DNA from: an uncultured Bacteroidales bacterium
GTDB taxonomy: Bacteria; Bacteroidota; Bacteroidia; Bacteroidales; UBA932
Reading direction: 5' to 3'
Length of the DNA stretch: 64,000 nt
Assembly: GCA_900320545.1 (NCBI GenBank)
Contig: ONSU01000002.1
Span: forward strand, 42,143-106,142
In this document: positions 1 to 64,000 of the stretch, one piece after another
How positions within the stretch are numbered: position 1 is the stretch's first letter
Layout of the letters: every line of letters begins with the position of its first letter
Translations under genes and position numbers: made by a program
Notes under the pieces: generated by a model
What the model saw: only the letters and a program-made list of their open reading frames with translations
The model's database searches: none
Told to the model about the DNA's origin: nothing

Positions 1-225
1 GTGACACTGATTCTCGGCGGCGAGCGGCATTTTTTCGAGGGAATTATGGAAGGACAGATCGCGACGGAGCGGCACGGTAACGGCGGCTTCGGGTACGACC
101 CGGTATTTCTCCCGGATGGCTGCGACGGCCTTTCCGCCGCCGAACTCACGCCCGAGGCCAAGAACGCCATTTCCCACCGGGGCAAGGCACTTCGCGCTCT
201 GGCCGCTTATCTTCTCGCCCTATGA
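1..225 (+). CDS. rdgB: Non-canonical purine NTP (dITP/XTP) pyrophosphatase, C-terminal fragment; gene starts upstream of the window
   Basis: ORF enters from the window edge. It carries HAM1/RdgB C-terminal motifs GFGYDPVF and ISHRGKA. Confidence 0.85.
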
Positions 226-1160
226 CCGGCGAGGCGACGGTGGTAAAGAATGCCGGGAGTCACTTCGTACTCTCGGAACTCCCTGTGTGGCAGCTGTTTC
301 CGGCTGTCCTGCGGGGAAAAATCCGTCTCAGGGGAAGTGCCGTTACCAATCCCGTGGCGGTGGGAGACAGGGTCCGCTACGAGTTGGAGGGAGAACCCGG
401 TCCGGAGAATCCTGCGACCATTACCGAGATTATCCCCCGGAAGAATTACGTCATCCGCCGCTCCACCAACCTTTCCCGCCAGGCGCACGTCATCGCCGCC
501 AACCTCGATCGCGCGTATATCATTGTCTCGTTGTATTTTCCCGAGGTCAAACTCCCCTTCCTTGACCGGATTCTCGTAACCTGCGAGGTGTACGGCATTC
601 CCGCCACGATCGTACTGGCCAAAACGGACCTCTACCGGGCAGAAGCGCAGGAGCAGATCGACGCATTCCGCCGGATTTATGAGGGCACGGGCTACCCCGT
701 GATTGAGACTTCCGTCAAGACCGGTGAAGGCATCGCCGCCATCCGGGAGGCCTGTAAAGGGAATGTAAACCTCTTTTCGGGCGAGTCCGGCGTCGGCAAA
801 TCCAGTCTCATCAAAGCGCTCGACCCTTCGCTCAACCCTAAGATCGGGCAGATTTCCGTTGCACATTTGCAGGGCAAGCACACGACATCTCTGTATGAAA
901 TGTATCCTCTCTCCAGCGGAGGCTATGTCATCGACAGTCCCGGCCTCCGCGGATTCGGCCTCATCGACCTGGAGAAAGAAGAAATTGGCAAATACTTCCC
1001 CGAAATGCTCGCCGTGGCCGACCACTGCCGTTTCGTCCCCTGCACCCACACTCACGAGCCCGGCTGCGCGGTCAAAGCCGCCCTCGAGGCCGGCACCATC
1101 TCCCCCGAGCGTTACACCTCCTATCTCGGCATGCTCGAGGAGGACCAGAAATTCCGGTAG
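222..1160 (+). CDS. rsgA: Ribosome small-subunit-dependent GTPase A
   Basis: Circularly permuted GTPase with AKTD before the P-loop [11 protein letters not shown]-terminal Zn motif is [18 protein letters not shown] overlap with rdgB. Confidence 0.9.
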
Positions 1161-1250
1161 GGAGAAAAATGCAACGGAATCGATAGATTATTTAACTTAA
1201 ATAATTTATCTTGCATAATTCAAATAATATAATTACTTTTGCACAAAACA

Positions 1251-2459
1251 ATGTTGCAAAAGATGACCCGTATCGCTAAACCTCTTAATCCATTTTTCCT
1301 TTCCTCGGATATTCCGGATGCGTATTTCTGCGACCGGGAGAAAGAAACCCGAACCCTTCTCAGACATATTGAAGGAAGAAGTAATGTATTGTTGATGTCT
1401 CCCCGCCGGATGGGGAAATCCGGACTTATCCACCATATCTTCCGGAAGCAGGAAATCCGGAAAAACTACTATACGTTTTACATCGATCTGTATGAAACCG
1501 CTTCAATGGAGGAATTCATCCAAAAACTGGGGCGGGAGATTGTCGGCAAGCTTTCCGGACGGGGCTTTGATGTGCTGAAACGGTTTTTGGGCGCCCTTCC
1601 TTCCCTGCGCGGAGTCTTCTCCCTGGACCCGACCACCGGGATGCCGGCTTTCTCGGTCGGCATTGGCGATATCCCCCGGCCGGAGAGTACGCTGGATGAA
1701 ATATTCTCTTATCTGGAAAAAGCAGATAAGCCTTGTATCGTAGCCATCGATGAATTCCAGAGAATAGCAAATTACGAACAGAAAAATGTAGAGGCCATTC
1801 TGCGAAGCCGCATTCAATTCATGCATAATACCACTTTTATTTTTGCCGGGAGTGAACGGTCCGTCCTTGCCCAGATGTTCGGATCTGCAGCCAGGCCCTT
1901 TTATCAAAGCACGGCAACAATGTCGCTTGAAGCAATCGACAAAGAGAAATACACAAACTTCGTATCCTCCCTGTTCCGGCAATACGGAAAGAAAATAGAA
2001 GCGACCGCTGTCTTCGACCTGTACGATCTGCTGCAAGGATACACTTATTATCTGCAGCGGGTATTAAACCAGGCCTTTCCGATTCTTCCCGAAAACAGGA
2101 TTTGCGACAGTGCGTTTTTGCTGGAGTGCACCGAGAATATTCTTACGGACAACACGGACACGTTCCAGGAGATTCTCTCCGGCTTGACGGTTAATCAGCG
2201 GTCGCTTCTGGAAGCCGTCTCACTGGAAGGAACCGCCGTCAATATCACCTCCGCAGATTTTATCAAAAAACACGGAATGGTTTCGGTCAGTTCCGTTCAG
2301 TCTGCAGCACGCGCACTGCTGAAACGCCAACTCCTTACCCGCTCTCCAAAGAAAACCTACTATCTGGATGACAAATTCCTGGAATTGTGGCTGATCCGTC
2401 AGCACGGCCTTACTCCTGCCATCCGGTTGGAGCAAAACCGTTCTTCAGTATCCCTGTAA
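1251..2459 (+). CDS. AAA+/ORC-like ATPase (Arch_ATPase-type) with a probable C-terminal winged-helix region
   Basis: Walker A SPRRMGKSG and Walker B-like IVAIDEFQ. The track start at 1239 is a TTG; the ATG at 1251 lies 9 nt after a TACTTTTG -7 box (1234-1241). GC is lower than in the flanks. Confidence 0.7.
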   Translation: MLQKMTRIAKPLNPFFLSSDIPDAYFCDREKETRTLLRHIEGRSNVLLMSPRRMGKSGLIHHIFRKQEIRKNYYTFYIDLYETASMEEFIQKLGREIVGKLSGRGFDVLKRFLGALPSLRGVFSLDPTTGMPAFSVGIGDIPRPESTLDEIFSYLEKADKPCIVAIDEFQRIANYEQKNVEAILRSRIQFMHNTTFIFAGSERSVLAQMFGSAARPFYQSTATMSLEAIDKEKYTNFVSSLFRQYGKKIEATAVFDLYDLLQGYTYYLQRVLNQAFPILPENRICDSAFLLECTENILTDNTDTFQEILSGLTVNQRSLLEAVSLEGTAVNITSADFIKKHGMVSVSSVQSAARALLKRQLLTRSPKKTYYLDDKFLELWLIRQHGLTPAIRLEQNRSSVSL

Positions 2460-2512
2460 TCACGTATAGGAAAAAAATTGGACGGTTGAACGAAAAAAGC
2501 CATCTTTGCAGT

Positions 2513-3487
2513 ATGATTACACAAGCGACTATCAACGCGGCCGTAAAGCGGCTGTTTGAGGAAATCGAGTTTACCCGGGAGCCGGAGGGACTGTACGATC
2601 CGCTCCGCTATATGATCGCCATAGGCGGGAAGCGGATCCGCCCGACGCTCTGCCTGACGGCCTACGGGCTGTTCCGTGACGACCTTACGGAAGGGATTCT
2701 GGAGCCCGCGGCCGGGCTGGAGGTCTTCCATACCTTTACCCTGATCCACGACGACATGATGGACAAGTCGCCGCTGCGCAGGGGACAGGAAACCGTCTGG
2801 GTAAAATGGAATCCTGACACGGCCATCCTTTCGGGCGACGTGATGTGCATCGACAGCTACAAGCGAATGGCCGCGGCTCCCCCGCAGGTCCTTCCGCAGG
2901 TCCTGGCCCTCTTCTCGAAAACAGCCGCGGAGGTATGTGACGGGCAGCAGTATGATATGGAATTCGAGCAGATGAGCGCCGTTCCGATGGCGGATTACAT
3001 GAAGATGATCGGGCTCAAGACCGCCGTCCTGATTGCCTGCAGCGCCAAGATGGGCGCACTCATCGCCGAGGCCCCGGAAACGCTGTGCAATGCCATCTAT
3101 GACTACGGTTACAAGCTCGGACTCGCCTTCCAGGTGGCGGACGACTATCTGGACGCCTACGGCGATGCCAAGGTATTCGGCAAACCCATCGGCGGCGATA
3201 TCCTCAACGGCAAGAAGAGCTGGCTTACCGTCCGCCTGACGGAGAAACTTCCCGACCGGAAAGCCCTGGATGACGCATTCGCCCTTCCGGACGGGACGGC
3301 GGAGGAGAAGGCTGCAAAAATCGCAGCCGTCAAGGCCCTCTACGACCGGTACGGCATTCCCTCCGAGGCCCAGGCCGAAATCCGGCGCCTCAGCGACGAA
3401 GCGATGGAGGCCGTGGCCGGACTCGGAGCGGAGCAGCGGCAGCGGCTCGATGAATTTGCCGAAAAACTGATCGGACGCGCGAAATGA
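2513..3487 (+). CDS. Polyprenyl diphosphate synthase (trans-isoprenyl diphosphate synthase family)
   Basis: FARM LIHDDMMD and SARM VADDYLD motifs. The start was moved to the internal ATG at 2513 (MITQATINAAV), preceded by a CATCTTTG box. The upstream part of the track ORF overlaps the previous gene. Confidence 0.85.
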   Translation: MITQATINAAVKRLFEEIEFTREPEGLYDPLRYMIAIGGKRIRPTLCLTAYGLFRDDLTEGILEPAAGLEVFHTFTLIHDDMMDKSPLRRGQETVWVKWNPDTAILSGDVMCIDSYKRMAAAPPQVLPQVLALFSKTAAEVCDGQQYDMEFEQMSAVPMADYMKMIGLKTAVLIACSAKMGALIAEAPETLCNAIYDYGYKLGLAFQVADDYLDAYGDAKVFGKPIGGDILNGKKSWLTVRLTEKLPDRKALDDAFALPDGTAEEKAAKIAAVKALYDRYGIPSEAQAEIRRLSDEAMEAVAGLGAEQRQRLDEFAEKLIGRAK

Positions 3488-4797
3488 GACCGGATTCCCT
3501 GGAAATCATGGCTCCGGCGGGCAATTTCGAATGCCTCGCCGCCGCCATCGAGGGCGGTGCCAATTCCGTTTATTTCGGCATAGGGCACCTCAATATGCGG
3601 TCGCATTCGGCCAACAATTTCGCCCCGGAAGACCTGCCGGAGATCACCCGCATCTGCCGGGAATACGGCGTCAGGTCCTATATGACGCTCAATATCACGC
3701 TATACGATGGCGAACTCTGCGAAGCATACGCCGTGCTGGACGCCGCCAAAGCGACCGGCGTGGACGCCGTCATCGCGTCCGACATGGCCGCCATCCTGTA
3801 TTGCCGTCAGATCGGCCTCGAAGTCCATATTTCCACGCAGCTGAGCATCTCCAACCTCGAGGCGCTGCGTTTCTACGCGCAGTTCGCCGACGTGGTCGTC
3901 CTCGCGCGGGAACTCCATCTCGACCAGGTCAAGGCCATCTCGGAGGCCATTGCGCGCGAGGAAATCACCGGCCCGTCCGGCAACCCCGTCCGCATCGAGA
4001 TGTTCGCCCACGGGGCGATGTGTATGGCGATTTCAGGAAAATGCTACCTGAGTCTGGACGCCTACGGCAAGTCGGCCAACCGCGGCGGCTGCTACCAGAT
4101 CTGCCGCCGGGGCTATGAAGTGAAAGATGTCGAGACCGGTCATACCCTGCTGGTCGACAACAAATACATCATGTCGCCGAAAGACCTCTGCACCATCGAA
4201 TTCCTCGACAGGATCGTCGAAAGCGGCGTCAGAGTATTCAAAATCGAGGGCCGTGCCCGCAGCGCGGAATATGTCCGCCGCTGCGCCTCCTGCTACCGGA
4301 AGGCCGCGGACGCCATCTGCGAAGGGACTTATACCCCCGAACTCGCCGCCGGGCTCAAAGAGCAACTGGCGGAAGTCTTCAACCGCGGGTTCTGGGACGG
4401 CTATTATCAGGGACAGCGGCTCGGCGAATGGTCGGACGTCTACGGCAGCCAGGCCACCCGCCGGAAAGTCTACGTGGGCAAGGTGACCAACTGGTTCAAC
4501 CGCATCGGCGTCGCGGAGGTGCTGGTCGAATCCGGCGCGATCCGCGTCGGCGACGAGGCGCTCATCATCGGTCCCACGACGGGTGTCCTGGAATTCAGGG
4601 TAGAAGATCTCCGCGTGGAGATGAAGGCCGCCGATGCGGCGGAGAAAGGCGTCTACTGCTCCGTCGCCGTCCCGGTCGACGGGATGCCGGAGGACCGGAT
4701 TACAGACCACCCCGCCAAGGAGGCCGCGGAGCGGATCCATCCCCGGCGGGGCGACCGGATGTATCTGTGGGTGGATTCAGGAACTAGTCCGGAATGA
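3484..4797 (+). CDS. Peptidase U32 family protein
   Basis: N-terminal MAPAGNFECLAAAIEGGANSVYFG and the U32 signature EMFAHGAMCMAISGKC. ATGA overlap with the upstream gene. Confidence 0.85.
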   Translation: MRPDSLEIMAPAGNFECLAAAIEGGANSVYFGIGHLNMRSHSANNFAPEDLPEITRICREYGVRSYMTLNITLYDGELCEAYAVLDAAKATGVDAVIASDMAAILYCRQIGLEVHISTQLSISNLEALRFYAQFADVVVLARELHLDQVKAISEAIAREEITGPSGNPVRIEMFAHGAMCMAISGKCYLSLDAYGKSANRGGCYQICRRGYEVKDVETGHTLLVDNKYIMSPKDLCTIEFLDRIVESGVRVFKIEGRARSAEYVRRCASCYRKAADAICEGTYTPELAAGLKEQLAEVFNRGFWDGYYQGQRLGEWSDVYGSQATRRKVYVGKVTNWFNRIGVAEVLVESGAIRVGDEALIIGPTTGVLEFRVEDLRVEMKAADAAEKGVYCSVAVPVDGMPEDRITDHPAKEAAERIHPRRGDRMYLWVDSGTSPE

Positions 4798-6427
4798 CGA
4801 TGGCCGGCTTCGTCAGCGCTTCCTTCAGCTGCGTATCGTAGCGGAGGCGGAGTTTGACGCCGGCTTCCTGGAAGTAATACCGCACCACGATCTCCTCCTC
4901 GATGAACGGAATGATTTCATCCTTCTTCATCCGGAGGAACTGCTCCTTATCAATCTCCAGCGCCTTGGCCAGGGCGTCCAGTTCCGGCTTCATATTCTCC
5001 GAGAGGCCGTCCTTCTCGAGGGTCTTCCGCATCTCGTCGAACATCGCCTTCGCGCTGGAGCGGTAGTCGAACTCCTTCCCCTTGGCAAAAGCGACGAACC
5101 GGTCGAATTCCGCATCCCCCAGGTGGAACTCCTCCACCGGAGCGATCTTCTCGTGACGGCGGACATAATCCAGCGTAAACTGCTCCACGATGCCGTTGAG
5201 CACCAGAGAATACGTGAGACGGCTGTATTCTTTCGCCTTCACTTCGTGATCGGGCGTGATGCCGCCGCCGTCCTTCACCGTGCGGCCGTGGAGCGTCTTG
5301 AACTCGTGCGTCAGCGAATCGGGGATGTGTCCCACGCTGCCGTCTTCCTTGCGATGGGTGTAATCGATGGCCTGCACGCAGCGGCCGGAAGGCGTGTAAT
5401 ATTTCGCCGTCGTGACCTTGAGCTGGCTGTCGTACGGAAGCGGCCGGATCGACTGCACGAGCCCCTTCCCGTAGGTGCGGGTGCCGATGATGGTGGCACG
5501 GTCCATATCCTGCAGCGCGCCGGCGACGATCTCGGAGGCCGACGCCGAGCCGGAATCCACCAGCACCACGACCGGCATCTCCGTATCCACCGGATCCGAT
5601 CCCGTCTTGAAGACCTGCCCGCTCCCCTCGATGCGGCCCCGCGAAGTCACGACGACGGAACCCCTGGGCACAAACAGCGACACGATGCCGACCGCTTCGT
5701 TGAGCAGGCCGCCGCCGTTGCCGCGAAGATCCAGCACGAAACGCTTCATCCCCTGCTTCTTCAGGAGGAGGAAAGCGTCCTTGACGGAGTTGCTCACCCC
5801 TTCGGTGAATTTGGACTGGAGCACATAGCCCGTCGTCCCGTCCAGCATCCCGGCATATTCCACGTCGGGAAGATGGATCCGCTCGCGCGTAATGACCACC
5901 TCGACGTTGTCTCCCGCCGCCCAGGTCGCCCCGGCGAAGCATTTCTTCACTAGGAATTTCACCTTCGTCCCGGGCTTGCCCTTCATTTTATCGCTGGCCT
6001 CGGAGGCCGTAAGTCCGTGCGTGGATACGCCGTCGATTTCCAGGATCTCATCGCAGCAGCGGAGTCCCGCCCGGGCCGCCGGGGATCCGGCATACGGCTC
6101 GTTGATGAGAACGTTGCCGTTTTTGTCGGGTTTATAAATGATAGCGCCGATGCCGCCGTACGTGCCGGCAATCATCATCTGGAAATCCTCCTTTTCTTCC
6201 TCGGGCACGAAGATGGTATAGGGATCCAGCTCTTCCAGCATCGCGTCGATCGCCGCCTTCTCGATCCGGGCGACCGGAAGGGAATCGACATAGGAACGGT
6301 TAAGTTCCCGGGTGATGGCGTTGCGGATCTCGGTCCACTGACCGATGGTAAACCCTTTCGACTGAGCGGAAAGAGGCAGGGAGACGGCGAGCGACAGGGC
6401 CGCCAGGAGTATCATTTTCTTTTTCAT
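4784..6427 (-). CDS. S41 family carboxy-terminal processing peptidase
   Basis: PDZ region plus VVLVDSGSASASEIVAGALQD (catalytic Ser region). Start set at MKKKMILLAALSLAV (signal peptide) rather than the track start at 6466. Confidence 0.85.
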   Translation of the reverse strand: MKKKMILLAALSLAVSLPLSAQSKGFTIGQWTEIRNAITRELNRSYVDSLPVARIEKAAIDAMLEELDPYTIFVPEEEKEDFQMMIAGTYGGIGAIIYKPDKNGNVLINEPYAGSPAARAGLRCCDEILEIDGVSTHGLTASEASDKMKGKPGTKVKFLVKKCFAGATWAAGDNVEVVITRERIHLPDVEYAGMLDGTTGYVLQSKFTEGVSNSVKDAFLLLKKQGMKRFVLDLRGNGGGLLNEAVGIVSLFVPRGSVVVTSRGRIEGSGQVFKTGSDPVDTEMPVVVLVDSGSASASEIVAGALQDMDRATIIGTRTYGKGLVQSIRPLPYDSQLKVTTAKYYTPSGRCVQAIDYTHRKEDGSVGHIPDSLTHEFKTLHGRTVKDGGGITPDHEVKAKEYSRLTYSLVLNGIVEQFTLDYVRRHEKIAPVEEFHLGDAEFDRFVAFAKGKEFDYRSSAKAMFDEMRKTLEKDGLSENMKPELDALAKALEIDKEQFLRMKKDEIIPFIEEEIVVRYYFQEAGVKLRLRYDTQLKEALTKPAIVIPD

Positions 6428-6601
6428 ACGGCGCTTTGGTGCGGCAACTCTTGTGCCAAGAGACAAATGTAGCGATTTTTTTTCATTCCGGGCCCGTTCC
6501 GGAAATCATATCAAACCATTATAAAAATCTTTAAAATTATTATTAAAAAATTTTATTTGCTTAAAATCTGAAAATAATTTGGGTATTATAATTATAATTC
6601 T

Positions 6602-6609
6602 TACCTTTG
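6602..6609 (+). promoter_or_regulatory. Candidate Bacteroidota -7 promoter box TACCTTTG, with TTTG at 6578-6581 as a -33 element
   Basis: Matches the TAnnTTTG consensus. A 20-bp spacer separates it from an upstream TTTG. It lies in an AT-rich intergenic region. Confidence 0.45.
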
Positions 6610-6654
6610 CCATGGACACGGAAACGTGTCTATTGTTAAGTTCGTTTTATATAC

Positions 6655-6691
6655 GACCGGTTCTCTTGGGGAGGAGAGCCGGTCACTTTTT
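6655..6691 (+). terminator. Intrinsic-terminator-like hairpin inside the aspS upstream region
   Basis: 11-bp stem GACCGGTTCTC/GAGAGCCGGTC (one G-U pair), 8-nt loop, then ACTTTTT. It lies 87 nt upstream of the aspS ATG. Confidence 0.5.
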
Positions 6692-6777
6692 ATCCTCCCG
6701 GCGGCCATATTTGGAACAAACCGAGTTTTTTGTTAAATTCGCAATTCGTTAATGAGGAAATAACAAAAACAGATATT

Positions 6778-8160
6778 ATGGCAAGTAAAATCGAATTGAA
6801 AAGTTTAGTCAAGCCCCGGAGTCTGAAGACATTCACCCCGGGCGAGACGGTGCAGTTGCAGGGAATGGTTTTCAACACCCGGGTCACGAAATGGGGCGGA
6901 TTCATCCTGCTCCGCAAGCCGGAGGGTGTGGTCCAGATCGTCATCCAGAACGACAAGACGGTCATCACGGACGAAAAGGGTGAGGCAATCACGCTGAACG
7001 CGCTCTCCAGAGAGTCCGCCATTGCCGTCGACGGCGTCGTGAACGCCTCCAACATCAAGGATCCGGCCTCGGCCAACAACCAGATCGAGATCGCGGCGGA
7101 CGCCATCCGCGTGATCTCCGCGCCCAGCACGACCGACCTGATCGACCAGAACTCCATCCAGTTCGACCCCGACACTTCGCTTGCCTTCAAACTGGACCAT
7201 CGCCAGGTAACCCTGCGCAATCCCCGCGACATGGCCATTTTCCGGGTCAACGCGGTCATTGTCAAGGCCTTCGCGGAATTCCTGACGGCGAACGGTTTCA
7301 CCCAGATCTTCTCCCCCAAGATTGTCGCGGAAGGAGCCGAAGGCGGCGCCAACGTCTTCTCGATGGATTATTTCGGCAAAAATGTCTATCTGGCCCAGTC
7401 CCCGCAGTTCTACAAACAGATCGGCGTCGGCGTCTTCGAACGCGTCTTTGAAATCGCCCCCGCCTACCGCGCGGAAAGGCACAACACTTCCCGCCACCTG
7501 AACGAATACATCTCGCTGGATGTGGAAATGGGCTTCATCAAAGGACAGGAGGACGTGATGCTCCTCGAATCCTGCCTGCTGGAGCACATCATCCGGACGG
7601 TCGAATCCGAATGCGCCCACGAACTCGCCTTCCTGAAGGCCGAACTGCCTAAGATGCCGCATACCATCCCCGTATTCCGGCTCTCCGAAACCCACGAAAT
7701 CCTGATGCAGCACTACGCCGACAAGATGTCCATGGACCACCGCGGCGAGCCCGACCTGGCTCCCGAGGAAGAAGTGCTCATCTGTGATTACGCCCTGAAA
7801 GAGTTCGATTCCGACTTCGTCTTCATCACCCATTTCCCGAGTTCCCACAGGGCTTTCTACGCGATGGACGACCCGGACGACCCCACCCTGACCATCTCCT
7901 ACGACCTGCTGATGCGCGGCCGCGAGATCACCTCCGGCGGGCAGCGCATCCACAAAGAAGAGCAGTACATCGAAAAGATGCTCAAGCGCGGAATGCACCC
8001 CGAAAACTTCAAATTCTACCTCGAGACCTTCCGTAACGGCATGCCGCCCCACGGCGGTTTCGCCATCGGCCTCGAGCGCATCCTCTCCGGCTTCCTCGGC
8101 ATCCCCAACATCAAGGAAGTCAGTCTCTTCCCGAGAGATATCAACAGGGTGGCGCCGTAA
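6778..8160 (+). CDS. aspS: Aspartate--tRNA ligase, archaeal/eukaryotic type (class IIb, about 460 aa); possibly non-discriminating
   Basis: Class II motif 2 YRAERHNTSRHLNEYISLDVEM and motif 3 GGFAIGLERIL. The short length fits the type-2 enzyme. Start set at the ATG at 6778 (MASKIELK). Confidence 0.75.
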   Translation: MASKIELKSLVKPRSLKTFTPGETVQLQGMVFNTRVTKWGGFILLRKPEGVVQIVIQNDKTVITDEKGEAITLNALSRESAIAVDGVVNASNIKDPASANNQIEIAADAIRVISAPSTTDLIDQNSIQFDPDTSLAFKLDHRQVTLRNPRDMAIFRVNAVIVKAFAEFLTANGFTQIFSPKIVAEGAEGGANVFSMDYFGKNVYLAQSPQFYKQIGVGVFERVFEIAPAYRAERHNTSRHLNEYISLDVEMGFIKGQEDVMLLESCLLEHIIRTVESECAHELAFLKAELPKMPHTIPVFRLSETHEILMQHYADKMSMDHRGEPDLAPEEEVLICDYALKEFDSDFVFITHFPSSHRAFYAMDDPDDPTLTISYDLLMRGREITSGGQRIHKEEQYIEKMLKRGMHPENFKFYLETFRNGMPPHGGFAIGLERILSGFLGIPNIKEVSLFPRDINRVAP

Positions 8161-8171
8161 GGACGGACAAA

Positions 8172-8205
8172 AAGAAAGGGCTTGCGAATCCGCAAGCCCT
8201 TTCTT
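8172..8205. terminator. Bidirectional hairpin between convergent aspS and the ROK kinase gene
   Basis: AAGAAAGGGCTTGCG-AATC-CGCAAGCCCTTTCTT, a perfect 15-bp stem. Confidence 0.7.
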
Positions 8206-8221
8206 GTAACAGGCAATCCCC

Positions 8222-9187
8222 CTACAGCTCCCAGGCGAGGGCCGAGGCGCCGAGGATGGCGGCGTCGTTCAGCGGGAGGGAGGAGAAGACGATATTGACT
8301 TTGTCTTTCCAGATCTTGAGGACGCTCTCGTTCATCGCCTTGAGCATCGGCTCATAGAGGAACTCCTTGGCGCGGGCGAGGCCGCCGAAGAGGACGATGG
8401 CCTCGGGGGCGCTGAACGCGATGAAATCCGCGAAGGCGCGGCCCAGGAGGGTTCCCGTGTATTCGAAGAGCTTGAGCGCGATCTTGTCTCCCTTCACCGC
8501 GGCGTCATAGATGTCCTTGGAGGACAGTTTATCCTGGTCACAGAGGCGGAGGAGCGAAGGCTCGTCGGTGGCGCTGAGCCACTCGCGGGCGGTGCGGGCG
8601 ATGCCAATGGCCGAGCAATAGGCCTCCAGACAGCCCTTCCTGCCGCAGCCGCACTGGCGGCCGTCGCGGAGAATGGTGACGTGACCGAGTTCGCCGGCGA
8701 AACCGTCGTGCCCGTAGAGCACCTTTCCGTCGATGACGATGCCGCTACCGACACCGGTTCCGAGGGTGATCATAATGAAATTCTTCATACCGCGGGCGGC
8801 TCCGTATGCCATCTCGCCCACTGCGGCGGCGTTGGCGTCATTGGTCAACGAAACGGGAAGGCCGACGGCCTCCTGAAGCATCTTGGAGAAAGGAACGGCC
8901 GCATTCGCCGCCCAGGCCAGATTCGGTGCAAAGGCCACCTCTCCGGTGTAATAATTGCCGTTAGGCGCACCCACGCCGATGCCGCGGATATCTTCCTCCG
9001 CCAGACCGGACTGGGAAATATTCATCTTAATGGCCTCAGCAAGCGCCTGGATATATGCCGCCGCGTCGGATCCGAAGACATCCGAACGGATGACAGTCTG
9101 CGAAAGCACGTCTCCGCGTGCATTCACCACGCCGATCTTGGTGGTCTGACCACCCACGTCGACTCCGACTACAAATTCTTTTGCCAT
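8222..9187 (-). CDS. ROK family sugar kinase (glucokinase-like)
   Basis: N-terminal VGVDVGGQTTK ATP-binding motif and the ROK Zn motif GCGRKGCLEAYCS. Confidence 0.8.
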   Translation of the reverse strand: MAKEFVVGVDVGGQTTKIGVVNARGDVLSQTVIRSDVFGSDAAAYIQALAEAIKMNISQSGLAEEDIRGIGVGAPNGNYYTGEVAFAPNLAWAANAAVPFSKMLQEAVGLPVSLTNDANAAAVGEMAYGAARGMKNFIMITLGTGVGSGIVIDGKVLYGHDGFAGELGHVTILRDGRQCGCGRKGCLEAYCSAIGIARTAREWLSATDEPSLLRLCDQDKLSSKDIYDAAVKGDKIALKLFEYTGTLLGRAFADFIAFSAPEAIVLFGGLARAKEFLYEPMLKAMNESVLKIWKDKVNIVFSSLPLNDAAILGASALAWEL

Positions 9188-9191
9188 AGCA

Positions 9192-10463
9192 TTAATCGAC
9201 TTTAATATCTTTGTTTACATTCCTGGAGCCGATGAAGGCGTAGAAAATCAGGTAGAACAGGCAGGCGATGATGAGCCAGTAGCTCTGCAGGGAGCCGACG
9301 TGGTCGGCGAGCAGATTCTGCAGGAACGGGATGATGCCGCCGCCGCACACGAGCGCCATGAAGATGCCGGAAGCCGCAGCCGTGTATTTGCCGAGGCCCT
9401 CGACGGCGAGGTTGAAGATGGCGCCCCACATGATCGAAGTGCAGAAGCCGCAGAGGATCATCAGACCCAGGGCGAGCGGAATCTTGGAGGCCTTGATGGT
9501 AACGGCAACGGACTCCGGAACGAAGATCGCCGCAATCAGGAGCACGATGGCCACCGAAGCCATCACGCCGAGCATCATCTTGCTGCTCACCTTGGAGCCG
9601 ACGGATGCACCGACCAGACGGCCGATCAGCATACAGAGCCAATATCCGCCGATCATCGTACCGGCCAGCGCGGGACCGACCCAGTCAAGACCGGAATAAT
9701 AAATGTTGGCCGTATTGGGGATACCCACCTCGATGCCGACATAGAAGAAGATGGCGATGGCGCCGAGGATGAAATGGCGGAATGAAAGCGGGCTGTGCGG
9801 GTCCTTGGCGACCTTTCCGGACAGACGGGCCGCCCTCTCTTCGGCACTCTCCATATGCGGTTCCGGAATATTGGAGAACCAGATCACGACAAAGGCCAGG
9901 GCGAAGATCGACATCGCGATGATCATCACGGGAGCCGCCTTGGAAACCGTCGCGTCCTGGATGCTGCCGCCGACGAGCCAGCCGACGAAGATCGGAGCGA
10001 TCGTACCGCCGATGGAGTTGCAGGAGCCGCCCCACTGGATGAGCTGGTTGCCCTTGTTGCCGCCGCCGCCGAGGGTGTTGAGCATCGGGTTGACGACGAT
10101 GTTCAGAAGGCACATCGAGAAGCCGGCGACGAAAGCGCCGGTCACATAGACCGCGAAACTCTCCACATAGCCGGAGAGGAACTGGATCGCCACGCCGACG
10201 AGGCCCACCGTCACGGCCAGAAGCGCCGTGAACTTATAGCCCTTGCGCTTGAGGATGATACCTGCCGGGATGCCCATACAGGCATACGCGATGAAGTTGG
10301 CGAGGGTTCCCAGCTGCGAGAGCGCCTTGGACGCGCCGAACTGGTTGGTTACGATCACGCCCATCGAGCCGGCGAGGTTCGTCACGAACGCAATCATAAA
10401 GAAGAGGGCGAACATCACGATGATGGCCGCGGTGTTGCCTTGCTGTTTGGTAGAAGTTGCCAT
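9192..10463 (-). CDS. MFS sugar:H+ symporter (glucose/galactose or FucP-like family)
   Basis: About 12 predicted TM segments with FucP/GluP-like N-terminal sequence. Lies 4 nt upstream of the ROK kinase gene. Confidence 0.75.
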   Translation of the reverse strand: MATSTKQQGNTAAIIVMFALFFMIAFVTNLAGSMGVIVTNQFGASKALSQLGTLANFIAYACMGIPAGIILKRKGYKFTALLAVTVGLVGVAIQFLSGYVESFAVYVTGAFVAGFSMCLLNIVVNPMLNTLGGGGNKGNQLIQWGGSCNSIGGTIAPIFVGWLVGGSIQDATVSKAAPVMIIAMSIFALAFVVIWFSNIPEPHMESAEERAARLSGKVAKDPHSPLSFRHFILGAIAIFFYVGIEVGIPNTANIYYSGLDWVGPALAGTMIGGYWLCMLIGRLVGASVGSKVSSKMMLGVMASVAIVLLIAAIFVPESVAVTIKASKIPLALGLMILCGFCTSIMWGAIFNLAVEGLGKYTAAASGIFMALVCGGGIIPFLQNLLADHVGSLQSYWLIIACLFYLIFYAFIGSRNVNKDIKVD

Positions 10464-10484
10464 TTTTTATGTGTGTTGATTGAT

Positions 10485-12407
10485 CTACAGGGAATTGATA
10501 TTCTTCTCGTTGAGGAGCTGCTTGCCCTCGGCGGTGTACGCGTATTCGATGCGGTCGGCATAGTGTTCCTCGACTTTGCGGCGGACCATCTTCATCGTGG
10601 AATTCAGCATCTGGTTGGCGATGGTGAAAGGCTCGTCGCAGATAATGAGGGCTCCCGGCAGCCAGCGCTCCGGGAAGAGGCCGTAGTGGGCGCCGCCTTT
10701 CTTGTAAGAATCGACTTCCTCCTGGATTTTCTTAAGCATCGCCTCCTTGCCTTCGCGGGAAGCCGGATCGAGGCCGAGGGACTTGACATAGTCCTTCAGG
10801 GCGTCCTTCTCCGGTACGATCATCGCGATCGTGTAAGGGCACTGGTTGTTGTGCAGGACGGCCGCGTTGACATACTTGGAGACCTCGGGAAGACTGTCCT
10901 CGAACCCTTCGGGGGAATATTTCTCGCCGTCCGCGCCGATCAGGAGCGACTTGAAGCGGCCCGTCACATAGAGGAATTCATGGTCGAACGGACAGATGTA
11001 GCCCATGTCGCCCGTATGGAGCCAGCCGTCGACGACAGTCTCAGCGGTGGACTTGGGATTTTTCCAGTAACCCGCCATCACGTTCTCGCCGCGGATGACG
11101 ATCTCGCCCTTCTCGCCGTAAGGGACCTCCTTGCCGTCGCCGTCGCAGATCTTGAGATCGAGCGGCTTGACGATGCGGCCGGAGGAGCCGAAGATGGCGT
11201 GGCCGGTGGAATTGGAGCAGATGATCGGGGTCGCTTCGGAGAGGCCGTACCCCTGGAACATCGGGATGCCGATGGCGCAGAAGTAGCGCTGGAGCTCGAT
11301 GTCGAGGAGGGCGCCGCCGCCCACGAAGAACTGCATCCTGCCGCCGAAAGCGTTCTCGCGGACCTTCTTGAAGATGAGCTTGTCGAAGAGCCGCATGAGG
11401 GGCTTCCGCCACCAGGACAGGAAACCGCCGCGGTTGTAGTACTCTTTGTTGTAGGCGATCGCATTCCTGAGCGCGATGTCGTACAATTTCTGCACTTTCG
11501 GACCCTGGGCCTTGATGCCCGCCTCGATGTTTTTCTTGAAGTTGCGGGCCAGGGCGGGAACCGAAAGCATATTGTGCGGCCGCACTTCCTTGATGGCGGT
11601 CGGGATGTTCTTGAGGGTAGCGAGGGCGTTCTTGCCGATCGGAACGGTGGCGATGCTGCCGCCGTAGTACATCATCGTATACATACCGGCGACATGCGCG
11701 AAGCAGTGGTCGAGCGGCAGGATGATGAGCATCACGTAGCCGCGCTCGGTCTGGATGACGGACGCGCCCTGCTCGACGTTGGCCGTGTAGTTGCGGTGCG
11801 TGAGAAGGATGCCCTTGGGATCGGCCGTGGTGCCGGAGGTATAACTGATGTTGGCGTAATCGTCGGGGCCGATGCTCTTATAGCGGGCCTCGAATTCCGC
11901 GGAGCGGGTCTTGAGGAATTCCTCACCCGTTTTCGCCACCTCGGAAATACGCATCTCGTTCTCATTCAATGTTTCAAGGTCGAATGCCGTGTCGTCGAAG
12001 ACAATCACTTTCTTGACAGCCGGGCATTCCGGGATGATCTCGCGGATCTTGGGAAGCTGATTGGCGGAGACGAGGATCCACTGCGAATCGGAATGGTTGA
12101 TGCGGAAGATGAGATCCTTACCGTGGCCGAGATTGACCGAGAGCGGCACGTCAACGGCGCCGGCGTAGAGAGCTCCCATCTCGGCGAGGATCCACATGCT
12201 GCGGCTCTCGCTCAGGAGGGCGATCTTGTCGCCTTTCTCCAGGCCGAGCGCCATCAGGCCCGCGCCGATCTTATAGGCCGTCTCACGGGTTTCGGTATAA
12301 CTGATTTCTTTCCATACACCGTCTATTTTCTCACGAAGATAGGTCAGGTCCGCATACTTGTGCGTATACTTTTCAATAAAGTCAATAAGGGTTATTCTTT
12401 CGGACAT
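10485..12407 (-). CDS. AMP-forming long-chain acyl-CoA ligase
   Basis: AMP-binding signature YTSGTTADPKG. Length is 640 aa, typical of the Bacteroidota FadD-like family. Confidence 0.85.
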   Translation of the reverse strand: MSERITLIDFIEKYTHKYADLTYLREKIDGVWKEISYTETRETAYKIGAGLMALGLEKGDKIALLSESRSMWILAEMGALYAGAVDVPLSVNLGHGKDLIFRINHSDSQWILVSANQLPKIREIIPECPAVKKVIVFDDTAFDLETLNENEMRISEVAKTGEEFLKTRSAEFEARYKSIGPDDYANISYTSGTTADPKGILLTHRNYTANVEQGASVIQTERGYVMLIILPLDHCFAHVAGMYTMMYYGGSIATVPIGKNALATLKNIPTAIKEVRPHNMLSVPALARNFKKNIEAGIKAQGPKVQKLYDIALRNAIAYNKEYYNRGGFLSWWRKPLMRLFDKLIFKKVRENAFGGRMQFFVGGGALLDIELQRYFCAIGIPMFQGYGLSEATPIICSNSTGHAIFGSSGRIVKPLDLKICDGDGKEVPYGEKGEIVIRGENVMAGYWKNPKSTAETVVDGWLHTGDMGYICPFDHEFLYVTGRFKSLLIGADGEKYSPEGFEDSLPEVSKYVNAAVLHNNQCPYTIAMIVPEKDALKDYVKSLGLDPASREGKEAMLKKIQEEVDSYKKGGAHYGLFPERWLPGALIICDEPFTIANQMLNSTMKMVRRKVEEHYADRIEYAYTAEGKQLLNEKNINSL

Positions 12408-12424
12408 AGTAATTGGTTATGTGG

Positions 12425-13045
12425 TTATTCGGAAGGGAAGAGGCCGAAGAGTTCGGCGTCGATCTTGTTGGTGATGAAGGAGAAATCCTCCGGACGGTTC
12501 TCGAACTTGATATTGTCGACATCGATGATCAGCAGGCGGGACTTGTAGTCCTTGATCCAGGTCTCGTACCGCTCGTTCAGGCCGGTGATATAGTCGATGC
12601 GGATGGATTTCTCGTATTCGCGGCCGCGTTTCTGGATCTGCGCGATGAGGTTGGGAATGCTCGAACGCAGGTAGATCATCAGGTCCGGCGCCTTCACGAG
12701 CGACATCATCAGGTCGAAGAGGTCGCTGTAGTTTTCGAAGTCGCGGGTGGACATCAGGCCCATCGCGTGGAGGTTCGGCGCGAAGATGCGCGCGTCCTCA
12801 TAGATGGTGCGGTCCTGGATAATGACGTCGTCCTGCCGGGAGATATCCACGACATCCTTGAAGCGCTTGTTGAGGAAGTAGATCTGGAGGTTGAACGACC
12901 ACCGCTCCATATCCTCATAGAAATCAGCCAGATAGGGATTGAAATCGACGGATTCGAATTTGGGAGTCCAGCCATAGTGGGCGGCCAGCATCTTGGTCAG
13001 CGTCGTCTTGCCGCTGCCGATATTCCCTGCTACTGCGATATGCAT
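12425..13045 (-). CDS. Deoxynucleoside kinase (dNK family), copy 1
   Basis: P-loop GNIGSGKTTL and an IQDRTIYED motif. CAAATATA (reverse complement TATATTTG) -7 box upstream. Confidence 0.85.
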   Translation of the reverse strand: MHIAVAGNIGSGKTTLTKMLAAHYGWTPKFESVDFNPYLADFYEDMERWSFNLQIYFLNKRFKDVVDISRQDDVIIQDRTIYEDARIFAPNLHAMGLMSTRDFENYSDLFDLMMSLVKAPDLMIYLRSSIPNLIAQIQKRGREYEKSIRIDYITGLNERYETWIKDYKSRLLIIDVDNIKFENRPEDFSFITNKIDAELFGLFPSE

Positions 13046-13095
13046 AGAATCAATTTATTATAACTTACAAATATAACCATTATTTTTGAATAACC

Positions 13096-13707
13096 TCAGA
13101 AGAGGCCGTAGAGTTCCGCGTCGATCTTGTCGGTGATGAAGGAGAAGTCCTCCGGGCGGTTCTGGAAATCGAGGTCGTCGCCGTTCAGGATGAGAAGACG
13201 GCCCTTATACTCGGATATCCATTTCTCGTAGCGCTCGTTGAGACCGGTAAGGTACTCGATGCTGATGGACTGCTCGTAGTCGCGGCCCCGCTTCTGGATC
13301 TGCGACACCAGGTGCGGGATCGAACTGCGGAGGTAGATCAGCAGGTCGGGCGCCTTGGCGGTGGACATCATCACGTGGAAAAGCTGCATATAGGTCTCGA
13401 AGTCGCGCTTGGAAAGGTTTCCCATCGCGTAATTGTTCGCGACGAAGATGTACACGCCCTCGAACAGGGTGCGGTCCTGGATGATGACATCCTTGGAAGA
13501 ACCGATGTCCAGCACATCCTGGAAACGCTGCGCCAGGAAGTATACCTCCAGGTTGAACGACCACCGGGAAATATCCTTGTAGTAATCTTCGAGATAGGGA
13601 TTGTAGGTGACGGACTCGAACTTGGGCGTCCATCCGTAATGCTCGGCCAGCATCCGCGTCAGCGTCGTCTTGCCGCATCCGATATTTCCGGCGATTCCGA
13701 TATGCAT
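13096..13707 (-). CDS. Deoxynucleoside kinase (dNK family), copy 2 (tandem paralog)
   Basis: P-loop GNIGCGKTTL, collinear with copy 1. The true start is the ATG at 13707; the 442-aa track ORF is an antisense extension over the MBL gene. Confidence 0.85.
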   Translation of the reverse strand: MHIGIAGNIGCGKTTLTRMLAEHYGWTPKFESVTYNPYLEDYYKDISRWSFNLEVYFLAQRFQDVLDIGSSKDVIIQDRTLFEGVYIFVANNYAMGNLSKRDFETYMQLFHVMMSTAKAPDLLIYLRSSIPHLVSQIQKRGRDYEQSISIEYLTGLNERYEKWISEYKGRLLILNGDDLDFQNRPEDFSFITDKIDAELYGLF

Positions 13708-13755
13708 AGTGCGTGATATTTCTACAAATTTAACAATTATTTGTAACTTTGTGGT

Positions 13756-14433
13756 ATGGTAAACTACAAAATCTTCCATTTCAATATGTACGCGGCCGCG
13801 TGCACGCTGGTATGGGGAGACGACAAGCGCTGCGCCATCTTCGATCCCGGCTGTCAGAACGAGGCGGAGAAGGCGGCGCTGACCGGTTTCATCACCCGGG
13901 AAGGGCTCGTCCCGGAGGCGATTCTCCTGACGCACGGCCACCCCGACCACATCTGCGCCGTCCGTTACATGCAGCAACTGTACGGAATCCCCGCTTACCT
14001 CAGCCCGGCCGACCGGGAGATGCTCCCCCTCTTCCAGATGTTCGGCAAGATCATCAAGATGGACACCGACATCGCCTTCACCCCGACCGACGCGACGGAC
14101 GGAATGGAAATCCGCATCGGCGACACGCTCCGCTTCAAGGTCATCGCCACGCCGGGCCATACCCCGGGCGGCACCTGCTACTATAACGAGGAAGGCGAAA
14201 TCCTCATCTCGGGCGACACGCTCTTCGCCGGCAGCATCGGCCGGACCGACTTCAAGGGCAGCGACTATGACGCGCTCATCCGGAGCATTCTGGAGCGTCT
14301 CATCCCCCTTCCCGGCGACACGCTCGTCATCCCGGGTCACGGCGGCAACACCACCATCGGTGCCGAGCGCGCCACAAACCCCTTCCTGGAGCCCTTTAAC
14401 GAACCCCTGCAAGAAGAAGATCAAGGTAACTGA
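13756..14433 (+). CDS. MBL-fold metallo-hydrolase (glyoxalase II-like)
   Basis: THGHPDH metal motif and a later TPGHTPG. TAACTTTG box lies 4 nt before the ATG. Confidence 0.8.
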   Translation: MVNYKIFHFNMYAAACTLVWGDDKRCAIFDPGCQNEAEKAALTGFITREGLVPEAILLTHGHPDHICAVRYMQQLYGIPAYLSPADREMLPLFQMFGKIIKMDTDIAFTPTDATDGMEIRIGDTLRFKVIATPGHTPGGTCYYNEEGEILISGDTLFAGSIGRTDFKGSDYDALIRSILERLIPLPGDTLVIPGHGGNTTIGAERATNPFLEPFNEPLQEEDQGN

Positions 14434-14482
14434 AAATTCACTATATTTACACGCTGAACCGACAAACCAAATTCATTCCGAT

Positions 14483-15676
14483 ATGAAACTCTCTAAACTT
14501 TCCCTCATCGCCGCGGCCCTCCTGCCGGCGGCCCTGCTGTCCTCCTGCGGTCCCAAGCAGCTGAGCGACAAAGACATCCTCACCCTCATCTACAACCAGG
14601 CCGGCGGAGAGACCTGGAGTGACAGCCACAAAGAAGGCTGGCTCACCGCAGAAAACCTCGGCGACTGGTACGGCGTCGAAGTCAACGACGAAGGCCGTGT
14701 CACTTCCCTGACCCTCTATGATGCCAAGGGCGTCATCCCCGCAGAGATCGGCGGTCTCACCGCACTCGAGGAGCTCCATCTCAATATGGAAAACGGAGAT
14801 GAAGATCCCGTGAACTGCCTTCCCGCCGCCATCGGCAAACTGGAGAACCTGACCGAACTGCACCTCAGATGCAAGGTCGCCTGCGAAGTACCTCCGCTCG
14901 ACGGGCTCACCAACCTCACCAAACTTTTCCTGAGCTTCAGTGACGCGCCCTACCCCGCCGCCATCGGCACTACCGGCCTCGAGAGTCTCGACCTCTACGG
15001 ATTCTCCGGCCAGATCCCGGAATGGGTCTACCAGCAGCTCTGGCTCAAGAGACTCGATATCGAGCCGTCCAAACTCGAAGGCGGCATCGCCCCCGAGATC
15101 GGCAACCTCACCGACCTGAAGCATCTCCAGATCGACTACTCGCAGTTTATCGGCTCCGTCGATGCGCCCAACACCGAATTACCCGCCGAGGCGATTTTCG
15201 ACAACCTCAAGAACCTCGAAGTGGTCTTCCTCCGCGGCGTGTCCACCAGCGGCACCCTGCCCGCCTCGATCGGCGACATGCCCAACCTCCGCAGCCTCTC
15301 GCTCATCGATCTCGGCCTCACCGGCGAGCTTCCCAAGGAGCTCGGCGATATGCCCAAGATCGAGACCCTCAAGCTCTACGACAACGAATTCACCGGACCC
15401 ATTCCGGCGGAGCTCGGCAACGCCACCACCCTCAAGACCCTCTGGCTCGACCGCAACCACCTGAGCGGCCCGCTCCCGAAGGAAATCGGCAACCTCATCA
15501 ACCTCGAGAGCATCAACGTCTCCAAGAACGAACTCTCCGGCCCGATTCCCGCGGAACTCGGCAAGTGCACCAAGCTCGGCAAGGGAGTCTTCAACAAGTT
15601 CACCGAGAACCAGTTCGACCCGGAAATTCCCGCCGCCGTACAGGCCCTGGAGTACTTCTCCAAGATCGAATTCTAA
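14483..15676 (+). CDS. Lipoprotein with plant-specific-type leucine-rich repeats
   Basis: Signal peptide and lipobox LLSSC. Tandem 24-residue repeats of the form LxxLxLxxNxLSGPIPxELGxxxx. Start moved to the ATG at 14483. Confidence 0.75.
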   Translation: MKLSKLSLIAAALLPAALLSSCGPKQLSDKDILTLIYNQAGGETWSDSHKEGWLTAENLGDWYGVEVNDEGRVTSLTLYDAKGVIPAEIGGLTALEELHLNMENGDEDPVNCLPAAIGKLENLTELHLRCKVACEVPPLDGLTNLTKLFLSFSDAPYPAAIGTTGLESLDLYGFSGQIPEWVYQQLWLKRLDIEPSKLEGGIAPEIGNLTDLKHLQIDYSQFIGSVDAPNTELPAEAIFDNLKNLEVVFLRGVSTSGTLPASIGDMPNLRSLSLIDLGLTGELPKELGDMPKIETLKLYDNEFTGPIPAELGNATTLKTLWLDRNHLSGPLPKEIGNLINLESINVSKNELSGPIPAELGKCTKLGKGVFNKFTENQFDPEIPAAVQALEYFSKIEF

Positions 15677-15692
15677 ACTCCTTTACGGAAAC

Positions 15693-15728
15693 AAAAAGGT
15701 CCGCACCGAGCAGGCGCGGACTTTTTTT
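15693..15728. terminator. Bidirectional intrinsic terminator between the LRR gene and uvrA
   Basis: AAAAAGGTCCGC-loop-GCGGACTTTTTTT. The stem is flanked by an A-run and a T-run. Confidence 0.7.
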
Positions 15729-18528
15729 ATGACTGCTTCAGGACGTCGCGGAGGAAGGGGCCGGTTACGGAAGCCGGATCGGCGGCAAGCTGCTCCGGCG
15801 TGCCCCGGGCGACGATATATCCGCCCTTGGCACCGCCTTCCGGACCCATATCCAGGATATAATCCACACTCTTGAGAATATCGAGATTGTGTTCGATGAT
15901 GATAACCGTGTTGCCCTGATCCACCAGGCGCTGAAGCACGTCGAGAAGAACCTTGATGTCGGCGCTGTGCAGACCGGTCGTGGGCTCGTCAAGGATGTAG
16001 AGGGTGTTGCCGGTACCCGCGCGGGAGAGTTCCGCGGCGAGTTTCATCCGCTGGGATTCGCCGCCCGAGAGGGTCACGGCGCTCTGCCCGAGATGGATAT
16101 AGCCGAGCCCCACGTCGACCATCGCCTTGAGTCTGGAAGCGATTTTCGGAATCGGCCTGAAGAATTCGTACGCCTCGCCGATCGGCATTTCCAGCACGTC
16201 GTTGATATTCTTGCCCTTGTATTTGACGGCCAGCGTATCCTCCTTGTAACGCTGCCCGCGGCACTGGTCGCAGACCACGTTCACCGAAGGGAGGAAATTC
16301 ATCTCGATGACCTTGATGCCCGCACCCTTGCACTCCTCGCAGCGGCCGCCGGGGACGTTGAAGGAGAACCGGCCCGCCTTGAACCCCCGCACCTTGGCGT
16401 CCGGGGTATCCTCGAAGAGGGCGCGGATGTCGTTAAACACGCCCGTAAAGGTCGCCGGATTGCTCCGCGGCGTACGACCGATGGGCGACTGGTCGATCTC
16501 GATGAGCTTGTCGATATGCTCCACCCCCTCGATGGACCGGTAGGGAAGCGGCCTGATCTTGGACCGGTAGAATTTATTTTTGAGAATGGGCATCAGCGTC
16601 TCGTTCACGAGCGAGGACTTGCCGCTGCCGCTGAGGCCGGCCACGCCGATGAAGCAACCGAGCGGGAAAGAGACATCGATGTTTTTGAGATTGTTGCCGG
16701 AGGCCCCGTAAAGCGTCAGCATATGTCCGTTCCCGGGACGCCGCACCTCCGGAACGGGAATGTTCTTCTTCCCCGTAAGGTAGTCCAGCGTCAGCGAGGG
16801 TCCCGTGATGCAGTGCTTCAGGGTATCGGCGGACGGTTTCACCCCGTGAAGCAGGTAGTCCAGCGGGGCGCTGAGGCAGATCCGGCCGCCTTCCTCCCCC
16901 GCCCCGGGCCCGACATCCACCAGCCAGTCGGCGCTGAGCATCGTCTCAGCGTCGTGTTCCACGACCATCACCGAATTGCCCTCGTCGCGCAGATGGCGGA
17001 GGGAGGCGATAAGTTTGCGGTTGTCCCGCTGGTGCAGGCCGATGGACGGCTCGTCCAAAATATAGAGGACGCCCACCAGCTTGGATCCGATCTGGGTGGC
17101 GAGACGGATGCGCTGCGACTCCCCGCCGGAGAGCGAACCCGTCGCCCGGTCGAGCGAGAGATAATCGAGTCCCACGTCGAGCAGGAAGCGCACCCGGTCG
17201 AGGAGTTCCTTGAGGATGTCCCGCGCGATGGCGCTTTCCCGGGCCGTGAAGTGCCCCGGCAGCGTCTGCAGCCAGGCATAGAGTTCCGTCATCTCATAGG
17301 ATGACACTTCCGAAATGGTCTTGCCGTCGATCCGGAAGCACTGCGACTCCTTGTTGAGCCGGGTCCCGCCGCAGTCCGGGCAGGTGATCCGGTCCTCAAT
17401 GTCATCCACGACACCGCCCCAGGACTCCATTTCCGAGAGGGCGCCTTCCCCGACCCGGAACAGTTCGTCGGAGCCGTAAACCAGCAGGGTCACGGCCTCG
17501 TCGGGCAGGGCCGCGATGGGATCGTAGAGCGAGAAATTGTATTTGCGCGCGATGGCGCGGAGGATATCGAACTTATGGTTTTCCCGGACCCTCCCGAGGG
17601 GGACGATGCCGCCGTCCGCGATGGATTTTTCCCGGTCGGGGATGATGGTGTCGATGTTGACGTCCACGATGGTGCCGAGGCCTTTGCAGTGCGGGCAGTA
17701 CCCCTGCGGGGAATTGAAGGAGAAAGAATGCGGCTGCGGTTCCTGAAGGGAAAGGCCGCTGTCGGGATCGACGAGATGCTTGGAGAAATGGCGGAGTTCG
17801 CCGGTCTCCACGTCCAGAACGGCGACAGAGCCCTTGCCGGCCCCGAGGCCTGTCACGACACTGTCGCGCACCCTTTTCTCATCCCCCTCTTCCGGGCGTA
17901 GTTTGTCGACGACCAGTTCGATGAAATGGGGCTTGTAACGGTCCAGGGCCTCGACTTCGGCGAGCGGAAGGATCTCTCCGTCGATCCGCACTTCGGTGTA
18001 GCCGCGGCGGCGAAGGGAATCCATCAGTTCGCGGTAGTGACCCTTCCGGCCCCGCACCAGCGGGGCGAGCAGGATGCACTTGCGGCCGAGGTAGGCCGTC
18101 ATGATCAGGTCGACGATCTGCGCATCCGTATACCGCACCATCTCCTTCCCGGTGACGGGAGAATAAGCCCGCGAGCCCTTGGCGTACAGGAGACGGAGGA
18201 AGTCGTAGATCTCGGTGATGGTGCCCACCGTAGAACGGGGATTGCTGCCGGTCGTCTTCTGCTCGATGGCGATGATCGGGCTCAGCCCCGTGATCTCGTC
18301 CACCTCGGGCTTCTCGAGGATACCCATAAAATGCTTGGCATAGGTGGACAGCGTATCCATATAACGGCGCTGGCCCTCGGCATAGAGGGTGTCGAACGCC
18401 AGCGAGGACTTGCCGCTCCCGCTCAGCCCCGTCACGACGACAAAGGCGTCGCGCGGAATGTCGACGGATATCCCGGCCAGGTTGTTGGCCCTCGCCCCGT
18501 GGATGGATATGTACTGCTTCGGTTTCAT
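15727..18528 (-). CDS. uvrA: Excinuclease ABC subunit A
   Basis: Two ABC ATPase modules (GLSGSGKSSL twice, LSGGE signatures) and Zn-finger CxxC pairs. Start set at MKPKQYISIHGARANNL (18528), giving 933 aa. Confidence 0.9.
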   Translation of the reverse strand: MKPKQYISIHGARANNLAGISVDIPRDAFVVVTGLSGSGKSSLAFDTLYAEGQRRYMDTLSTYAKHFMGILEKPEVDEITGLSPIIAIEQKTTGSNPRSTVGTITEIYDFLRLLYAKGSRAYSPVTGKEMVRYTDAQIVDLIMTAYLGRKCILLAPLVRGRKGHYRELMDSLRRRGYTEVRIDGEILPLAEVEALDRYKPHFIELVVDKLRPEEGDEKRVRDSVVTGLGAGKGSVAVLDVETGELRHFSKHLVDPDSGLSLQEPQPHSFSFNSPQGYCPHCKGLGTIVDVNIDTIIPDREKSIADGGIVPLGRVRENHKFDILRAIARKYNFSLYDPIAALPDEAVTLLVYGSDELFRVGEGALSEMESWGGVVDDIEDRITCPDCGGTRLNKESQCFRIDGKTISEVSSYEMTELYAWLQTLPGHFTARESAIARDILKELLDRVRFLLDVGLDYLSLDRATGSLSGGESQRIRLATQIGSKLVGVLYILDEPSIGLHQRDNRKLIASLRHLRDEGNSVMVVEHDAETMLSADWLVDVGPGAGEEGGRICLSAPLDYLLHGVKPSADTLKHCITGPSLTLDYLTGKKNIPVPEVRRPGNGHMLTLYGASGNNLKNIDVSFPLGCFIGVAGLSGSGKSSLVNETLMPILKNKFYRSKIRPLPYRSIEGVEHIDKLIEIDQSPIGRTPRSNPATFTGVFNDIRALFEDTPDAKVRGFKAGRFSFNVPGGRCEECKGAGIKVIEMNFLPSVNVVCDQCRGQRYKEDTLAVKYKGKNINDVLEMPIGEAYEFFRPIPKIASRLKAMVDVGLGYIHLGQSAVTLSGGESQRMKLAAELSRAGTGNTLYILDEPTTGLHSADIKVLLDVLQRLVDQGNTVIIIEHNLDILKSVDYILDMGPEGGAKGGYIVARGTPEQLAADPASVTGPFLRDVLKQS

Positions 18529-18554
18529 CGCGGACTGCAAATTTACGAAAAAAA

Positions 18555-19571
18555 TCAGACTCCGCCGAGCATCGGATCGGCCTCGGCGAAAGTGCCGTAA
18601 ACCTGTTCCGAAGCGGCGCGGCAGCCGCCGTTGCACCGTTTCAGCAGGTTGCAGTCCCGGCAACGTTCCGGAATTTCCGCATAGCGGGCGAGGATGTCCG
18701 GATCCGTCAGGATCTCCCCGACGGGCCTGTCGTATATATTGCCCAGAATGTAGGGAGAGTGATTGCAGAACCGTACGTCGCCCTTGTAGTTTACAGTCAC
18801 CGGACGACGGCTGAAGTCCGTCGTGCAGTATGTGAACTGAATGTGCGGATAGGGAGAAGGGTCCATCACGCAGAGCGGAGTACAGACGCCGCTGACAAAG
18901 CGCATGTCGGGACGGGAAGCGGCAAAGGCTTCGACGGCCGCGAAGGCGCCATGCAGCGTTTCGCGGTCGAGGAGCAGTTCGCGGCTGTGCAGGATCCCCA
19001 TTCCGCCGATATTAAACCGGTTGACCATTACGCCTTTGACACCGAGGTCGCCGATAAGCCGCAGCGTTTCCGCTATCCCCGGGGCGTTGACTTTCGTGAT
19101 GACAAGCACCGTAAATACACCTTTCCCGAATGCGGCTACGGCCCTCCGGGTGGCGGCTACCGCCTTCTCCCAGGATCCCTCGACCTGCGTAAGATAGTCG
19201 TGCACGGCAGGATCGGCGCTCAGCAGCGGGATCTGGACCGCTCCGACGCCGATGTTCTTGAAATTCCCGACCGCATCTTCCGTCAGCAGTCCGCCGTTGG
19301 TAAGGACATTGACGTGCGCGCCCCTGAAGCGCGCCAGCATCGCCAGGTCGTGGATATTACGGAGGAGCATCGGCTCGCCGCCGGAGAAGGAAACCGTGCC
19401 GACGGATGCCTGGGACAGCAGTTTCCGGAGGGTTTTGCGGACGAGACGCGGCACGGGCGGCGGCAACGGCGTACTTCCGTCCCGCCAGTAGTTATAACAG
19501 AACCTGCAACACTGGTTGCAGGCCTCTGTAAGTTCGTAAACTATGTTATCTATGTGCAGGGAGGGCTTCAT
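18555..19571 (-). CDS. Radical SAM enzyme with C-terminal SPASM (auxiliary 4Fe-4S) domain
   Basis: CX3CX2C (CNQCCRFC) near the N-terminus. C-terminal Cys cluster CRDCNLLKRCNGGC. ATGA overlap with the upstream partner gene. Confidence 0.8.
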   Translation of the reverse strand: MKPSLHIDNIVYELTEACNQCCRFCYNYWRDGSTPLPPPVPRLVRKTLRKLLSQASVGTVSFSGGEPMLLRNIHDLAMLARFRGAHVNVLTNGGLLTEDAVGNFKNIGVGAVQIPLLSADPAVHDYLTQVEGSWEKAVAATRRAVAAFGKGVFTVLVITKVNAPGIAETLRLIGDLGVKGVMVNRFNIGGMGILHSRELLLDRETLHGAFAAVEAFAASRPDMRFVSGVCTPLCVMDPSPYPHIQFTYCTTDFSRRPVTVNYKGDVRFCNHSPYILGNIYDRPVGEILTDPDILARYAEIPERCRDCNLLKRCNGGCRAASEQVYGTFAEADPMLGGV

Positions 19572-20119
19572 TTCAGCGTGAAGCCCTGCCCGCCGACCTG
19601 TTGTTCGACCTGTTTGCCTTCGTCATCCGTCCGGGAAGAATAGACTGCAACCGTCGCCTCTCCCTTATAGGCCGTTCGGAGAATCCACTCCCATTCCACA
19701 GATTCCGGGCTTCCTTCCGACACCTTGAAAACGGTTTCCTGAAGCACCTCCGGACTCTCCCCTCCGGTCGTTATCCTGCAAATGTATTCCAAGGCCGTCG
19801 GGCGGAGGATTCTGATGATCAGGACGTCTCCCGACTGGAGTTCGGATCCTGTCTTATCCTTGACGGAGATCTCCACATTGTCCTCTATAACCGCGACGTC
19901 GTAGCATTGGACGACCGGCTCGTAGCAGGTAACGAACGGACCGGGGCCGTTGCAGGTGGAGGACGACAGCATCGCCCAGGCCATCAGAAGGATCCCTCCC
20001 AGTTTGTATTTGGTACGGATGGCGCGGGCGTTACGGCCGCCGGAGAGCAGCACCCAGAGGGATACCGCCGCAAACGCGACACCCACTCCGACATATACAA
20101 AAAACCATTTTGTCTTCAT
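19568..20119 (-). CDS. Membrane-anchored or lipoprotein-like protein, candidate partner or substrate of the radical SAM enzyme
   Basis: Two N-terminal hydrophobic segments; the second ends in a lipobox-like LSSSTC. This is followed by CNGPGPFVTCYEPVVQCYD and a beta-rich domain. Translationally coupled to the rSAM gene. Confidence 0.55.
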   Translation of the reverse strand: MKTKWFFVYVGVGVAFAAVSLWVLLSGGRNARAIRTKYKLGGILLMAWAMLSSSTCNGPGPFVTCYEPVVQCYDVAVIEDNVEISVKDKTGSELQSGDVLIIRILRPTALEYICRITTGGESPEVLQETVFKVSEGSPESVEWEWILRTAYKGEATVAVYSSRTDDEGKQVEQQVGGQGFTLK

Positions 20120-20172
20120 ATTTCAATTTTTATTAAAGATGCAAATAATTCCGCAAATGTTGCATAGTGGGG

Positions 20173-21888
20173 CTACAAAGTCTGGCCGCCGATGAATTCG
20201 CGCATGATGGAGGTCGGGGGGATGGCCGCGATCTCGGAAGGCTGGAGCGGGACGATGTATTCGAGGAACTTCAGCAGGCGGACCGCCTCGGTGTAGGCCG
20301 GGGAGGACGGGAGAATCCGCCGCAGAAGCGGTTCCGCGTAGTATTTCAGCAGCGGGAATTCATAGATCAGCGCCGTATTCATCAGCACGGAGGCGTTCTC
20401 CTGGAACGGGAAGATGTACTTGTTCTCTCCCCGGCGGACGCTGTGCCACCGGAGGATGGTGTTCTCCGGCGTGATGCCGCGGACGCGGTTGTCCCGGACG
20501 ATGCGGCGGAGGAGCCGGTTGTCCGAGGTGGACATACAGTTGTTCTCGTCCAGGTTGAAACTCGTCAGGCAGGAGGTATAGATCCGGTAAATCCGGGAAT
20601 TGTCCACATCCGGCACCATGGCGGGATCGAGGGCGTGGATACCCTCCATGATCAGGATGTCTTTCTCATCCAGGCGGAGCCGGTTTCCTTCAAACCGCTT
20701 CACGCCCGCGGGGAAATCGAACCGCGGAATCTCCACCTCCTCCCCTGCCAGCAGGGCGTTGAGATGCTGCCCGAGCAGGCGGAGATCCATCGCTTCCAGG
20801 CACTCGAAATCGAGATTGCCGTCCTCGTCCAGGGGCGTCTCTCCGCGGTCGACGAAATAATTGTCGAGTTCCACGACCTTCGGCCGGAGCCCCAGCACGC
20901 GGCACTGCTGCGCGATGCGGAGCGACGAGGAGGTCTTGCCGCTGGAGGAAGGGCCGGCGATAAAGACGATCTTGATCTGCTGGCCGGCCCGGCTGATCGC
21001 ATCCGCAATCTCGGCATAGCGACGCTCCTGACGGGCTTCCTCGGTGTTGATGACTTCTACCGCCCGGCCGTCATAGATGGCCTTGTTCAGACTGCCCACG
21101 CAGTCGATCCGGGTGATCTTGCACCAGTCGGAGTACTCCTTGAGCGCGGCGCCGAGACGCGTCTGCTCGCGGATGGGGACGACCTGCGTGATATCGGTCT
21201 CGGAAGGCGGCTGCAGGCAGAATCCCACTCCCACCTTGACCAGGCCGAACACCGGCAGGGAGCCGGAGGAAAGCACGAGCGGACCGTGGAAAGTATCCGC
21301 CAGTTCGCCCAGATAATACACGCTGCAGAAATACCGGCCGAGGGACCGCTGCAATTCGACCTTGAGCGGCTGCCCGTTCTTGCGGAAAATGTCGAGGGCG
21401 TCGTCCAGATGGATCTTCCGGCGGGAGAAGGGCTGATTCTCCGACACGATGGCCCGCATCCGGCGGAGCAGTGCGTCGATGTCTTCCTGCGTCGTCGGAT
21501 AAGGGACCGTCATGCCGTTCTCTCCCCGCTCCTTTTCCACGATCTCGCAGTAGAGGCCGCTGGGAAGGGCGTGCTCCACCATCAGCACCTTGTCGGGAAA
21601 GAGCTCCCGGACCGCCTTCTGCAGGACAAACTGCAGGGAGCGGATATAAGTGCGACGGCCGTCGTCGTGGTTGTAGCCGATGAAAGTAACCTCGTGCGGC
21701 CAGAGAATCGGCGTGTCGAGGCCCTTGAGCTTATGGTCGACCAGTGCGGCGAGGACAGGATATTCCGCCTGGGTCTTGGGATCGCGGACAATCCGGCAAA
21801 TCATCCGGGAGGCCTCCCCCAGCGTAGCGCCGTAGGGAATCTCGTAGTCTTTGCCGTCGTTGGTAAGGTGGATGGTGATTTTTTCCAT
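20173..21888 (-). CDS. TGS-domain plus uridine kinase/phosphoribulokinase-like nucleoside kinase
   Basis: P-loop IAGPSSSGKTS in the C-terminal half and a TGS-like N-terminus. Function class only. Confidence 0.65.
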   Translation of the reverse strand: MEKITIHLTNDGKDYEIPYGATLGEASRMICRIVRDPKTQAEYPVLAALVDHKLKGLDTPILWPHEVTFIGYNHDDGRRTYIRSLQFVLQKAVRELFPDKVLMVEHALPSGLYCEIVEKERGENGMTVPYPTTQEDIDALLRRMRAIVSENQPFSRRKIHLDDALDIFRKNGQPLKVELQRSLGRYFCSVYYLGELADTFHGPLVLSSGSLPVFGLVKVGVGFCLQPPSETDITQVVPIREQTRLGAALKEYSDWCKITRIDCVGSLNKAIYDGRAVEVINTEEARQERRYAEIADAISRAGQQIKIVFIAGPSSSGKTSSSLRIAQQCRVLGLRPKVVELDNYFVDRGETPLDEDGNLDFECLEAMDLRLLGQHLNALLAGEEVEIPRFDFPAGVKRFEGNRLRLDEKDILIMEGIHALDPAMVPDVDNSRIYRIYTSCLTSFNLDENNCMSTSDNRLLRRIVRDNRVRGITPENTILRWHSVRRGENKYIFPFQENASVLMNTALIYEFPLLKYYAEPLLRRILPSSPAYTEAVRLLKFLEYIVPLQPSEIAAIPPTSIMREFIGGQTL

Positions 21889-21890
21889 AA

Positions 21891-22952
21891 CTATTTCTGT
21901 ACGCGGACGGATTCTTCGTGGATGGCGGTGAAGACCGCCGTGACGAATTCGCGGGAAAGGCCCGCTTTCTCCCCCTCCGCAATCATTTTCTCGAGAATGG
22001 AGTCCCAGCGGGAGGCCTGGATGATGGCGATGTTGTGCTCTCTCTTGTAGGCGCCGATCTTCCGGCTGACCTCCAGCCGCGAGGCCAGGGTGGAGAGCAG
22101 ATTTTCGTCCAGCACGTCGATCCGGGAACGCAGCGCCTCGATGCCGCTGCGATAGGCGTCGTTGTCGGTGTCGCTGTCACGCACGATGAGCGATTCGAGC
22201 ATTGCCTTGAGTTCCGGCGGAGTAAGTTGCTGTCTGGCGTCGCTCAGCGCGCAGGAGGGATTGCAATGCGACTCGATCATCAGTCCTTCCAGCCCGAGAT
22301 CCAGCGCCCGCTGGGAAATTTCCTGCAGGTATTCCCGGCTGCCGCCCATGTGGGAGGGATCGGCAAAGAAAGGGATCTCCGGGAAACGGGTCCGGAGTTC
22401 GATGGCAATCTTCCAGATAGGATCGTTACGGTAGGCGATCTTCTGGGAGGTGGAGAATCCCCGGTGAATGACGCCGAGCTTGGTGACGCCGGCACGGCTC
22501 AGACGCTCCAGGGCGCCGACCCAGAGGTCCAGGTCGGGATTGACGGGGTTCTTGACGAGCACCGGGATGTCGGTATCTTCCAGCGCGTCGGCGATTTCCT
22601 GCACGAGGAAAGGATTGGCGGTGGTACGCGCCCCGATCCAGACCATATCGATCCCGTACTTGAGGCACGCATAGACGTGCCCGGCGCCGGCCACCTCGGT
22701 CGCCACCTTCATTCCGAGTTCTTTCCTGACCCGCTGGAGCCACTTCAGGGCGGGAATCCCGGCTCCTTCGAAACTGCCCGGATGGGTGCGGGGCTTCCAG
22801 ACGCCGGCCCGGAAGACGTGAATGCCGAAGGCGGCGAGCCCGCGGGCTGTCTCCATCACCTGCTCCTCACTCTCCGCGCTGCAGGGGCCGGCGATCACCA
22901 TCGGCCTCGGGAGGGTGAAAAATCCCCAATCGTGTACGCTTGTCAAGTTCAT
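21891..22952 (-). CDS. Bifunctional 3-deoxy-7-phosphoheptulonate (DAHP) synthase / chorismate mutase
   Basis: Type I-beta DAHPS core and a C-terminal AroQ chorismate mutase helix region (LRSRIDVLDENLL...REHNI). Start set at MNLTSVHDWG. Confidence 0.85.
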   Translation of the reverse strand: MNLTSVHDWGFFTLPRPMVIAGPCSAESEEQVMETARGLAAFGIHVFRAGVWKPRTHPGSFEGAGIPALKWLQRVRKELGMKVATEVAGAGHVYACLKYGIDMVWIGARTTANPFLVQEIADALEDTDIPVLVKNPVNPDLDLWVGALERLSRAGVTKLGVIHRGFSTSQKIAYRNDPIWKIAIELRTRFPEIPFFADPSHMGGSREYLQEISQRALDLGLEGLMIESHCNPSCALSDARQQLTPPELKAMLESLIVRDSDTDNDAYRSGIEALRSRIDVLDENLLSTLASRLEVSRKIGAYKREHNIAIIQASRWDSILEKMIAEGEKAGLSREFVTAVFTAIHEESVRVQK

Positions 22953-23014
22953 TTCCTTATTTTTTAGTTTACAAATATAACACTTTCTCACGAAAATGAC
23001 CTATCTTTGTCCTT

Positions 23015-24154
23015 ATGGACAGAAGAACGTTTCTCAAATATTCGGCAACGGGCCTCGTGGGGCTCTCGCTTCCCTTCGGCCTTCCCGATGCGATGGCCAA
23101 AAAAGCCAAAGACGGACGCTACAACATCGTCATCCTGGGCGACACCCATTACGACGACGCCGACCCCGAGCGCTATCACGCCGGCTATACCCTCCCCGAC
23201 AATCCCAAGCGGGAGGAAGCCCACCGCAAGGAATTTGTCCGGAACGGCAAAATGTGGTCGGGCCGCTGCCAGGGCCTCGTCAAGCGCGCGGCCTGCCTGG
23301 TGGATGACGACACCCGCTACATTTTCCAGGTGGGCGACCTGATCCAGGGCGACACGGTCGATGCCGAAACCCACAAACGCTTCCTGGAAGATGCGATGAA
23401 TCTGTTCAAGAAAGACCTCGCGCCGGAACTGCCGTTCGTCTCCGTCGTCGGCAACCACGACGTCCGGGGCAACAATGACGCCGTCGCGGCCCAGGCTTAC
23501 GTCGAATACATGTCCGGAAGGATGTCGCAGGAACTGGGGATGGAGATCACCGGCAACAATTACCTCTTCCGACAGGGGCCCGACGCCTTCATCGTCATCG
23601 ACTTTACCAAACCGGACGTTCCCGCGATCGAGCGGATGCTCTCCGAAGCGGCCGACGCCCGGCATACCTTCGTGCTGGTCCACAGCCCGGTGTTCCCCTA
23701 CGATGACGCCAAATACTTCTGGTGGTTCCTCCTCGGCGGCCGCAAGGATCCCCGGCCGGACGACCGCCGCCATGTCCGCAGACTGCTGGCCGAGAGAAAC
23801 GCCATCGTCCTGTGCGGCCACGTCCACACCACCGAATTCCTCGACTGGTACGGCGACGGCGGACGGATCACCCAGATGACGATGTCCAGCGTCTGGTCCT
23901 ATCCCTCCCGCGGTATTTACAAGGAAGTCGCGAAAGGGAAAGACGAATACGGCACCCTGCTTTTTGCGGAGAAACCCAAGCTCAGGACCCCTCAGAACGA
24001 AGCGCTCTTTGCCGAATACCGCGAAGGCATCCGTGCGTACAGCATGTCCGACACCGCCGGTTCCTACAAACTGACGGTGGACGGAAACAGGGTTTACGTG
24101 GATTTCTACGCCGGGGACGACGTGCGCAGGGCCAAGCGCTTTATTCTCCGATAG
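23015..24154 (+). CDS. Calcineurin-like metallophosphoesterase with twin-arginine signal
   Basis: MDRRTFLKYSATG Tat-like signal. Motifs GDTHYD, GDLIQGD, GNHD and CGHVH. Confidence 0.75.
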   Translation: MDRRTFLKYSATGLVGLSLPFGLPDAMAKKAKDGRYNIVILGDTHYDDADPERYHAGYTLPDNPKREEAHRKEFVRNGKMWSGRCQGLVKRAACLVDDDTRYIFQVGDLIQGDTVDAETHKRFLEDAMNLFKKDLAPELPFVSVVGNHDVRGNNDAVAAQAYVEYMSGRMSQELGMEITGNNYLFRQGPDAFIVIDFTKPDVPAIERMLSEAADARHTFVLVHSPVFPYDDAKYFWWFLLGGRKDPRPDDRRHVRRLLAERNAIVLCGHVHTTEFLDWYGDGGRITQMTMSSVWSYPSRGIYKEVAKGKDEYGTLLFAEKPKLRTPQNEALFAEYREGIRAYSMSDTAGSYKLTVDGNRVYVDFYAGDDVRRAKRFILR

Positions 24155-25314
24155 GCCTCCTCCAGACGGGGGACATCGGCGCAGAGAGATGCGCGGATGT
24201 AGTCCGCGCCGCCTTTACCGAAGACGACGCCCGGAGTCATAAACACCCCGCAGCCATACAGCAGCGCATCGCTCAGCCGTTCTCCGCGGGTGGCGCCGGG
24301 ACCTTCCGCCGCAAGGGCGCAGTCCTCGGGAATATATCCCCAGATGAACAGCGACCCTCCGTCGCGGTCCCACTCGATGCCGAGCAGATCGAACAGCTTC
24401 CCGGCCGCTTCCTTCCGACGGCGGTATTCGGCGTTGAGCCGCTCGAACCAGTCCGGCCCTTCATTGAGGGCGGCGACCGCAGCGAGCTGCATCGGACGGA
24501 ACTGGCCCGAATCCATCTGGCTCTTGACCTTGAGAATCTCGGAGACATATTCGGCCGCCCCGGCCACCATCCCGATACGCCAGCCCGACATATTGTGCGC
24601 CTTGCTGAGCGAATTCAGCTCCAGGCAGCACTCCCGGGCGCCCCGTGCGGAGAAGATCGACAGCGGTTCGGTCAGGATGAAGCTGTAGGGATTGTCATTG
24701 ACGATGAGAATTTTCTTCTCAAGGCCGAAGTCCACCAGTTCCTGGTAAAGTTCGGGCGTCGCCAGGGCGCCGGTCGGCATATTGGGATAATTGACCCACA
24801 TCAGCTTCACGCCGGTGAGGTCCATTTTCCGGAGGGCGTCCAGGTCGGGCCGCCAGCCGTTCTCGCGCCTGAGGGGATAAGTGACCATCTCCGCCTCCGC
24901 CAGCATCGCCGAGGAATTGTAGGTCGGATAACCCGGATCGGGCACCAGGACCTTGTCGCCCTTGTTGAGATAGGCCAGGGAAATCAGCAGGATGCCTTCC
25001 TTGGAGCCTACGAGGGGCTGGATCTCGCTGACGGGATCCAGCGTCACGCCATAGTACCGCCTGTACCAGGCCGCGAACGCCTCGCGAAGTTCGGGGATGC
25101 CGGTGTAATTCTGATATCTGTGCACATCGGGCAGAAGGCAGGTCCGGGAAAGCGTTTCCATCGCGGATCGAGGCGGCACCTGGTCGGGGGCGCCGATGCC
25201 GAGGTTGACGATGCCATCCTCCCGGGTCTTTGCCAGGGCGGCGAGTTCACGGTTTTTTCTCGAGAAATAATATTCCCGCACGGAGGCGGTTCTGTGGGCG
25301 GGTTCTATAATCAT
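24106..25314 (-). CDS. Class I/II PLP-dependent aminotransferase (aromatic/aspartate family)
   Basis: PLP-lysine motif SLSKAHNMSGWRIG. Sits in the aromatic amino-acid operon context. Confidence 0.85.
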   Translation of the reverse strand: MIIEPAHRTASVREYYFSRKNRELAALAKTREDGIVNLGIGAPDQVPPRSAMETLSRTCLLPDVHRYQNYTGIPELREAFAAWYRRYYGVTLDPVSEIQPLVGSKEGILLISLAYLNKGDKVLVPDPGYPTYNSSAMLAEAEMVTYPLRRENGWRPDLDALRKMDLTGVKLMWVNYPNMPTGALATPELYQELVDFGLEKKILIVNDNPYSFILTEPLSIFSARGARECCLELNSLSKAHNMSGWRIGMVAGAAEYVSEILKVKSQMDSGQFRPMQLAAVAALNEGPDWFERLNAEYRRRKEAAGKLFDLLGIEWDRDGGSLFIWGYIPEDCALAAEGPGATRGERLSDALLYGCGVFMTPGVVFGKGGADYIRASLCADVPRLEEAYRRIKRLALRTSSPA

Positions 25315-26135
25315 AATACAGTCTTATATTCACCAAGGATTTGAAGGTCTTCCACAAGGGGACGGACGGCGGACAGGGCCTGAAGATAGCGGTCGTACGT
25401 CTCGAAGCAGATGTCCGCATAGAAGAAATACTGCCAGGTGCGGCCGGGAATCGGCAGCGACTGGATACGGGTCAGGTTCATCCCGTAGAATGAAAGGATC
25501 GTGAGGATGTGCGACAGGGAGCCGGGCGTATGGGGAAGCGTGAAACAGAGCGATGCCTTGTCGATGCGCTCCTTCGGAATTTCCAGGGCCTCGTCCAGAA
25601 TGATGAAGCGGGTGAAATTCTGCTTGTAGGTCTCGATGCTCTCCCGGAGCACGTCGAGCCCGTACATTTTCGCAGCGAAGAGAGAGGCGACGGCCCCGAC
25701 GCCCCTCAGCCCTTCCCGGGCCACTTCGGCCGCGCTCTTGGCCGTGTCCTCGCTCTCGACCACCTTGATCCAGGGACATTCCCGCTCGAAGAAATCGCGG
25801 GTCTGGTTGATGGCCATATAGTGCGTCCGGACCTCCCTGATGTCCTCCGGGCGCTGTCCCGGCAGGGCGAGAAGGTTCTGCTGGATCCGGAGATAGATCT
25901 CTCCCCTGATCTTCCAGGAATGGCTGCGGAGCAGTTCGAAATTGCGCACCAGACCGCCCGACACGGTGTTTTCCACCGCCATCACGGCCGCATCGGCGCA
26001 CCCGCCCTGCAACGCGGCATAAAGTCCGTCGAACGTATCGCAGGGCACCGTTTCGACCGGTCCGTCCGCATAGAACAAACGGGCCGCCTCCTCATGGAAA
26101 CAGCCCGGATATCCCTGGATGGCAACCCGTTTCAT
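25311..26135 (-). CDS. pheA: Prephenate dehydratase
   Basis: PDT domain (MKRVAIQGYPGCFHEEAA) plus an ACT domain with NFTRFIIL. True start at 26135; the upstream part of the 483-aa track ORF is spurious. Confidence 0.85.
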   Translation of the reverse strand: MKRVAIQGYPGCFHEEAARLFYADGPVETVPCDTFDGLYAALQGGCADAAVMAVENTVSGGLVRNFELLRSHSWKIRGEIYLRIQQNLLALPGQRPEDIREVRTHYMAINQTRDFFERECPWIKVVESEDTAKSAAEVAREGLRGVGAVASLFAAKMYGLDVLRESIETYKQNFTRFIILDEALEIPKERIDKASLCFTLPHTPGSLSHILTILSFYGMNLTRIQSLPIPGRTWQYFFYADICFETYDRYLQALSAVRPLVEDLQILGEYKTVL

Positions 26136-26881
26136 CAGAAACCGAGCGCCGTTACATAGACGTCTGACGCTGTGGCGAAATGTGCCTCGATACAGGCATT
26201 GACCGCGGTGCAGAGGAAGAGGCCGACGATGAGGGTCGACACGATGATGCCGATGATGCGGAGACGCTTGAGCCAGACTTTGTTGTTCCATCCGATGGTC
26301 TGGAACATGCTCCAGAAACCGTGATTCAGATGCAGCCAGATGGCTACGAACCATACGATATAGAGGGCGAGGATCCACCACTGGCCGAAGGTCTGGAGCA
26401 GAAGGGCGTACGGATTCTCGGCCTCGGCGCCCGTAAACTCCTGCAACTGCATCTTGGCCCAGAAATGGCACAGATGGAAAGCCAGGAAGCCGAGGACGAT
26501 GATCCCCAGGACAACCATATTGCTGGCGGACCAGCTGTCGGATTTGGCCTTGCTCGCCACCTCGTAGCGTTTGACGCCGCCGCGGGCTTTCAAATTGACC
26601 ACCGTCAGGTAGATGCCGTAGCCGATATGCACGAGGAATCCCAGGGCCAGGACGGGCACCATGATGGTAATGACCGGCGTAGCCATAAAGTCGCAGCCGA
26701 GCTGGAAGAGACCGCTGTCTCCGAAGGGAACGCCGGCCGACAGGCCGAATGTCCCTTTGCAAGAGTCGATTACCGAAAAGAAGTTGATGGTCCCGTGCAG
26801 AAGCAGGAAGAGAATCAGGAACGCGCCGCTGACGCTCTGGATGAATTTCCTTCCGATGGAAGAAGTGAAAAAGTTTGCCAT
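26135..26881 (-). CDS. Succinate dehydrogenase/fumarate reductase cytochrome b subunit (b558 family)-like membrane protein, orphan
   Basis: SSIGRKFIQSVSGAFLILFLLLHG N-terminus with 5 TM segments and conserved His residues. No flavoprotein or Fe-S subunit genes are adjacent. Confidence 0.6.
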   Translation of the reverse strand: MANFFTSSIGRKFIQSVSGAFLILFLLLHGTINFFSVIDSCKGTFGLSAGVPFGDSGLFQLGCDFMATPVITIMVPVLALGFLVHIGYGIYLTVVNLKARGGVKRYEVASKAKSDSWSASNMVVLGIIVLGFLAFHLCHFWAKMQLQEFTGAEAENPYALLLQTFGQWWILALYIVWFVAIWLHLNHGFWSMFQTIGWNNKVWLKRLRIIGIIVSTLIVGLFLCTAVNACIEAHFATASDVYVTALGF

Positions 26882-26997
26882 AAGAATTGTTTACCTTGGC
26901 ACTAATTGCCGTTTACAAGATGCAAATATAATGATTCCATTTGGAAAATTCAGCATTTTCCTATACTTTTGTTTGATTCAATCACAACGGAACAACT

Positions 26998-27702
26998 ATG
27001 TACAAACGCGTATTACTCAAACTCAGCGGCGAAAGCCTCGGCAGCCGCAGCGGCGTCGGCTTCAACACGGAAGCCCTCCGCGGCCTGGCCAAAGAAATCG
27101 CGGACGCTTCCCGCGCCGGCCTCCAGATCGGCATCGTCAACGGCGGCGGCAACATTTTCCGCGGCGTGCAGGGAGCCGAAAAAGGTTTCGACCGCGTGGA
27201 CGGCGACAAGATGGGAATGCTCGCCACGGTGATCAACGCCCTGGCCCTCTCCGGTTTCATCAAGGCCGAAGGCGTTCCCGCCAAGGTGTTCACATCCGTT
27301 CCGATGGAGCCCTTCGCCCATTACTATATGCGTGACGACGCCGTCGCCGAACTCGAAAAGGGCACCGTCGTCATCATCGCCGGCGGCACCGGCAACCCGT
27401 TCTTCACCACCGACAGCGGCGCCGCGCTCCGCGCCCTCGAGATCCGCGCCGACGCCCTCCTCAAGGGCACCCGCGTCGACGGGGTCTACACCGCCGATCC
27501 CGAGAAGGACCCCACGGCCGTCAAATACGACGAACTCACCTTCGACGAAGCCCTTTCACAGAACCTCAAAGTGATGGACCGCACCGCCTTCGCCCTCTGC
27601 AGCGACGGCGACATGCCCATCCTCGTCTTCAATATGGAAACCCCGGGCAACCTTACCCGCATCCTGAAAGGCGACAAGATCGGAACAGTCGTACATAAAT
27701 AA
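26998..27702 (+). CDS. pyrH: UMP kinase
   Basis: MYKRVLLKLSGESL, GGGNIFRG and TGNPFFTTD motifs. Confidence 0.92.
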   Translation: MYKRVLLKLSGESLGSRSGVGFNTEALRGLAKEIADASRAGLQIGIVNGGGNIFRGVQGAEKGFDRVDGDKMGMLATVINALALSGFIKAEGVPAKVFTSVPMEPFAHYYMRDDAVAELEKGTVVIIAGGTGNPFFTTDSGAALRALEIRADALLKGTRVDGVYTADPEKDPTAVKYDELTFDEALSQNLKVMDRTAFALCSDGDMPILVFNMETPGNLTRILKGDKIGTVVHK

Positions 27703-27715
27703 AAACACGCATACT

Positions 27716-28282
27716 ATGTTACCCAAAGCCAAAGAAATCGTAGAGGCCGCCAGCCTCAAGATGCAGGACACGGTCGACTTCCTCGAAGAAGACCTCAAAA
27801 CCTACCGGGTCGGCAAGGCCAACCCTTCCATCTTCAACGGCGTCACCATCGACTATTACGGAAGCCCCACCCCGCTCCCGCAGGTATCCTCCATCGCGAC
27901 CCCGGACGCCAAGACCATTACCATCCAGCCCTGGGAGCGCACCCTGATCGGCAAGATCGAGAAGGCCATCCTCGACGCCAACCTCGGCCTCACCCCTTCC
28001 AATAACGGCGAGATCATCCGCTGCGTCGTCCCCGCCCTCACCGAAGAGCGCAGACGCGACCTCATCAAGAAAGCCAAGGCCGCGGGCGAGACCGCCAAGG
28101 TCGGCATCCGCAATGCCCGCCGCGACGGCATCGACCTCCTCAAGAAAGCCCAGAAGAACGAAGGCCTCTCCGAGGACGGCGAGAAAGAGGGCGAAGAGGA
28201 GCTCCAGAAAGTGACCGACAAGAAAGTCAAGGCCATCGACGAAATCATCGCCGCCAAGGAGAAAGAAATCCTGACGGTCTAG
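27716..28282 (+). CDS. frr: Ribosome recycling factor
   Basis: Typical RRF sequence of 188 aa, directly after pyrH. Confidence 0.92.
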   Translation: MLPKAKEIVEAASLKMQDTVDFLEEDLKTYRVGKANPSIFNGVTIDYYGSPTPLPQVSSIATPDAKTITIQPWERTLIGKIEKAILDANLGLTPSNNGEIIRCVVPALTEERRRDLIKKAKAAGETAKVGIRNARRDGIDLLKKAQKNEGLSEDGEKEGEEELQKVTDKKVKAIDEIIAAKEKEILTV

Positions 28283-28287
28283 GTTCC

Positions 28288-30105
28288 GTGTTCAGAAGCC
28301 GCATCGAAGCGCTCCGCGCCGTCATGCGCGAGAAGCAGTGGGACGCCGTCGTCATCACCGGCGGCGATCCGCATGGCAGCGAATACCCCGCGCCCCGCTG
28401 GAAGCAGGTCGAATGGCTCTCCGGTTTTACCGGTGAGGCGGGCGACCTGGTCATCACCCTCGACCACGCCGGCCTGTGGACCGACTCCCGCTACTTTATC
28501 CAGGCCGTCGAGCAGCTGCGCGGCTCGGGCGTCGAACTCCACAAGACCCGTGTCCCGGAAGAGATCCCGATCCCCCGGTGGCTTTCGATGCAGGATTGGG
28601 AAGACGAGGAAGTGAGGGTGGCCATCGACGGCAAATGCCACAGTCTGGCCGCGACGGAAGCGCTCCAGGACGCCTTCACGACGCCGGTGCGGATTGTCGA
28701 CGTGCCCGATCTGCTGTCGCTCTTCTGGAAAGACCGCCCCGCCATCCCCTCGAAACCCGTCATCACGCTCGGCGACGACCTGACGGGGTCACCCCGCAGC
28801 GAAAAGATCGCCGCCATCCGGGATTTCCTGGTGGAGCGCGAATGCGACGCCATCCTCCTCACGGCTCTGGACGACATCGCCTGGACGCTCAACATCCGGG
28901 GCGGAGACGTGGAATACAACCCCGTCACGCTGTCCTACCTGCTGGTAACGATGGGGCAGGTGCTCTGGTTCGTGCGCAAAGAGGGCTTCTCGCGACCGGA
29001 CGACGACACGGCCGGCACCTTCGAAGAACTGGAGAAGGACGGCATCGCCATTATGGACTACGCCGAAGCGGAAATGGTCCTGTCGGGGATCTCCGATGCC
29101 GCCGACGATTTCAGCCGGCTCTACATCGACCCTTCCACCCTCAACTACAACCTCTCCACGGTCATCTTCTCCAACCCGTCCATCGAACGGACGGTGCGCG
29201 GGAGCAGCCCGGTCGCGCCGATGAAGGCGGTCAAGAACGCCACGGAAATCAGCCTGCTCCGCGAAGCGCACCTGGACGACGGCCTGGCGATGGAGCGCTT
29301 CCTGTTCTGGCTGGAGCGGAAAATCGAAGTGGATACCCTCTCCGAAGCGGAAGCGGCGTTCCGGCTGGACTCCATCCGGGCGGACATTCCCGGATTCATG
29401 GGCAACAGCTTCGAGACCATTTCGGCCTACGGGAAGAATGCCGCGCTACCGCATTATGTCACGCCCGCCTCCGGCGGAGCGCTACTGCAGGAGCAGGGTC
29501 TCTACCTGGTCGACAGCGGCGGGCAATACCTCTCCGGCACGACCGACATCACCCGGACGGTTCCGCTCGGGCCGTGCACGGCGCTCGAAAAAGAAGATTA
29601 CACCCTGGTCCTGAAGGGTCATATCGACCTGGCAATGGCGGTCTTCCCAGAAGGGACGCCAGGCTGCCGGATCGACGCCCTCGCCCGGGAGCCGCTCTGG
29701 CGGCGGATGCGCAATTTCGGGCACGGGACGGGGCACGGCGTCGGTTTCTTCCTCTGCGTCCACGAGGGCCCGCAGGACGTCCGGCAGAACCTCAACCCCA
29801 CGCCGCTCCGCAGCGGGATGGTCATCTCGGACGAGCCGGGCATCTACCGGGAGGGCCACCACGGCATCCGCCACGAAAATCTCCTGCTGTGCAAGGAACT
29901 GGGCACCAACGAATTCGGCACCTGGCTCGGATTCGAGACCCTCACCCTCTGCCACATCGACACATCGGCCATCATCCCCGATCTGCTGACCGGGGATGAA
30001 ATCGACTGGCTGAACGCCTATAACGAAAGGGTCTTCCGCGAACTCGGCCCACGCCTTCCCGCCCAAATCTCCACCTGGCTCCGGGCCAAGACGCGTCCGA
30101 TATAA
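28288..30105 (+). CDS. Xaa-Pro aminopeptidase (M24B, aminopeptidase P-like, long form)
   Basis: Creatinase-like N-domains plus M24 metal ligands (HGTGHGVG, EPG, HEN). GTG start at 28288. Confidence 0.85.
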   Translation: MFRSRIEALRAVMREKQWDAVVITGGDPHGSEYPAPRWKQVEWLSGFTGEAGDLVITLDHAGLWTDSRYFIQAVEQLRGSGVELHKTRVPEEIPIPRWLSMQDWEDEEVRVAIDGKCHSLAATEALQDAFTTPVRIVDVPDLLSLFWKDRPAIPSKPVITLGDDLTGSPRSEKIAAIRDFLVERECDAILLTALDDIAWTLNIRGGDVEYNPVTLSYLLVTMGQVLWFVRKEGFSRPDDDTAGTFEELEKDGIAIMDYAEAEMVLSGISDAADDFSRLYIDPSTLNYNLSTVIFSNPSIERTVRGSSPVAPMKAVKNATEISLLREAHLDDGLAMERFLFWLERKIEVDTLSEAEAAFRLDSIRADIPGFMGNSFETISAYGKNAALPHYVTPASGGALLQEQGLYLVDSGGQYLSGTTDITRTVPLGPCTALEKEDYTLVLKGHIDLAMAVFPEGTPGCRIDALAREPLWRRMRNFGHGTGHGVGFFLCVHEGPQDVRQNLNPTPLRSGMVISDEPGIYREGHHGIRHENLLLCKELGTNEFGTWLGFETLTLCHIDTSAIIPDLLTGDEIDWLNAYNERVFRELGPRLPAQISTWLRAKTRPI

Positions 30106-30106
30106 T

Positions 30107-30337
30107 CTAGAGTATCTTGCGGAGCTTGTGGATCAGCAAGAGCGCGAGGTCGGTAAAGGGAAGTTTGGACACGAGCCGGCGGCCGCCTTCGGTGACGAGC
30201 CGTCCCGGAGTATAGAAAGCGCGGGCTTTCTCGTAGCGGCGCGTGAGCTGCTTTTCTTTGGCGGAAAGTTTCTCGCCGTTGTCGTGGATCGCTTCGTTGA
30301 GCTGGTCCAGATTCCGGATGTCCCTGAAATTACGCAT
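30107..30337 (-). CDS. Small hypothetical protein, third gene of the YtxH cluster
   Basis: ORF downstream of the two membrane or stress-like genes. Start placed at the internal ATG (MRNFRDIRNL). No recognisable motif. Confidence 0.4.
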   Translation of the reverse strand: MRNFRDIRNLDQLNEAIHDNGEKLSAKEKQLTRRYEKARAFYTPGRLVTEGGRRLVSKLPFTDLALLLIHKLRKIL

Positions 30338-30692
30338 CGTCTTCTCCTCCGAAGAAAAGTCTGACAAAAAGACGGACCAGGCCGCTGCGGAACAGTCTGT
30401 CGCGCAGGAGGAAGACGACGAGGGAGGCGATCAGCAGAACACCCGCGACAATCATCGCCGTCCATCCGTAACTCAGGTTGCACCATTCGGCAAGCAGGAG
30501 GATCATCCCGAAGGAGAGCACCAGCAGAAACGCCGACACCACCAGCAGGAAAAGCATCAGGCCGAGCAGTTTGCCGACCGAGATGGAAAGACCCTTCACC
30601 AGGCGGAGTTTGACGTCATCCACCCGGGCGTCCAGATACTCTTTCCCCTTCTCCGCCAGCTCCTCGGCCGGAGCGGAAAACTCGGTTCTCAT
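30330..30692 (-). CDS. Small two-TM membrane protein (Holin-X/DUF1469-like)
   Basis: Amphipathic N-terminus followed by two long hydrophobic helices. ATGA overlap with the YtxH gene. Confidence 0.5.
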   Translation of the reverse strand: MRTEFSAPAEELAEKGKEYLDARVDDVKLRLVKGLSISVGKLLGLMLFLLVVSAFLLVLSFGMILLLAEWCNLSYGWTAMIVAGVLLIASLVVFLLRDRLFRSGLVRLFVRLFFGGEDDA

Positions 30693-30973
30693 CCTTCCTG
30701 ATCGTCAAATGCGTCCTCGGAAAGGGGCGCTTCCTGCCGATGTTTCAGCGCGTCTTCGTACTCATCCAGTTTGTTCAGCACGCGCTGCTTGAAGTCGTTG
30801 AAACTGTCCTTGGCCTCGGCCCAGCCGACCTTGGCGTCCTCGAGGCCGTTCTCGGCGGCTTTGCGGACACGGGCGCGGGTCTTCCAGCCCTTGTCGGGCG
30901 CATAAAGGATACCCAGGGTGACACCGGCGGCGATGCCGGTCAGCAGTGCGAAAAATGATCCGGTTCTCGACAT
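30689..30973 (-). CDS. YtxH domain protein
   Basis: N-terminal TM segment FFALLTGIAAGVTLGILYAP followed by a charged helical region typical of YtxH. Confidence 0.7.
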   Translation of the reverse strand: MSRTGSFFALLTGIAAGVTLGILYAPDKGWKTRARVRKAAENGLEDAKVGWAEAKDSFNDFKQRVLNKLDEYEDALKHRQEAPLSEDAFDDQEG

Positions 30974-30985
30974 AATGCAAATGTT

Positions 30986-32053
30986 TTATACAAGTTCTTT
31001 TATAATCTCGTCCGAGACGAAGAAATGATCTTCCGGTATCCGGATGCGGCCGTCCCTTTCGACCAGCGCCCCTTCCGAAAGCAGCCCCGCGAGGACTTCC
31101 TCCCGACAGGCCCGGTGCAGAAACGACGCCTCTTCTCCGTCGGACATCCTCAAAGATAGCATAATTCTCTCTATTTTGCTATTTTCCGGGGTGATATTTT
31201 CACTTTCACGGCGATATCCGCTCACGCGGCACGTATTCCAATACCGTTTCACGCCGTCGAAACCGTGCGCCCCGCCGCCGAAGCCGAGATACGGAATCCG
31301 TTTCCAATATCCCGCATTGTGGACGGCCCTGAATCCGGGCAGGGCGAAATTGGAGATCTCGTAATGCTCATAGCCATACGACCGCATCAAAGCACAGAGC
31401 CGGTCGTACTGCCCCCGGCAGAGTTCCTCGGGCGCCTCCCGATAGTTCCCTTCCACCAGCGCGCTTCCTTCCTCCAACGAGAGTTGATAAGCGGAGATGT
31501 GCTCCGGATGCGCGGCTTCCACCAGGCGGCGGACCGAATCCTCCCAGACGGCATCCGGGAGGCCCGCAATGCCGAAAATCAGATCGGCGGAAAGATTGCC
31601 GACTCCGCATCCCCGGAGGATTTCCAGGGCGCGCAGTCCCCGTGCCGCATCGTGACGGCGGTTCATCCAGCGGAGGATCCCGTCATCAAGCGACTGGATC
31701 CCGACGCTGAAACGGTTGACACCCAAGGCCATCAGCGCCTCCACATAGGCAGGACCCCGGGTCACGATATCTTCCGGATTCACCTCTACGGTGCATTCCT
31801 CCCAGGGACCGCGGAATCCGGCCTCCCCGAGCGCGGCGAAGATCCGTTCGAAATCCGCAATATCCAGCGTGGAGGGGGTTCCCCCGCCGAAATACAAAGT
31901 ATGAAGAGGGCCGGGATCCGCCCCTTTCGAGGAAAGGATCTCGGCCGTCAGCGCTTCGACATACCGATTCTTGAGCGCGTCCCCCGCGATCTCCGAATAG
32001 AAACCGCAATAGGTGCAGAAACTCCTGCACAGCGGGACGTGGACGTAGATCAA
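30986..32053 (-). CDS. hemW: Radical SAM heme chaperone HemW / oxygen-independent coproporphyrinogen oxidase-like protein
   Basis: HVPLCRSFCTYCGFY (CX3CX2C) and GGGTPS motifs. Length is 355 aa. Confidence 0.85.
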   Translation of the reverse strand: MIYVHVPLCRSFCTYCGFYSEIAGDALKNRYVEALTAEILSSKGADPGPLHTLYFGGGTPSTLDIADFERIFAALGEAGFRGPWEECTVEVNPEDIVTRGPAYVEALMALGVNRFSVGIQSLDDGILRWMNRRHDAARGLRALEILRGCGVGNLSADLIFGIAGLPDAVWEDSVRRLVEAAHPEHISAYQLSLEEGSALVEGNYREAPEELCRGQYDRLCALMRSYGYEHYEISNFALPGFRAVHNAGYWKRIPYLGFGGGAHGFDGVKRYWNTCRVSGYRRESENITPENSKIERIMLSLRMSDGEEASFLHRACREEVLAGLLSEGALVERDGRIRIPEDHFFVSDEIIKELV

Positions 32054-32054
32054 A

Positions 32055-32981
32055 TTATTTGAGCATTAACTCCGCCTTGCCGAGGGTGCCGCCGGTAGTG
32101 TACGCTTCCACGGTATAGACGCCCTTGGTGTATTCCGGGATGTCGTTGAGATAGATGGATACCGTCAGCTCGGCGCCTTCATAATCGACCTCGCGGCTGG
32201 CCGACGCCGTCATCGCCTGTCCCTTGCAGGTGAAGCCGGTCGAACGGGCGTTGGTAAGGAGGTTGCCCATCGGGTCGGTCACGCGGATATAGACCGTGAC
32301 CGGGCCGGGCGTGATGATGGCGTTCTCGATCAGCGAGAGGGTGGTCAGGAGGCGGACCGTACGGCTGCTGCGGTCGGTGGGCCGCTTGGATTCGCTATAG
32401 GCCTCCAGACGGATGCCGCGCGCCTTGAGGACGGATCCGGCGGACACTTTCGCCTCGGCATCCTCCAGTTTCCTGGTGAGCTGCTGGTTGGCCCGGCGGG
32501 TCTCGTCGGCCTCTTTCCGGACCTCGGTCACCTCGGCCTTGAGTTTCTGGTTGGCCGTGTTGAGCGAGTCGATCTGCACCAGGTAATTCCGCATGATGGA
32601 GCGGAGGGTGCCGAGTTCGCCCTCGTACTGGCGGATCTTGGCGCGGTTGGTGGCCTGGGTATGTTTGAGTTTGTCGATGAGTTCGGCGACCTGCTGGCGC
32701 GAAGTGTCGAGCTGCAGGTTGATGGACTCGTAGTTGGATGTAATCTTTGACAGGGTATCCTGGAGTTCGACGATGTTGGCTTCCAGTTCCTGCTTCTCGG
32801 CCTCGAGTTCTTTCTTGAGGGTGGAGCTCCGGCTGTTCATTGTCCAGAGGACGATACCGAGGGCTATGGCGATGACGGCGAGCACGCCGGTGGCGATCTG
32901 AAGGCCCAGATTGGCGGACTGTTTTTCCTTTTTCTCGGCCGCTTCGCGGGCGCGTCTCTCGAGCGGATCTTCTCTTTCCAT
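32055..32981 (-). CDS. Membrane-anchored coiled-coil protein with C-terminal beta-rich domain (unknown function)
   Basis: Single TM segment (LQIATGVLAVIAIALGIVLW), about 130 aa of heptad-rich E/K/Q/L sequence, then a beta-rich tail. Stop lies 1 nt before the hemW start. Confidence 0.5.
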   Translation of the reverse strand: MEREDPLERRAREAAEKKEKQSANLGLQIATGVLAVIAIALGIVLWTMNSRSSTLKKELEAEKQELEANIVELQDTLSKITSNYESINLQLDTSRQQVAELIDKLKHTQATNRAKIRQYEGELGTLRSIMRNYLVQIDSLNTANQKLKAEVTEVRKEADETRRANQQLTRKLEDAEAKVSAGSVLKARGIRLEAYSESKRPTDRSSRTVRLLTTLSLIENAIITPGPVTVYIRVTDPMGNLLTNARSTGFTCKGQAMTASASREVDYEGAELTVSIYLNDIPEYTKGVYTVEAYTTGGTLGKAELMLK

Positions 32982-33051
32982 ACTTAAAATCTTTTATTCC
33001 AGCGGACAAATATAGCAATAATTGTGCAAAACTATGTTTATCTTTGCAGTT

Positions 33052-34323
33052 ATGAAAAGAATCCTGATCCTCCTCCTCGCGATGGCGACGGTGTCGCTTT
33101 CGGCGCAGACCGTTCCCGACAACGCGCTGTCCCGCAGCATCCGGGAATTCCCCCAGCGGGCCGGCAACAACCTGCATTCCTACGAATTCCAGCCCCTGTA
33201 CGACACCCCCGCTCCCAAGGGCTACAAACCTTTTTACATCAGCCACTACGGCCGGCACGGCTCCCGCACCAACGGCAGCAGCGACGGGAAGAACTACGAG
33301 AAACTGGAGAAAATCCTGACGGACGCCCGGGCGGACGGGCAGCTCACGGCGGACGGAGAATTGCTTCTCTCTGTCACCCGCAGGGTCATCGGGCAGTTTA
33401 ACGGGATGAGCGGTCGCCTGACGGCGCGGGGCTGCCGGGAACATGCCTCCCTGGCGGACCGGATGTATCACCGCTACCCCGAAGTATTCAAAAAAGGGAG
33501 CAGGAAGATTTGTGCCATCTCCAGCACGGTTCCCCGCTGCATCGTCAGCATGGCCGCCTTCACCAACCGGCTGATGTCCATACAGAAGGATCTGGAGATC
33601 GGTCTGGATACCGGAGAGAAGTACATGGCCTACATCGCCCAGGGGGACACCAAGGAAATCCGGGCCATGACCAAGCCTCTGCTGGATTCCCTTCATAAAG
33701 GCATGCCCCTGGACACGACCGCCATCATGGCCACGCTCTTCAAGGATCCCGCCGCCGCACGGGAATATGTCCATTCCGTCAAAAAGTTTGAACGATATGT
33801 CTACAATGTAGCCCAGGCCACGGAAGCCCTGGACATCAAAGAGAACATTTACGGTCTCCTGCCCGAGAGTGTCGTGTACAGATGGTCCGAAAGCAACTCC
33901 ATGTATATTTACCTCAACCACGGGAATTCCGCCGAGGTGGGGGACATCCGTGTCCCGAGGGCGGCTTCGCTGGTGGAAGATATCATATCACGGGCGGACG
34001 AAGTGATTGCGGGAACGCCCAGAGCGGCCGACCTCCGCTTCGGCCACGACTGGCCGTTCCTGGGTCTGGTCTGCTATCTGGGGCTGGAAGGCGTATCCGA
34101 CCGGATGACGCTTGACGAGGCGCACGGCCAATGGGTCGCCTCCCTCTACACGCCCTTTGCGGCCAACCTGCAGATGATCTTCTACCGCAACAAACGGCAG
34201 GATGTCCTCGTCAAATTCCTCCTCAACGAGAAAGAAACCCTCATCTCCGAACTGGCGCCCGTCCAGGGGCCCTATTACCGCTGGGAAGACGTCAAACACT
34301 ATGTCAGAGAGGAGTGGAATTAA
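33052..34323 (+). CDS. Secreted histidine acid phosphatase family protein
   Basis: Signal peptide. RHGSR catalytic motif (HYGRHGSRTN) and a distal HD (RFGHDWP). TATCTTTG box lies 5 nt before the ATG. Confidence 0.75.
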   Translation: MKRILILLLAMATVSLSAQTVPDNALSRSIREFPQRAGNNLHSYEFQPLYDTPAPKGYKPFYISHYGRHGSRTNGSSDGKNYEKLEKILTDARADGQLTADGELLLSVTRRVIGQFNGMSGRLTARGCREHASLADRMYHRYPEVFKKGSRKICAISSTVPRCIVSMAAFTNRLMSIQKDLEIGLDTGEKYMAYIAQGDTKEIRAMTKPLLDSLHKGMPLDTTAIMATLFKDPAAAREYVHSVKKFERYVYNVAQATEALDIKENIYGLLPESVVYRWSESNSMYIYLNHGNSAEVGDIRVPRAASLVEDIISRADEVIAGTPRAADLRFGHDWPFLGLVCYLGLEGVSDRMTLDEAHGQWVASLYTPFAANLQMIFYRNKRQDVLVKFLLNEKETLISELAPVQGPYYRWEDVKHYVREEWN

Positions 34324-35672
34324 GGAATCAACAGCTCTGACGGAGGCGTTGAAGGACGGAGAAACATAGCGTAATAGACAGGAAGATAGGTCACCCTTCC
34401 TTTCTGTAAGACATCCCTTTCATTGGAAAGGACAATTGCACTCTTGATGTTATAGTCCGGTGTCTGGACAAATGCATCCAGAGATGCGTGCTGGTCGTAG
34501 TCTTTCCCGGACTTCACCTCAATAGGGACAACGGAAAGAGCGTCGAAATCATTTATAAGGAACTCAACTTCGCCCCTCTTTTTATTGTCATAATAAAAGA
34601 GCGGAAATCCGTGAGCCGACAGTTCACTGCATACCACCGATTCATACACGGAACCGAGATTGATGCTGCGCAGATCATTCATCACGGCTGAAATGTTATA
34701 CTGGTAAAGCAATCCCGTAAGCAGCCCGACATCATTCAGATACAATTTCAGCAGATTTTTGCTTTCCGATTCCATCAACGGGAACTTTGGATTGGAAACA
34801 GCACGGACTTCATTGCAGATTCCGCTTTTAATCAGGTACTCAAACTCATCCTGATACTGAACGGCCCGCGCCTGAGACTTGTTTTCTATCTGTTTGAACC
34901 TTACCCGCTTTTTCTTGTTCTCCAAATAGGACGGGACCAATTCATATATACGCTCGATTTTCAATTTGTGTTCTTTGTCATATTGACCGGCGTCCCCTTT
35001 ATACAATTCATACACTTCTTTCTGCGCCCCTCTGACCCGGACAATATTCCGTGTTTCCACAAAAGCATTCACGGCATCCGGTAATCCTCCGACAAGAAGG
35101 TATAGTTTAAAGAATTCCATCATCCGCTTATGGAGAGTCTCAGTCAACGCCATTTTCTGTCTGTAACATTCCCGTACAGAGCCGATAAATTCCTCTCCGA
35201 CATTATTGGCCCATAAAAACTCTTCGAAGTCCAACTGATACATCTTCACTACCTCAATTTTCCCGCCAGGTTTAGACAGGGTTTCATTTAAGGCGATACC
35301 CAGCTGTGAGCCACTCACAATATAAGTAAAACGGTCATCCTGCTTTAGAAACTTAAGAAGCGTAAGCATATCCGGGTACGCCTGGATTTCGTCCAGGAAA
35401 ACAAGTGTATCCTCCTTCGCTCCCATCCTGTCTCCCGCGACCGTACTGAGCCGGAGATAAAAATCTTCTTTACTGGTAACACCGTCGAAAACCCGATCGC
35501 CCTTTTTATCTTCGATGAGATCGATCTCTATATAGTTATGGAACCGTTTTTGTCCCTCATGACGGATAATATAGGATTTCCCAATCTGGCGAGCCCCATT
35601 GAGTACCAGAATCTTACTGGAGCCATTCTCCAGATAATCAACAATTTTCTCTTGAATTTTTCTTTTAAGCAT
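34320..35672 (-). CDS. AAA+ ATPase fused to a DUF4143-type PD-(D/E)XK-like domain
   Basis: Walker A GARQIGKS and Walker B LVFLDEIQ. C-terminal GEVEFLI ... VVPIEVKSGK (D/E...ExK pattern). About 43% GC in two hand-counted 60-nt lines, against 70% in one counted line of the adjacent gene. Confidence 0.75.
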   Translation of the reverse strand: MLKRKIQEKIVDYLENGSSKILVLNGARQIGKSYIIRHEGQKRFHNYIEIDLIEDKKGDRVFDGVTSKEDFYLRLSTVAGDRMGAKEDTLVFLDEIQAYPDMLTLLKFLKQDDRFTYIVSGSQLGIALNETLSKPGGKIEVVKMYQLDFEEFLWANNVGEEFIGSVRECYRQKMALTETLHKRMMEFFKLYLLVGGLPDAVNAFVETRNIVRVRGAQKEVYELYKGDAGQYDKEHKLKIERIYELVPSYLENKKKRVRFKQIENKSQARAVQYQDEFEYLIKSGICNEVRAVSNPKFPLMESESKNLLKLYLNDVGLLTGLLYQYNISAVMNDLRSINLGSVYESVVCSELSAHGFPLFYYDNKKRGEVEFLINDFDALSVVPIEVKSGKDYDQHASLDAFVQTPDYNIKSAIVLSNERDVLQKGRVTYLPVYYAMFLRPSTPPSELLIP

Positions 35673-35746
35673 ACACTTTTCCGTACATAAAACATGTACA
35701 AATATACACTTTTCCGAATGAATTCAAAAGAAAATATACACTTTTC
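35671..35746. repeat. Three direct copies of ATACACTTTTC(C) spaced 33 and 32 bp apart
   Basis: Copies lie at 35671-35682, 35704-35715 and 35736-35746. Copy 1 overlaps the ATPase start codon, copy 2 overlaps its CAAATATA -7 box, and copy 3 abuts the stop of the LamG gene. Confidence 0.6.
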
Positions 35747-37690
35747 TTAAAAGAAAGTGCCAATCTCGACGGGAGAGGTGGCGGTTACGGGCAGCCATAG
35801 GATCAGCGAGGGGCCGTCCCAAGCGGTGCGGATGCCGGCTTTGAAGCCCGGCAGAGGCGAGCCGTTGACTTTCACTTCCTGCGGGATCGCATCGACTCCC
35901 GGCAGGATAAGGCAGAGGCCGTTGGCAGGGTGAGACGGAGAGGCGGAGAGGCGGAGGGAGAGATTCCCGGCCTCCGCCGGGAATGACGCGACCACATACG
36001 CCCGCTGGGTGACGTCGTACGGGACGGCCTTGCCGTCAAGGGTCATCTCCGGTGCCCGGAGCCAGGATTTCGCGAGCGGCAACAGATCCGCCGCGTCGCC
36101 TTCCGTACAGCCGCAAAGCATCAGTTTGGTCATTTTCATACCCTCTACGCTGTGCGGTGCATTATACTGTGTAGCAGTATAGGTGTGGGACGGAGCATCG
36201 GGGACGCAGGCGTAGCGACCGATGACGTAATCCTGGGCCACGGGCCAGTGGTTGCGCCAGGGGAAGGCGGAATAGTCCGACCATTTGCCGGCATAACGGT
36301 CGATGCGCGGGCCGGATTCACCTTTCTCATTGGTGCCGGAGCCGTCTTCCAGAATCAGATAGGGATTCCAGCGGCTCTTGAGATACGTCACCTGAATGTT
36401 CGCTCCCTCAAGCGACGGAAGATTAAAAACGGCCGCATCTCCCTGTTTCCATCCGTAAGTCTCGCTCCGTCCGTCCATCGCGGCGACGGACATAATTTTA
36501 GCGGCATCGAGCACGTCCTCGGGACGCTGGGAAGGATGCAGTACCTGCAGGCTCTGGCACCATTCGTACCAGTCCTGAGGATGGGAAGTCCACAGGTCCA
36601 TCCTGCGCACGCAGGCGCCGTCCGGATAGAAGATATAGGTTTCCTCCGAGCAGTCGCCCCACCAGGTTTCTTCACTCTGGTAAGGAATCTTCTGATTGAC
36701 GCCGACCGGGAGGTTGCGCCATACGACGACGGTGCGGGCCGGAGTATTTTCGACGATGCGGACCGAGGAGAAATCAGCATGCTTGTCGCTCATACTCTCC
36801 GGGCACCCCCAGCCGGTCACCTTGGAGCGCTCGATGAACTCGTTGCACATCCAGTTTCCTTTCTCCGTCACGAAGCAGGGCGCGTAAGAGATGCCCCGCC
36901 AGAAAACGACCTTCCAGGGTTGTTCAGGCCCGAATCCGACCACCACGTCGGGCAGACTCCCCCGCCAGCGGTCGTCAAAAGCCTTATAATATTTCAGCGG
37001 AATGTACCACGCGCCGAAGGCCAGGGAATCCGGCCCCGACGGAAGCACGCGCGCCTCGAACGCCGGTGCGGCCGGGCGCACGAATTTCTCTTTCAGGATG
37101 GCCTTGTAGGCATTTTTATCCCCCAGGATCTGCAACTCATCCACGGCCCCGTCCAGGCTGCTGTAGATAGGGATATTCTTATTCTCGAAGAAGGACGGCG
37201 TCCTGACCTGCGTACGGCCGATCCAGAGGTCATAGGGGGCCTGCTCCACGGAGGGAAGCTCGGTGGGAATCTTCGCCACTTCCCTCCCGTCAATCGCCAG
37301 GAACAGTCCGCTTCCGGAACGGAAATTGGCCGTCAGCCGGGACCACTGCCGGAGCGGAAGGCCTTCGGGAGATTCGACAGAGACCCACTCCCCTGCACCG
37401 GCCACCTGAAAATGCACCTTCCCGAGCACGTCCAGCCACAGCGACCACCCGCCGGGAACATCGGTCCGCTGACGGCATACGACCGGGCAGGGACTCTTCG
37501 GGAAGGCCACGGGGCAAACCCAGACATCGACGGTGAAATGCCGCTCGGGGGCCTTTACCTCCGCCGCGGGCACGACGATACGCGAATCAAAACCATCGAA
37601 AAAGGCAGCCTGCCCCTCAACGCCGGAAATCGTTCCGTCGTTGAAAGAAAGCGAAAAAAGCGCCGCCAGAAGGATGCCGAGAGCATTCAT
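35747..37690 (-). CDS. Secreted protein with N-terminal LamG/concanavalin-like domain plus about 450-aa uncharacterised domain
   Basis: Signal-like N-terminus. LamG-like pattern (FDGFDSRIVVP ... FTVDVWV ... LFLAIDG). No match to a catalytic family that I can name. Confidence 0.55.
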   Translation of the reverse strand: MNALGILLAALFSLSFNDGTISGVEGQAAFFDGFDSRIVVPAAEVKAPERHFTVDVWVCPVAFPKSPCPVVCRQRTDVPGGWSLWLDVLGKVHFQVAGAGEWVSVESPEGLPLRQWSRLTANFRSGSGLFLAIDGREVAKIPTELPSVEQAPYDLWIGRTQVRTPSFFENKNIPIYSSLDGAVDELQILGDKNAYKAILKEKFVRPAAPAFEARVLPSGPDSLAFGAWYIPLKYYKAFDDRWRGSLPDVVVGFGPEQPWKVVFWRGISYAPCFVTEKGNWMCNEFIERSKVTGWGCPESMSDKHADFSSVRIVENTPARTVVVWRNLPVGVNQKIPYQSEETWWGDCSEETYIFYPDGACVRRMDLWTSHPQDWYEWCQSLQVLHPSQRPEDVLDAAKIMSVAAMDGRSETYGWKQGDAAVFNLPSLEGANIQVTYLKSRWNPYLILEDGSGTNEKGESGPRIDRYAGKWSDYSAFPWRNHWPVAQDYVIGRYACVPDAPSHTYTATQYNAPHSVEGMKMTKLMLCGCTEGDAADLLPLAKSWLRAPEMTLDGKAVPYDVTQRAYVVASFPAEAGNLSLRLSASPSHPANGLCLILPGVDAIPQEVKVNGSPLPGFKAGIRTAWDGPSLILWLPVTATSPVEIGTFF

Positions 37691-37708
37691 AAACTGCTAC
37701 GCCGGGAA

Positions 37709-37726
37709 TGTGTGTCCGGACACACA
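37709..37726. promoter_or_regulatory. Perfect 18-bp palindrome TGTGTGTCCGGACACACA (operator candidate, site 1)
   Basis: Lies 19 nt upstream of the LamG gene ATG. Overlaps the CAAAGATA (reverse complement TATCTTTG) -7 box at 37725-37732. Confidence 0.6.
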
Positions 37727-37821
37727 AAGATAGCAAAAAAATCATAATTCCACAAACGGCCCGAACGCAGGGATCCCGGTGAGCTTTTTATGAGTTTTTC
37801 ATTGTGAAGTTTTCAATTCGA

Positions 37822-39258
37822 CTAACTGAACAGATCCTCTGCTACGACCTCTGAATCCACGACATCCTTGTTCACACCATCGGCCACGCCGAAAGTTGTC
37901 ACAAAGGTGATGTCCAGCCCGTCAGAGGTCTTTTCCACTTGCTTGAACAGCTGCTTCCTCTCACGGACATCCTCCGCGTAGGATTTCTTGATGACGAAAG
38001 GACCGACGGAGAACTTCATCTCACAAAGGTTGATGATATGGTCTCCTCGGGCAATCAGCAGGTCAATCTGCGCTTTCCTCCCCATTTCATCCTTGCCTGG
38101 CACATGGCGCCACGAGGATGCCGACGTGGAAATGCCAGAGATACCCAGGCTCTTGCGTATCTGGGGGAGATGGGTAAGACAGATCAGTTCAAAAGCATAT
38201 CCCTGCCAGGATTCCACCGAATGAGAATTGTAATTGTGTGTCCACCACTCCTCATCCTTGCTGTCAATGGCATTCACAAACTTGTAATAGAACAACGTGT
38301 AGAAATCCACGAGCCTGTACAGGGTGCCCCTGGACTTATTCCCGAACTGCTGGAAGGAAATAATGAAATCGCAACGTTCCAGATTCTTCAGGACGGTTGT
38401 CAGGCGGTCTCCGTCAAGGCTGGTTCCTTTTTGGATTTCTGTGAAGGTCAATCCGTCGTGGTTGCGGTTCAGCAGTGAAACGACCTCCAGGTACTTGTCA
38501 ACCTTATTGAAAACAGCCGTGAACAGTTCATCGAATTCCGTCTTCAACTCTGCATTCCGGCGGAAGAACAGCCGGTCAACATTGGCCAGCAACGTCTGTT
38601 TCGGGTCAAGCAGGCTCAGATAGAAAGGCACGCCACCCATAATCTGATACAACTGAAGAATCTGGTAACGGCTCCAATGGAAGCCCCTGCTCTGCAGATA
38701 CTCCTCCGTCTCCTTCAAATTGAAAGGCCGGATATAAATGTTATTCGTGATTCTTCCGTGCAGGCCTCCGATATTCTCCACGAACTTGTTCACCATCCAC
38801 GATGAAGCCGAACCGCTTGCAATCAGCATGATGTCGCTGCGACGTGAACCCCAACTGTTCCAGAAGGATTCAAACGCCTCCACAAACTCAGACTGCGGCG
38901 TATCAATCCAAGGCATCTCGTCAATGAAGATAACCTTGCGTTTATCTTCCGGAAGACTCTCAATATATTCTTCCAAAGCATCAAAGGCTTCCTCCCATGA
39001 AGAAAGCTTAGGTTGGAGCTTGAGACCGGCCGCTTTCTTCAGCGCCTTGGCGAATCCGCGCAACTGCTTTGCCTTGGTAAGTTTAAACCCGCCGACAAAG
39101 GAGAAATCGTATTTCTTCTCGAAGAACGTGTCCACAAGGAACGTCTTGCCCACACGTCTGCGGCCATATACAATCACCAACTCCGAACGGTCACTCTCGT
39201 AACACCGTTTCAGTTCAGCCATCTCCGCCTCCCGGGCGATTATCTTGGGTGCCTTCAT
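37822..39258 (-). CDS. AAA+ ATPase (Arch_ATPase-type) fused to a DUF234-type PD-(D/E)XK-like domain
   Basis: Walker A GRRRVGKT and Walker B VIFIDEMP. C-terminal AQIDLLI ... INLCEMKF (D...ExK pattern). GC is lower than in the flanks. Confidence 0.75.
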   Translation of the reverse strand: MKAPKIIAREAEMAELKRCYESDRSELVIVYGRRRVGKTFLVDTFFEKKYDFSFVGGFKLTKAKQLRGFAKALKKAAGLKLQPKLSSWEEAFDALEEYIESLPEDKRKVIFIDEMPWIDTPQSEFVEAFESFWNSWGSRRSDIMLIASGSASSWMVNKFVENIGGLHGRITNNIYIRPFNLKETEEYLQSRGFHWSRYQILQLYQIMGGVPFYLSLLDPKQTLLANVDRLFFRRNAELKTEFDELFTAVFNKVDKYLEVVSLLNRNHDGLTFTEIQKGTSLDGDRLTTVLKNLERCDFIISFQQFGNKSRGTLYRLVDFYTLFYYKFVNAIDSKDEEWWTHNYNSHSVESWQGYAFELICLTHLPQIRKSLGISGISTSASSWRHVPGKDEMGRKAQIDLLIARGDHIINLCEMKFSVGPFVIKKSYAEDVRERKQLFKQVEKTSDGLDITFVTTFGVADGVNKDVVDSEVVAEDLFS

Positions 39259-39416
39259 GTCAAATGCATTTTATTTCAGTGCGAAGATAGCAATTATTCT
39301 TTTGCCGACAATAAAAAGTGCAAGCTTTTTGCTCTTTATCTTCAAAAATTTCGGAGATAAAGTACATTTACCCCATACTTTTTCTGGTTTAGCCCGAGTC
39401 AATCGTTATTTTCGGG

Positions 39417-40322
39417 TTAGTAAGTATCAAGCGAAGAACGCCCCCGCCAATCAGCGGGGATTTCAAGGCCGAGAAGCTGCGCCAGCACAGACGTGACATC
39501 ATACTGCATCATGAAGGAAGAAATCTCTCCCTTTCTCTCTCCGTCCCGGATAAAAAGAGGTGTCCGGAAATCGCGGAGGTCGTAGGTGCCGTGCTTCTTG
39601 TCCGGCTTCCCGCCGTGGTCGGAGGTGAGGACGACCGCCGTACCCTTCGAATCCGGAGAAGCCGCCAGGGCGTCCAGCAGAAGGCCGACGGCCTCGTCGG
39701 CACGTACAAGGGAGGCATAGTATTCGGGAGAGCCCCAGCCATACTTGTGCCCCGTCTCATCGACATCCACGATATAGAAGAAGAACAGATCCGGCATCCC
39801 CTTTTCGATGACCGGCACGCCGTACTCCTTCGTATAATCGATGGATGAAAGGCTGTCCGGACGGTATTTCACAAATTGATGTTCCGTTACGGCCAGGGTG
39901 TCGATCAACGGGGCAATGCCGTTCCAGTCATAAATACAGACGGAATGGGCCGCGGGCCGCTGCTCCTGCAGCAGGGTAAAAACAGTGGGAGGCATTCCGT
40001 GGGCCGATACCGCATAGGGCGTAAACGCCGAAGAATCGGAATTCCATTTGCGATAGCCGTGCATTTCGGTGGGAACGCCCATGAGAATGGATGCCCAGTT
40101 GATGGCCGATGAAGTCTGATAAACGGCCCGCTTCTCCATCGTCCAGAGGCCCTCGTCACGAAGGCGTACAAAGTTGGGGAGCTGGTCCGGAATGCTGTCC
40201 AGCGCCGTTTCCAGGCACCAGGACGCGAGACCGTCAATTCCGATAAAAAGCACCTTGCCGCGGGGTGCGGAGCAGGCCGCAAGTAAGGCGACACATAGGA
40301 TCAGCAGAAACTTCTTCATCAT
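39417..40322 (-). CDS. Lipoprotein of the nucleotide pyrophosphatase/phosphodiesterase (alkaline phosphatase superfamily)
   Basis: Lipobox LLAAC. Metal and nucleophile region FIGIDGLASW and a distal TSDHGG. Start set at MMKKFLL. Confidence 0.75.
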   Translation of the reverse strand: MMKKFLLILCVALLAACSAPRGKVLFIGIDGLASWCLETALDSIPDQLPNFVRLRDEGLWTMEKRAVYQTSSAINWASILMGVPTEMHGYRKWNSDSSAFTPYAVSAHGMPPTVFTLLQEQRPAAHSVCIYDWNGIAPLIDTLAVTEHQFVKYRPDSLSSIDYTKEYGVPVIEKGMPDLFFFYIVDVDETGHKYGWGSPEYYASLVRADEAVGLLLDALAASPDSKGTAVVLTSDHGGKPDKKHGTYDLRDFRTPLFIRDGERKGEISSFMMQYDVTSVLAQLLGLEIPADWRGRSSLDTY

Positions 40323-40372
40323 ACGTAAAAAATCCATAATGTTCAATCCCGACAAATATACAAAAAAATAAT

Positions 40373-40388
40373 TGTGTGTCCGCACACA
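40373..40388. promoter_or_regulatory. Palindromic operator candidate, site 2 (TGTGTGTCCGCACACA)
   Basis: Lies between divergent -7 boxes CAAATATA (40353-40360, minus-strand gene) and TATCTTTG (40429-40436, plus-strand gene). Confidence 0.6.
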
Positions 40389-40441
40389 TATTTCAAAAAA
40401 AATATTCCCCGTTATCGAAGGAAAAAGTTATCTTTGCATTT

Positions 40442-42595
40442 ATGACCAGATTTCTGAAATGGCTGTCCCTCAGCCTCGCTGTCCTGCTCCCTTTGACGAC
40501 GGAGGGTGCCGTCTCGCACGATATCCCGAGTCTCGCCCAATGGGGGCCCTACTCGAAGGAATATTTCGGCATCTCGCACATCGCCGATCTCCGCTCGGGA
40601 ATTCAGGTGGAATTCTGCCTCGTTCCCGGCGCTTACAGGCGCAACGTAAAGGTTCCCTGCGCCCTCTGGGAATCGGATGTCCACCCCTGGAGCGTATCCG
40701 CCGACATGCGGCATATCACCTACCGCCAGGAAATCGAATGGAAAGACCGGGTCTTTGTCGATGCCACCTATCATATCATCGATGACCGTCAGGTCCTGCT
40801 GGAGGCACGGTGCGTCAACCGGACGGACCTCCTGCAGAACATCAGCCTGCAGCTGGCCGTGCGGAAATCCGGCGGCTCTCCGGAGCAATGGACGCCGGAG
40901 ATAAAGCAGGGAGAGGGCTGGTTTACGGTGCGATACCCGGAAGTGGACGCCACCTACGGCGTCGTCTGGGACTACCCGATGAGCGAAGTCCGGCAATGGC
41001 GATGCGCTAAGTTGGAGCAGTTGATGCCCCGGAAGGTGCACGACCACGTGTTTAAAGATATGAAGGGAGACCGTAAGGGGCATTACACGGCCAATTTCCT
41101 GCGGCCGGTGGTGCTCCGCCCGCAGAGCGACACGACGGTGCGGATGGTGATTTTCTGCGGGGAGGAGATTCCCGGGACAAGCCCGGGAATGACGGAAAGG
41201 AAAGGGAATGACGGGAGCGGCAAGGACGGAAAAGCCGAACGGCCTTCTCCCCTCGGCGTGCAGCTGCTGCAGGCGACGCTGCTGACCAACATCGTGTACC
41301 CCATCGACGCGTTCGGGGAGCCGATCCGGCATTTCTGCCCGGGAAAGAACTGGAACAGTCTCTACACCTGGGACTGCGGATTCATCGGCTGGGCGATGGC
41401 GGAGATCGATCCGGGCCGGGGATATGAAATCATCCGGCAATACACGACGGCACCCGAGGAAGAGGCCCCCTTCGTGCATCACGGCACGCCGCTCGCCACG
41501 CAGATCCTCGCCATCGGCGACGTCTGGGAGCGCGGCGGCTGCGACATGGAGCAACTCCGCGAAATCTATCCCCGCCTCAAGCGCTTCTACGACTACATGA
41601 CCGGTCCGCGCTTCCGTAAGCCTTCCGGCCTGCTCGAAACCTGGAACATATTCTACAACAGCGGCGGCTGGGACGACTATCCGCCCCAGTGGGCCCTCCG
41701 TCCGCAAAAAGAGCTCCGCAGCCGGACCACGCCGATGGTCTCCACCTCCTATTACATCCGCTGCGCCAAGATTCTCCGCCTCTTCGCAACCCATCTCGAG
41801 GCCTCGGCAAAAGGCAAGGGGAAGAAACCTTTCACGACCGATATCAAACAGTTCGACGCCGACATCGCGGCCATGTCGAAAGGCATTCTCGACAATGCCT
41901 GGGATGCCGGGACCGGCTATTTCGGCTACGTCGAGCACAACCCGGCCGGAAGCCCCGAAAGGATTTACAAGACGGAAGGCGGCGTCAATTTCAACATGGG
42001 CCTGGACGGCGTGACCCCGCTTGTCGCCGGCATCGCCGATGATGCGCAGCGCGAGGCGTTGCTCAGACACATCTTTACCAAAGGGGAACTCTGGAGCGAC
42101 TGCGGCATCACCGCGGTGGATCAGCGCGCCCCGTATTACCGGAAGGACGGCTACTGGAACGGCACCGTCTGGATGCCGCACCAGATGATCCTGTGGAAGA
42201 CGATGCTCGACCTCGGCCGCCCCGACCTCGCCAGGCAGATCGCCGACACGGCACTTGAGAACTGGGAGAGGGAATGCGAGGATTCCTACAACTGCTACGA
42301 GCACTTCATGATCGAAACGGGAAGGGGCGGCGGCTGGAACAATTTCTCCGGGCTTTCCTCCCCCATCCTCAACTGGCACTTCGCCTACCATGAGCCCGGC
42401 ACCGTATCCACCGGCTTCGGCACGCTCGTCACCAACGCGACCTGGAGCGGGGACAAGTCCTCCGTGGAACTCACCCTCCGCTTCGACCGGGACCTCATCG
42501 GGAAAGAAGTCGCAATCGTCGCCTGCCTCGCCGGCGGGCCTGTCTGCCGCCCGGTAAAAGCGACACAGAAGCCGCTGACGCTTAAAATTCAATGA
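40442..42595 (+). CDS. Secreted (alpha/alpha)6-barrel glycoside hydrolase, GH63/MGH1-like
   Basis: Signal peptide. YTWDCGFIGWA, GGWDDYPPQ and DGYWNGTVWMPHQ motifs, typical of the GH63/trehalase-like clan. Confidence 0.65.
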   Translation: MTRFLKWLSLSLAVLLPLTTEGAVSHDIPSLAQWGPYSKEYFGISHIADLRSGIQVEFCLVPGAYRRNVKVPCALWESDVHPWSVSADMRHITYRQEIEWKDRVFVDATYHIIDDRQVLLEARCVNRTDLLQNISLQLAVRKSGGSPEQWTPEIKQGEGWFTVRYPEVDATYGVVWDYPMSEVRQWRCAKLEQLMPRKVHDHVFKDMKGDRKGHYTANFLRPVVLRPQSDTTVRMVIFCGEEIPGTSPGMTERKGNDGSGKDGKAERPSPLGVQLLQATLLTNIVYPIDAFGEPIRHFCPGKNWNSLYTWDCGFIGWAMAEIDPGRGYEIIRQYTTAPEEEAPFVHHGTPLATQILAIGDVWERGGCDMEQLREIYPRLKRFYDYMTGPRFRKPSGLLETWNIFYNSGGWDDYPPQWALRPQKELRSRTTPMVSTSYYIRCAKILRLFATHLEASAKGKGKKPFTTDIKQFDADIAAMSKGILDNAWDAGTGYFGYVEHNPAGSPERIYKTEGGVNFNMGLDGVTPLVAGIADDAQREALLRHIFTKGELWSDCGITAVDQRAPYYRKDGYWNGTVWMPHQMILWKTMLDLGRPDLARQIADTALENWERECEDSYNCYEHFMIETGRGGGWNNFSGLSSPILNWHFAYHEPGTVSTGFGTLVTNATWSGDKSSVELTLRFDRDLIGKEVAIVACLAGGPVCRPVKATQKPLTLKIQ

Positions 42596-42596
42596 G

Positions 42597-43892
42597 ATGA
42601 ACAGAAGAGATTTCCTGAGGGCATCACTCCTGAGCGGAGCCGCCCTGTGGCTGACGGACTGGAAAGAGGCCTTTGCGGCGGGCTGCAAGGACACGCTCGC
42701 CGGCAAGAAGTGGCCGGGATGGAAGGAAGGGCAGTTCCAGATCCACTTCATCTATACCGGAGTGGCGGAATCGATGTTCCTGATTTTCCCCGACGGGACG
42801 ACCATGCTACTGGACTGCGGCGACTTCGACGCACTGGCCCGGGGGCCGAAGGCCGTTCCGTTGCTTCCGAGCGCGGAACGCCATTCCGGGGAATGGATCG
42901 CCCGCTATGTCACGCGGGTCAATCCCGCCGTCACCGACGTGGACTATATGCTCCTGAGCCATTATCACAACGACCACGCCGGCAGTGACAAGTTCTTCGC
43001 AGAGAAAATCATCCGAGACGGCGAGGAATACGCCCTCAGCGGCTTCTCCCAGGCGGCGGAAATCTTAAACTTCCGCAAGGCCGTCGACCGCTGCTGGCCC
43101 GATTACGACGACCCGATCCCGGACACCGCGACGGGCGGAGACCCCGATACGGCAATGCACATGAAGCGCTTCTACACTTATATGCAGAAGCACCGCGGCC
43201 TCCAGATCGAGAAATTCCGCCTCGGCGCCACCAACCAGATCGTCCCGCTCCACCACGCCGGGAAATACCCTTCCTTCTCGGTACGGAACATCTGCGCCAA
43301 CGGGCGCATCGCCTATCCGGACGGACGGATCAAAGACCTCTTCGAGGCGAAGAAAACGCAGAACCCGAAGAAACTCAACGAGAACGCGATGTCGCTCGGA
43401 ATGGTCTTCTCGTACGGTCCTTTCCGCTTCTATACGGCGGGCGATTTCTCCGCCAAATTCAGAGACCCCGACGGCACGGTCCGCTTTATCGAAGACGACA
43501 TCGCCGAGGTCTGCGGCCGCGCCAATGTCGCCAAGATCAACCACCACGGGCACAATTCGATGAGCCGCAAACTCGTCGCCGCCCTCCGTTCCCAGGTTTA
43601 TGTCAGCTGCGTCTGGGACCAGCTCCACAACCTTCCGCCCTGCATGGAACTCCTCTCCGACCGCTCCATCTATCCGGACGACCGGATCATCTGCCCCACG
43701 ATCATGCCGGCCGAGCGCCGGGCCAAAGACGGCGACGCCGCCTGGATGAAAGACATCGCGCCCGACTCTTTCGAGGGCTGCCACGTGGTCGTGAACGTCG
43801 AAAAGGGCGGCCGCCGCTACTCCGTATCCTTCCTCAGCGCCGCCGACGAGTCGATGACCGTCCGCAGCGTGCTGCATTTCAAGACAGTATGA
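42597..43892 (+). CDS. Tat-signal MBL-fold metallo-hydrolase (ComEC-type beta-lactamase domain-like)
   Basis: MNRRDFLRASLLSGAA twin-arginine signal. LLDCGD, SHYHNDHAG and INHHGH motifs. Confidence 0.7.
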   Translation: MNRRDFLRASLLSGAALWLTDWKEAFAAGCKDTLAGKKWPGWKEGQFQIHFIYTGVAESMFLIFPDGTTMLLDCGDFDALARGPKAVPLLPSAERHSGEWIARYVTRVNPAVTDVDYMLLSHYHNDHAGSDKFFAEKIIRDGEEYALSGFSQAAEILNFRKAVDRCWPDYDDPIPDTATGGDPDTAMHMKRFYTYMQKHRGLQIEKFRLGATNQIVPLHHAGKYPSFSVRNICANGRIAYPDGRIKDLFEAKKTQNPKKLNENAMSLGMVFSYGPFRFYTAGDFSAKFRDPDGTVRFIEDDIAEVCGRANVAKINHHGHNSMSRKLVAALRSQVYVSCVWDQLHNLPPCMELLSDRSIYPDDRIICPTIMPAERRAKDGDAAWMKDIAPDSFEGCHVVVNVEKGGRRYSVSFLSAADESMTVRSVLHFKTV

Positions 43893-45757
43893 AAAAGATC
43901 GTTCATCTCTTTCTGGCGCTCCTTATCGGTGTAGCCGTTTATGCACGAAGCGCCCCGGTCATTTCCGACTGGGACAGTGCAAAAGACATCCCTCATCCGC
44001 GGCTTCTGATGAACGACACGGAAAAGAAAATGTTGCGCAGGCAGATCCGGCGCAATAAAGATATCGCCCTGCTGCACAATTCCATCATCTCGCATGCGGA
44101 TGAATGCGTGAACGACACGGTGCAGCTTGCCTACAGGCTCGACGCCTCCGGGGTGCGGCTGCTGGAACAGTCCCGGTACGCGCTCGAAAGGATCTTCTTC
44201 TGCGCCTATGCCTGGAGGATGACAGGAAAGGACAATTATCTTTCCCGGGTCCGGGAGGACATTCTCACCGTATGTGCATTCCCGGACTGGCATACACAGC
44301 ATTTTCTCGACACCGGGGAAATGGCCCTTGCCGTAGCCATCGGACTGGACTGGTGCTTTGACGGCCTCCCGGCCGAAGTCAGGAATGAAGCCGCAGCCGC
44401 CCTCGACCGCTTTGCACTCAGCCGGTACAAGGGGCAATGGTTCACCACCCAGGAGACAAACTGGAACCAGGTGTGCTACTGCGGCCTGGTTGCGGCGGCT
44501 GTCGCCGCATACGAGTGGTATCCGTCGGTCAGCCGGGAACTGCTCGAAACGGCCGTGGCCGACAACCGGAAAGCGATGAAAATGTACGGCCCCGACGGCA
44601 TCTATCCCGAAGGGTACATCTACTGGTCATACGGGACCGGATTCGAGGTAATGCTGCTCGAAATTCTGAGAGAGGTTTATCAGTCCGATGCCGGACTCTC
44701 GGATGCGCCGGGCTTCCTGGAAACCGGCACATTCATGAAATATATGACCGGCACTTCCGGCAAGAGTTTCAATTACGCCGACAGCGACGAGGAAGTGGTT
44801 CCCCTTTATGCGATGTGGTGGTTTGCGGCCCGGCAATCACGACCGGACCTGCTCCCGAACGAGATCGCCCTGCTTCGCGACGGGAAGTACTTCGTAGACC
44901 GCGACTGGATGCGATTCGCGCCCTTTGCGGCTTGTATGGCTTCTAAATTCACCATGCCTCGCGGGAAAACCGGGGCGGACGAGACAAAGTTATTCTCGGG
45001 GAAAGGCCCCGTTCCCGTCGTGCTGATCCGTACGGGATGGAAAGGCTCGCCGGAGGAGCGATATCTCGCATTCAAGGGAGGAAGCGCATCCGACAACCAC
45101 GGACATATGGATGCAGGATCCTTTGTATATGACGCCTTCGGCCTGAGATGGGCCTGCGACCTGGGAACCCAGCCGTATGCGGAGGTAGAAAAAGCCTTCA
45201 GCAAATACAAGAAAAGTTTCTGGAGCATGAAGCAGAAGTCCTGGCGCTGGAAAGTGTTCCGCCTGGGGAATCCGGCACACAACACCCTCACGGTAGGCTC
45301 CATGCAGCATTGCGTGGGCGGAAGGGCGGCGATTTTCAATGTCGTTGACACCGACGCGGCCAGAGGCGGAGTCATCGACCTGTCCGAAGTCTTTCAGGGA
45401 CAGCTTTCCTCCGCCAGCCGGAAAATTCTGCTCCTCGACAATGACTCACTCCTCGTTGCGGACGCCATCCGGGCCCTTCCGGAGGCACCTGCCGATATTC
45501 AGTGGCGGATGGTCACGGACGCTTCTCCCCAAATAACGGAAGAAGGCATTCTTCTGGAGCAGGGCGGCTATCGCATGCTCCTCTCCGCTTCCTCCGACGA
45601 CCCCTCCGTCACGCCGGAATACAAAATCTGGCCTGCCGCCGGCACTGAGGAATGGGATGTCCCCAACCCCGGCAAAAGCATCGTGGGATACTCCGTCACC
45701 ATTCCCGCCGGGCGGGAGTGCACCATCAGCGTATCTTTGCGCACACAAAACCCATAA
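43889..45757 (+). CDS. Heparinase II/III-like (polysaccharide lyase-like) protein
   Basis: Signal peptide. DNHGHMDAGSF and AHNT motifs. ATGA overlap with the upstream gene. Confidence 0.7.
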   Translation: MKKIVHLFLALLIGVAVYARSAPVISDWDSAKDIPHPRLLMNDTEKKMLRRQIRRNKDIALLHNSIISHADECVNDTVQLAYRLDASGVRLLEQSRYALERIFFCAYAWRMTGKDNYLSRVREDILTVCAFPDWHTQHFLDTGEMALAVAIGLDWCFDGLPAEVRNEAAAALDRFALSRYKGQWFTTQETNWNQVCYCGLVAAAVAAYEWYPSVSRELLETAVADNRKAMKMYGPDGIYPEGYIYWSYGTGFEVMLLEILREVYQSDAGLSDAPGFLETGTFMKYMTGTSGKSFNYADSDEEVVPLYAMWWFAARQSRPDLLPNEIALLRDGKYFVDRDWMRFAPFAACMASKFTMPRGKTGADETKLFSGKGPVPVVLIRTGWKGSPEERYLAFKGGSASDNHGHMDAGSFVYDAFGLRWACDLGTQPYAEVEKAFSKYKKSFWSMKQKSWRWKVFRLGNPAHNTLTVGSMQHCVGGRAAIFNVVDTDAARGGVIDLSEVFQGQLSSASRKILLLDNDSLLVADAIRALPEAPADIQWRMVTDASPQITEEGILLEQGGYRMLLSASSDDPSVTPEYKIWPAAGTEEWDVPNPGKSIVGYSVTIPAGRECTISVSLRTQNP

Positions 45758-45761
45758 CAAC

Positions 45762-47990
45762 ATGAGCACCTCCTCCCGCTTCACAGTTTTACTAGCCCTG
45801 ACGATACTGGTCCTCTCCTGCAAGGACCATAATCCCGGAGAGAACGACGGTCCCAATCCCCCGGCCGTTGCCGTAAGCCTCATTGACAAGACTTCTTCGA
45901 CCCTTACCTTCGAATGGGGCGAGGAAAACATCGCGCAGCCCTGGTATGCCTACCTCTACGGGGATGCCGCCGGGAAGATTCCCCTGCAGGAATTCGACTT
46001 CCCCGCCGGGACGTTCATGGAAGCGCCGCGTTTCGTCATCGCAGGGCTCCGTCCCGGGACGAAGTACTATTTCAAAGTGCTCAAGCCCGATTCCGGCGAC
46101 CATTCCGGCCTCGTGGAGGCAACGACGGAGGATTTCGCCCTCGTTTCACCTACGGCGTCCACAAGCGGGGTCATCTTTGCGGAAGACTTCGGAGAGTTGC
46201 AGTGGGAGGGAGATCCCGTCAGCGGCGCCTCGGGCTACAGGCCCCATAACGGGACATCCTTCTCCAACGGCCCGGAAACCTATGTCCTTCCGGACGAGGC
46301 CCCGTCCCTGCAACTGAAGGAGCAGACGAATGCGCTCCCCGCCAGCAGGCTGAAGGGCTGGGTGAGCGAATCGAATGCCTTCATCCGGCCGGGAGCCATC
46401 GAACTCGGCGCCCCCGGCAAACAGAAAGGCTTCCTGATGACGCCGCCATTCAGCATTCCGGTCGGCAGCAACATTACAGTAGATATTACCGTCGAAGTCG
46501 CCACCTGGTCCAACACGGCATCCAATGTCTGGTGCGTCGCGGCAATGGCCCCCGACAATGTAAAAGCAAGCGGCTACACTTCCGATTTCGACCACCATCC
46601 GTCCGAGGACTACAAAATTCAGCATTTCACGGCCTCCACCCCGCTCAAGTGGCAGAAAATCACGGTCAGCGGTATCCGTCTCGAAGACGGCGACCGCATT
46701 ATGATCGGCCCCAAGGCGAGTTACAAACCCGCACAGGACAACGACGGGCGGCTCCTCATCAGCAGCGTCGTCGTCACCGCCACCGGAGGAATGATGCTGG
46801 AAGATCCGCTTACCTTCTCCGACGGTAAGAAACTCACTTCCGCCGCCCAGTGGCCGGAAAGACGGACGGAGATCCTCGACATTTTCCAGCGGGAAATGTA
46901 CGGACAGATGCCTCCCGCAAGCCCCATTTACTGGGAAAAGGTAGAAAGCGGAGCGACAACGCTCCCGGCCCTGGCCGGCTATCCCTCGGCACAGGCCGTG
47001 AGGGAGCAGTACCGGATGTGGTTCAAGGCCGACAAATCCGGTCCCAGCGTCATCTGGCTGGTTATCCGGCCCGCTTCGGTCAGCGGCCCCGTCCCGGTCA
47101 TCATGACCCTCAACTACTACGGCAACCATTATCTGATGTCGGACACCCAGGTGCTGGGCCCCGACTGCCGGAATAACGCCGCCTCCGGCCGCGGAACCTG
47201 GATCGATCCCTCCAACCGGTACTTCTTCCCGACCAATCTCCTCATTTCGAGGGGGTATGCCCTGATGACCGCCTGCTATGAGGACATCACCGGCGACCCG
47301 GAACCCTTCGTCGCAGCCAATGCCTACAACCGCGTATTCACTCTCTGGGGCACGCGGGACGAATCCCGGACTGACAACACCACGGCGCTCGCCGCCTGGG
47401 CCTGGGGCCTGATGAGAGGCCTGGACCTCATCGGAGAGTTGAGCACCCTCGACGAAAGCAATGTGGTCGTAACCGGTGCCTCCCGCCTCGGGAAGGCCGC
47501 CCTCATCGCCGGAGCCTTCGACGAGCGGTTCAAGGTGGTGGTCCCCATCCAGACCGGCTCCGGCGGCGCCCCCCTCACCAAGCATCTCACCCCCGGGAAA
47601 GAAAGCGTCGCCTCGGAAACCGGCAACTATCCCCACTGGTTCTGCAAGGCCTACTACAAGTACGCCAACAATGAGTATGCAATGCCGTTCGACCAGCATA
47701 TGCTCATCGCCTGCATCGCGCCGAGGGCCTGCCTGGTGCACGGATTCAACCACACCTGGTTCGACACGGAAGGGGAATACCTCGCCGTGAAGGCCGCCAG
47801 CCCGGTATGGCCGTTCCTGGGTAAAGAAGGGATGCCTGACGTCGCATGGCCGGCAACCGGCAGCACATCAGGCATCGGGGAAAATCTGGGTTATGTCCGC
47901 CGTGCCGGAACCAAACAGTCCGATCACGGGATGATTCTCCAGGACTGGCTGTGGATGATGACCTTCGCCGACCCTCACGTCGGCAAATAG
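45762..47990 (+). CDS. Lipoprotein: Fn3 plus unknown AEDFGE-W module (about 45858-46797) fused to a CE15-like glucuronoyl esterase domain
   Basis: Lipobox VLSC. Module motifs AEDFGELQW, SRLKGW and GDRIMIG. C-terminal GASRLGKAAL matches the CE15 GCSRxGK nucleophile motif. Start moved to the ATG at 45762. Confidence 0.7.
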   Translation: MSTSSRFTVLLALTILVLSCKDHNPGENDGPNPPAVAVSLIDKTSSTLTFEWGEENIAQPWYAYLYGDAAGKIPLQEFDFPAGTFMEAPRFVIAGLRPGTKYYFKVLKPDSGDHSGLVEATTEDFALVSPTASTSGVIFAEDFGELQWEGDPVSGASGYRPHNGTSFSNGPETYVLPDEAPSLQLKEQTNALPASRLKGWVSESNAFIRPGAIELGAPGKQKGFLMTPPFSIPVGSNITVDITVEVATWSNTASNVWCVAAMAPDNVKASGYTSDFDHHPSEDYKIQHFTASTPLKWQKITVSGIRLEDGDRIMIGPKASYKPAQDNDGRLLISSVVVTATGGMMLEDPLTFSDGKKLTSAAQWPERRTEILDIFQREMYGQMPPASPIYWEKVESGATTLPALAGYPSAQAVREQYRMWFKADKSGPSVIWLVIRPASVSGPVPVIMTLNYYGNHYLMSDTQVLGPDCRNNAASGRGTWIDPSNRYFFPTNLLISRGYALMTACYEDITGDPEPFVAANAYNRVFTLWGTRDESRTDNTTALAAWAWGLMRGLDLIGELSTLDESNVVVTGASRLGKAALIAGAFDERFKVVVPIQTGSGGAPLTKHLTPGKESVASETGNYPHWFCKAYYKYANNEYAMPFDQHMLIACIAPRACLVHGFNHTWFDTEGEYLAVKAASPVWPFLGKEGMPDVAWPATGSTSGIGENLGYVRRAGTKQSDHGMILQDWLWMMTFADPHVGK

Positions 47991-47993
47991 ACG

Positions 47994-48959
47994 TCAGTCC
48001 TTGTAGGCGAATTCCGTAAGGACGGGATAATGGTCTGAAATATACAGAATGCCGTAATCCCGTTTGTCAACCGAATACGTAAGCGCCTTGAGCGGACCGC
48101 AGAAGAAAATGTGGTCGATCAGGGTGCCGTTATTCTTGCCGTAATCGTTACAGGTATTGACAGTGCGGAAACTGGACTTGGCCGCATCCTCCCGGGCATA
48201 CCCGAGCGGGAATTTAATCAGCTGCTGCAGTTCATCCGTCGAGGACGCGCAGTTGAAGTCGCCCGTCAGGATTACAGGATCCTTACAGGAAGATCCGATG
48301 GCCCCGCCGATGATGGCCGGCATCTGACTCAGATGAAGATTGCTCTCCATCATCCGCAGGGAAGCCGCATTCGGCGCATTCTTGTTGTTCTGGTAATGGG
48401 TGTTGAACAGCCATACCGTACGGCCGAGTTTCTCCTCGTCGGTCAGTTTGATCCAGGAGGTGCACAGGGGATGCGTCGTATGCCAGGAGCCGTAATCATT
48501 GACTTTGTTCTTCGCAGCCACCTGACCAGGCGTATCGCTGTGCCAGAATGTACCCTTCGAAGACAGGGTAAAACGGGACTTCTTGTAGAAAATCGTATTG
48601 GATGTCTCGCTGCCTGTCACCTGCAGGATATCTTTCCCGCTCTCACGGCCGATTCCGTACAAGGCATACTCGTCCTTTACTTTGGAAAGAATATATTCCG
48701 CCTGGACCTTCTCCACCTCCTGCATCCCGATGATGTCGGGCTTGCGGGTCAGGATGAATTTGCAAAGCGCGTCCTTTCGGTTGTCCCAGATATAATCCCC
48801 GTCGGTCGGCTCGGGATAACGGATGTTGAAAGTGCAGACGAGAAGATCCGCACTTTCAACAGGTTTCCCTCCCCCATTCTCCGGATCCTTGCGGCAACCG
48901 GGAAGAACGGCCAGGAGCGCCGCAAGCAAAATCGTGAAAATCCCTTTATTTGACGACAT
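47994..48959 (-). CDS. Endonuclease/exonuclease/phosphatase (EEP) family lipoprotein
   Basis: Lipobox LPGC. EEP motifs TFNIRY, IIGMQE, GDFN and SDHYPV. Confidence 0.8.
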   Translation of the reverse strand: MSSNKGIFTILLAALLAVLPGCRKDPENGGGKPVESADLLVCTFNIRYPEPTDGDYIWDNRKDALCKFILTRKPDIIGMQEVEKVQAEYILSKVKDEYALYGIGRESGKDILQVTGSETSNTIFYKKSRFTLSSKGTFWHSDTPGQVAAKNKVNDYGSWHTTHPLCTSWIKLTDEEKLGRTVWLFNTHYQNNKNAPNAASLRMMESNLHLSQMPAIIGGAIGSSCKDPVILTGDFNCASSTDELQQLIKFPLGYAREDAAKSSFRTVNTCNDYGKNNGTLIDHIFFCGPLKALTYSVDKRDYGILYISDHYPVLTEFAYKD

Positions 48960-50934
48960 AGTTGATGGTATGTTCAGCTTTCTCGAAACTGCTGCCGAAC
49001 AGGAGGTCGGCGGCATTCGAGGATGTAATGGATGTTCCGTTCACGGTACCGGACACCTCGACGGGAGCGGAGGAAGACCCGAGCGTCACGCTGCCGCTTT
49101 CTTTACCGCCACCGCCGGCAAGCATACCGAAACTCGAGCCGCTTACCGCAGTGAGGCTGCCCGAAACACTGCCACCCTCCACGATAGCGGAGGAGGCGCA
49201 GCTGATCCAGCCGATCAGGCCGGAAATTCCGTCAACAGGGACCGTGGCCGTAATATTGGCAGCACTGGTGCAGTTCCGGACCACCTGGGCATAACCCCAG
49301 TGACGACCTGCAATACCGCCCACCATCGAATCGATATGGGTCCCGTTGATCGTGATATCCCCGGTGTTGGAGCAGCTCTCCATATAAGGCGTGGCGCCCA
49401 CGACACCGCCGCAGCGGAATTTGGCGGTCCCGCTGACGGTAATGGAGCCGCTGTTGGTACAGGAAGACATCTTCCCCCAGTTGCTGGGATTGGTGTTGTC
49501 GTTGTCGGATGCCGGCCAGCCGATGACGCCGCCGAGATGGGTCCAGCTCTTGCTGGCATAGGATTCCATCGTTATGGCACCCGTATTATTGCAGCCGCTC
49601 ACATCCACGCCCCTGTTCTTGCTGGGAGAGTCGTCGGCCGGGTTGTTGACCGCACCGAAGACGCCGCCGATGCAGTGCTGGTGGTTCTGGCCGGTATAAT
49701 CACTCTTGTCGCTGGTCAGGACCTTGATGACGACGGCACCGGAATTGGTACAATCGGAGGCTCCGACGAAGTAACATCCCGCGACACCTCCGGTGAAGAG
49801 TCTTGCCGGAGAAGTGGACATCCCTTCCAGTTTGCTCTCCGTCCAGGAAACCTTTCCTTCATTCTTACAGCCGCTCAGACCGGCTAAAGCATATGCAACC
49901 ACGCCGCCGACCGAGGAGCCGACCTTCTTGTTGTAGAATTCTCCCGCCTCAATATTGTCGAGGTCGTTGGGATCCCGCGCCGGGCAGGCGCGCCCGGAGT
50001 GATATCCGCCGGAGAGGCTGACATCACCGTAATTCTCGCAATCCGTCACGGCTCCGATCGTATAGGCCACGACTCCGGCGATTCCCTGCGAGGTAAAAGA
50101 ACCGTTGTTCTCCACCAGGAGAGAAATGTTTCCATAGTTCTTGCAGCCCTTGACGGGTTGTTCGGTATTCGCGCTCATACCGACCACTCCGGCAAGCAGG
50201 TTGCTCTCCCGGGTGCTTCCCTGAATGGTCCGCGAGACATTGGCCTTGTTGATGCAGTCCTCGATCACGCCCTCGTTGCGGGCCGCGATGGCGCCGAAGA
50301 CATTGGAATCCGGCTCGAAGGAGCACGAAGCGTCGATCGTGACATCGGAGATCCGTCCCTTGTTGACCTTGAACAGCGGCCCCGTGGCCGTCAGATTCTT
50401 GATGGCGAATCCGCCGCCGTCGAGGCTGCCGGAGAATCCCTTGGCCGACTCGAGCGTGATTCCCTTCATATCGATATCCGCAGCGATACGGGCCTCGTCC
50501 AGCGACGCGTCCGTCAGCCCGGACAGCCACTCGGCAAGCTGGGCGCCGGTCCTGAGCGTCACCTTGTTGTCGCCCTTCTGCTGAACGGTAAGTTTGTTGG
50601 TCGTCGAGCCCGTCAGTTCAGGTGCGAAAACCACTTCCCCGATACGTCCGTCCACGGACTCATTGTCGGTAACACTGACCGTAACGGTAACCGTTCCGCT
50701 GCCGGAAGCCGGATTGACCGTAATCCACTCGGGGGATTCCGATGTCCAGGTGCCGTCGGCATAGACCTTGAGCGTCTGGCTCGGAGCGTCCACGGCATCA
50801 AACAGCAGCGTGGACGTACCTACCCGGACGACCGTCGCCTTGGTGCCGCCACCGCCGCCTTCTTCTTTGTTTTTCTCTTTATCGCAGGCAAACAGTACCG
50901 CAAGCGAGGCAATCAACAAAAAATACTTTTTCAT
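48946..50934 (-). CDS. Lipoprotein with N-terminal BACON-like domain and about 10 GLUG-type (GGVxG) repeats, probable beta-helix
   Basis: Lipobox LFAC. BACON-like segment (LKVYADGTWTSESPEWITVNPASGSGTVTVTVSV). Recurring GGVVG, GGVAG, GGVIG and GGIAG motifs every 35-50 aa. Confidence 0.65.
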   Translation of the reverse strand: MKKYFLLIASLAVLFACDKEKNKEEGGGGGTKATVVRVGTSTLLFDAVDAPSQTLKVYADGTWTSESPEWITVNPASGSGTVTVTVSVTDNESVDGRIGEVVFAPELTGSTTNKLTVQQKGDNKVTLRTGAQLAEWLSGLTDASLDEARIAADIDMKGITLESAKGFSGSLDGGGFAIKNLTATGPLFKVNKGRISDVTIDASCSFEPDSNVFGAIAARNEGVIEDCINKANVSRTIQGSTRESNLLAGVVGMSANTEQPVKGCKNYGNISLLVENNGSFTSQGIAGVVAYTIGAVTDCENYGDVSLSGGYHSGRACPARDPNDLDNIEAGEFYNKKVGSSVGGVVAYALAGLSGCKNEGKVSWTESKLEGMSTSPARLFTGGVAGCYFVGASDCTNSGAVVIKVLTSDKSDYTGQNHQHCIGGVFGAVNNPADDSPSKNRGVDVSGCNNTGAITMESYASKSWTHLGGVIGWPASDNDNTNPSNWGKMSSCTNSGSITVSGTAKFRCGGVVGATPYMESCSNTGDITINGTHIDSMVGGIAGRHWGYAQVVRNCTSAANITATVPVDGISGLIGWISCASSAIVEGGSVSGSLTAVSGSSFGMLAGGGGKESGSVTLGSSSAPVEVSGTVNGTSITSSNAADLLFGSSFEKAEHTINYVVK

Positions 50935-50954
50935 ATCCTTGCAAATTTAACACT

Positions 50955-52772
50955 TTAGAAATTAAGTCCGTCATTCCATCCCGGATTCTGCAGCAGACGG
51001 GGGTTGAGCACTCGCTCGTCGGTCGGGATCGGATAGAGGTAATCCCGCTCGGGATCAAAGGTGAAGGTGTAGGTCGGACGCGGATTCACATACCCCTTAT
51101 TCCCGTCGGAAAGGGTGATGTCCGTGCCTATCTTGTACACAAACGTAGCCTGGGAAGAGGGTTTGGAACCGCTGTAGAGGCAGATGTCCGCCTTACCGTC
51201 CCGATCCCAGTCGTATTCTCCCGGCCCCGGGAAGTACATGCCATATAGACCCTTCCCGATCCGTTCGCCGGCGGCCCAGCGCAGCAGGTCGGCATAGCGG
51301 AATCCCTCCAGTGCCAGTTCCACGACCCGCTCGCGGCGGATCTCCAGAATCACCCCCTTGTTGACTCCGGACACATTGGGATAGCCGGTCTCCGGAGAGG
51401 TAAGGAAGGGATCCGGGGAGGCATTGGCCTCCGCGAGATTCATGTCGGGCATACCGGCCCGCAGGCGAAGCCGGTTGACGCTCTTGTTCAGATCCTGCTG
51501 GGTCAGCGTGCCGAGCTCGGCCTTCGCTTCGGCGAAATTCAGATATACTTCCGCCAGACGGATGACCGGCATATCGTTGTACGAGTAGTCCCGGACGTTG
51601 CTCATCACCAGATTGTCCGGCCGCATCACGAACTTGTTGACCGAATAACCGGTAAGCGAGCAATCCATATCGCAGAAGGACGCCCTGTTGGTCGATACGG
51701 TCGTGTAGGTATAGCCGGGAATCCGGATGGTCTGGTGCAGACGCGGATCCCTTCCCGCGACCTGGTCGGCAAAGGTCTTGGTGCTCCACCCCGGAACGGA
51801 GGAATAGCGCGACCCGTCGGCCATCAGGTAGTGGTCGATGAAATTCCGGGTGGGGCTTGTCCTTCCGCAGGCGGGCAGCAGCGCGGTCCCGGTGGCATTG
51901 TGGAAGAGTTTGTTGCTGTAATCGTAGTCGATGGCGAGAATATACTCTCCGGCATCCGCCGTGTACTGCGAGAACAGATTCTGATAGTCGTACTCCGGTT
52001 GACTCGTGGAATAGAGCGCATAGGGCCCCGTTGTCATCAGTTCCTCGGCCGCGGCCGCGGCGAGTTCAAGATAATAAGAGGCCGGCTGTGCGTCCGACGG
52101 AAGCGTCCAGAGCGTAATGTCGCCATCGTGATACTTGCGGTACGTACCTTCGAACAGGCAGAAACGGGACTTGAGGGCGAGAGCGGCCCATTTCGTAGCA
52201 CGGAAAGAACTACCCGACGAATAGGACTCGGGAAGGCCGGCTATGGCCTCGTCGATATCCTCGATCATATGCGACAGGACGACATCCCGGTTGTCGCGGG
52301 GATTGTAAAGGTCATCCTCGTCAGAAGAGAGTTCGTGGTCGATCCAGGGCACGTCGCCGAACCGCTGCAGCTTGTCGAAGTAGAACCAGGCGCGGAAGAA
52401 CTTGCACAGGGCGCTGTACTCCTTCCGGGTATCGGGGTTGTCGCAGCGGTAGAGATTGCCCAGGCAGGTGTTGATCTTGCGGAGCGTCGTCCACGACCAG
52501 CCGCCACCGGAGGAAGGAACCGTGCGGAAACTTCCGTTCAGCAGGAGGTTGCTGGGGTTGTTTCCGATCACGAGGTCGCTCTGCTCATCGTAGGGTGCAT
52601 CCGGAAGGAGGGAAGAGTAGAACGAATTGGTAAATATCTGCAGCTGGGTGGCATTCTGGAAATACGCCTCTTCGGTAATATCGTCCAGGGGGAACTTATC
52701 CAGCGCCTTTTCGCAAGACAGTCCCGAAAGAAGGGCCACGAGGGCAAGTGATATGCGGAAAATCTTTTTCAT
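50955..52772 (-). CDS. susD: SusD/RagB family nutrient-binding outer-membrane lipoprotein
   Basis: Lipobox LSGLSC. TPR-like SusD N-terminal pattern. Lies immediately downstream of the SusC-like gene. Confidence 0.9.
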   Translation of the reverse strand: MKKIFRISLALVALLSGLSCEKALDKFPLDDITEEAYFQNATQLQIFTNSFYSSLLPDAPYDEQSDLVIGNNPSNLLLNGSFRTVPSSGGGWSWTTLRKINTCLGNLYRCDNPDTRKEYSALCKFFRAWFYFDKLQRFGDVPWIDHELSSDEDDLYNPRDNRDVVLSHMIEDIDEAIAGLPESYSSGSSFRATKWAALALKSRFCLFEGTYRKYHDGDITLWTLPSDAQPASYYLELAAAAAEELMTTGPYALYSTSQPEYDYQNLFSQYTADAGEYILAIDYDYSNKLFHNATGTALLPACGRTSPTRNFIDHYLMADGSRYSSVPGWSTKTFADQVAGRDPRLHQTIRIPGYTYTTVSTNRASFCDMDCSLTGYSVNKFVMRPDNLVMSNVRDYSYNDMPVIRLAEVYLNFAEAKAELGTLTQQDLNKSVNRLRLRAGMPDMNLAEANASPDPFLTSPETGYPNVSGVNKGVILEIRRERVVELALEGFRYADLLRWAAGERIGKGLYGMYFPGPGEYDWDRDGKADICLYSGSKPSSQATFVYKIGTDITLSDGNKGYVNPRPTYTFTFDPERDYLYPIPTDERVLNPRLLQNPGWNDGLNF

Positions 52773-52784
52773 TGCGAAACGGTA

Positions 52785-55700
52785 TTAAAACTGGATATCC
52801 AGACCAAACATAAAACTTTTCTGCCAGGGATAGAACGAACGTCCCGTCGCTTCGGAGTCATCGTGCATGATTGCCTCCGGGTCGAGGAACGAGCTGTGCT
52901 TGAAAAGCGGAGACCAGCAGGCCAGGTTCTCCCCGGAGAAATATACCCTGATCTTCTCGATCCCGGCCTTTCTCGTCCATTTCTGCGGGACGGTGTAGCC
53001 CACCGTGAGATTCTTGAGGCGCAGATAGCGGCAGTTCTGGAGATAACGGGTATTGGTCCGGTTCAGATAGCCGCCGGAGATCTCCGCGATATATCCGCGG
53101 GCTCTCGGGAAGTAGGCGTCAGGGTTGTTATAGTCCCAGACATCATTCATAAAATCGCGCCGGATAAAGGACTGCATCGGATTGGAGTAAGGTCCCCAGA
53201 AGGGGAAATTGAACCGCGGCGGATACCACTGATGGTCGCCGGTTCCCTGGAAGAATGCGCTCACGTCGAATCCGAAATAATCCATTGAAACGGTGAAGCC
53301 GTAGGACAGGCGCGGCAGACTGTTGCCGACGATTCTGCGGTCGCCGGGGTCATCCACCGTATTGGCACCGACTCCGATGGCCCCGTCACCGTCGAGGTCT
53401 TCGTACTTGAGGTCGCCGGCCTTCCAGCCCGATCCCATGCCTGCCGTGATATAACTGAGGTCCACGGCGGCTGCATAATCCTGCGCCTCGATATCCGTCG
53501 CGAAAAGATCGTTCGCCTCGAAACCCCAGAGCTCCCCGAGATGTCGGCCCACATAGTAGTCGCTGATCAGTTTATTGGGGTTGTTGTCGTACTTGGTAAT
53601 GAACGAATCGTAGTTGCTGATATTGGCGGAGACGCCGTATCCGAAAGGATGGCCGCCCAGCTTGACCTGGTCCTTCCAGCTCAGGGAGAACTCGAAGCCG
53701 CGGGTCCTGAGGTTCGCCGTATTCTGTTTGGGGGCGGCGGCGCCATACACGGCGGGAAGGGCTGCACCCGACACCAGCATCCCCAGCGTATTGCGGATAT
53801 ACGCCTCGCCGGTAAACTGGAGACGGTCGTGGAAGAATCCCGCATCAAGGCCGACGTTGTACTGACGCACGGTCTCCCACGTCAGGTCTCCGGCATTCGG
53901 AGCCGAAATGGAGGCCGTCTTGGCCAGCGTCTCGCCGCCGAACATATAACTGGCATCATCGACCGACACCTTGCGGATGTAGGCGTAGTTGCTGACAACC
54001 TGATTGCCCAGGGAGCCGAAGGAGGCCCTCAGTTTGAGATTGCTCACATACCTCTTGGCAGGTGCGAAGAATGGCTCCTCACTGATCCTCCAGCCGGCCG
54101 ACGCCGAGGGGAAGAATCCCCAGCGGTGACCCTTTGCGAAGCGGGAAGAACCGTCGTAACGTCCCGAAATCTCAAACAGATAGCGGCCCTTGTAATCATA
54201 ATTGACGCGTCCGAAAAAGCCCAGGAGGGCATATTCGGTCTGCTCACCGTCGATATACTGCCTGGTGGCGCCGGTAATATCCGTACCGGCGAGGGAGAGA
54301 TCGTTGAGCGTATCGGAAACGAGATAGTATCCGATGGCCTCGAGATACTGCGTGTACTGCGTCTCGTAGTTTCCGCCTATGACGGCCGTCAGATGATGCG
54401 CGTCTTTGAACGTGTCTTCATAGGTGGCGAACACGTTGGCGGACATGTATCTGTAGGTCCGCGCCTTTTCATCGAGCTGGTTGGTTCCGACGCCGGTCGA
54501 GCGTACCTGCATCGGTTCGTCGGGATATTGCCTGTACTGGAGCTCGGTCTGGCGGGCGGTGGTATGGTTGCGCCGCCGGCGGAAGGTGAAATTACCGGTG
54601 AGCCTGAGCTGCCTGACGGGAGTGATGTTCAGTTCCGTCGTATTGGCGAAGTCGTATTTCCGCTCGATATGCCGGTCCGTATTCTCGGAAAACTTGACGT
54701 GCATTCCGTTTCCGACCGCATAACTGTTTACGAAGTACTGCGAATAGTACACCCACGACCCGTCCGGATTCTGAAGCGGAAAGCACGGAAGCGCGTGGGC
54801 CGTCAGCATGGAGATCGCCCGGTCCAGATTGCTCGTTCCCTGAGCCAGATAAGAATACTTCTGATCGTAGTAGGACGTGTTGTTGGAAATCGTGGCCCAC
54901 TTGGCGATACGGCCTTCGAACCGGGCGCGCAGCTGGTATTTATCCAGAATGTCCGGATGAATCTTGAGGATACCTTGCCGGCGGTCCCAGGTGCCCGAGA
55001 TGTAGTATTTGAAATTCTTGCCGCCGCCGCTGACGGAAAGGTTCTGCTGAAACACGGGATTGCGGTCGGAGAACAGGGTATGGTACCAGTCCGTGTTGCC
55101 GTAATACTTCCATTGACGCACCCCTCCGACCGTCTCCTCCACGACCCACGGGCGGTCGGGATGTTCCGTCACGTCATTCACGCGGGCGAGGAGTTCGTTC
55201 ATATCGTTGTCGTTGTACTTGAGGTATTTCTCTCCCGGATAGCGGGCCTCCCAGAAGGTATTGAGCGTATGTACGCTCCAGTAGCCCCGGGTCTCGAAGT
55301 CGGTGCTGGTGGTCGGAGACTGCCATCCGAACCGGCCGCTGTAGCGCACTGTCGCCTTTCCGTCCTCGTCCGTTCCGGCCTTCGTGGTCACCAGGATGAC
55401 GCCGAATGCCGCCCTGGCTCCGTAGATGGCCGCCGCCGATCCGTCCTTGATGACGGAAATGCTCTCCACGTCCTGGGGATTGACGCGGCTCAGGTCACCC
55501 TCCGCCCCGTCGACAAGCACCATCGGACCGGCTCCGTTGATGGATGTGTATCCGCGGATATTGATATCCGGGGATTCATTCATAATACCGGTGGAAGACG
55601 TGATGTTGAGACCGGGAACGGAACCCTGCAGCATACTGGTCACATCTCCGGAAGTACGGTTCTGGATATCATCCCCCTTCACGGCCGTGATGGCGCCCGT

Positions 55701-56060
55701 AAGGTTCACCTTCTTCTGGGTACCGTAACCCACGACCACCGTCTCCTCCAGCATCAGGTTGTCGGCTTCGAGAACGATGTCCGCCTGATTCTGCGATGCG
55801 GGAACAGTTATGGATGTGGAGGTATAGCCCAGGCAGGAGATATCCAGCCGGACATCCCCTTCACCCACTTGCAACGACCACGATCCGTCGATGTCGCTGA
55901 CCGTTCCTTTCGAGGTTCCGCTTACAATAACCCCCGCACCGGGGACACCTTCCCCGGAAGCATCCGTTACCCTGCCGGAAACCGTCCTCTGGGCAAACGC
56001 GGCGAACGCCGTGACAAGCAGGAGAATCGCTGCCGAGAGAATTTTTCTTGCTCCGTTCAT
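52785..56060 (-). CDS. susC: SusC/RagA family TonB-dependent outer-membrane transporter
   Basis: Carboxypeptidase-regulatory-like N-domain (GRVTDASGEGVPGAGVIV), TonB-box and plug (VVVGYGTQKK), 1091 aa, terminal F. No N-terminal anti-sigma signalling extension. Confidence 0.92.
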   Translation of the reverse strand: MNGARKILSAAILLLVTAFAAFAQRTVSGRVTDASGEGVPGAGVIVSGTSKGTVSDIDGSWSLQVGEGDVRLDISCLGYTSTSITVPASQNQADIVLEADNLMLEETVVVGYGTQKKVNLTGAITAVKGDDIQNRTSGDVTSMLQGSVPGLNITSSTGIMNESPDINIRGYTSINGAGPMVLVDGAEGDLSRVNPQDVESISVIKDGSAAAIYGARAAFGVILVTTKAGTDEDGKATVRYSGRFGWQSPTTSTDFETRGYWSVHTLNTFWEARYPGEKYLKYNDNDMNELLARVNDVTEHPDRPWVVEETVGGVRQWKYYGNTDWYHTLFSDRNPVFQQNLSVSGGGKNFKYYISGTWDRRQGILKIHPDILDKYQLRARFEGRIAKWATISNNTSYYDQKYSYLAQGTSNLDRAISMLTAHALPCFPLQNPDGSWVYYSQYFVNSYAVGNGMHVKFSENTDRHIERKYDFANTTELNITPVRQLRLTGNFTFRRRRNHTTARQTELQYRQYPDEPMQVRSTGVGTNQLDEKARTYRYMSANVFATYEDTFKDAHHLTAVIGGNYETQYTQYLEAIGYYLVSDTLNDLSLAGTDITGATRQYIDGEQTEYALLGFFGRVNYDYKGRYLFEISGRYDGSSRFAKGHRWGFFPSASAGWRISEEPFFAPAKRYVSNLKLRASFGSLGNQVVSNYAYIRKVSVDDASYMFGGETLAKTASISAPNAGDLTWETVRQYNVGLDAGFFHDRLQFTGEAYIRNTLGMLVSGAALPAVYGAAAPKQNTANLRTRGFEFSLSWKDQVKLGGHPFGYGVSANISNYDSFITKYDNNPNKLISDYYVGRHLGELWGFEANDLFATDIEAQDYAAAVDLSYITAGMGSGWKAGDLKYEDLDGDGAIGVGANTVDDPGDRRIVGNSLPRLSYGFTVSMDYFGFDVSAFFQGTGDHQWYPPRFNFPFWGPYSNPMQSFIRRDFMNDVWDYNNPDAYFPRARGYIAEISGGYLNRTNTRYLQNCRYLRLKNLTVGYTVPQKWTRKAGIEKIRVYFSGENLACWSPLFKHSSFLDPEAIMHDDSEATGRSFYPWQKSFMFGLDIQF

Positions 56061-56072
56061 ATCGTGGTCGCT

Positions 56073-56186
56073 TTAGAAATAAATCGTACCCTGGCCGTCG
56101 GCCGGAATGTCCTCCAGCTGACCATCATCCGCAGGAGTACATGCCATCAATGTCAAGAGAACAAATATAGCCAGGATTTTTTTCAT
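56073..56186 (-). CDS. Micro-lipoprotein of 37 aa (22-aa mature peptide CTPADDGQLEDIPADGQGTIYF), absent from the ORF track
   Basis: Hand translation gives MKKILAIFVLLTLMAC..., a canonical signal peptide with lipobox LMAC. The ATG lies 1 nt after the stop of the upstream gene. The stop lies 12 nt before the susC ATG. Confidence 0.5.
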   Translation of the reverse strand: MKKILAIFVLLTLMACTPADDGQLEDIPADGQGTIYF

Positions 56187-56187
56187 T

Positions 56188-57918
56188 TTACTGATAATCA
56201 AAAATCAATGTCGCCGTCACAGGCCAGTGGTCGGAGATGTAGGTCACGCCGGCATAGGGCCGGAAGTCGGTTCCGAAGCTGCCGGGGACAAGCCCGTGCT
56301 TGGCGTCTTCATAGCAGTAGCGGTAGATGATGTGGTCGAGATTGGAGCCGCCGCCGGAGACGGTACCGCTGCCGTATATGGAGGAGAATCCGGCACAACC
56401 TTCCGTGAAATTGTTGTAGCTGACAGGATAAGCCGTCTTGCTTGTCTTCCCGTCCACATTGCGGGCAAAGTAATAATCACCCCATCCCGTGTAACCCTTC
56501 TCCTCGCCCATCATATCCGATGCGGATTCGTTGAAATCACCGGTCACGATGACCGGAAGATGCCCGGTATTGATGGCTTCTATCTGGTTGTACAGGATTT
56601 CCGCCTCCTCCTTACGGGTGGCGTATGCTTCAGCTGTATAATGTGCTTCGAAGTGGGTGTTGAATACATAGAATACTTCTCCGGTAGCCTTGATGCGGAA
56701 CTTGATCCAGGCGCAGTTGCGCCCGCCGCCGGAACCGACACTGGCGGGATTGGAAGACAGCCAGAACGTTCCCTTGTCCAGGACATCGAACCTTGCGGTC
56801 TTGTAGAAGATGGCGTTGGAGGAGTCGGTGTTGTAGTCTTTCTTGTTCCAGAGGTAGCCGGTGGATCCGCTGGACTCCTTCCCGTATTCCACGCCAAGGC
56901 CATAGGCGGCGTAGCCTTCCGTATTGTCGAGGATGTTTACCCGCTGACGGTATTCGCATTCCTGCGTCCCGATGATGTCGGGCTCATTATCATTGAAGAA
57001 AGCATAGATTCCCGACCTGCGTACGCTCCAATAGTGGCTGCTGCTCCAGTCGCTGTTGTCATCGTTGCTCTGGCAGGCGACATTGAAGGACCACACCTGG
57101 AGCGAGGCGCGGGCGGCGGGCATCGTAGTCTCCATCGTAGTCTGGGCCGACCGGGTAATGGTGAACGGCTCCGTAAGACTCTTGGAACTGATGCTTCCGT
57201 CCGGGAGGACAGCACTCACGGTAAGGCTCGAATAAGATCCGGCAGGAATGACCACGATAAACTCCTTGGCAGAAGAGGTACTCAACTGCTGGGCGGAACT
57301 GCAATTGACCGCAACGGTCTTGTAGCTGTCCGCCGAACCGGTAATTGTCAGGGTGTTACCGCCACGGGAAACGGTCCCGGGACCCGTGACCGCCTTGTCG
57401 AAAGTGAGCTCGAGGCGCGAAACCTTGATGCTTCCCTTCAGGCGCAGCTTCAGGACCCCGCAGAGATTCTTCATCGTAAAATTTCCGAAAGAACTGCTGG
57501 TCCCGGAGAGCATCGGATTGCTGCCGGGAGCAAATGTCCCCGCGGTATAATCCACCTCGGAAGGGAGCGTGAAAGTAAATGTACTGCCGCCATTGTATGT
57601 CGCCGTAGAAGGATATACAACGAAATAGTTCTCACTGCCGGTATATTGGGGCCTGACGCCGCTGAAGGTGCCGCTGCCGGTTCCTGCTCCGCCAGTCAGA
57701 GTAAATGTATTTCCGGCTCCGTTACCCTGCGCAAAAACTTTGATTTCGTCCCCTGAAGACCAGAGCACACTGGTCCCGGAAAGACTGGTCTTAACCGCTC
57801 CCTCTTGACCGACGGTAATTTCGGTCAAGAGAGCCTCCGGCTCCGCCTGTTCGAATTTACTGCACGCCGCGAGCACGGCAAGGCCTGCTATGATAATTAG
57901 TAGAATCCTTCTGCACAT
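56188..57918 (-). CDS. Lipoprotein with N-terminal beta-sandwich domain shared with the giant lipoproteins, plus a C-terminal EEP phosphoesterase domain
   Basis: Lipobox LAAC. N-terminal pattern LWSSGDEIKVF ... NLCGVLKLRL. C-terminal EEP motifs SFNVA, IIGTQECE, VTGDFN and SDHWPV. Confidence 0.75.
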   Translation of the reverse strand: MCRRILLIIIAGLAVLAACSKFEQAEPEALLTEITVGQEGAVKTSLSGTSVLWSSGDEIKVFAQGNGAGNTFTLTGGAGTGSGTFSGVRPQYTGSENYFVVYPSTATYNGGSTFTFTLPSEVDYTAGTFAPGSNPMLSGTSSSFGNFTMKNLCGVLKLRLKGSIKVSRLELTFDKAVTGPGTVSRGGNTLTITGSADSYKTVAVNCSSAQQLSTSSAKEFIVVIPAGSYSSLTVSAVLPDGSISSKSLTEPFTITRSAQTTMETTMPAARASLQVWSFNVACQSNDDNSDWSSSHYWSVRRSGIYAFFNDNEPDIIGTQECEYRQRVNILDNTEGYAAYGLGVEYGKESSGSTGYLWNKKDYNTDSSNAIFYKTARFDVLDKGTFWLSSNPASVGSGGGRNCAWIKFRIKATGEVFYVFNTHFEAHYTAEAYATRKEEAEILYNQIEAINTGHLPVIVTGDFNESASDMMGEEKGYTGWGDYYFARNVDGKTSKTAYPVSYNNFTEGCAGFSSIYGSGTVSGGGSNLDHIIYRYCYEDAKHGLVPGSFGTDFRPYAGVTYISDHWPVTATLIFDYQ

Positions 57919-57929
57919 AGTATTCTATG

Positions 57930-60900
57930 TTATTCCATTCCTACGGAAATATTCTCAGGTGTTCCCTCATCACTAATGGCCGTCACGGTAACGGTGATGT
58001 CGGAAAGGTGAATAACCGGTTTCCGGCTGTCGCTGGCTGAACCATCATCGTAGGTTGGCTTGGAGAAGTTTGTTTTCGCAGGTCCGAAGATAATCCGGTC
58101 TCCGGCTTTTATCTTCAAGGTCCTGGAGACTGTCTCCCAGGTCTCACCATCATTTTTATTGAAGGTGATGCGCCGGACGTGGTCGCCTTCCGCTCCGTCA
58201 TCCTGCCAGCTGAAATCCGCCTTGTTGCCGGAAACAGCGGCTCCAGCCTGAGTGATGGCGCCAAGCGCCCATTCGCCCTTGTTTGCACCATAAGAAGGAG
58301 ATGCGGTAATGGTAACTTCGACCGTCGCCACCTTTCCGGCGGCAATCGGGAATTCAGGTGTCAGGAGCCAGCCTAAACAACTGTCATATTTACTGCCATC
58401 GGCAAGTCTGGTTCCTATCTGGACATAACCTGGACGAACCCATATTGCTCCATAATTCGGCTTTGCGGCATTTATACAACTGGTGTTGCCGACGGCGTCC
58501 CATGCCCAGTTCGCAAGCCGGCTTCCGGGCAAGGCTCCCGTCTGACGGAAGAGCGACCACCATCTGCATAGCTGTACTGACTCATAAGGATCACTGTTGT
58601 CAAGAGTTTGGTTGCTGAAGGAAGATCCGGAGTCGGGATCGATACCCACCGCATCCGAATTGTAATCCGAATTCCAGCAGAGTTCGCTGAAGTCCTCGGC
58701 AAAAGCGAGTCCTGTTTCGGAGATACTCGAAGGCATCGTCTTGACAGTGAATGGCTTGGTCCTGGCAATGACAGCTGTGGATGTCTGGGAATCTCCGTCG
58801 CTTACCTTTATATAATATGTCGTATCCGGACTGAGTCCCGCAAAGACAAATCGCGGGGAGTGAGAAGTACTCCAATAGGATGCGTTGGCAGCGAAACTGA
58901 AGGAACGGACCGGCGTCCCACTGCATTCCGCATTGTCATAGAGGAAAGCCGTATAGGATTTTGTAATATCATCCTCAACGGAAGTACCTTCCGTCCATTC
59001 GACCGTTATGGTGGAAGAACTTGTTTCCCTGACTGTCACCCGGACAGGATCGTTCTCAATGGAAGTAACCTCGACCTTGATGTCGCTGATGAACACACGC
59101 CCCTTGGAACTTGATGATCCCTCTGCGGCGCCGAAGGCGATGCGGTCTCCAGGAAGGATGGTCAAGCCCTCAGCGGTGACGGTCGTCCACTCCGTCCCGA
59201 GCGCGACGGTCTGATACTTGTCCGGGGTGTTTTCTTCAGGCCAGCTGAAATTCGCCGCATAGCCGCTCACGTTAGCTTCTATGGCGTTGAGAACGGCGAT
59301 GCCCCAGCTGTCCTCCTGACTGGAGTTATACTTCGCTGCGGTGACGGTCACATTGACTATGGCCTTCTTTCCGCCCGGCACCGTAAACTGCGGTGTCAGT
59401 ATCCAGCCCTTGCCGCTGGCGGTACCCATCTTGAGGTAACCGCAGTGGTAATAGACATTGCTGTCATAAGCCCACCCTGCAAGGCGGCTGGAGGCAAGCG
59501 GAGCCGTGGTGGACATCTTGACCTCTCCGGAATTGCTGTTGCCGGCGACATAATTCTTGACATCCGTGGAGGAGAAAGAGGAGGTCGTGTTGGGAACGTA
59601 CCCGGCCGCACCGGCGAGCATATCCGACTGCCAGCGGAGTTCCCCGAAGTCCTCGGCAAGAGCGACGCCCGTCGAAGTAATGGACGAAGGCATCTGCACG
59701 ACGGTAAAGGCTTCCGTAGTGGCGGAAACGATGTTGGAGACCACGCCGTCCGTCGTATCCGTCACCTTCAGATAATAGGTCGTAGCCGGGGTAAGTCCGC
59801 CGAATACGTATTTCGGCTGTGCACTCCTCCAGCAAGCGTCCCCCGCGGGGATATCGAAGGAAGCGACCGGCACCGTGCAGGCGTCATCGCTATAAAGAGC
59901 CGCCGTGAAAGCGTGGGAAGGATCGCCGCTCCAGGTAAACGGCAGGGTCGAAGAGGTCGCCCCTTCGGCGGGATAGGCAAAGAGCGACGAAGCCGACAGC
60001 GCCTTGACATCCACCGAGATATCATCGAAGAGTACACGGGCCTTGCTGTTCGAACCTCCTTTTGTGCGTCCGAATGCTATCCTGTTGCCCCTCTGTATCC
60101 GCAGACCCCGCACGGTCACGGTCTCCCAGGGAGATGTGTTCTCCTTGGTCTTTGTAGTGGAGACGACCCTGTAGAGAGAGACATCAGTTATATCCGGCCA
60201 GGTGAAGTCAGACTGACGGCCACCCTTGTCTCCGTCCTCGCTGATCACGCAGACCATAAAGTCATCGGACTGGTCCGCATTATATTTGGTGAAGCTTACG
60301 GTAACATCCGCATACGCAGATTTGCCTTCCTCTATCGGGAATGTGGGCGTAAGGGCAAAACCGTAAGAGCTGCTCGTTCCCAGCTTCAGATATCCGGGGT
60401 GAATGTAAACCTTGCCCTCGGACAGCCAGCCGGCAAGGCGGCTGTTGGCGATAGCCGTGGAGAAATTACCGGTGCCGCGGAAGTCCTTCTCGTCCGGATT
60501 GATCGTGGCTCCGGACAGGGAATGATTGGAGAAACTGCTCTGGTTGGAAGGAAGATATCCCACGCCGTTCTTCACATACTCCGTTCCCCAGGCGAACTCG
60601 CCGAAGTCCTCGGCATAGACCACCCCGGCGGCGGTAATGTCCGAAGTGGGCATCTGGACTACCGTAAACGCCTTGGTGCTCTCCTGTACCGGGTCGCTCA
60701 ACGCGCCGGCCGTAGGGTCTTCCACCTTGAACCAATAGTCTGTCCCGGGAGCAAGACCGCCGATGACAAAACGGAGGGCTTCGCCGACTTTCCACTCGGC
60801 GGACGCAGGAAGGTCGTAAGATTCATATTCGGACGTGCACCCGCTGTCGGTATAGACGTGAACTTTCCAAGGCTTCTTCGTATCGCTGGCGGGATTGGAG

Positions 60901-61778
60901 CCGGTCCAGCGGATCGTGATGGCGGAAGAATTGACGGCCCAGTGGCCGGTAATCGCGACCGCTGACGGCACATACGCCGGAGCCGTGATCGGATACAGCG
61001 TTCCCGCCGCGGCGTTGAAGGCCGACGTGCGGGAGAAGGCCATGGAAGTACCGTCAGACGCACTGATAACAAAGCGGAGGCCGCCGGCATAATTCTGCGC
61101 CGGGATGGCCAGGGTAACCGGGGTTCCGAACGGAAGGCCGCCCGAGGGGGCCTCAATCTCGACATAATTGTTTTCGCCGCCCGAGAGGGAAGAGAAGTCG
61201 GTCGTAAAGACGCCGCTCATCTTCTCCGTGCCCAGGGCCTCCAGTTTGATGGAAGTGATATTGAGCGTACCCTCGGCCGGGGCGGTCGGGGTAATCTTGA
61301 AGAGCGACATCATCGGGTTGAAACTCAGTGAGGGGGAGTTGCCGCTTCCGAGCATGATGTAAGCGGCGGGGTCGTGCTGCCCGGCCACATAAGCCTGTTG
61401 CGAGGGAATCGTAACCGTCGCCGCTCCGGAGGCATATCCGGAAATCGCCGAAGCCGGAGAAGCTGAATAATACGGAACCGTCAACTCGCCCGTAACGGAG
61501 AACTGGGCATAATTGGTACCGACATAGCCGTCGCCATCTTCCAGGGCTACGCTTGAGATGCCGTTGACACTGATGACGTCGCCCGCCTGCCAGAGAGTCG
61601 GATAGCCGTCCTCACCCTTCTCTCCAAGGCAAACCTTGGTCTCGGGGAGGGAGGCCTTGAAGACGACAGTCTTGATTTCTCCGGAAGTATTCTCCGGGAG
61701 ATCCTGCTCTTTGGCGCAGGAAAATGCAAGGACAAGAATGCCTGCAAGCAAAAGAATCTTTTTCATTGTCGTCTTCAT
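57930..61778 (-). CDS. Giant surface lipoprotein: N-terminal beta-sandwich domain plus 3 x (Fn3 + unknown AEDFGE-W module)
   Basis: Lipobox AFSC followed by acidic residues. Three collinear internal repeats of about 310-375 aa at about 59997-60968, 59061-59996 and 57933-59060. Start placed at 61778 (MKTTMKKILLL), 2 nt after the small ORF stop. Confidence 0.8.
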   Translation of the reverse strand: MKTTMKKILLLAGILVLAFSCAKEQDLPENTSGEIKTVVFKASLPETKVCLGEKGEDGYPTLWQAGDVISVNGISSVALEDGDGYVGTNYAQFSVTGELTVPYYSASPASAISGYASGAATVTIPSQQAYVAGQHDPAAYIMLGSGNSPSLSFNPMMSLFKITPTAPAEGTLNITSIKLEALGTEKMSGVFTTDFSSLSGGENNYVEIEAPSGGLPFGTPVTLAIPAQNYAGGLRFVISASDGTSMAFSRTSAFNAAAGTLYPITAPAYVPSAVAITGHWAVNSSAITIRWTGSNPASDTKKPWKVHVYTDSGCTSEYESYDLPASAEWKVGEALRFVIGGLAPGTDYWFKVEDPTAGALSDPVQESTKAFTVVQMPTSDITAAGVVYAEDFGEFAWGTEYVKNGVGYLPSNQSSFSNHSLSGATINPDEKDFRGTGNFSTAIANSRLAGWLSEGKVYIHPGYLKLGTSSSYGFALTPTFPIEEGKSAYADVTVSFTKYNADQSDDFMVCVISEDGDKGGRQSDFTWPDITDVSLYRVVSTTKTKENTSPWETVTVRGLRIQRGNRIAFGRTKGGSNSKARVLFDDISVDVKALSASSLFAYPAEGATSSTLPFTWSGDPSHAFTAALYSDDACTVPVASFDIPAGDACWRSAQPKYVFGGLTPATTYYLKVTDTTDGVVSNIVSATTEAFTVVQMPSSITSTGVALAEDFGELRWQSDMLAGAAGYVPNTTSSFSSTDVKNYVAGNSNSGEVKMSTTAPLASSRLAGWAYDSNVYYHCGYLKMGTASGKGWILTPQFTVPGGKKAIVNVTVTAAKYNSSQEDSWGIAVLNAIEANVSGYAANFSWPEENTPDKYQTVALGTEWTTVTAEGLTILPGDRIAFGAAEGSSSSKGRVFISDIKVEVTSIENDPVRVTVRETSSSTITVEWTEGTSVEDDITKSYTAFLYDNAECSGTPVRSFSFAANASYWSTSHSPRFVFAGLSPDTTYYIKVSDGDSQTSTAVIARTKPFTVKTMPSSISETGLAFAEDFSELCWNSDYNSDAVGIDPDSGSSFSNQTLDNSDPYESVQLCRWWSLFRQTGALPGSRLANWAWDAVGNTSCINAAKPNYGAIWVRPGYVQIGTRLADGSKYDSCLGWLLTPEFPIAAGKVATVEVTITASPSYGANKGEWALGAITQAGAAVSGNKADFSWQDDGAEGDHVRRITFNKNDGETWETVSRTLKIKAGDRIIFGPAKTNFSKPTYDDGSASDSRKPVIHLSDITVTVTAISDEGTPENISVGME
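59375..59582. repeat. Left arm of a 208-bp inverted repeat, inside repeat unit 2 of the giant lipoprotein gene
   Basis: Hand alignment of the reverse complement against 63490-63697 gives 195/208 identical with no gaps. The single 21-nt flank I compared (59583-59603 vs 63469-63489) is 13/21 identical. Confidence 0.8.
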
Positions 61779-61780
61779 TT

Positions 61781-61936
61781 TTAGTTGAACCATTCGTCTT
61801 CGCCGGGGTCTCCTTCCCCGACATTGCCCAGCTGCCCGCTTTCCAGGAAGTTCTCCTCGGGATCGAGAAAGATCAGCTCTGCTTCGGGGCTGCTGTAGGA
61901 AGCGAAAGCCTTCATTTCAAGTGTTTTTTGTATCAT
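61781..61936 (-). CDS. Conserved small ORF A (51 aa), immediately upstream of the giant lipoprotein gene
   Basis: MIQKTLEMKAFASYSSPEAELIFLDPEENFLESGQLGNVGEGDPGEDEWFN. Same length as ORF B, with 14/51 identities and no gaps. No signal peptide. Confidence 0.4.
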   Translation of the reverse strand: MIQKTLEMKAFASYSSPEAELIFLDPEENFLESGQLGNVGEGDPGEDEWFN

Positions 61937-61959
61937 AATCCTATAACATTTTCTAAATA

Positions 61960-61975
61960 GTGTGTGCGGACACAC
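61960..61975. promoter_or_regulatory. Palindromic operator candidate, site 3 (GTGTGTGCGGACACAC)
   Basis: Contains the reverse complement of TGTGTCCGCACACA at 61961-61974. Lies between the minus-strand -7 box and the small ORF A start. Confidence 0.6.
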
Positions 61976-61999
61976 TCTAACAAATCCAACATTATGATG

Positions 62000-62007
62000 C
62001 AAATATA
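62000..62007 (-). promoter_or_regulatory. -7 promoter box (TATATTTG on the minus strand) for the small ORF A / giant lipoprotein unit
   Basis: CAAATATA on the + strand matches the reverse complement of TAnnTTTG. Confidence 0.5.
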
Positions 62008-62028
62008 TATATTTTTTTTGTTTTTAAC

Positions 62029-62042
62029 TGTGTGCGGACACA
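62029..62042. promoter_or_regulatory. Palindromic operator candidate, site 4 (TGTGTGCGGACACA), central site between divergent promoters
   Basis: Exact reverse complement of the 14-mer at 40375-40388. Lies 21 bp from the minus-strand -7 box and 18 bp from the plus-strand -7 box. Confidence 0.6.
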
Positions 62043-62060
62043 TTTTCCGGAATTAATTTT

Positions 62061-62068
62061 TATATTTG
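62061..62068 (+). promoter_or_regulatory. -7 promoter box TATATTTG for the small ORF B / paralogous lipoprotein unit
   Basis: Matches the TAnnTTTG consensus. Confidence 0.5.
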
Positions 62069-62098
62069 CATCCGGATGGAGACATTTTCGACCAGGTC

Positions 62099-62112
62099 TG
62101 TGTCCGCGCACA
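62099..62112. promoter_or_regulatory. Palindromic operator candidate, site 5 (TGTGTCCGCGCACA)
   Basis: One mismatch from the 14-mer consensus. Lies in the predicted 5' UTR, 30 nt upstream of the small ORF B ATG. Confidence 0.55.
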
Positions 62113-62141
62113 TATATTAAAGGTATAAATACCCAGACGAT

Positions 62142-62297
62142 ATGAACAGTTTAAAAACAATCACTCCGGCCCATCGGTATTACACCGTGCCTGAGATCAG
62201 AATCAAGCCCCTGACGATTCAAAAGGGCTTATGTATCAGCGGCGGGCTCTCCCCCATCGAAGAGGAAGATGCCGGCATAGACAATTGGGGAGAATAA
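62142..62297 (+). CDS. Conserved small ORF B (51 aa), immediately upstream of the paralogous lipoprotein gene; absent from the ORF track
   Basis: Hand translation gives MNSLKTITPAHRYYTVPEIRIKPLTIQKGLCISGGLSPIEEEDAGIDNWGE. The stop lies 4 nt before the ATG at 62302. Confidence 0.4.
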   Translation: MNSLKTITPAHRYYTVPEIRIKPLTIQKGLCISGGLSPIEEEDAGIDNWGE

Positions 62298-62301
62298 AAT
62301 T

Positions 62302-64000
62302 ATGAAAAAGTCAGTATTATTCACACTGTGTGCAGCCGCCGTCCTGGCGGGCTGCAAGTCGGAGTTGCCGGAAGGGCCGGAAGTTCCGGGCGCGAAAACA
62401 GTCAAGGCCATCCTGACAGAAACCAAATCCTACCTCGGCGACAAGGACGGGACCTCGTATCCCAACTATTGGGCAGAGGGCGATGTCATCAACCTCAACG
62501 GGACGGCATCCTCTCCGCTCGACGCCTCCTACAACGGCAAGAGCGAGGCCGAGTTCACCTTCGCATCCGCCGCGGCACCCTACAAGGCTGTCTATCCGGC
62601 TTCGAGCGTCACCGCCTACGCCGACGGCATCGCATCCATCCTGCTCCCGGCAGAGCAGACCTATGTTGCAGGGTCCTACGACCCGGCAGCGTTTATAATG
62701 ACCGCAAAGTCGGAGGCAGACGCCACCCTTACCTTCGCCCCGGCACTTTGCATCCTCAAATTCGTCATAGACGGAACGGACAACACCAAGAGTATCAAAC
62801 TCTCCGCCGATGACGGGAAGAAACTTTCCGGAGCCTTCACGACCGATTTTTCCACCTTTGCGGCAGCGGAAGGCGCCTCCTCAGAAGTGACCATCCAGAT
62901 GCCCGAAGGCGGTGTCGCTCCCGGGACGCCCATTATGCTGGCCGTCCCGGCAGGTGACTACAGCGGCGGTCTCACTGCGGAATTCACGGATGCGAACGGC
63001 GGGGTCATGACCCTTCACGCCACGCCTTCAAAGGTTTACGAAGCCGGCAAGATGTACGCGACGGAGGTGACGGAGCCGGTTCCCTCGCTGACGGCAGCCG
63101 AAGTATCCGGAAGCACATCCTCCACATTGGTATTCAACTGGGACGGCGACAAGACCCATGCTTTCACCGTCACGCTGTATAGCAATGCCGCCTGCTCCGC
63201 GGAAGTCGCTTCCTTCGACATTCCCGCCGGGGACGCATGCTGGAACAGGACCCTGCCCACCTATGTTTTCGGAGGGCTCACGCCGGGCACGAAATATTGG
63301 TTCAAAGTGACCGACACGACAGACAGTATCGAGTCCAACGTGGTGGAAGCCACCACCGCCTCCTTCGACATCGTGCAGATGCCTGCATCGATCAACGCGA
63401 CGGGTGTCGTCCTCGCCGAAGATTTCGGTGAAATTCGCTGGCAGGGAGACATGCTGGCAAATGCTTCCGGATTTATCCCCAATACCACATCCTCTTTCTC
63501 CTCCACGGATGTCAAGAATTATGTCGCTGGCAACAGCAACTCCGGAGAGGTCAAGATGACCACCACGGCTCCGCTTGCCTCCAGCCGCCTTGCAGGATGG
63601 GCTTACGACAGCAATGTCTATTACCACTGCGGATACCTCAAGATGGGAACTTCCAGCGGCAAGGGCTGGATCCTGACGCCTCAGTTTACGGTTCCGGAAG
63701 GCTACAAGGCCATCGTCAAGGTGACCGTCACGGCGGCAAGATACAACTCCAGCCAGGACGAGAACTGGGCCGTTGCCGTCCTCAACGAGGAACTGGCCAA
63801 GGTCAGCGGCTATGCAGCGAATTTCAGCTGGCCGGGAGAAGAAACCAAATACCAGCTTGTCGGCCCGCTCGCCACTTCGTGGACGACCGTCAGCGCGGAG
63901 GGGCTTGAAGTCCTTCCCGGAGACCGCATCACCTTCGGTCCCAAGAACGGAGCCGACAAGGCCAAGTCCCGCGTATTTATCGGAGACATCAAGGTAGAAG
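62302..64000 (+). CDS. Paralogous giant surface lipoprotein, 5' part (runs off the window end); absent from the ORF track
   Basis: Hand translation in the frame of 62302 is open to position 63999: MKKSVLFTLCAAAVLAGCKSELPEG... The N-terminal domain is roughly 40% identical by eye to that of the 57930-61778 product. It is followed by an Fn3 + AEDFGEIRW module (from about 63076) ending ...SRVFIGDIKVE. Confidence 0.85.
   Translation, partial: MKKSVLFTLCAAAVLAGCKSELPEGPEVPGAKTVKAILTETKSYLGDKDGTSYPNYWAEGDVINLNGTASSPLDASYNGKSEAEFTFASAAAPYKAVYPASSVTAYADGIASILLPAEQTYVAGSYDPAAFIMTAKSEADATLTFAPALCILKFVIDGTDNTKSIKLSADDGKKLSGAFTTDFSTFAAAEGASSEVTIQMPEGGVAPGTPIMLAVPAGDYSGGLTAEFTDANGGVMTLHATPSKVYEAGKMYATEVTEPVPSLTAAEVSGSTSSTLVFNWDGDKTHAFTVTLYSNAACSAEVASFDIPAGDACWNRTLPTYVFGGLTPGTKYWFKVTDTTDSIESNVVEATTASFDIVQMPASINATGVVLAEDFGEIRWQGDMLANASGFIPNTTSSFSSTDVKNYVAGNSNSGEVKMTTTAPLASSRLAGWAYDSNVYYHCGYLKMGTSSGKGWILTPQFTVPEGYKAIVKVTVTAARYNSSQDENWAVAVLNEELAKVSGYAANFSWPGEETKYQLVGPLATSWTTVSAEGLEVLPGDRITFGPKNGADKAKSRVFIGDIKVE
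63490..63697. repeat. Right arm of the 208-bp inverted repeat
   Basis: See the left arm at 59375-59582. The shared sequence encodes SSFSSTDVKNYVAGNSNSGEVKM.TTAPLASSRLAGWAYDSNVYYHCGYLKMGT.SGKGWILTPQFTVP. Confidence 0.8.

Follow-up and report, generated by a model that had tools for sequence, protein, structure and literature searches.

The window, by which we mean the whole 64-kb stretch of DNA analyzed here, ends in a PUL-like block (35.7-64 kb). Read from left to right, this block holds a Laminin_G_3-domain lipoprotein gene on the minus strand (35747-37690); a minus-strand gene of the type I phosphodiesterase/nucleotide pyrophosphatase family (39417-40322); a plus-strand operon (40442-47990) encoding a GH63-like hydrolase, a metallo-beta-lactamase fold protein, a heparinase II/III-like protein and a glucuronyl-esterase-like protein; a minus-strand PUL operon (47994-61913) comprising a 44-aa ORF, a 1287-aa repeat lipoprotein, an EEP phosphatase, SusC, SusD, a BACON protein and another EEP protein; and a plus-strand operon (62142-64000) with a 51-aa ORF and a paralogous giant lipoprotein gene that runs past the window end. 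The 301-aa phosphodiesterase is also present on L001, a 12.5-kb cow rumen contig (PRJEB21624) that is 99.7% identical and thus too similar for footprinting. Three intergenic promoter regions of the block house all five sites of a 14-bp palindrome, TGTGTSCGSACACA, and we regard the genes and operons above as putative targets of a factor acting through it.

Every −7 box and transcription start site (TSS) position given here is a pattern prediction. Site 1 (TGTGTGTCCGGACACACA, 37709-37726) is a perfect 18-bp palindrome around the core TGTGTCCGGACACA (37711-37724). It adjoins the predicted Bacteroidetes −7 box of the Laminin_G_3-domain lipoprotein gene (TATCTTTG, 37725-37732, minus strand) and has its center near +1.5 relative to the predicted TSS. 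Site 2 (TGTGTCCGCACACA, 40375-40388) lies where the phosphodiesterase gene and the GH63-like operon diverge. It is centered at about −34.5 of the phosphodiesterase promoter, whose predicted −7 box is TATATTTG (40353-40360, minus strand), and at about −60.5 relative to the −7 box annotated for GH63 (TATCTTTG, 40429-40436, plus strand, 5 nt 5′ of the start codon at 40442). A position near −60 of that annotated box is no classical repression position; a variant box on the plus strand, TAATTGTG, overlaps site 2. Sites 3, 4 and 5 are found between the two lipoprotein operons, with center spacings of 68 and 70 bp. Site 3 (TGTGTGCGGACACA, 61961-61974) sits at about +26.5 in the predicted 5′-UTR of the minus-strand PUL operon, for which a −7 box TATATTTG is predicted at 62000-62007 (minus strand), while site 5 (TGTGTCCGCGCACA, one mismatch, 62099-62112) sits at about +31.5 in the predicted 5′-UTR of the plus-strand operon, with its −7 box TATATTTG at 62061-62068 (plus strand). 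Site 4 (again TGTGTGCGGACACA, 62029-62042) is midway between these back-to-back promoters, at about −41.5 and −38.5, and the 18-nt gap that separates it from the TATATTTG box is kept in two related loci, L067 and L068.

An earlier note on this DNA had listed five such sites and had held them to be too frequent for chance, confined to promoters of the accessory block and each associated with a TAnnTTTG box. Our analysis bears out these points, with all five sites located where they had been placed. None of 100 shuffles gave as many copies of the palindrome as the five found in the window. At up to two mismatches, we counted 9 strand-matches in the whole window where 0.25 were expected; of 100 dinucleotide shuffles, none equaled 9. 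Upon searching the window at three mismatches, the extra matches were at chance level and none fell in an intergenic gap. All five sites are intergenic, with 27-122 bp between their centers and the next start codon downstream, and intergenic DNA makes up ∼6% of the window by our approximate gene map. Of the six gaps that measure 60 bp or more within the 35.7-64 kb block, three contain motif sites, as against none of the eight gaps in the housekeeping half of the window, and a TAnnTTTG box lies 0-30 nt from each site. Over 25 nt to either side, the copies show no relationship (22-44% identity), so the motif is short and isolated rather than a piece of a longer repeat.

These observations bear on the reading that the palindromes are a generic repeat (a REP/MITE-like remnant) or the target of a site-specific recombinase (an invertible promoter), with no role in transcription factor binding, which we consider very improbable. 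Sites 4 and 5 are inverted relative to each other around a predicted promoter, as this reading might have it, but the interval between them is just 56 bp, the block has no recombinase or transposase gene, and the window is colinear with the related loci L066 and L067, with no inversion. A repeat origin is further contradicted by the end of similarity at the 14-mer, by the lack of any copy (up to two mismatches) in the coding DNA of the window, and by the retention of the motif at equivalent promoters in hosts of 48-60% GC. The note had named scattering as a generic repeat as a danger to its claim; across the window, ∼0.5 Mb of related loci and the at least 120 genome matches listed, the motif showed no such behavior. 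In viral contigs, a scan for the 14-mer gave 64 single matches, 61 of which lay inside long stop-free stretches, a chance-level result.

In all, 19 sites were collected, and their core is the even-length inverted repeat TGTGTSC-GSACACA. The symmetrized half-site, out of 38, reads T36 G38 T38 G38 T37 (G27/C9) C36. The arms are fixed (G 38/38, T 38/38, G 38/38). All 5 window sites have the central CG, as do 17 of the 19 sites overall. In contrast to the arms, the base beside the central CG is either G or C without compensation, and symmetry is freely broken there (CCGC). Invariant arms together with an uncompensated G/C beside the CG are expected of protein recognition rather than base pairing. 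It has to be weighed whether the palindromes instead work in RNA, as small 5′-UTR hairpins for mRNA stability, processing or translation. Sites 1, 3 and 5 should be part of the predicted transcripts, and folding gives hairpins of 5-7 bp (−3.7 to −8.0 kcal/mol), but these are weak, two of them being no better than shuffles (z of −1.4 and −0.07), and the remaining two sites, 2 and 4, fall upstream of the predicted starts. Since, in addition, the arm sequence lacks covariation over the 19 sites and the 14-mer is found upstream of LacI genes in unrelated Bacteroidota (among the matches listed), we give a role in RNA very little credence. A Pho-box, brought to mind by the abundant phosphatase and phosphodiesterase genes, was rejected, the motif being no direct repeat but an inverted one with a CG at its center.

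No regulator gene lies within the 64-kb window, as the earlier note had observed. A search for an adjacent regulator gene, which it had suggested, leads to a LacI-family gene in both L066 and L067. L066 is colinear with window positions 52299-63998 at 95.1% nucleotide identity and continues past the window end, where the LacI-family gene directly follows the second giant lipoprotein gene, at a position that would be ∼1.1-2.2 kb past the right edge of the window; the adjacent regulator is thus known from relatives, with the window stopping short of the corresponding position. The encoded 355-aa protein combines a LacI HTH domain (PF00356) with a periplasmic-binding-protein-like Peripla_BP_4 domain (PF13407), has the recognition helix S-x-G-T-V-D-R-V-L-H, and scores below all NCBIfam equivalog cut-offs. 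The closest solved relative of its effector domain (residues 64-354, E 4.8e-28) is PDB 3gbv, a structural genomics entry for a putative LacI-family regulator that covers the effector domain only and comes without DNA complex, ligand or assigned function. In L066, the regulator belongs to a uxuB-uxuA-lacI operon, in which uxuB, the D-mannonate oxidoreductase gene, reaches 327 bits (cut-off 281), and uxuA encodes mannonate dehydratase. Two more motif copies lie in the divergent promoter region of this operon, opposite which is a motif-carrying SDR-Nramp-PfkB-6PGD operon. L067 (88.8% nucleotide identity) carries the same regulator at 97% amino acid identity, with the motif 53 bp 5′ of its start. 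The note's proposal of an operator for a dimeric DNA-binding protein is supported by the even palindrome, the central CG and the linked LacI gene, which is likely to encode the factor that the window lacks. Two AAA ATPases in or near the block (ATPase_2, 37822-39258; AAA_14/DUF4143, 34320-35672) were rejected as the factor; they have no motif-linked conservation, and a LacI gene was found.

Conservation in orthologous intergenic regions could likewise be followed. Among regulator orthologues with 58-98% identity, the palindrome is present in regulator-flanking intergenic regions in 6 of 7 contexts, with the consensus TGTGTGC-GCACACA. For instance, L094 (regulator 73% identical) has two sites, one between the regulator gene and a small ORF/lipoprotein gene and one between lipoprotein and EEP genes; L099 (58%; host of 48% GC) has three sites, L224 (75%) one and L226 (65%) two. 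The seventh context, L096 (65%), shows no site within 21 kb, the promoter of the target operon lying beyond the DNA covered. Gene order differs among the six contexts, and the motif still tracks the position of the regulator gene. The genes beside the L094, L099, L224 and L226 regulators share families with the window, namely SusC/D, EEP, fn3 lipoproteins, GH63-like and heparinase II/III-like proteins. Sugar-acid genes also flank motif-bearing intergenic regions in the orthologue contexts, and the linkage of the regulator with hexuronate catabolic genes recurs in L099, L224 and L226. Regulator-free DNA behaved differently: in 25 lipoprotein-homologue loci without the regulator (lipoprotein 29-41% identical) there were 0 copies of the exact core GTGTSCGSACAC, and adding L068, for 340,647 bp in all, gave one copy, in L068 itself. 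That copy belongs to a homologous PUL, at its promoter, and lies 18 nt from the −7 box, just as in the window.

The exact 14-mer also occurs in other Bacteroidota genomes, with at least seven loci that encode a LacI homologue among the at least 120 matches listed. Among these matches, all 7 of the 7 LacI-encoding loci have the 14-mer 27-190 bp upstream of the lacI homologue, all seven homologues have the same GTVDRV(L/I)H recognition helix as the adjacent regulator, and the neighboring genes include kdgK-kdgA, uxuB-uxuA-uxaC, SusC and GH3. In Bacteroides neonati, for instance, the identical 14-mer precedes a LacI gene next to kdgK-kdgA, and in Dysgonomonas it precedes a lacI-uxuB-uxuA-uxaC cluster. 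LacI proteins from these kdgK-kdgA and uxuB-uxuA contexts share the recognition helix and are just 25-29% identical to the regulator adjacent to the PUL, those of Bacteroides and Dysgonomonas about 28%, a level that does not establish orthology. Because such distant homologues (among the matches listed) carry an identical 14-mer, a same-genome paralogue could bind in place of the adjacent regulator or alongside it.

The palindromes could accordingly be operators of another protein, either a LacI paralogue that has the same recognition helix and its gene at another place in the genome, or a global regulator of carbohydrate use of the CRP/FNR type, although we judge this unlikely. The TGTG/CACA arms recall CRP half-sites. 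The CRP consensus, however, is TGTGA-N6-TCACA, a 16-bp core within a 22-bp site, in which TGTG and CACA are 8 bp apart, whereas the gap is 6 bp in every copy of our motif, so that none has CRP/FNR-type geometry. Moreover, 14-bp even symmetry and a central CG are LacI traits (PMC4052901). B. thetaiotaomicron has four such predicted LacI paralogues as well as a CRP-like global regulator targeting uxuRBA (PMC3878776), a point in favor of another binding protein, but the motif follows the gene of this one orthologue group through six contexts of differing gene order.

The arrangement agrees in many respects with LacI/GalR systems. The consensus TGTGTGCGCACACA has one difference per half-site from TGTGAGCGCTCACA, the ideal symmetric lac operator core (Osym). 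As in LacI, PurR, GalR and CcpA (PMC4052901), the palindrome is even with a central CG and is found upstream of starts, the protein joins an HTH to a periplasmic-binding-protein-like effector domain, the putative targets are sugar-catabolic and the regulator is apparently autoregulated. A central CG pair occurs in 1173 of 1303 LacI-family motifs, and the distance to the start codon downstream is 30-140 bp for more than 75% of LacI-family sites (PMC4052901). Unlike in these systems, the conserved core is 14 bp rather than the typical 16-22 bp (PMC4052901), the helix is S-x-G-T-V-D-R-V-L-H rather than the S-Y-Q-T-V-S-R-V-V-N of LacI, the promoters are of the Bacteroidetes −33/−7 type, and a whole SusC/D PUL is among the putative targets, one divergent promoter having as many as three sites. 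Closer to home, the Bacteroides LacI-family regulators UxuR (BT1434), KdgR (BT0487) and UxaR (BT0824) have been predicted for glucuronate/galacturonate/KDG catabolism (Ravcheev et al. 2013, PMC3878776; 2014, PMC4052901). The regulator resembles them in belonging to a Bacteroidota-specific LacI branch and in sharing its operon with uxuB and uxuA (cf. uxuRBA), which places hexuronate catabolic genes in the putative regulon here. The B. thetaiotaomicron UxuR and KdgR motifs were published as figure logos, with supplementary tables that give genes without site sequences (PMC3878776, PMC4052901). The B. thetaiotaomicron UxuR regulon consists of only uxuR, uxuB and uxuA (PMC3878776, Additional file 3), in contrast to sites spread over a ∼28-kb PUL block here. 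SusC/D loci with an adjacent LacI-type gene in place of HTCS, SusR or ECF sigma/anti-sigma regulators are also known from rus variants; among alternative regulator types, LacI is the one most often found in rus-like PULs, although no operator was defined there and substrate and gene content differ (bioRxiv 10.1101/574913).

Taken together, these data lead us to propose, with a probability of about 0.82, that the five palindromes are operators of the LacI-family factor whose gene adjoins the second giant lipoprotein gene in relatives. Most likely, the cognate protein is a LacI-family sugar-acid repressor that would control the whole PUL of this rumen Bacteroidales bacterium. One dimer would occupy each 14-bp site, with its recognition helices on the TGTGT arms and, by analogy with LacI and PurR structures, its hinge at the central CG. 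Sites 1, 2 and 4 cover a predicted −33 element or TSS and sites 3 and 5 lie ∼26-31 nt downstream of a start, so the unliganded protein should repress the adjoining predicted promoters, and with them the block's operons for glycan degradation. Relief may then come from a cytoplasmic sugar-acid intermediate derived from the PUL substrate. Bound at the C-terminal domain, it would take the repressor off the DNA and so induce the PUL together with the regulator and the sugar-acid catabolic genes. A more elaborate scheme seems unlikely. Here, operators 3-5 would form a single higher-order complex, or the site near −40 would act in a class-II-like manner to make the factor a dual activator/repressor. 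Separately, this reading takes the use of one 14-bp word by LacI paralogues only 25-29% identical across Bacteroidota to imply that specificity between paralogues lies outside the conserved arms, or else that their regulons cross-talk.

As a gene switch, the proposed LacI-family repressor is of an ordinary bacterial kind and leaves the general understanding of gene regulation unaltered, and Bacteroides LacI-family hexuronate regulators had already been predicted by comparative genomics (PMC3878776, PMC4052901). What is new here is the likely identity of the factor as a LacI-family regulator, which gives an uncharacterized rumen Bacteroidales PUL, one without the usual HTCS, SusR or ECF regulators, a concrete candidate regulator and operator set. 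The connection ties the PUL to sugar-acid (uronate/aldonate) catabolism and so offers a hint to its substrate. Lastly, TGTGTGCGCACACA and the GTVDRV(L/I)H LacI subfamily should be usable together for regulon annotation in many Bacteroidota genomes.

All five copies of the palindrome lie exactly where the earlier note placed them when the window is re-checked: TGTGTCCGGACACA at 37711-37724 (site 1, forming the center of an 18-bp perfect palindrome, 37709-37726), TGTGTCCGCACACA at 40375-40388 (site 2), TGTGTGCGGACACA at both 61961-61974 and 62029-62042 (sites 3 and 4), and TGTGTCCGCGCACA at 62099-62112 (site 5). With up to two mismatches allowed, we found nine strand-matches in the window versus 0.25 expected, a number reached by 0 of 100 shuffles. 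At three mismatches to TGTGTSCGSACACA, extra matches in the window were at chance level and none fell in intergenic gaps. One two-mismatch copy with an intact right half-site, TCTTTGCGCACACA at 45734-45747, sits where the heparinase II/III-like and glucuronyl-esterase-like genes meet; it may act as a weak internal operator or have arisen by chance. Comparison of the 25 nt flanking each copy showed no relatedness, so the motif is short and isolated and no portion of a longer repeat. It is thus very improbable that the palindromes are a repeat element, and equally so that they form an inverton, which is unsupported given that the window is colinear with the related locus L066. Across 19 sites, the symmetrised half-site reads T36 G38 T38 G38 T37 (G27/C9) C36, of 38; the arms are invariant, and the base adjoining the central CG varies with no compensating change. 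The RNA hairpins that the palindromes could form are weak and covariation is absent, and we give a role as hairpins very little credence.

The first half of the window (G+C ∼58%) is housekeeping, with RsgA, polyprenyl synthase, aminoacyl-tRNA synthetase, UvrA, and aromatic amino-acid biosynthesis genes. The PUL-like block begins at ∼35.7 kb and encodes a LamG lipoprotein, a phosphodiesterase, a GH63-like hydrolase, an MBL-fold protein, heparinase II/III-like and glucuronyl-esterase-like proteins, two EEP phosphatases, a BACON protein, SusD, SusC, and two divergent, paralogous giant lipoproteins, each with a 44-51 aa ORF ahead of it. On an approximate gene map, intergenic DNA makes up ∼6% of the window, and sites fill three of six block gaps of at least 60 bp versus none of eight in the housekeeping half, which agrees with the earlier claim that they occur only in promoter regions of the accessory block. 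A contig with 99.7% identity comes from the cow-rumen project PRJEB21624.

Several other features of the window were observed. The giant lipoprotein genes lie at 57930-61793 (-) and 62302-64000 (+; up to the window's end); the 1287-aa product has an N-terminal domain and three tandem ∼300-aa modules (fn3/Pur_ac_phosph_N-like), and module 2 is 73% identical to the divergent paralogue's module, which points to a recent duplication or to gene conversion between these genes. The small ORFs ahead of them (61781-61913 (-) and 62142-62297 (+); 11235-11399 in L094/L095; 44-54 aa) yielded no Pfam or NCBIfam match. The two in the window are 33% identical across 40 aa (E 5e-6), and both have an acidic C-terminus that contains Trp. 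L095 has a called 54-aa gene in the corresponding position, and these ORFs may encode a small conserved protein, or else a leader peptide, belonging to this type of PUL. Three AAA-ATPase genes (ATPase_2 or AAA_14+DUF4143; 1239-2459 (+), 34320-35672 (-), and 37822-39258 (-)), of which two are scattered within the PUL block, are accompanied by intergenic gaps of their own, and the operator is absent from these; in L096, a further ATPase_2 gene (8750-9877) immediately precedes the LacI orthologue. Two radical-SAM genes in the housekeeping half (18555-19571 (-) and 30986-32053 (-); one with a SPASM domain) both adjoin short unannotated ORFs and bear no relation to the motif.

The TAnnTTTG boxes in the three site-bearing intergenic regions are exactly those expected for the flanking genes, and we computed site positions by placing the predicted TSS ∼6 nt downstream of each box. 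Site 1 is then centered at ∼+1.5, abutting the -7 box of the LamG gene. Site 2 lies at ∼-34.5 of the phosphodiesterase promoter and ∼-60.5 of the annotated GH63 box, and is overlapped on the plus strand by a variant box, TAATTGTG. Sites 3 and 5 would fall in the leaders of the minus-strand (∼+26.5) and plus-strand (∼+31.5) operons, respectively, with site 4 between two back-to-back promoters at ∼-41.5 and -38.5; its 18-nt gap to TATATTTG was found again in L067 and L068. Within 40429-40444, the sole canonical -7 box preceding the GH63-like start codon ends 5 nt ahead of it, which implies a putative near-leaderless mRNA or use of TAATTGTG over operator 2.

No regulator gene was seen within the 64-kb window, and the earlier note was right that the cognate one is not visible there. 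Querying metagenomes with the second lipoprotein yielded 28 loci, of which L066 is colinear with window positions 52299-63998 (95.1% nucleotide identity) and extends ∼10 kb beyond. The gene that immediately follows the lipoprotein gene there specifies the presumed regulator, a 355-aa protein that combines LacI HTH and Peripla_BP_4 domains. It closes an operon that also includes uxuA and an SDR scoring above the NCBIfam cut-off for D-mannonate oxidoreductase. The divergent promoter region of this operon holds TGTGTGCGGACACA and a variant, TGTGTAAGGACACA, that abuts a -7 box. Across it lies an SDR, Nramp-like transporter, PfkB kinase, and 6-phosphogluconate-dehydrogenase-like (6PGD) operon, which is conserved and always divergent from the LacI regulator (L066 16046-20525; L099 5237-9836; L224 5444-9920; L226 5404-9882); an Nramp-family protein within a sugar-acid operon suggests recruitment for a non-metal substrate. 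In L067 (88.8% nucleotide identity), the regulator is 97% identical at the amino-acid level, the motif lies 53 bp upstream of its start, and both operators of the divergent lipoprotein promoter are TGTGTGCGCACACA.

Regulator homologues number in the hundreds, and we examined the contexts of six. L094 (73% identity) carries TGTGTGCGCACACA in two intergenic gaps, its regulator being immediately upstream of a small ORF, a 964-aa lipoprotein, EEP, SusC, and SusD. L099 (58%; host 48% GC) has three sites flanking a regulator set between the divergent SDR-Nramp-PfkB-6PGD operon and SusC; L224 (75%) has TGTGTTCGCACACA in the 80-bp divergent region of a lacI-uxuB-uxuA-heparinase II/III operon; and L226 (65%) has two sites, with GH63-like, GH88, and SusC/D neighbors. 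L096 (65%) has none in the DNA examined, beyond which lies the promoter of its adjacent hexuronate operon. L101 (42%) has only an odd palindrome, GTGTGT-T-ACACAC (9786-9800), upstream of the homologue in a SusC/D, GFO_IDH_MocA, and Nramp-like locus; its arms are as in the motif and its center differs, which could make it a diverged operator for a paralogous regulon. Over L068-L093 (340,647 bp), the exact core GTGTSCGSACAC occurs once, at the homologous PUL's promoter in L068, and 25 lipoprotein-homologue loci without the regulator hold no copy.

A genome scan with the window's 14-mer returned at least 120 stretches. Among the matches listed, ∼34 of 120 were Bacteroidota, and stretches without a 100-codon open frame made up 15/34 of these and 10/86 from other phyla; for viral-contig hits, a separate set, the figure was 3/64. 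Seven of the matches listed encode a LacI homologue (25-29% identity to the regulator), always with the 14-mer 27-190 bp upstream of its gene, and a GTVDRV(L/I)H helix is common to all six that are legible. Neighbors include kdgK-kdgA (Bacteroides neonati), uxuB-uxuA-uxaC (Dysgonomonas), SusC (two loci), and GH3, and further Bacteroidota matches among those listed lie upstream of SusC and sugar-catabolic genes. The operator word is therefore, as judged from these contexts, common to a Bacteroidota LacI subfamily. That distant paralogues share it lends something to the view that a paralogous LacI factor binds the sites; a CRP-like protein is at odds with the arm spacing, and we consider binding by either unlikely.

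Taken together, these comparisons indicate that the motif is a real regulatory motif, most likely a LacI-family operator set. It matches the family's defining traits (PMC4052901): its 14-bp even palindrome has CG at the center, its sites lie 27-122 bp ahead of start codons, and it is linked to an apparently autoregulated LacI-family gene, here known from relatives. The regulator would most likely repress by occluding the -33/TSS region, with a roadblock in the leaders most likely adding to repression and a sugar-acid intermediate relieving it; binding, sign, TSSs, and inducer are all predicted. Bacteroides LacI-type regulators of glucuronate/galacturonate/KDG catabolism were predicted earlier (PMC3878776), and LacI-type regulators adjoining PULs were noted (10.1101/574913). 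The added interest is modest and would lie in an operator set that spans a whole PUL and in a three-operator divergent promoter.

Follow-up and report, generated by a model that had tools for sequence, protein, structure and literature searches.

ORF A and ORF B, two small open reading frames that diverge from a shared intergenic region, are very probably old paralogues of an undescribed protein family, each locked into a fixed two-gene cassette with the lipoprotein gene that follows it on the same mRNA, with the two products made together and the amino-acid sequence of the small protein's core under selection. As to function, we tentatively propose that the peptide may be a cytoplasmic partner acting in trans on the precursor of its cognate lipoprotein. 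Nutrient capture in Bacteroidota is the work of surface lipoproteins, whose production and export are only partly understood; a conserved small protein without a signal peptide that has stayed fixed ahead of certain lipoprotein genes, despite duplications and rearrangements, points to a so far unrecognised step in making these very large lipoproteins, for which a dedicated cytoplasmic helper and peptide-based translational control are the candidates. The locus also adds a clean, selection-supported case to the poorly charted small proteins of uncultured gut and rumen bacteria, in a family that looks rare and is therefore of uncertain general importance.

Two small coding genes and their family

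Both frames consist of an ATG, 50 codons and a TAA. An earlier note on this DNA had pointed to their equal length of 51 codons and to 14 identities in 51 positions; recomputing the gap-free alignment returned exactly the same positions (shuffle p <= 5e-5), with at least 14 identities in only 0.005% of 20000 shuffles of B and the BLOSUM62 score of 40 never attained. Pairwise BLASTP of A against B gives E = 1e-5, while reciprocal tblastn with the window (the whole stretch of 64,000 nucleotides that was analysed) as search space gives E = 0.011-0.037, a level at which two chance matches inside ordinary genes score equally well. The tblastn matches of B at 26184-26279 and 24026-24142, considered as extra paralogues in the window, were dismissed as chance, lying within genes for a cytochrome-b-type membrane protein and an aminotransferase. 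The A/B similarity by itself is only suggestive, and it is the orthologues that settle the question.

Orthologues of A, 61-100% identical and mostly 51 aa long, and B-type orthologues (in loci L002, L006, L007, L008, L009, L019 and L020) come from other rumen and gut Bacteroidales. Their frames are intact, with 51 aa kept in 12/12 orthologues of both types recovered from fetched DNA and in 13/13 members of the B cluster. Overall dN/dS is about 0.1-0.3 (0.05-0.29 in comparisons of ORF A, 0.05-0.6 for ORF B), and between the window and L002 or L008 a pS of 0.72-0.79 stands beside a pN of 0.26; in the C-terminal half the excess of synonymous change is strong, at pS 0.82 against pN 0.09. Among strains, SNPs are synonymous in the C-terminal half and conservative in the N-terminal half, and indels are confined to spacers or leader, outside both frames. 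We take ORF A and ORF B to be genuine conserved coding genes and infer their translation from this selection.

That the sequence of the peptide is irrelevant, the frame being a mere coupling spacer or a remnant of duplicated upstream DNA left open by chance, is the least probable of the readings we weighed. Fifty codons do remain open in about 9-10% of shuffled sequences of the same composition, and the A/B similarity is weak in the whole-window search; against this stand the synonymous excess across species, eight columns invariant across the A and B types, exact conservation of length, and recovery of family members at E values down to 1e-24 in a search of 1.8 billion representatives. The version in which an upstream ORF encodes an unimportant peptide is ruled out by dN/dS and the orthologues.

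Profile searches assembled a small family of 43-57 aa with the common core Y-x2-P...L...S-G-x-L...E-x-D-x-G-x-D-x-W. The core spans about 36 residues, comprising Y14-x2-P17, a hydrophobic, strand-like stretch at 19-32, S33-G34-x-L36 and the acidic E41-x-D43-x-G45-x-D47-x-W49, and there is strong reason to infer that selection targets its amino-acid sequence. Conservation is strongest over the last ~20 aa, where the acidic cluster E41-x-D43-x-G45 shows little or no variation, although Y14, P17 and L24, distant from the C-terminus, are invariant as well; the first ~13 aa, which are hydrophilic, are free to vary in sequence and length. The number of residues after the tryptophan varies by 1-4, and one subfamily lacks the tryptophan. 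In all, billions of proteins yielded only a few dozen clusters of the family, every one from Bacteroidales of the rumen or gut, and a metagenome scan with alignment A1 found only 4 loci. Searches of Pfam, NCBIfam, PHROGs and PDB sequences returned no match for A, B or 19 family members, and a literature search for small ORFs preceding lipoprotein or PUL genes of Bacteroidales (PUL, polysaccharide-utilization-type locus) found nothing relevant. At least one copy, that at 16897..16742 of L020, had been overlooked by the source's gene caller, and the others are unnamed or called "hypothetical protein". This family of ~50-aa acidic proteins without a signal peptide is very probably undescribed.

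Some apparent relatives were discarded: Kelch-repeat proteins are false positives owing to their VEEYDPxTDxW repeat, the 515-aa protein grouped into the P0014 cluster proved to be PurH, a clustering artefact, and descent of the small ORF from a lipoprotein N-terminus received an hhalign probability of 0.2%.

The ORF A product carries a net charge of -10.5 and that of ORF B one of -2.4, with -7 and -5, respectively, in their C-terminal halves, in keeping with the acidic C-termini described earlier. The absence of signal peptides, also claimed then, is confirmed: neither protein has a hydrophobic segment, the Kyte-Doolittle maximum over 11 residues being only 0.5 (A) and 1.3 (B), and in a lipobox test the cysteine of B (GLC-I) has no preceding hydrophobic region and A lacks that cysteine. 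AlphaFold2, given a 19-row alignment, modelled the peptide as an extended chain devoid of secondary structure (pLDDT 68, pTM 0.2). A tryptic peptide of the ORF B product is GLCISGGLSPIEEEDAGIDNWGE. An exported or modified peptide (a RiPP, a bacteriocin precursor or a signalling peptide), with the N-terminal part as leader and the acidic C-terminal part as product, is very improbable. Y-x-x-P and S-G (G-G in B) before the C-terminal segment loosely resemble known leader-peptide motifs and the peptide is predicted to be unstructured, but the A-type has G-Q instead of G-G, a signal peptide and any match to a Pfam or NCBIfam precursor family are missing, and none of some 15 loci encodes a maturase, a peptidase-containing ABC transporter or a radical-SAM protein.

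The cassette and its transcriptional setting

The features of the locus are collected in Table 1.

Table 1. Positions, within the window, of the two small genes, their partner genes and the signals between them
Feature	Position	Strand	Remarks
ORF A, 51 aa, acidic, A-type family member	61936..61781	minus	product MIQKTLEMKAFASYSSPEAELIFLDPEENFLESGQLGNVGEGDPGEDEWFN
ORF B, 51 aa, B-type member, old paralogue of A (27% identical)	62142..62297	plus	product MNSLKTITPAHRYYTVPEIRIKPLTIQKGLCISGGLSPIEEEDAGIDNWGE
Spacer, ORF A TAA to first ATG of lipoprotein A, 2 nt	61779..61780	minus	1-nt deletion variant in other strains
Spacer, ORF B TAA to lipoprotein B ATG, 4 nt	62298..62301	plus	1-nt deletion variant exists
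Lipoprotein A, 1282 aa; signal peptide and lipobox MKKILLLAGILVLAFSC; conserved N-domain	57930..61778	minus	
Lipoprotein B, start MKKSVLFTLCAAAVLAGC...; continues past window edge	62302..64000	plus	L007 orthologue 917 aa
Rest of ORF A operon, PUL-type: EEP lipoprotein, tiny lipoprotein, SusC, SusD, BACON protein, second EEP gene (EEP, endonuclease/exonuclease/phosphatase)	47994..57918	minus	
Bacteroidetes-type -7 box TATATTTG, ORF A operon	62000..62007	minus	invariant in four aligned loci; read from sequence
Bacteroidetes-type -7 box TATATTTG, ORF B operon	62061..62068	plus	read from sequence
Palindrome TGTGTGCGGACACA, 5' leader of ORF A, likely LacI-type operator	61961..61974		
Central palindrome TGTGTGCGGACACA, between both promoters	62029..62042		
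Palindrome TGTGTCCGCGCACA, 5' leader of ORF B	62099..62112		

A homologous lipoprotein gene lies directly downstream in nearly all members of the family: in 25/26 distinct copies a reading frame whose product has a lipoprotein signal peptide begins -4 to +14 nt after the small ORF, and the downstream lipoproteins of those copies have the same N-terminal domain. In most A-type cassettes the ATG comes 1-2 nt after the stop. The stop-to-ATG gaps of 2-4 nt reported earlier for the window were recovered (2 nt for A, 4 nt for B), with the qualification that the first ATG of lipoprotein A reads MKTTMKKILLL... and that its canonical MKK start lies 14 nt past the ORF A stop. Pairing is type-specific, an A-type ORF always preceding a lipoA-type gene and a B-type ORF a lipoB-type gene, and even inside one operon every lipoprotein paralogue has retained a small ORF of its own, with copies sitting mid-operon, between two lipoprotein genes, in L002, L008, L010, L012, L014, L016, L018 and L019. 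In L005 an intact copy comes last, ahead of a terminator, with no lipoprotein gene behind it; this orphan is known from a single 902-nt contig, and a recent deletion is possible. Paralogous lipoproteins that have the same N-domain without a small ORF of their own occur in L010 (4532) and L012 (1403).

The metatranscriptome contig X26 rec12 covers 61743-61983 on the ORF A side, and contigs X25 rec6 (62154-62639) and X27 rec15 (62218-62367) cross the junction between ORF B and its lipoprotein gene; each small ORF is thus joined to its lipoprotein gene by junction-spanning contigs, which indicates co-transcription. The arrangement of the A and B cassettes relative to each other is divergent in the window, L006 and L007, tandem in L002, L008 and L019, and convergent in L020. 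The persistence of the cassette in three layouts and its co-transcription, together with the 51-codon orthologues, the synonymous excess and the placement of indels, support the earlier note in its view that these are translated, conserved peptides, not decayed non-coding DNA. Two of the outcomes by which that note would have been refuted, disrupted frames in orthologous loci and a missing synonymous excess, were checked for and did not arise.

The spacing of -4 to +14 nt on one mRNA means that ribosomes ending the small ORF can restart on the lipoprotein gene; Bacteroidota largely lack Shine-Dalgarno initiation. Fusion of the small ORF to the lipoprotein by programmed frameshift or read-through was rejected, since across cassettes the ATG occurs in all three relative frames and the signal peptide would be buried. 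RNAalifold detected no convincing conserved RNA structure at the junctions of A-type or B-type cassettes (consensus -2.8 to -10 kcal/mol, covariation term ~0), and single-sequence z-scores there, mostly -1.6 to +1 and about -0.5, gave no convincing start-hiding hairpin. Nor does the region look like a transcription-attenuation leader, with no terminator-like site found within 61700-62400 and many copies lying mid-operon.

The client lipoproteins combine their common N-terminal domain with differing C-terminal domains (FN3/nuclease-like, GDSL or GLUG); lipoprotein A has FN3 matches in at least two places and two stretches that match a surface-endonuclease model. Across the N-terminal regions the two adjacent lipoproteins are 38% identical, close to the roughly 40% estimated earlier by eye. 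A PDB profile search with 15 lipoprotein N-domains gave no match, comparison of the N-domain with Pfam Mfa_like_1 stayed below threshold (E = 0.007), and a structure prediction from a 2-row alignment (pLDDT 46) was too poor for a fold search.

Both operons have a -7 box of the Bacteroidetes type (consensus TAnnTTTG). A neighbouring LacI-family regulator, whose gene adjoins the locus in L001, L006 and L007, probably uses the palindromes between A and B as its operators; the "unknown palindrome-binding factor" of the earlier note is most likely a LacI-family repressor with its gene adjacent in close relatives. Bound by such a repressor, the three palindromes would place both cassettes under a separate, transcriptional control. 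The peptide itself might then act at this level, for example as an acidic anti-repressor that titrates the palindrome-bound repressor and closes a positive feedback loop, and the acidity of the peptide, the adjacent LacI gene and the position of the A-type ORF as first gene after the palindrome-bearing promoter (in the window, L001, L006, L007 and L020) would all suit it. We consider such a regulator improbable: the mid-operon copies listed above lie far from promoters, a shared regulator would not need two or three diverged paralogues per locus, and the small ORF goes with the lipoprotein N-domain rather than with the palindromes or the LacI gene.

Action in trans or in cis

Of the roles considered, we lean towards action in trans on the cognate lipoprotein precursor. 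The peptide would be released to the cytoplasm without a fold of its own and act on its own cassette partner, its strand-forming middle binding the new precursor at the signal peptide or the conserved N-terminal domain, and its acidic, Trp-containing tail contacting the export machinery or holding the very long precursor export-competent. It would in effect be a small dedicated escort or holdase, produced just before and beside its client. We favour action in trans because (i) Y14, P17 and L24 are invariant though far from the C-terminus; (ii) the tail after W varies in length and one subfamily does without W; (iii) the L005 copy is intact with no lipoprotein gene following; (iv) the junction has no conserved RNA switch; and (v) the extended chain predicted by AlphaFold2 fits a peptide that folds only on its partner.

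Some observations weigh against an escort. Lipoproteins with the same N-domain that manage without a small ORF exist, as in L010 and L012; the L005 orphan, on its single short contig, could reflect a recent deletion; and the conservation of the last ~20 residues, the MifM-like acidic cluster and the strict upstream position fit a peptide acting in cis equally well. A cytoplasmic escort of 50 aa for lipoproteins exported by Sec would, as far as we know, be without precedent. Taken as a whole, a coding cassette family with an escort acting in trans is the best explanation we can offer, and we offer it tentatively.

Nearly as likely, though doubtful, is a nascent peptide acting in cis, whose conserved acidic C-terminal part would slow or stall the ribosome from within the tunnel a few codons before the stop and so set the restart on the lipoprotein ATG 1-14 nt further on. 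Strict upstream adjacency in 25/26 copies and an own copy for every lipoprotein paralogue would be expected of it, as would an ATG straight after the stop in most A-type cassettes, the conservation peak over the last ~20 aa behind a variable beginning, a fixed core of ~36 aa that equals the tunnel length, and the lack of an autonomous fold. The B-type EEDAG equals the stall site of MifM, DEED(86-89)-A90-G91 (PMC4423224), and runs of D/E with interspersed Pro are hard to translate (10.1101/2021.02.02.429294). Several features of the family sit poorly with cis action: the stretch between the acidic cluster or W and the stop differs by 1-4 codons among members, W is missing from one subfamily, Y14 and P17 are invariant at a distance from the C-terminus, the L005 orphan copy has stayed intact, and the downstream start is not hidden by a conserved hairpin. 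A filled tunnel is, moreover, reported to counteract destabilisation by acidic runs. An N-terminal membrane or signal segment to sense force, as in MifM, SecM and VemP, is lacking, and the arrest peptides known to us precede biogenesis factors or enzymes, never cargo proteins.

A MifM-like form of the idea, and an unlikely one, is that a Bacteroidota regulatory nascent peptide gates termination and reinitiation onto a surface-lipoprotein gene through an acidic stall near the end of a 51-codon ORF. Were it true, every cassette would meter the translation of its own giant lipoprotein, and the peptide would be, to our knowledge, the first arrest peptide described in Bacteroidota and the first on cargo genes rather than a biogenesis factor.

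Comparison with known systems

The cassettes share features with several known systems and coincide with none of the following.

(i) Arrest peptides such as MifM of Bacillus subtilis, SecM, VemP, TnaC and CliM likewise come from a small ORF that immediately precedes the gene to be controlled and likewise have their most conserved residues in the C-terminal ~20. The stall residues R69, I70, W73, I74, M80 and N81 of MifM have no counterpart in the small-protein family, whose members lack both the N-terminal membrane or secretion segment and the start-sequestering hairpin, and here, in the phylum Bacteroidota, the downstream gene encodes a cargo lipoprotein and not a biogenesis factor.

(ii) Coupled upstream ORFs and leader peptides also place stop and start within a few nucleotides on one mRNA. 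In ordinary coupling and attenuation leaders the peptide is conserved only in a few regulatory codons, whereas here purifying selection on the amino acids is strong; unlike attenuation leaders, these ORFs also occur mid-operon and have no terminator/antiterminator pair.

(iii) Export chaperones, namely SecB, the class I chaperones of type III secretion and Tat chaperones such as TorD, are likewise acidic and cytoplasmic, have genes next to that of a specific exported client and are expressed together with it, and form paralogue pairs with paralogous clients. They are folded proteins of 130-200 aa, in contrast to the ~50 aa, predicted unstructured, of the proteins described here, with which they share no sequence or structural similarity.

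(iv) Sda and MciZ of Bacillus, cytoplasmic regulators of 40-60 aa that bind and inhibit a larger protein, are similar in size and not homologous; they are single-copy regulators, whereas the proteins described here belong to repeated cassettes with cargo genes.

Coding status of ORF A and ORF B

ORF A and ORF B, the two 51-codon frames lying directly ahead of the divergent lipoprotein genes lipoA and lipoB, share 14 of their 51 residues in an ungapped alignment, at exactly the positions listed in an earlier note, which had taken the pair for conserved, translated peptides. As many identities were reached in 0.005% of 20000 shuffles of ORF B, and the BLOSUM62 score never; however, the reciprocal tblastn matches against the whole window have E = 0.01-0.04 only, and two matches within ordinary window genes score equally well, so that the pairwise similarity is suggestive, not decisive. 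A 50-codon open frame occurs in ~10% of shuffled sequences of the same composition. The stop codon is followed by an ATG after 2 nt in ORF A (MKTTMKKILLLAGILVLAFSC) and after 4 nt in ORF B (MKKSVLFTLCAAAVLAGC). Neither peptide has a hydrophobic segment, and net charge (-10.5 for A, -2.4 for B) is concentrated in the C-terminal halves.

Coordinates of features in the window and in relatives' loci (L handles)
Feature	Locus	Position	Strand	Structure
ORF A	window	61936..61781	minus	ATG + 50 codons + TAA
ORF B	window	62142..62297	plus	ATG + 50 codons + TAA
Uncalled B-type ORF	L020	16897..16742	minus	
Divergent small ORFs	L010	2824-3021		
	L018	1843-1989		
	L014	1121-1252		
B-type junctions	window	62286-62330		
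	L002	2213-2260		
	L008	1213-1260		
	L009			
	L020			
Palindrome TGTGNSCGSNCACA	window	37711-37724, 40375-40388, 61961, 62029, 62099		
LacI-family gene	L001	4760-5848		
	L006, L007	about 750-1823		
PUL	window	39417-61778	minus	
Type I phosphodiesterase gene	window	39417-40385		
Tiny lipoprotein ORF	window	56073-56201	minus	
	L001	11700-11858		
	L002	11693-11824		
	L020	12786-12938		

Public protein searches returned 15 A-type clusters (orthologous to ORF A; 61-100% identity) and 2 B-type clusters, and fetched DNA yielded further copies of both types. Frame disruption was looked for, and the A-type and B-type orthologues taken from DNA are all intact at exactly 51 codons, as are 13/13 members of the B cluster (51 aa). 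Nei-Gojobori comparison of the window with L002 or L008 gives pS 0.72-0.79 and pN 0.26; the synonymous excess proposed as a check is most marked at codons 28-51 (pS 0.82, pN 0.09), with pN ~0.4 at codons 1-27. These counts indicate strong purifying selection on the small ORFs, and since synonymous change in the C-terminal half has reached saturation, it is the peptide that is conserved, not an RNA or DNA element. Among strain variants in rumen metagenomes and metatranscriptomes, indels are confined to the spacers separating stop and ATG (61778, 62298) and to the B leader (62119); SNPs in the C-halves are silent, and those in the N-halves cause conservative replacements. Metatranscriptome contigs, of low coverage, strandless and with one library ambiguously labelled, run from ORF B into lipoB (62154-62639 and 62218-62367) or span the whole of ORF A and the lipoA start (61743-61983); because they cross the junctions, small ORFs and lipoprotein genes share the same RNA. 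Orthologue length, pN/pS and indel placement thus bear out the note's main inference: both ORFs are very probably translated genes, and the data exclude non-coding DNA as well as an upstream ORF whose peptide sequence is irrelevant.

A small-protein family in lipoprotein cassettes

A profile of both types, run against 1.84 billion representative proteins, gave 21 matches at E <= 1e-3, of which ~15 are proteins of 48-57 aa and the remainder Kelch-repeat false positives; about ten further small proteins came from a word-seeded profile search. The common core comprises Y14-x2-P17, a strand-like hydrophobic stretch, L24, S33-G34-x-L36 and an acidic tail, E41-x-D43-x-G45-x-D47-x-W49, with a constant distance of 27 residues from the Y to the acidic cluster (one copy, in which 2 residues are inserted, is the exception). 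Members have N-terminal extensions of 6 to 16 residues and a tail of 1 to 4 residues after the W; one subfamily lacks the W and ends ...EEDLF. Searches of Pfam, NCBIfam, PHROGs and PDB sequences gave no match for any member; the source name, where given, is 'hypothetical protein', and the origin is without exception rumen or gut metagenomes or Bacteroidales MAGs. AlphaFold2, given a 19-row alignment, models the peptide as an extended chain devoid of secondary structure (pLDDT 68, pTM 0.2).

Fetched loci hold up to two small ORFs each. In three of them, more divergent copies (C-termini ...EEDLF or ...IVWVE) stand ahead of additional lipoprotein genes of the same operons; the family is broader than a strict-threshold profile detects. 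A perfectly conserved B-type ORF in a 178-nt gap of L020 is uncalled in the source annotation, so gene callers miss some members. A 515-aa PurH (AICAR transformylase, P0063) in the 90%-identity cluster of the 51-aa protein P0014 is a clustering artefact, not a fusion.

The synteny with lipoprotein genes that the note suggested checking is near-universal: a lipoprotein-type ORF (signal peptide + Cys; lipobox by pattern, or by eye where the pattern was too strict) lies -4 to +14 nt downstream of 25/26 distinct members read from DNA. Common to these lipoproteins is the N-terminal domain C-x3-8-PE...LPETK-x-LG-x-K-x-G...W-x2-GD-x-I, which resembles Pfam Mfa_like_1 below threshold only; their C-terminal parts differ (FN3 and a nuclease-like module in the window, GDSL-like in L010 and L018, GLUG in L012 and L014). 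The A and B cassettes, each a small ORF with its lipoprotein gene, point away from each other in the window, L006 and L007, follow one another within a single operon in L002, L008 and L019 (lipo - B - lipoB - A - lipoA - EEP, the last an endonuclease/exonuclease/phosphatase gene) and converge in L020; A-type ORFs always precede lipoA-type genes and B-type ORFs lipoB-type genes. Varied layouts with constant pairing argue that small ORF and lipoprotein gene moved and duplicated as one unit, and that promoter adjacency is dispensable for the small ORF. Two paralogous lipoproteins (L010 4532, L012 1403) lack a small ORF, and the small ORF of L005 is the final gene ahead of a terminator and tRNA genes.

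At the B-type junctions, G-rich W-G-E codons (UGGGGGGA) can pair with pyrimidine-rich signal-peptide codons 5-8 (CUCCUUCU), which would loop out the stop and the lipoprotein ATG. Given a consensus energy of only -2.8 kcal/mol and absent covariation, this pairing may be incidental.

Promoters, a probable LacI-type regulator and the PUL

Between ORF A and ORF B lie 205 bp with two Bacteroidetes-type -7 boxes (TATATTTG) and the palindrome in triplicate, once within either 5' leader and once between the promoters; relatives have kept all of these elements. The window has five copies against 0 expected; of the outlying two, one adjoins a Laminin_G_3/ATPase gene pair and the other falls at the start of the type I phosphodiesterase gene. 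The five sites suggest a single LacI-type regulon reaching beyond the A/B promoters. A LacI-family gene (LacI HTH + Peripla_BP_4) adjoins the cassette in L001, L006 and L007, in the latter two convergent with lipoB (917 aa in L007), so the palindrome-binding factor postulated in the note is most likely a LacI-family repressor encoded beside the locus; the window's own copy would fall just past its 64000 end. That the peptide itself serves as a LacI anti-repressor is very improbable.

ORF A is first in a PUL-type operon, followed by lipoA, an EEP lipoprotein, a tiny lipoprotein, SusC, SusD, a BACON protein and a second EEP gene. The tiny lipoprotein ORF (42-50 aa; signal peptide + Cys, then ...QLE[DS]IP-x-DGQ-x-[VI]-x-F) is conserved between the EEP lipoprotein gene and SusC and overlaps the EEP gene end by 14 nt. 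With two EEP-family nuclease/phosphatase genes, a lipoprotein module weakly matching a T9SS surface endonuclease model, and type I phosphodiesterase and metallo-beta-lactamase-fold genes nearby, the PUL may act on a phosphodiester polymer (nucleic acid or phosphoglycan) instead of a plain polysaccharide.

Candidate roles of the peptide

Many copies are mid-operon and the A/B locus has no terminator, which makes a promoter-proximal attenuation leader unlikely; a RiPP or bacteriocin precursor is unlikely too, since maturation genes were found in none of the loci. That leaves two models. We consider it possible, if tentatively, that the peptide is a trans-acting partner of its cognate lipoprotein precursor: the invariant residues are distant from the C-terminus, the tail after W varies, the orphan copy in L005 is intact, the ORF/lipoprotein junction lacks an RNA switch and the peptide seemingly folds only with a partner, although no precedent is known for such a role. 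A nascent peptide working in cis is only slightly less probable; it would accord with strict adjacency (one small ORF per lipoprotein gene), conservation centred on the ~20 C-terminal residues and a core that roughly matches the exit tunnel in length. The B-type acidic cluster also reads EEDAG, as does the multisite stall sequence of MifM, DEED-A-G, to which it is identical (PMC4423224), and translation is known to be difficult through acidic runs in which Pro is interspersed (10.1101/2021.02.02.429294). Against this model, the N-terminus has no force-sensing part, a sequestering hairpin is absent and the geometry relative to the stop is variable. Whichever model applies, stop and start lie so close together, or overlap, that coupling by termination and reinitiation is likely.

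The narrow distribution tempers the family's importance. This small-protein family, in a fixed cassette with surface-lipoprotein genes, is previously undescribed; the nearest known kinds are coupled upstream small ORFs and small partner proteins.
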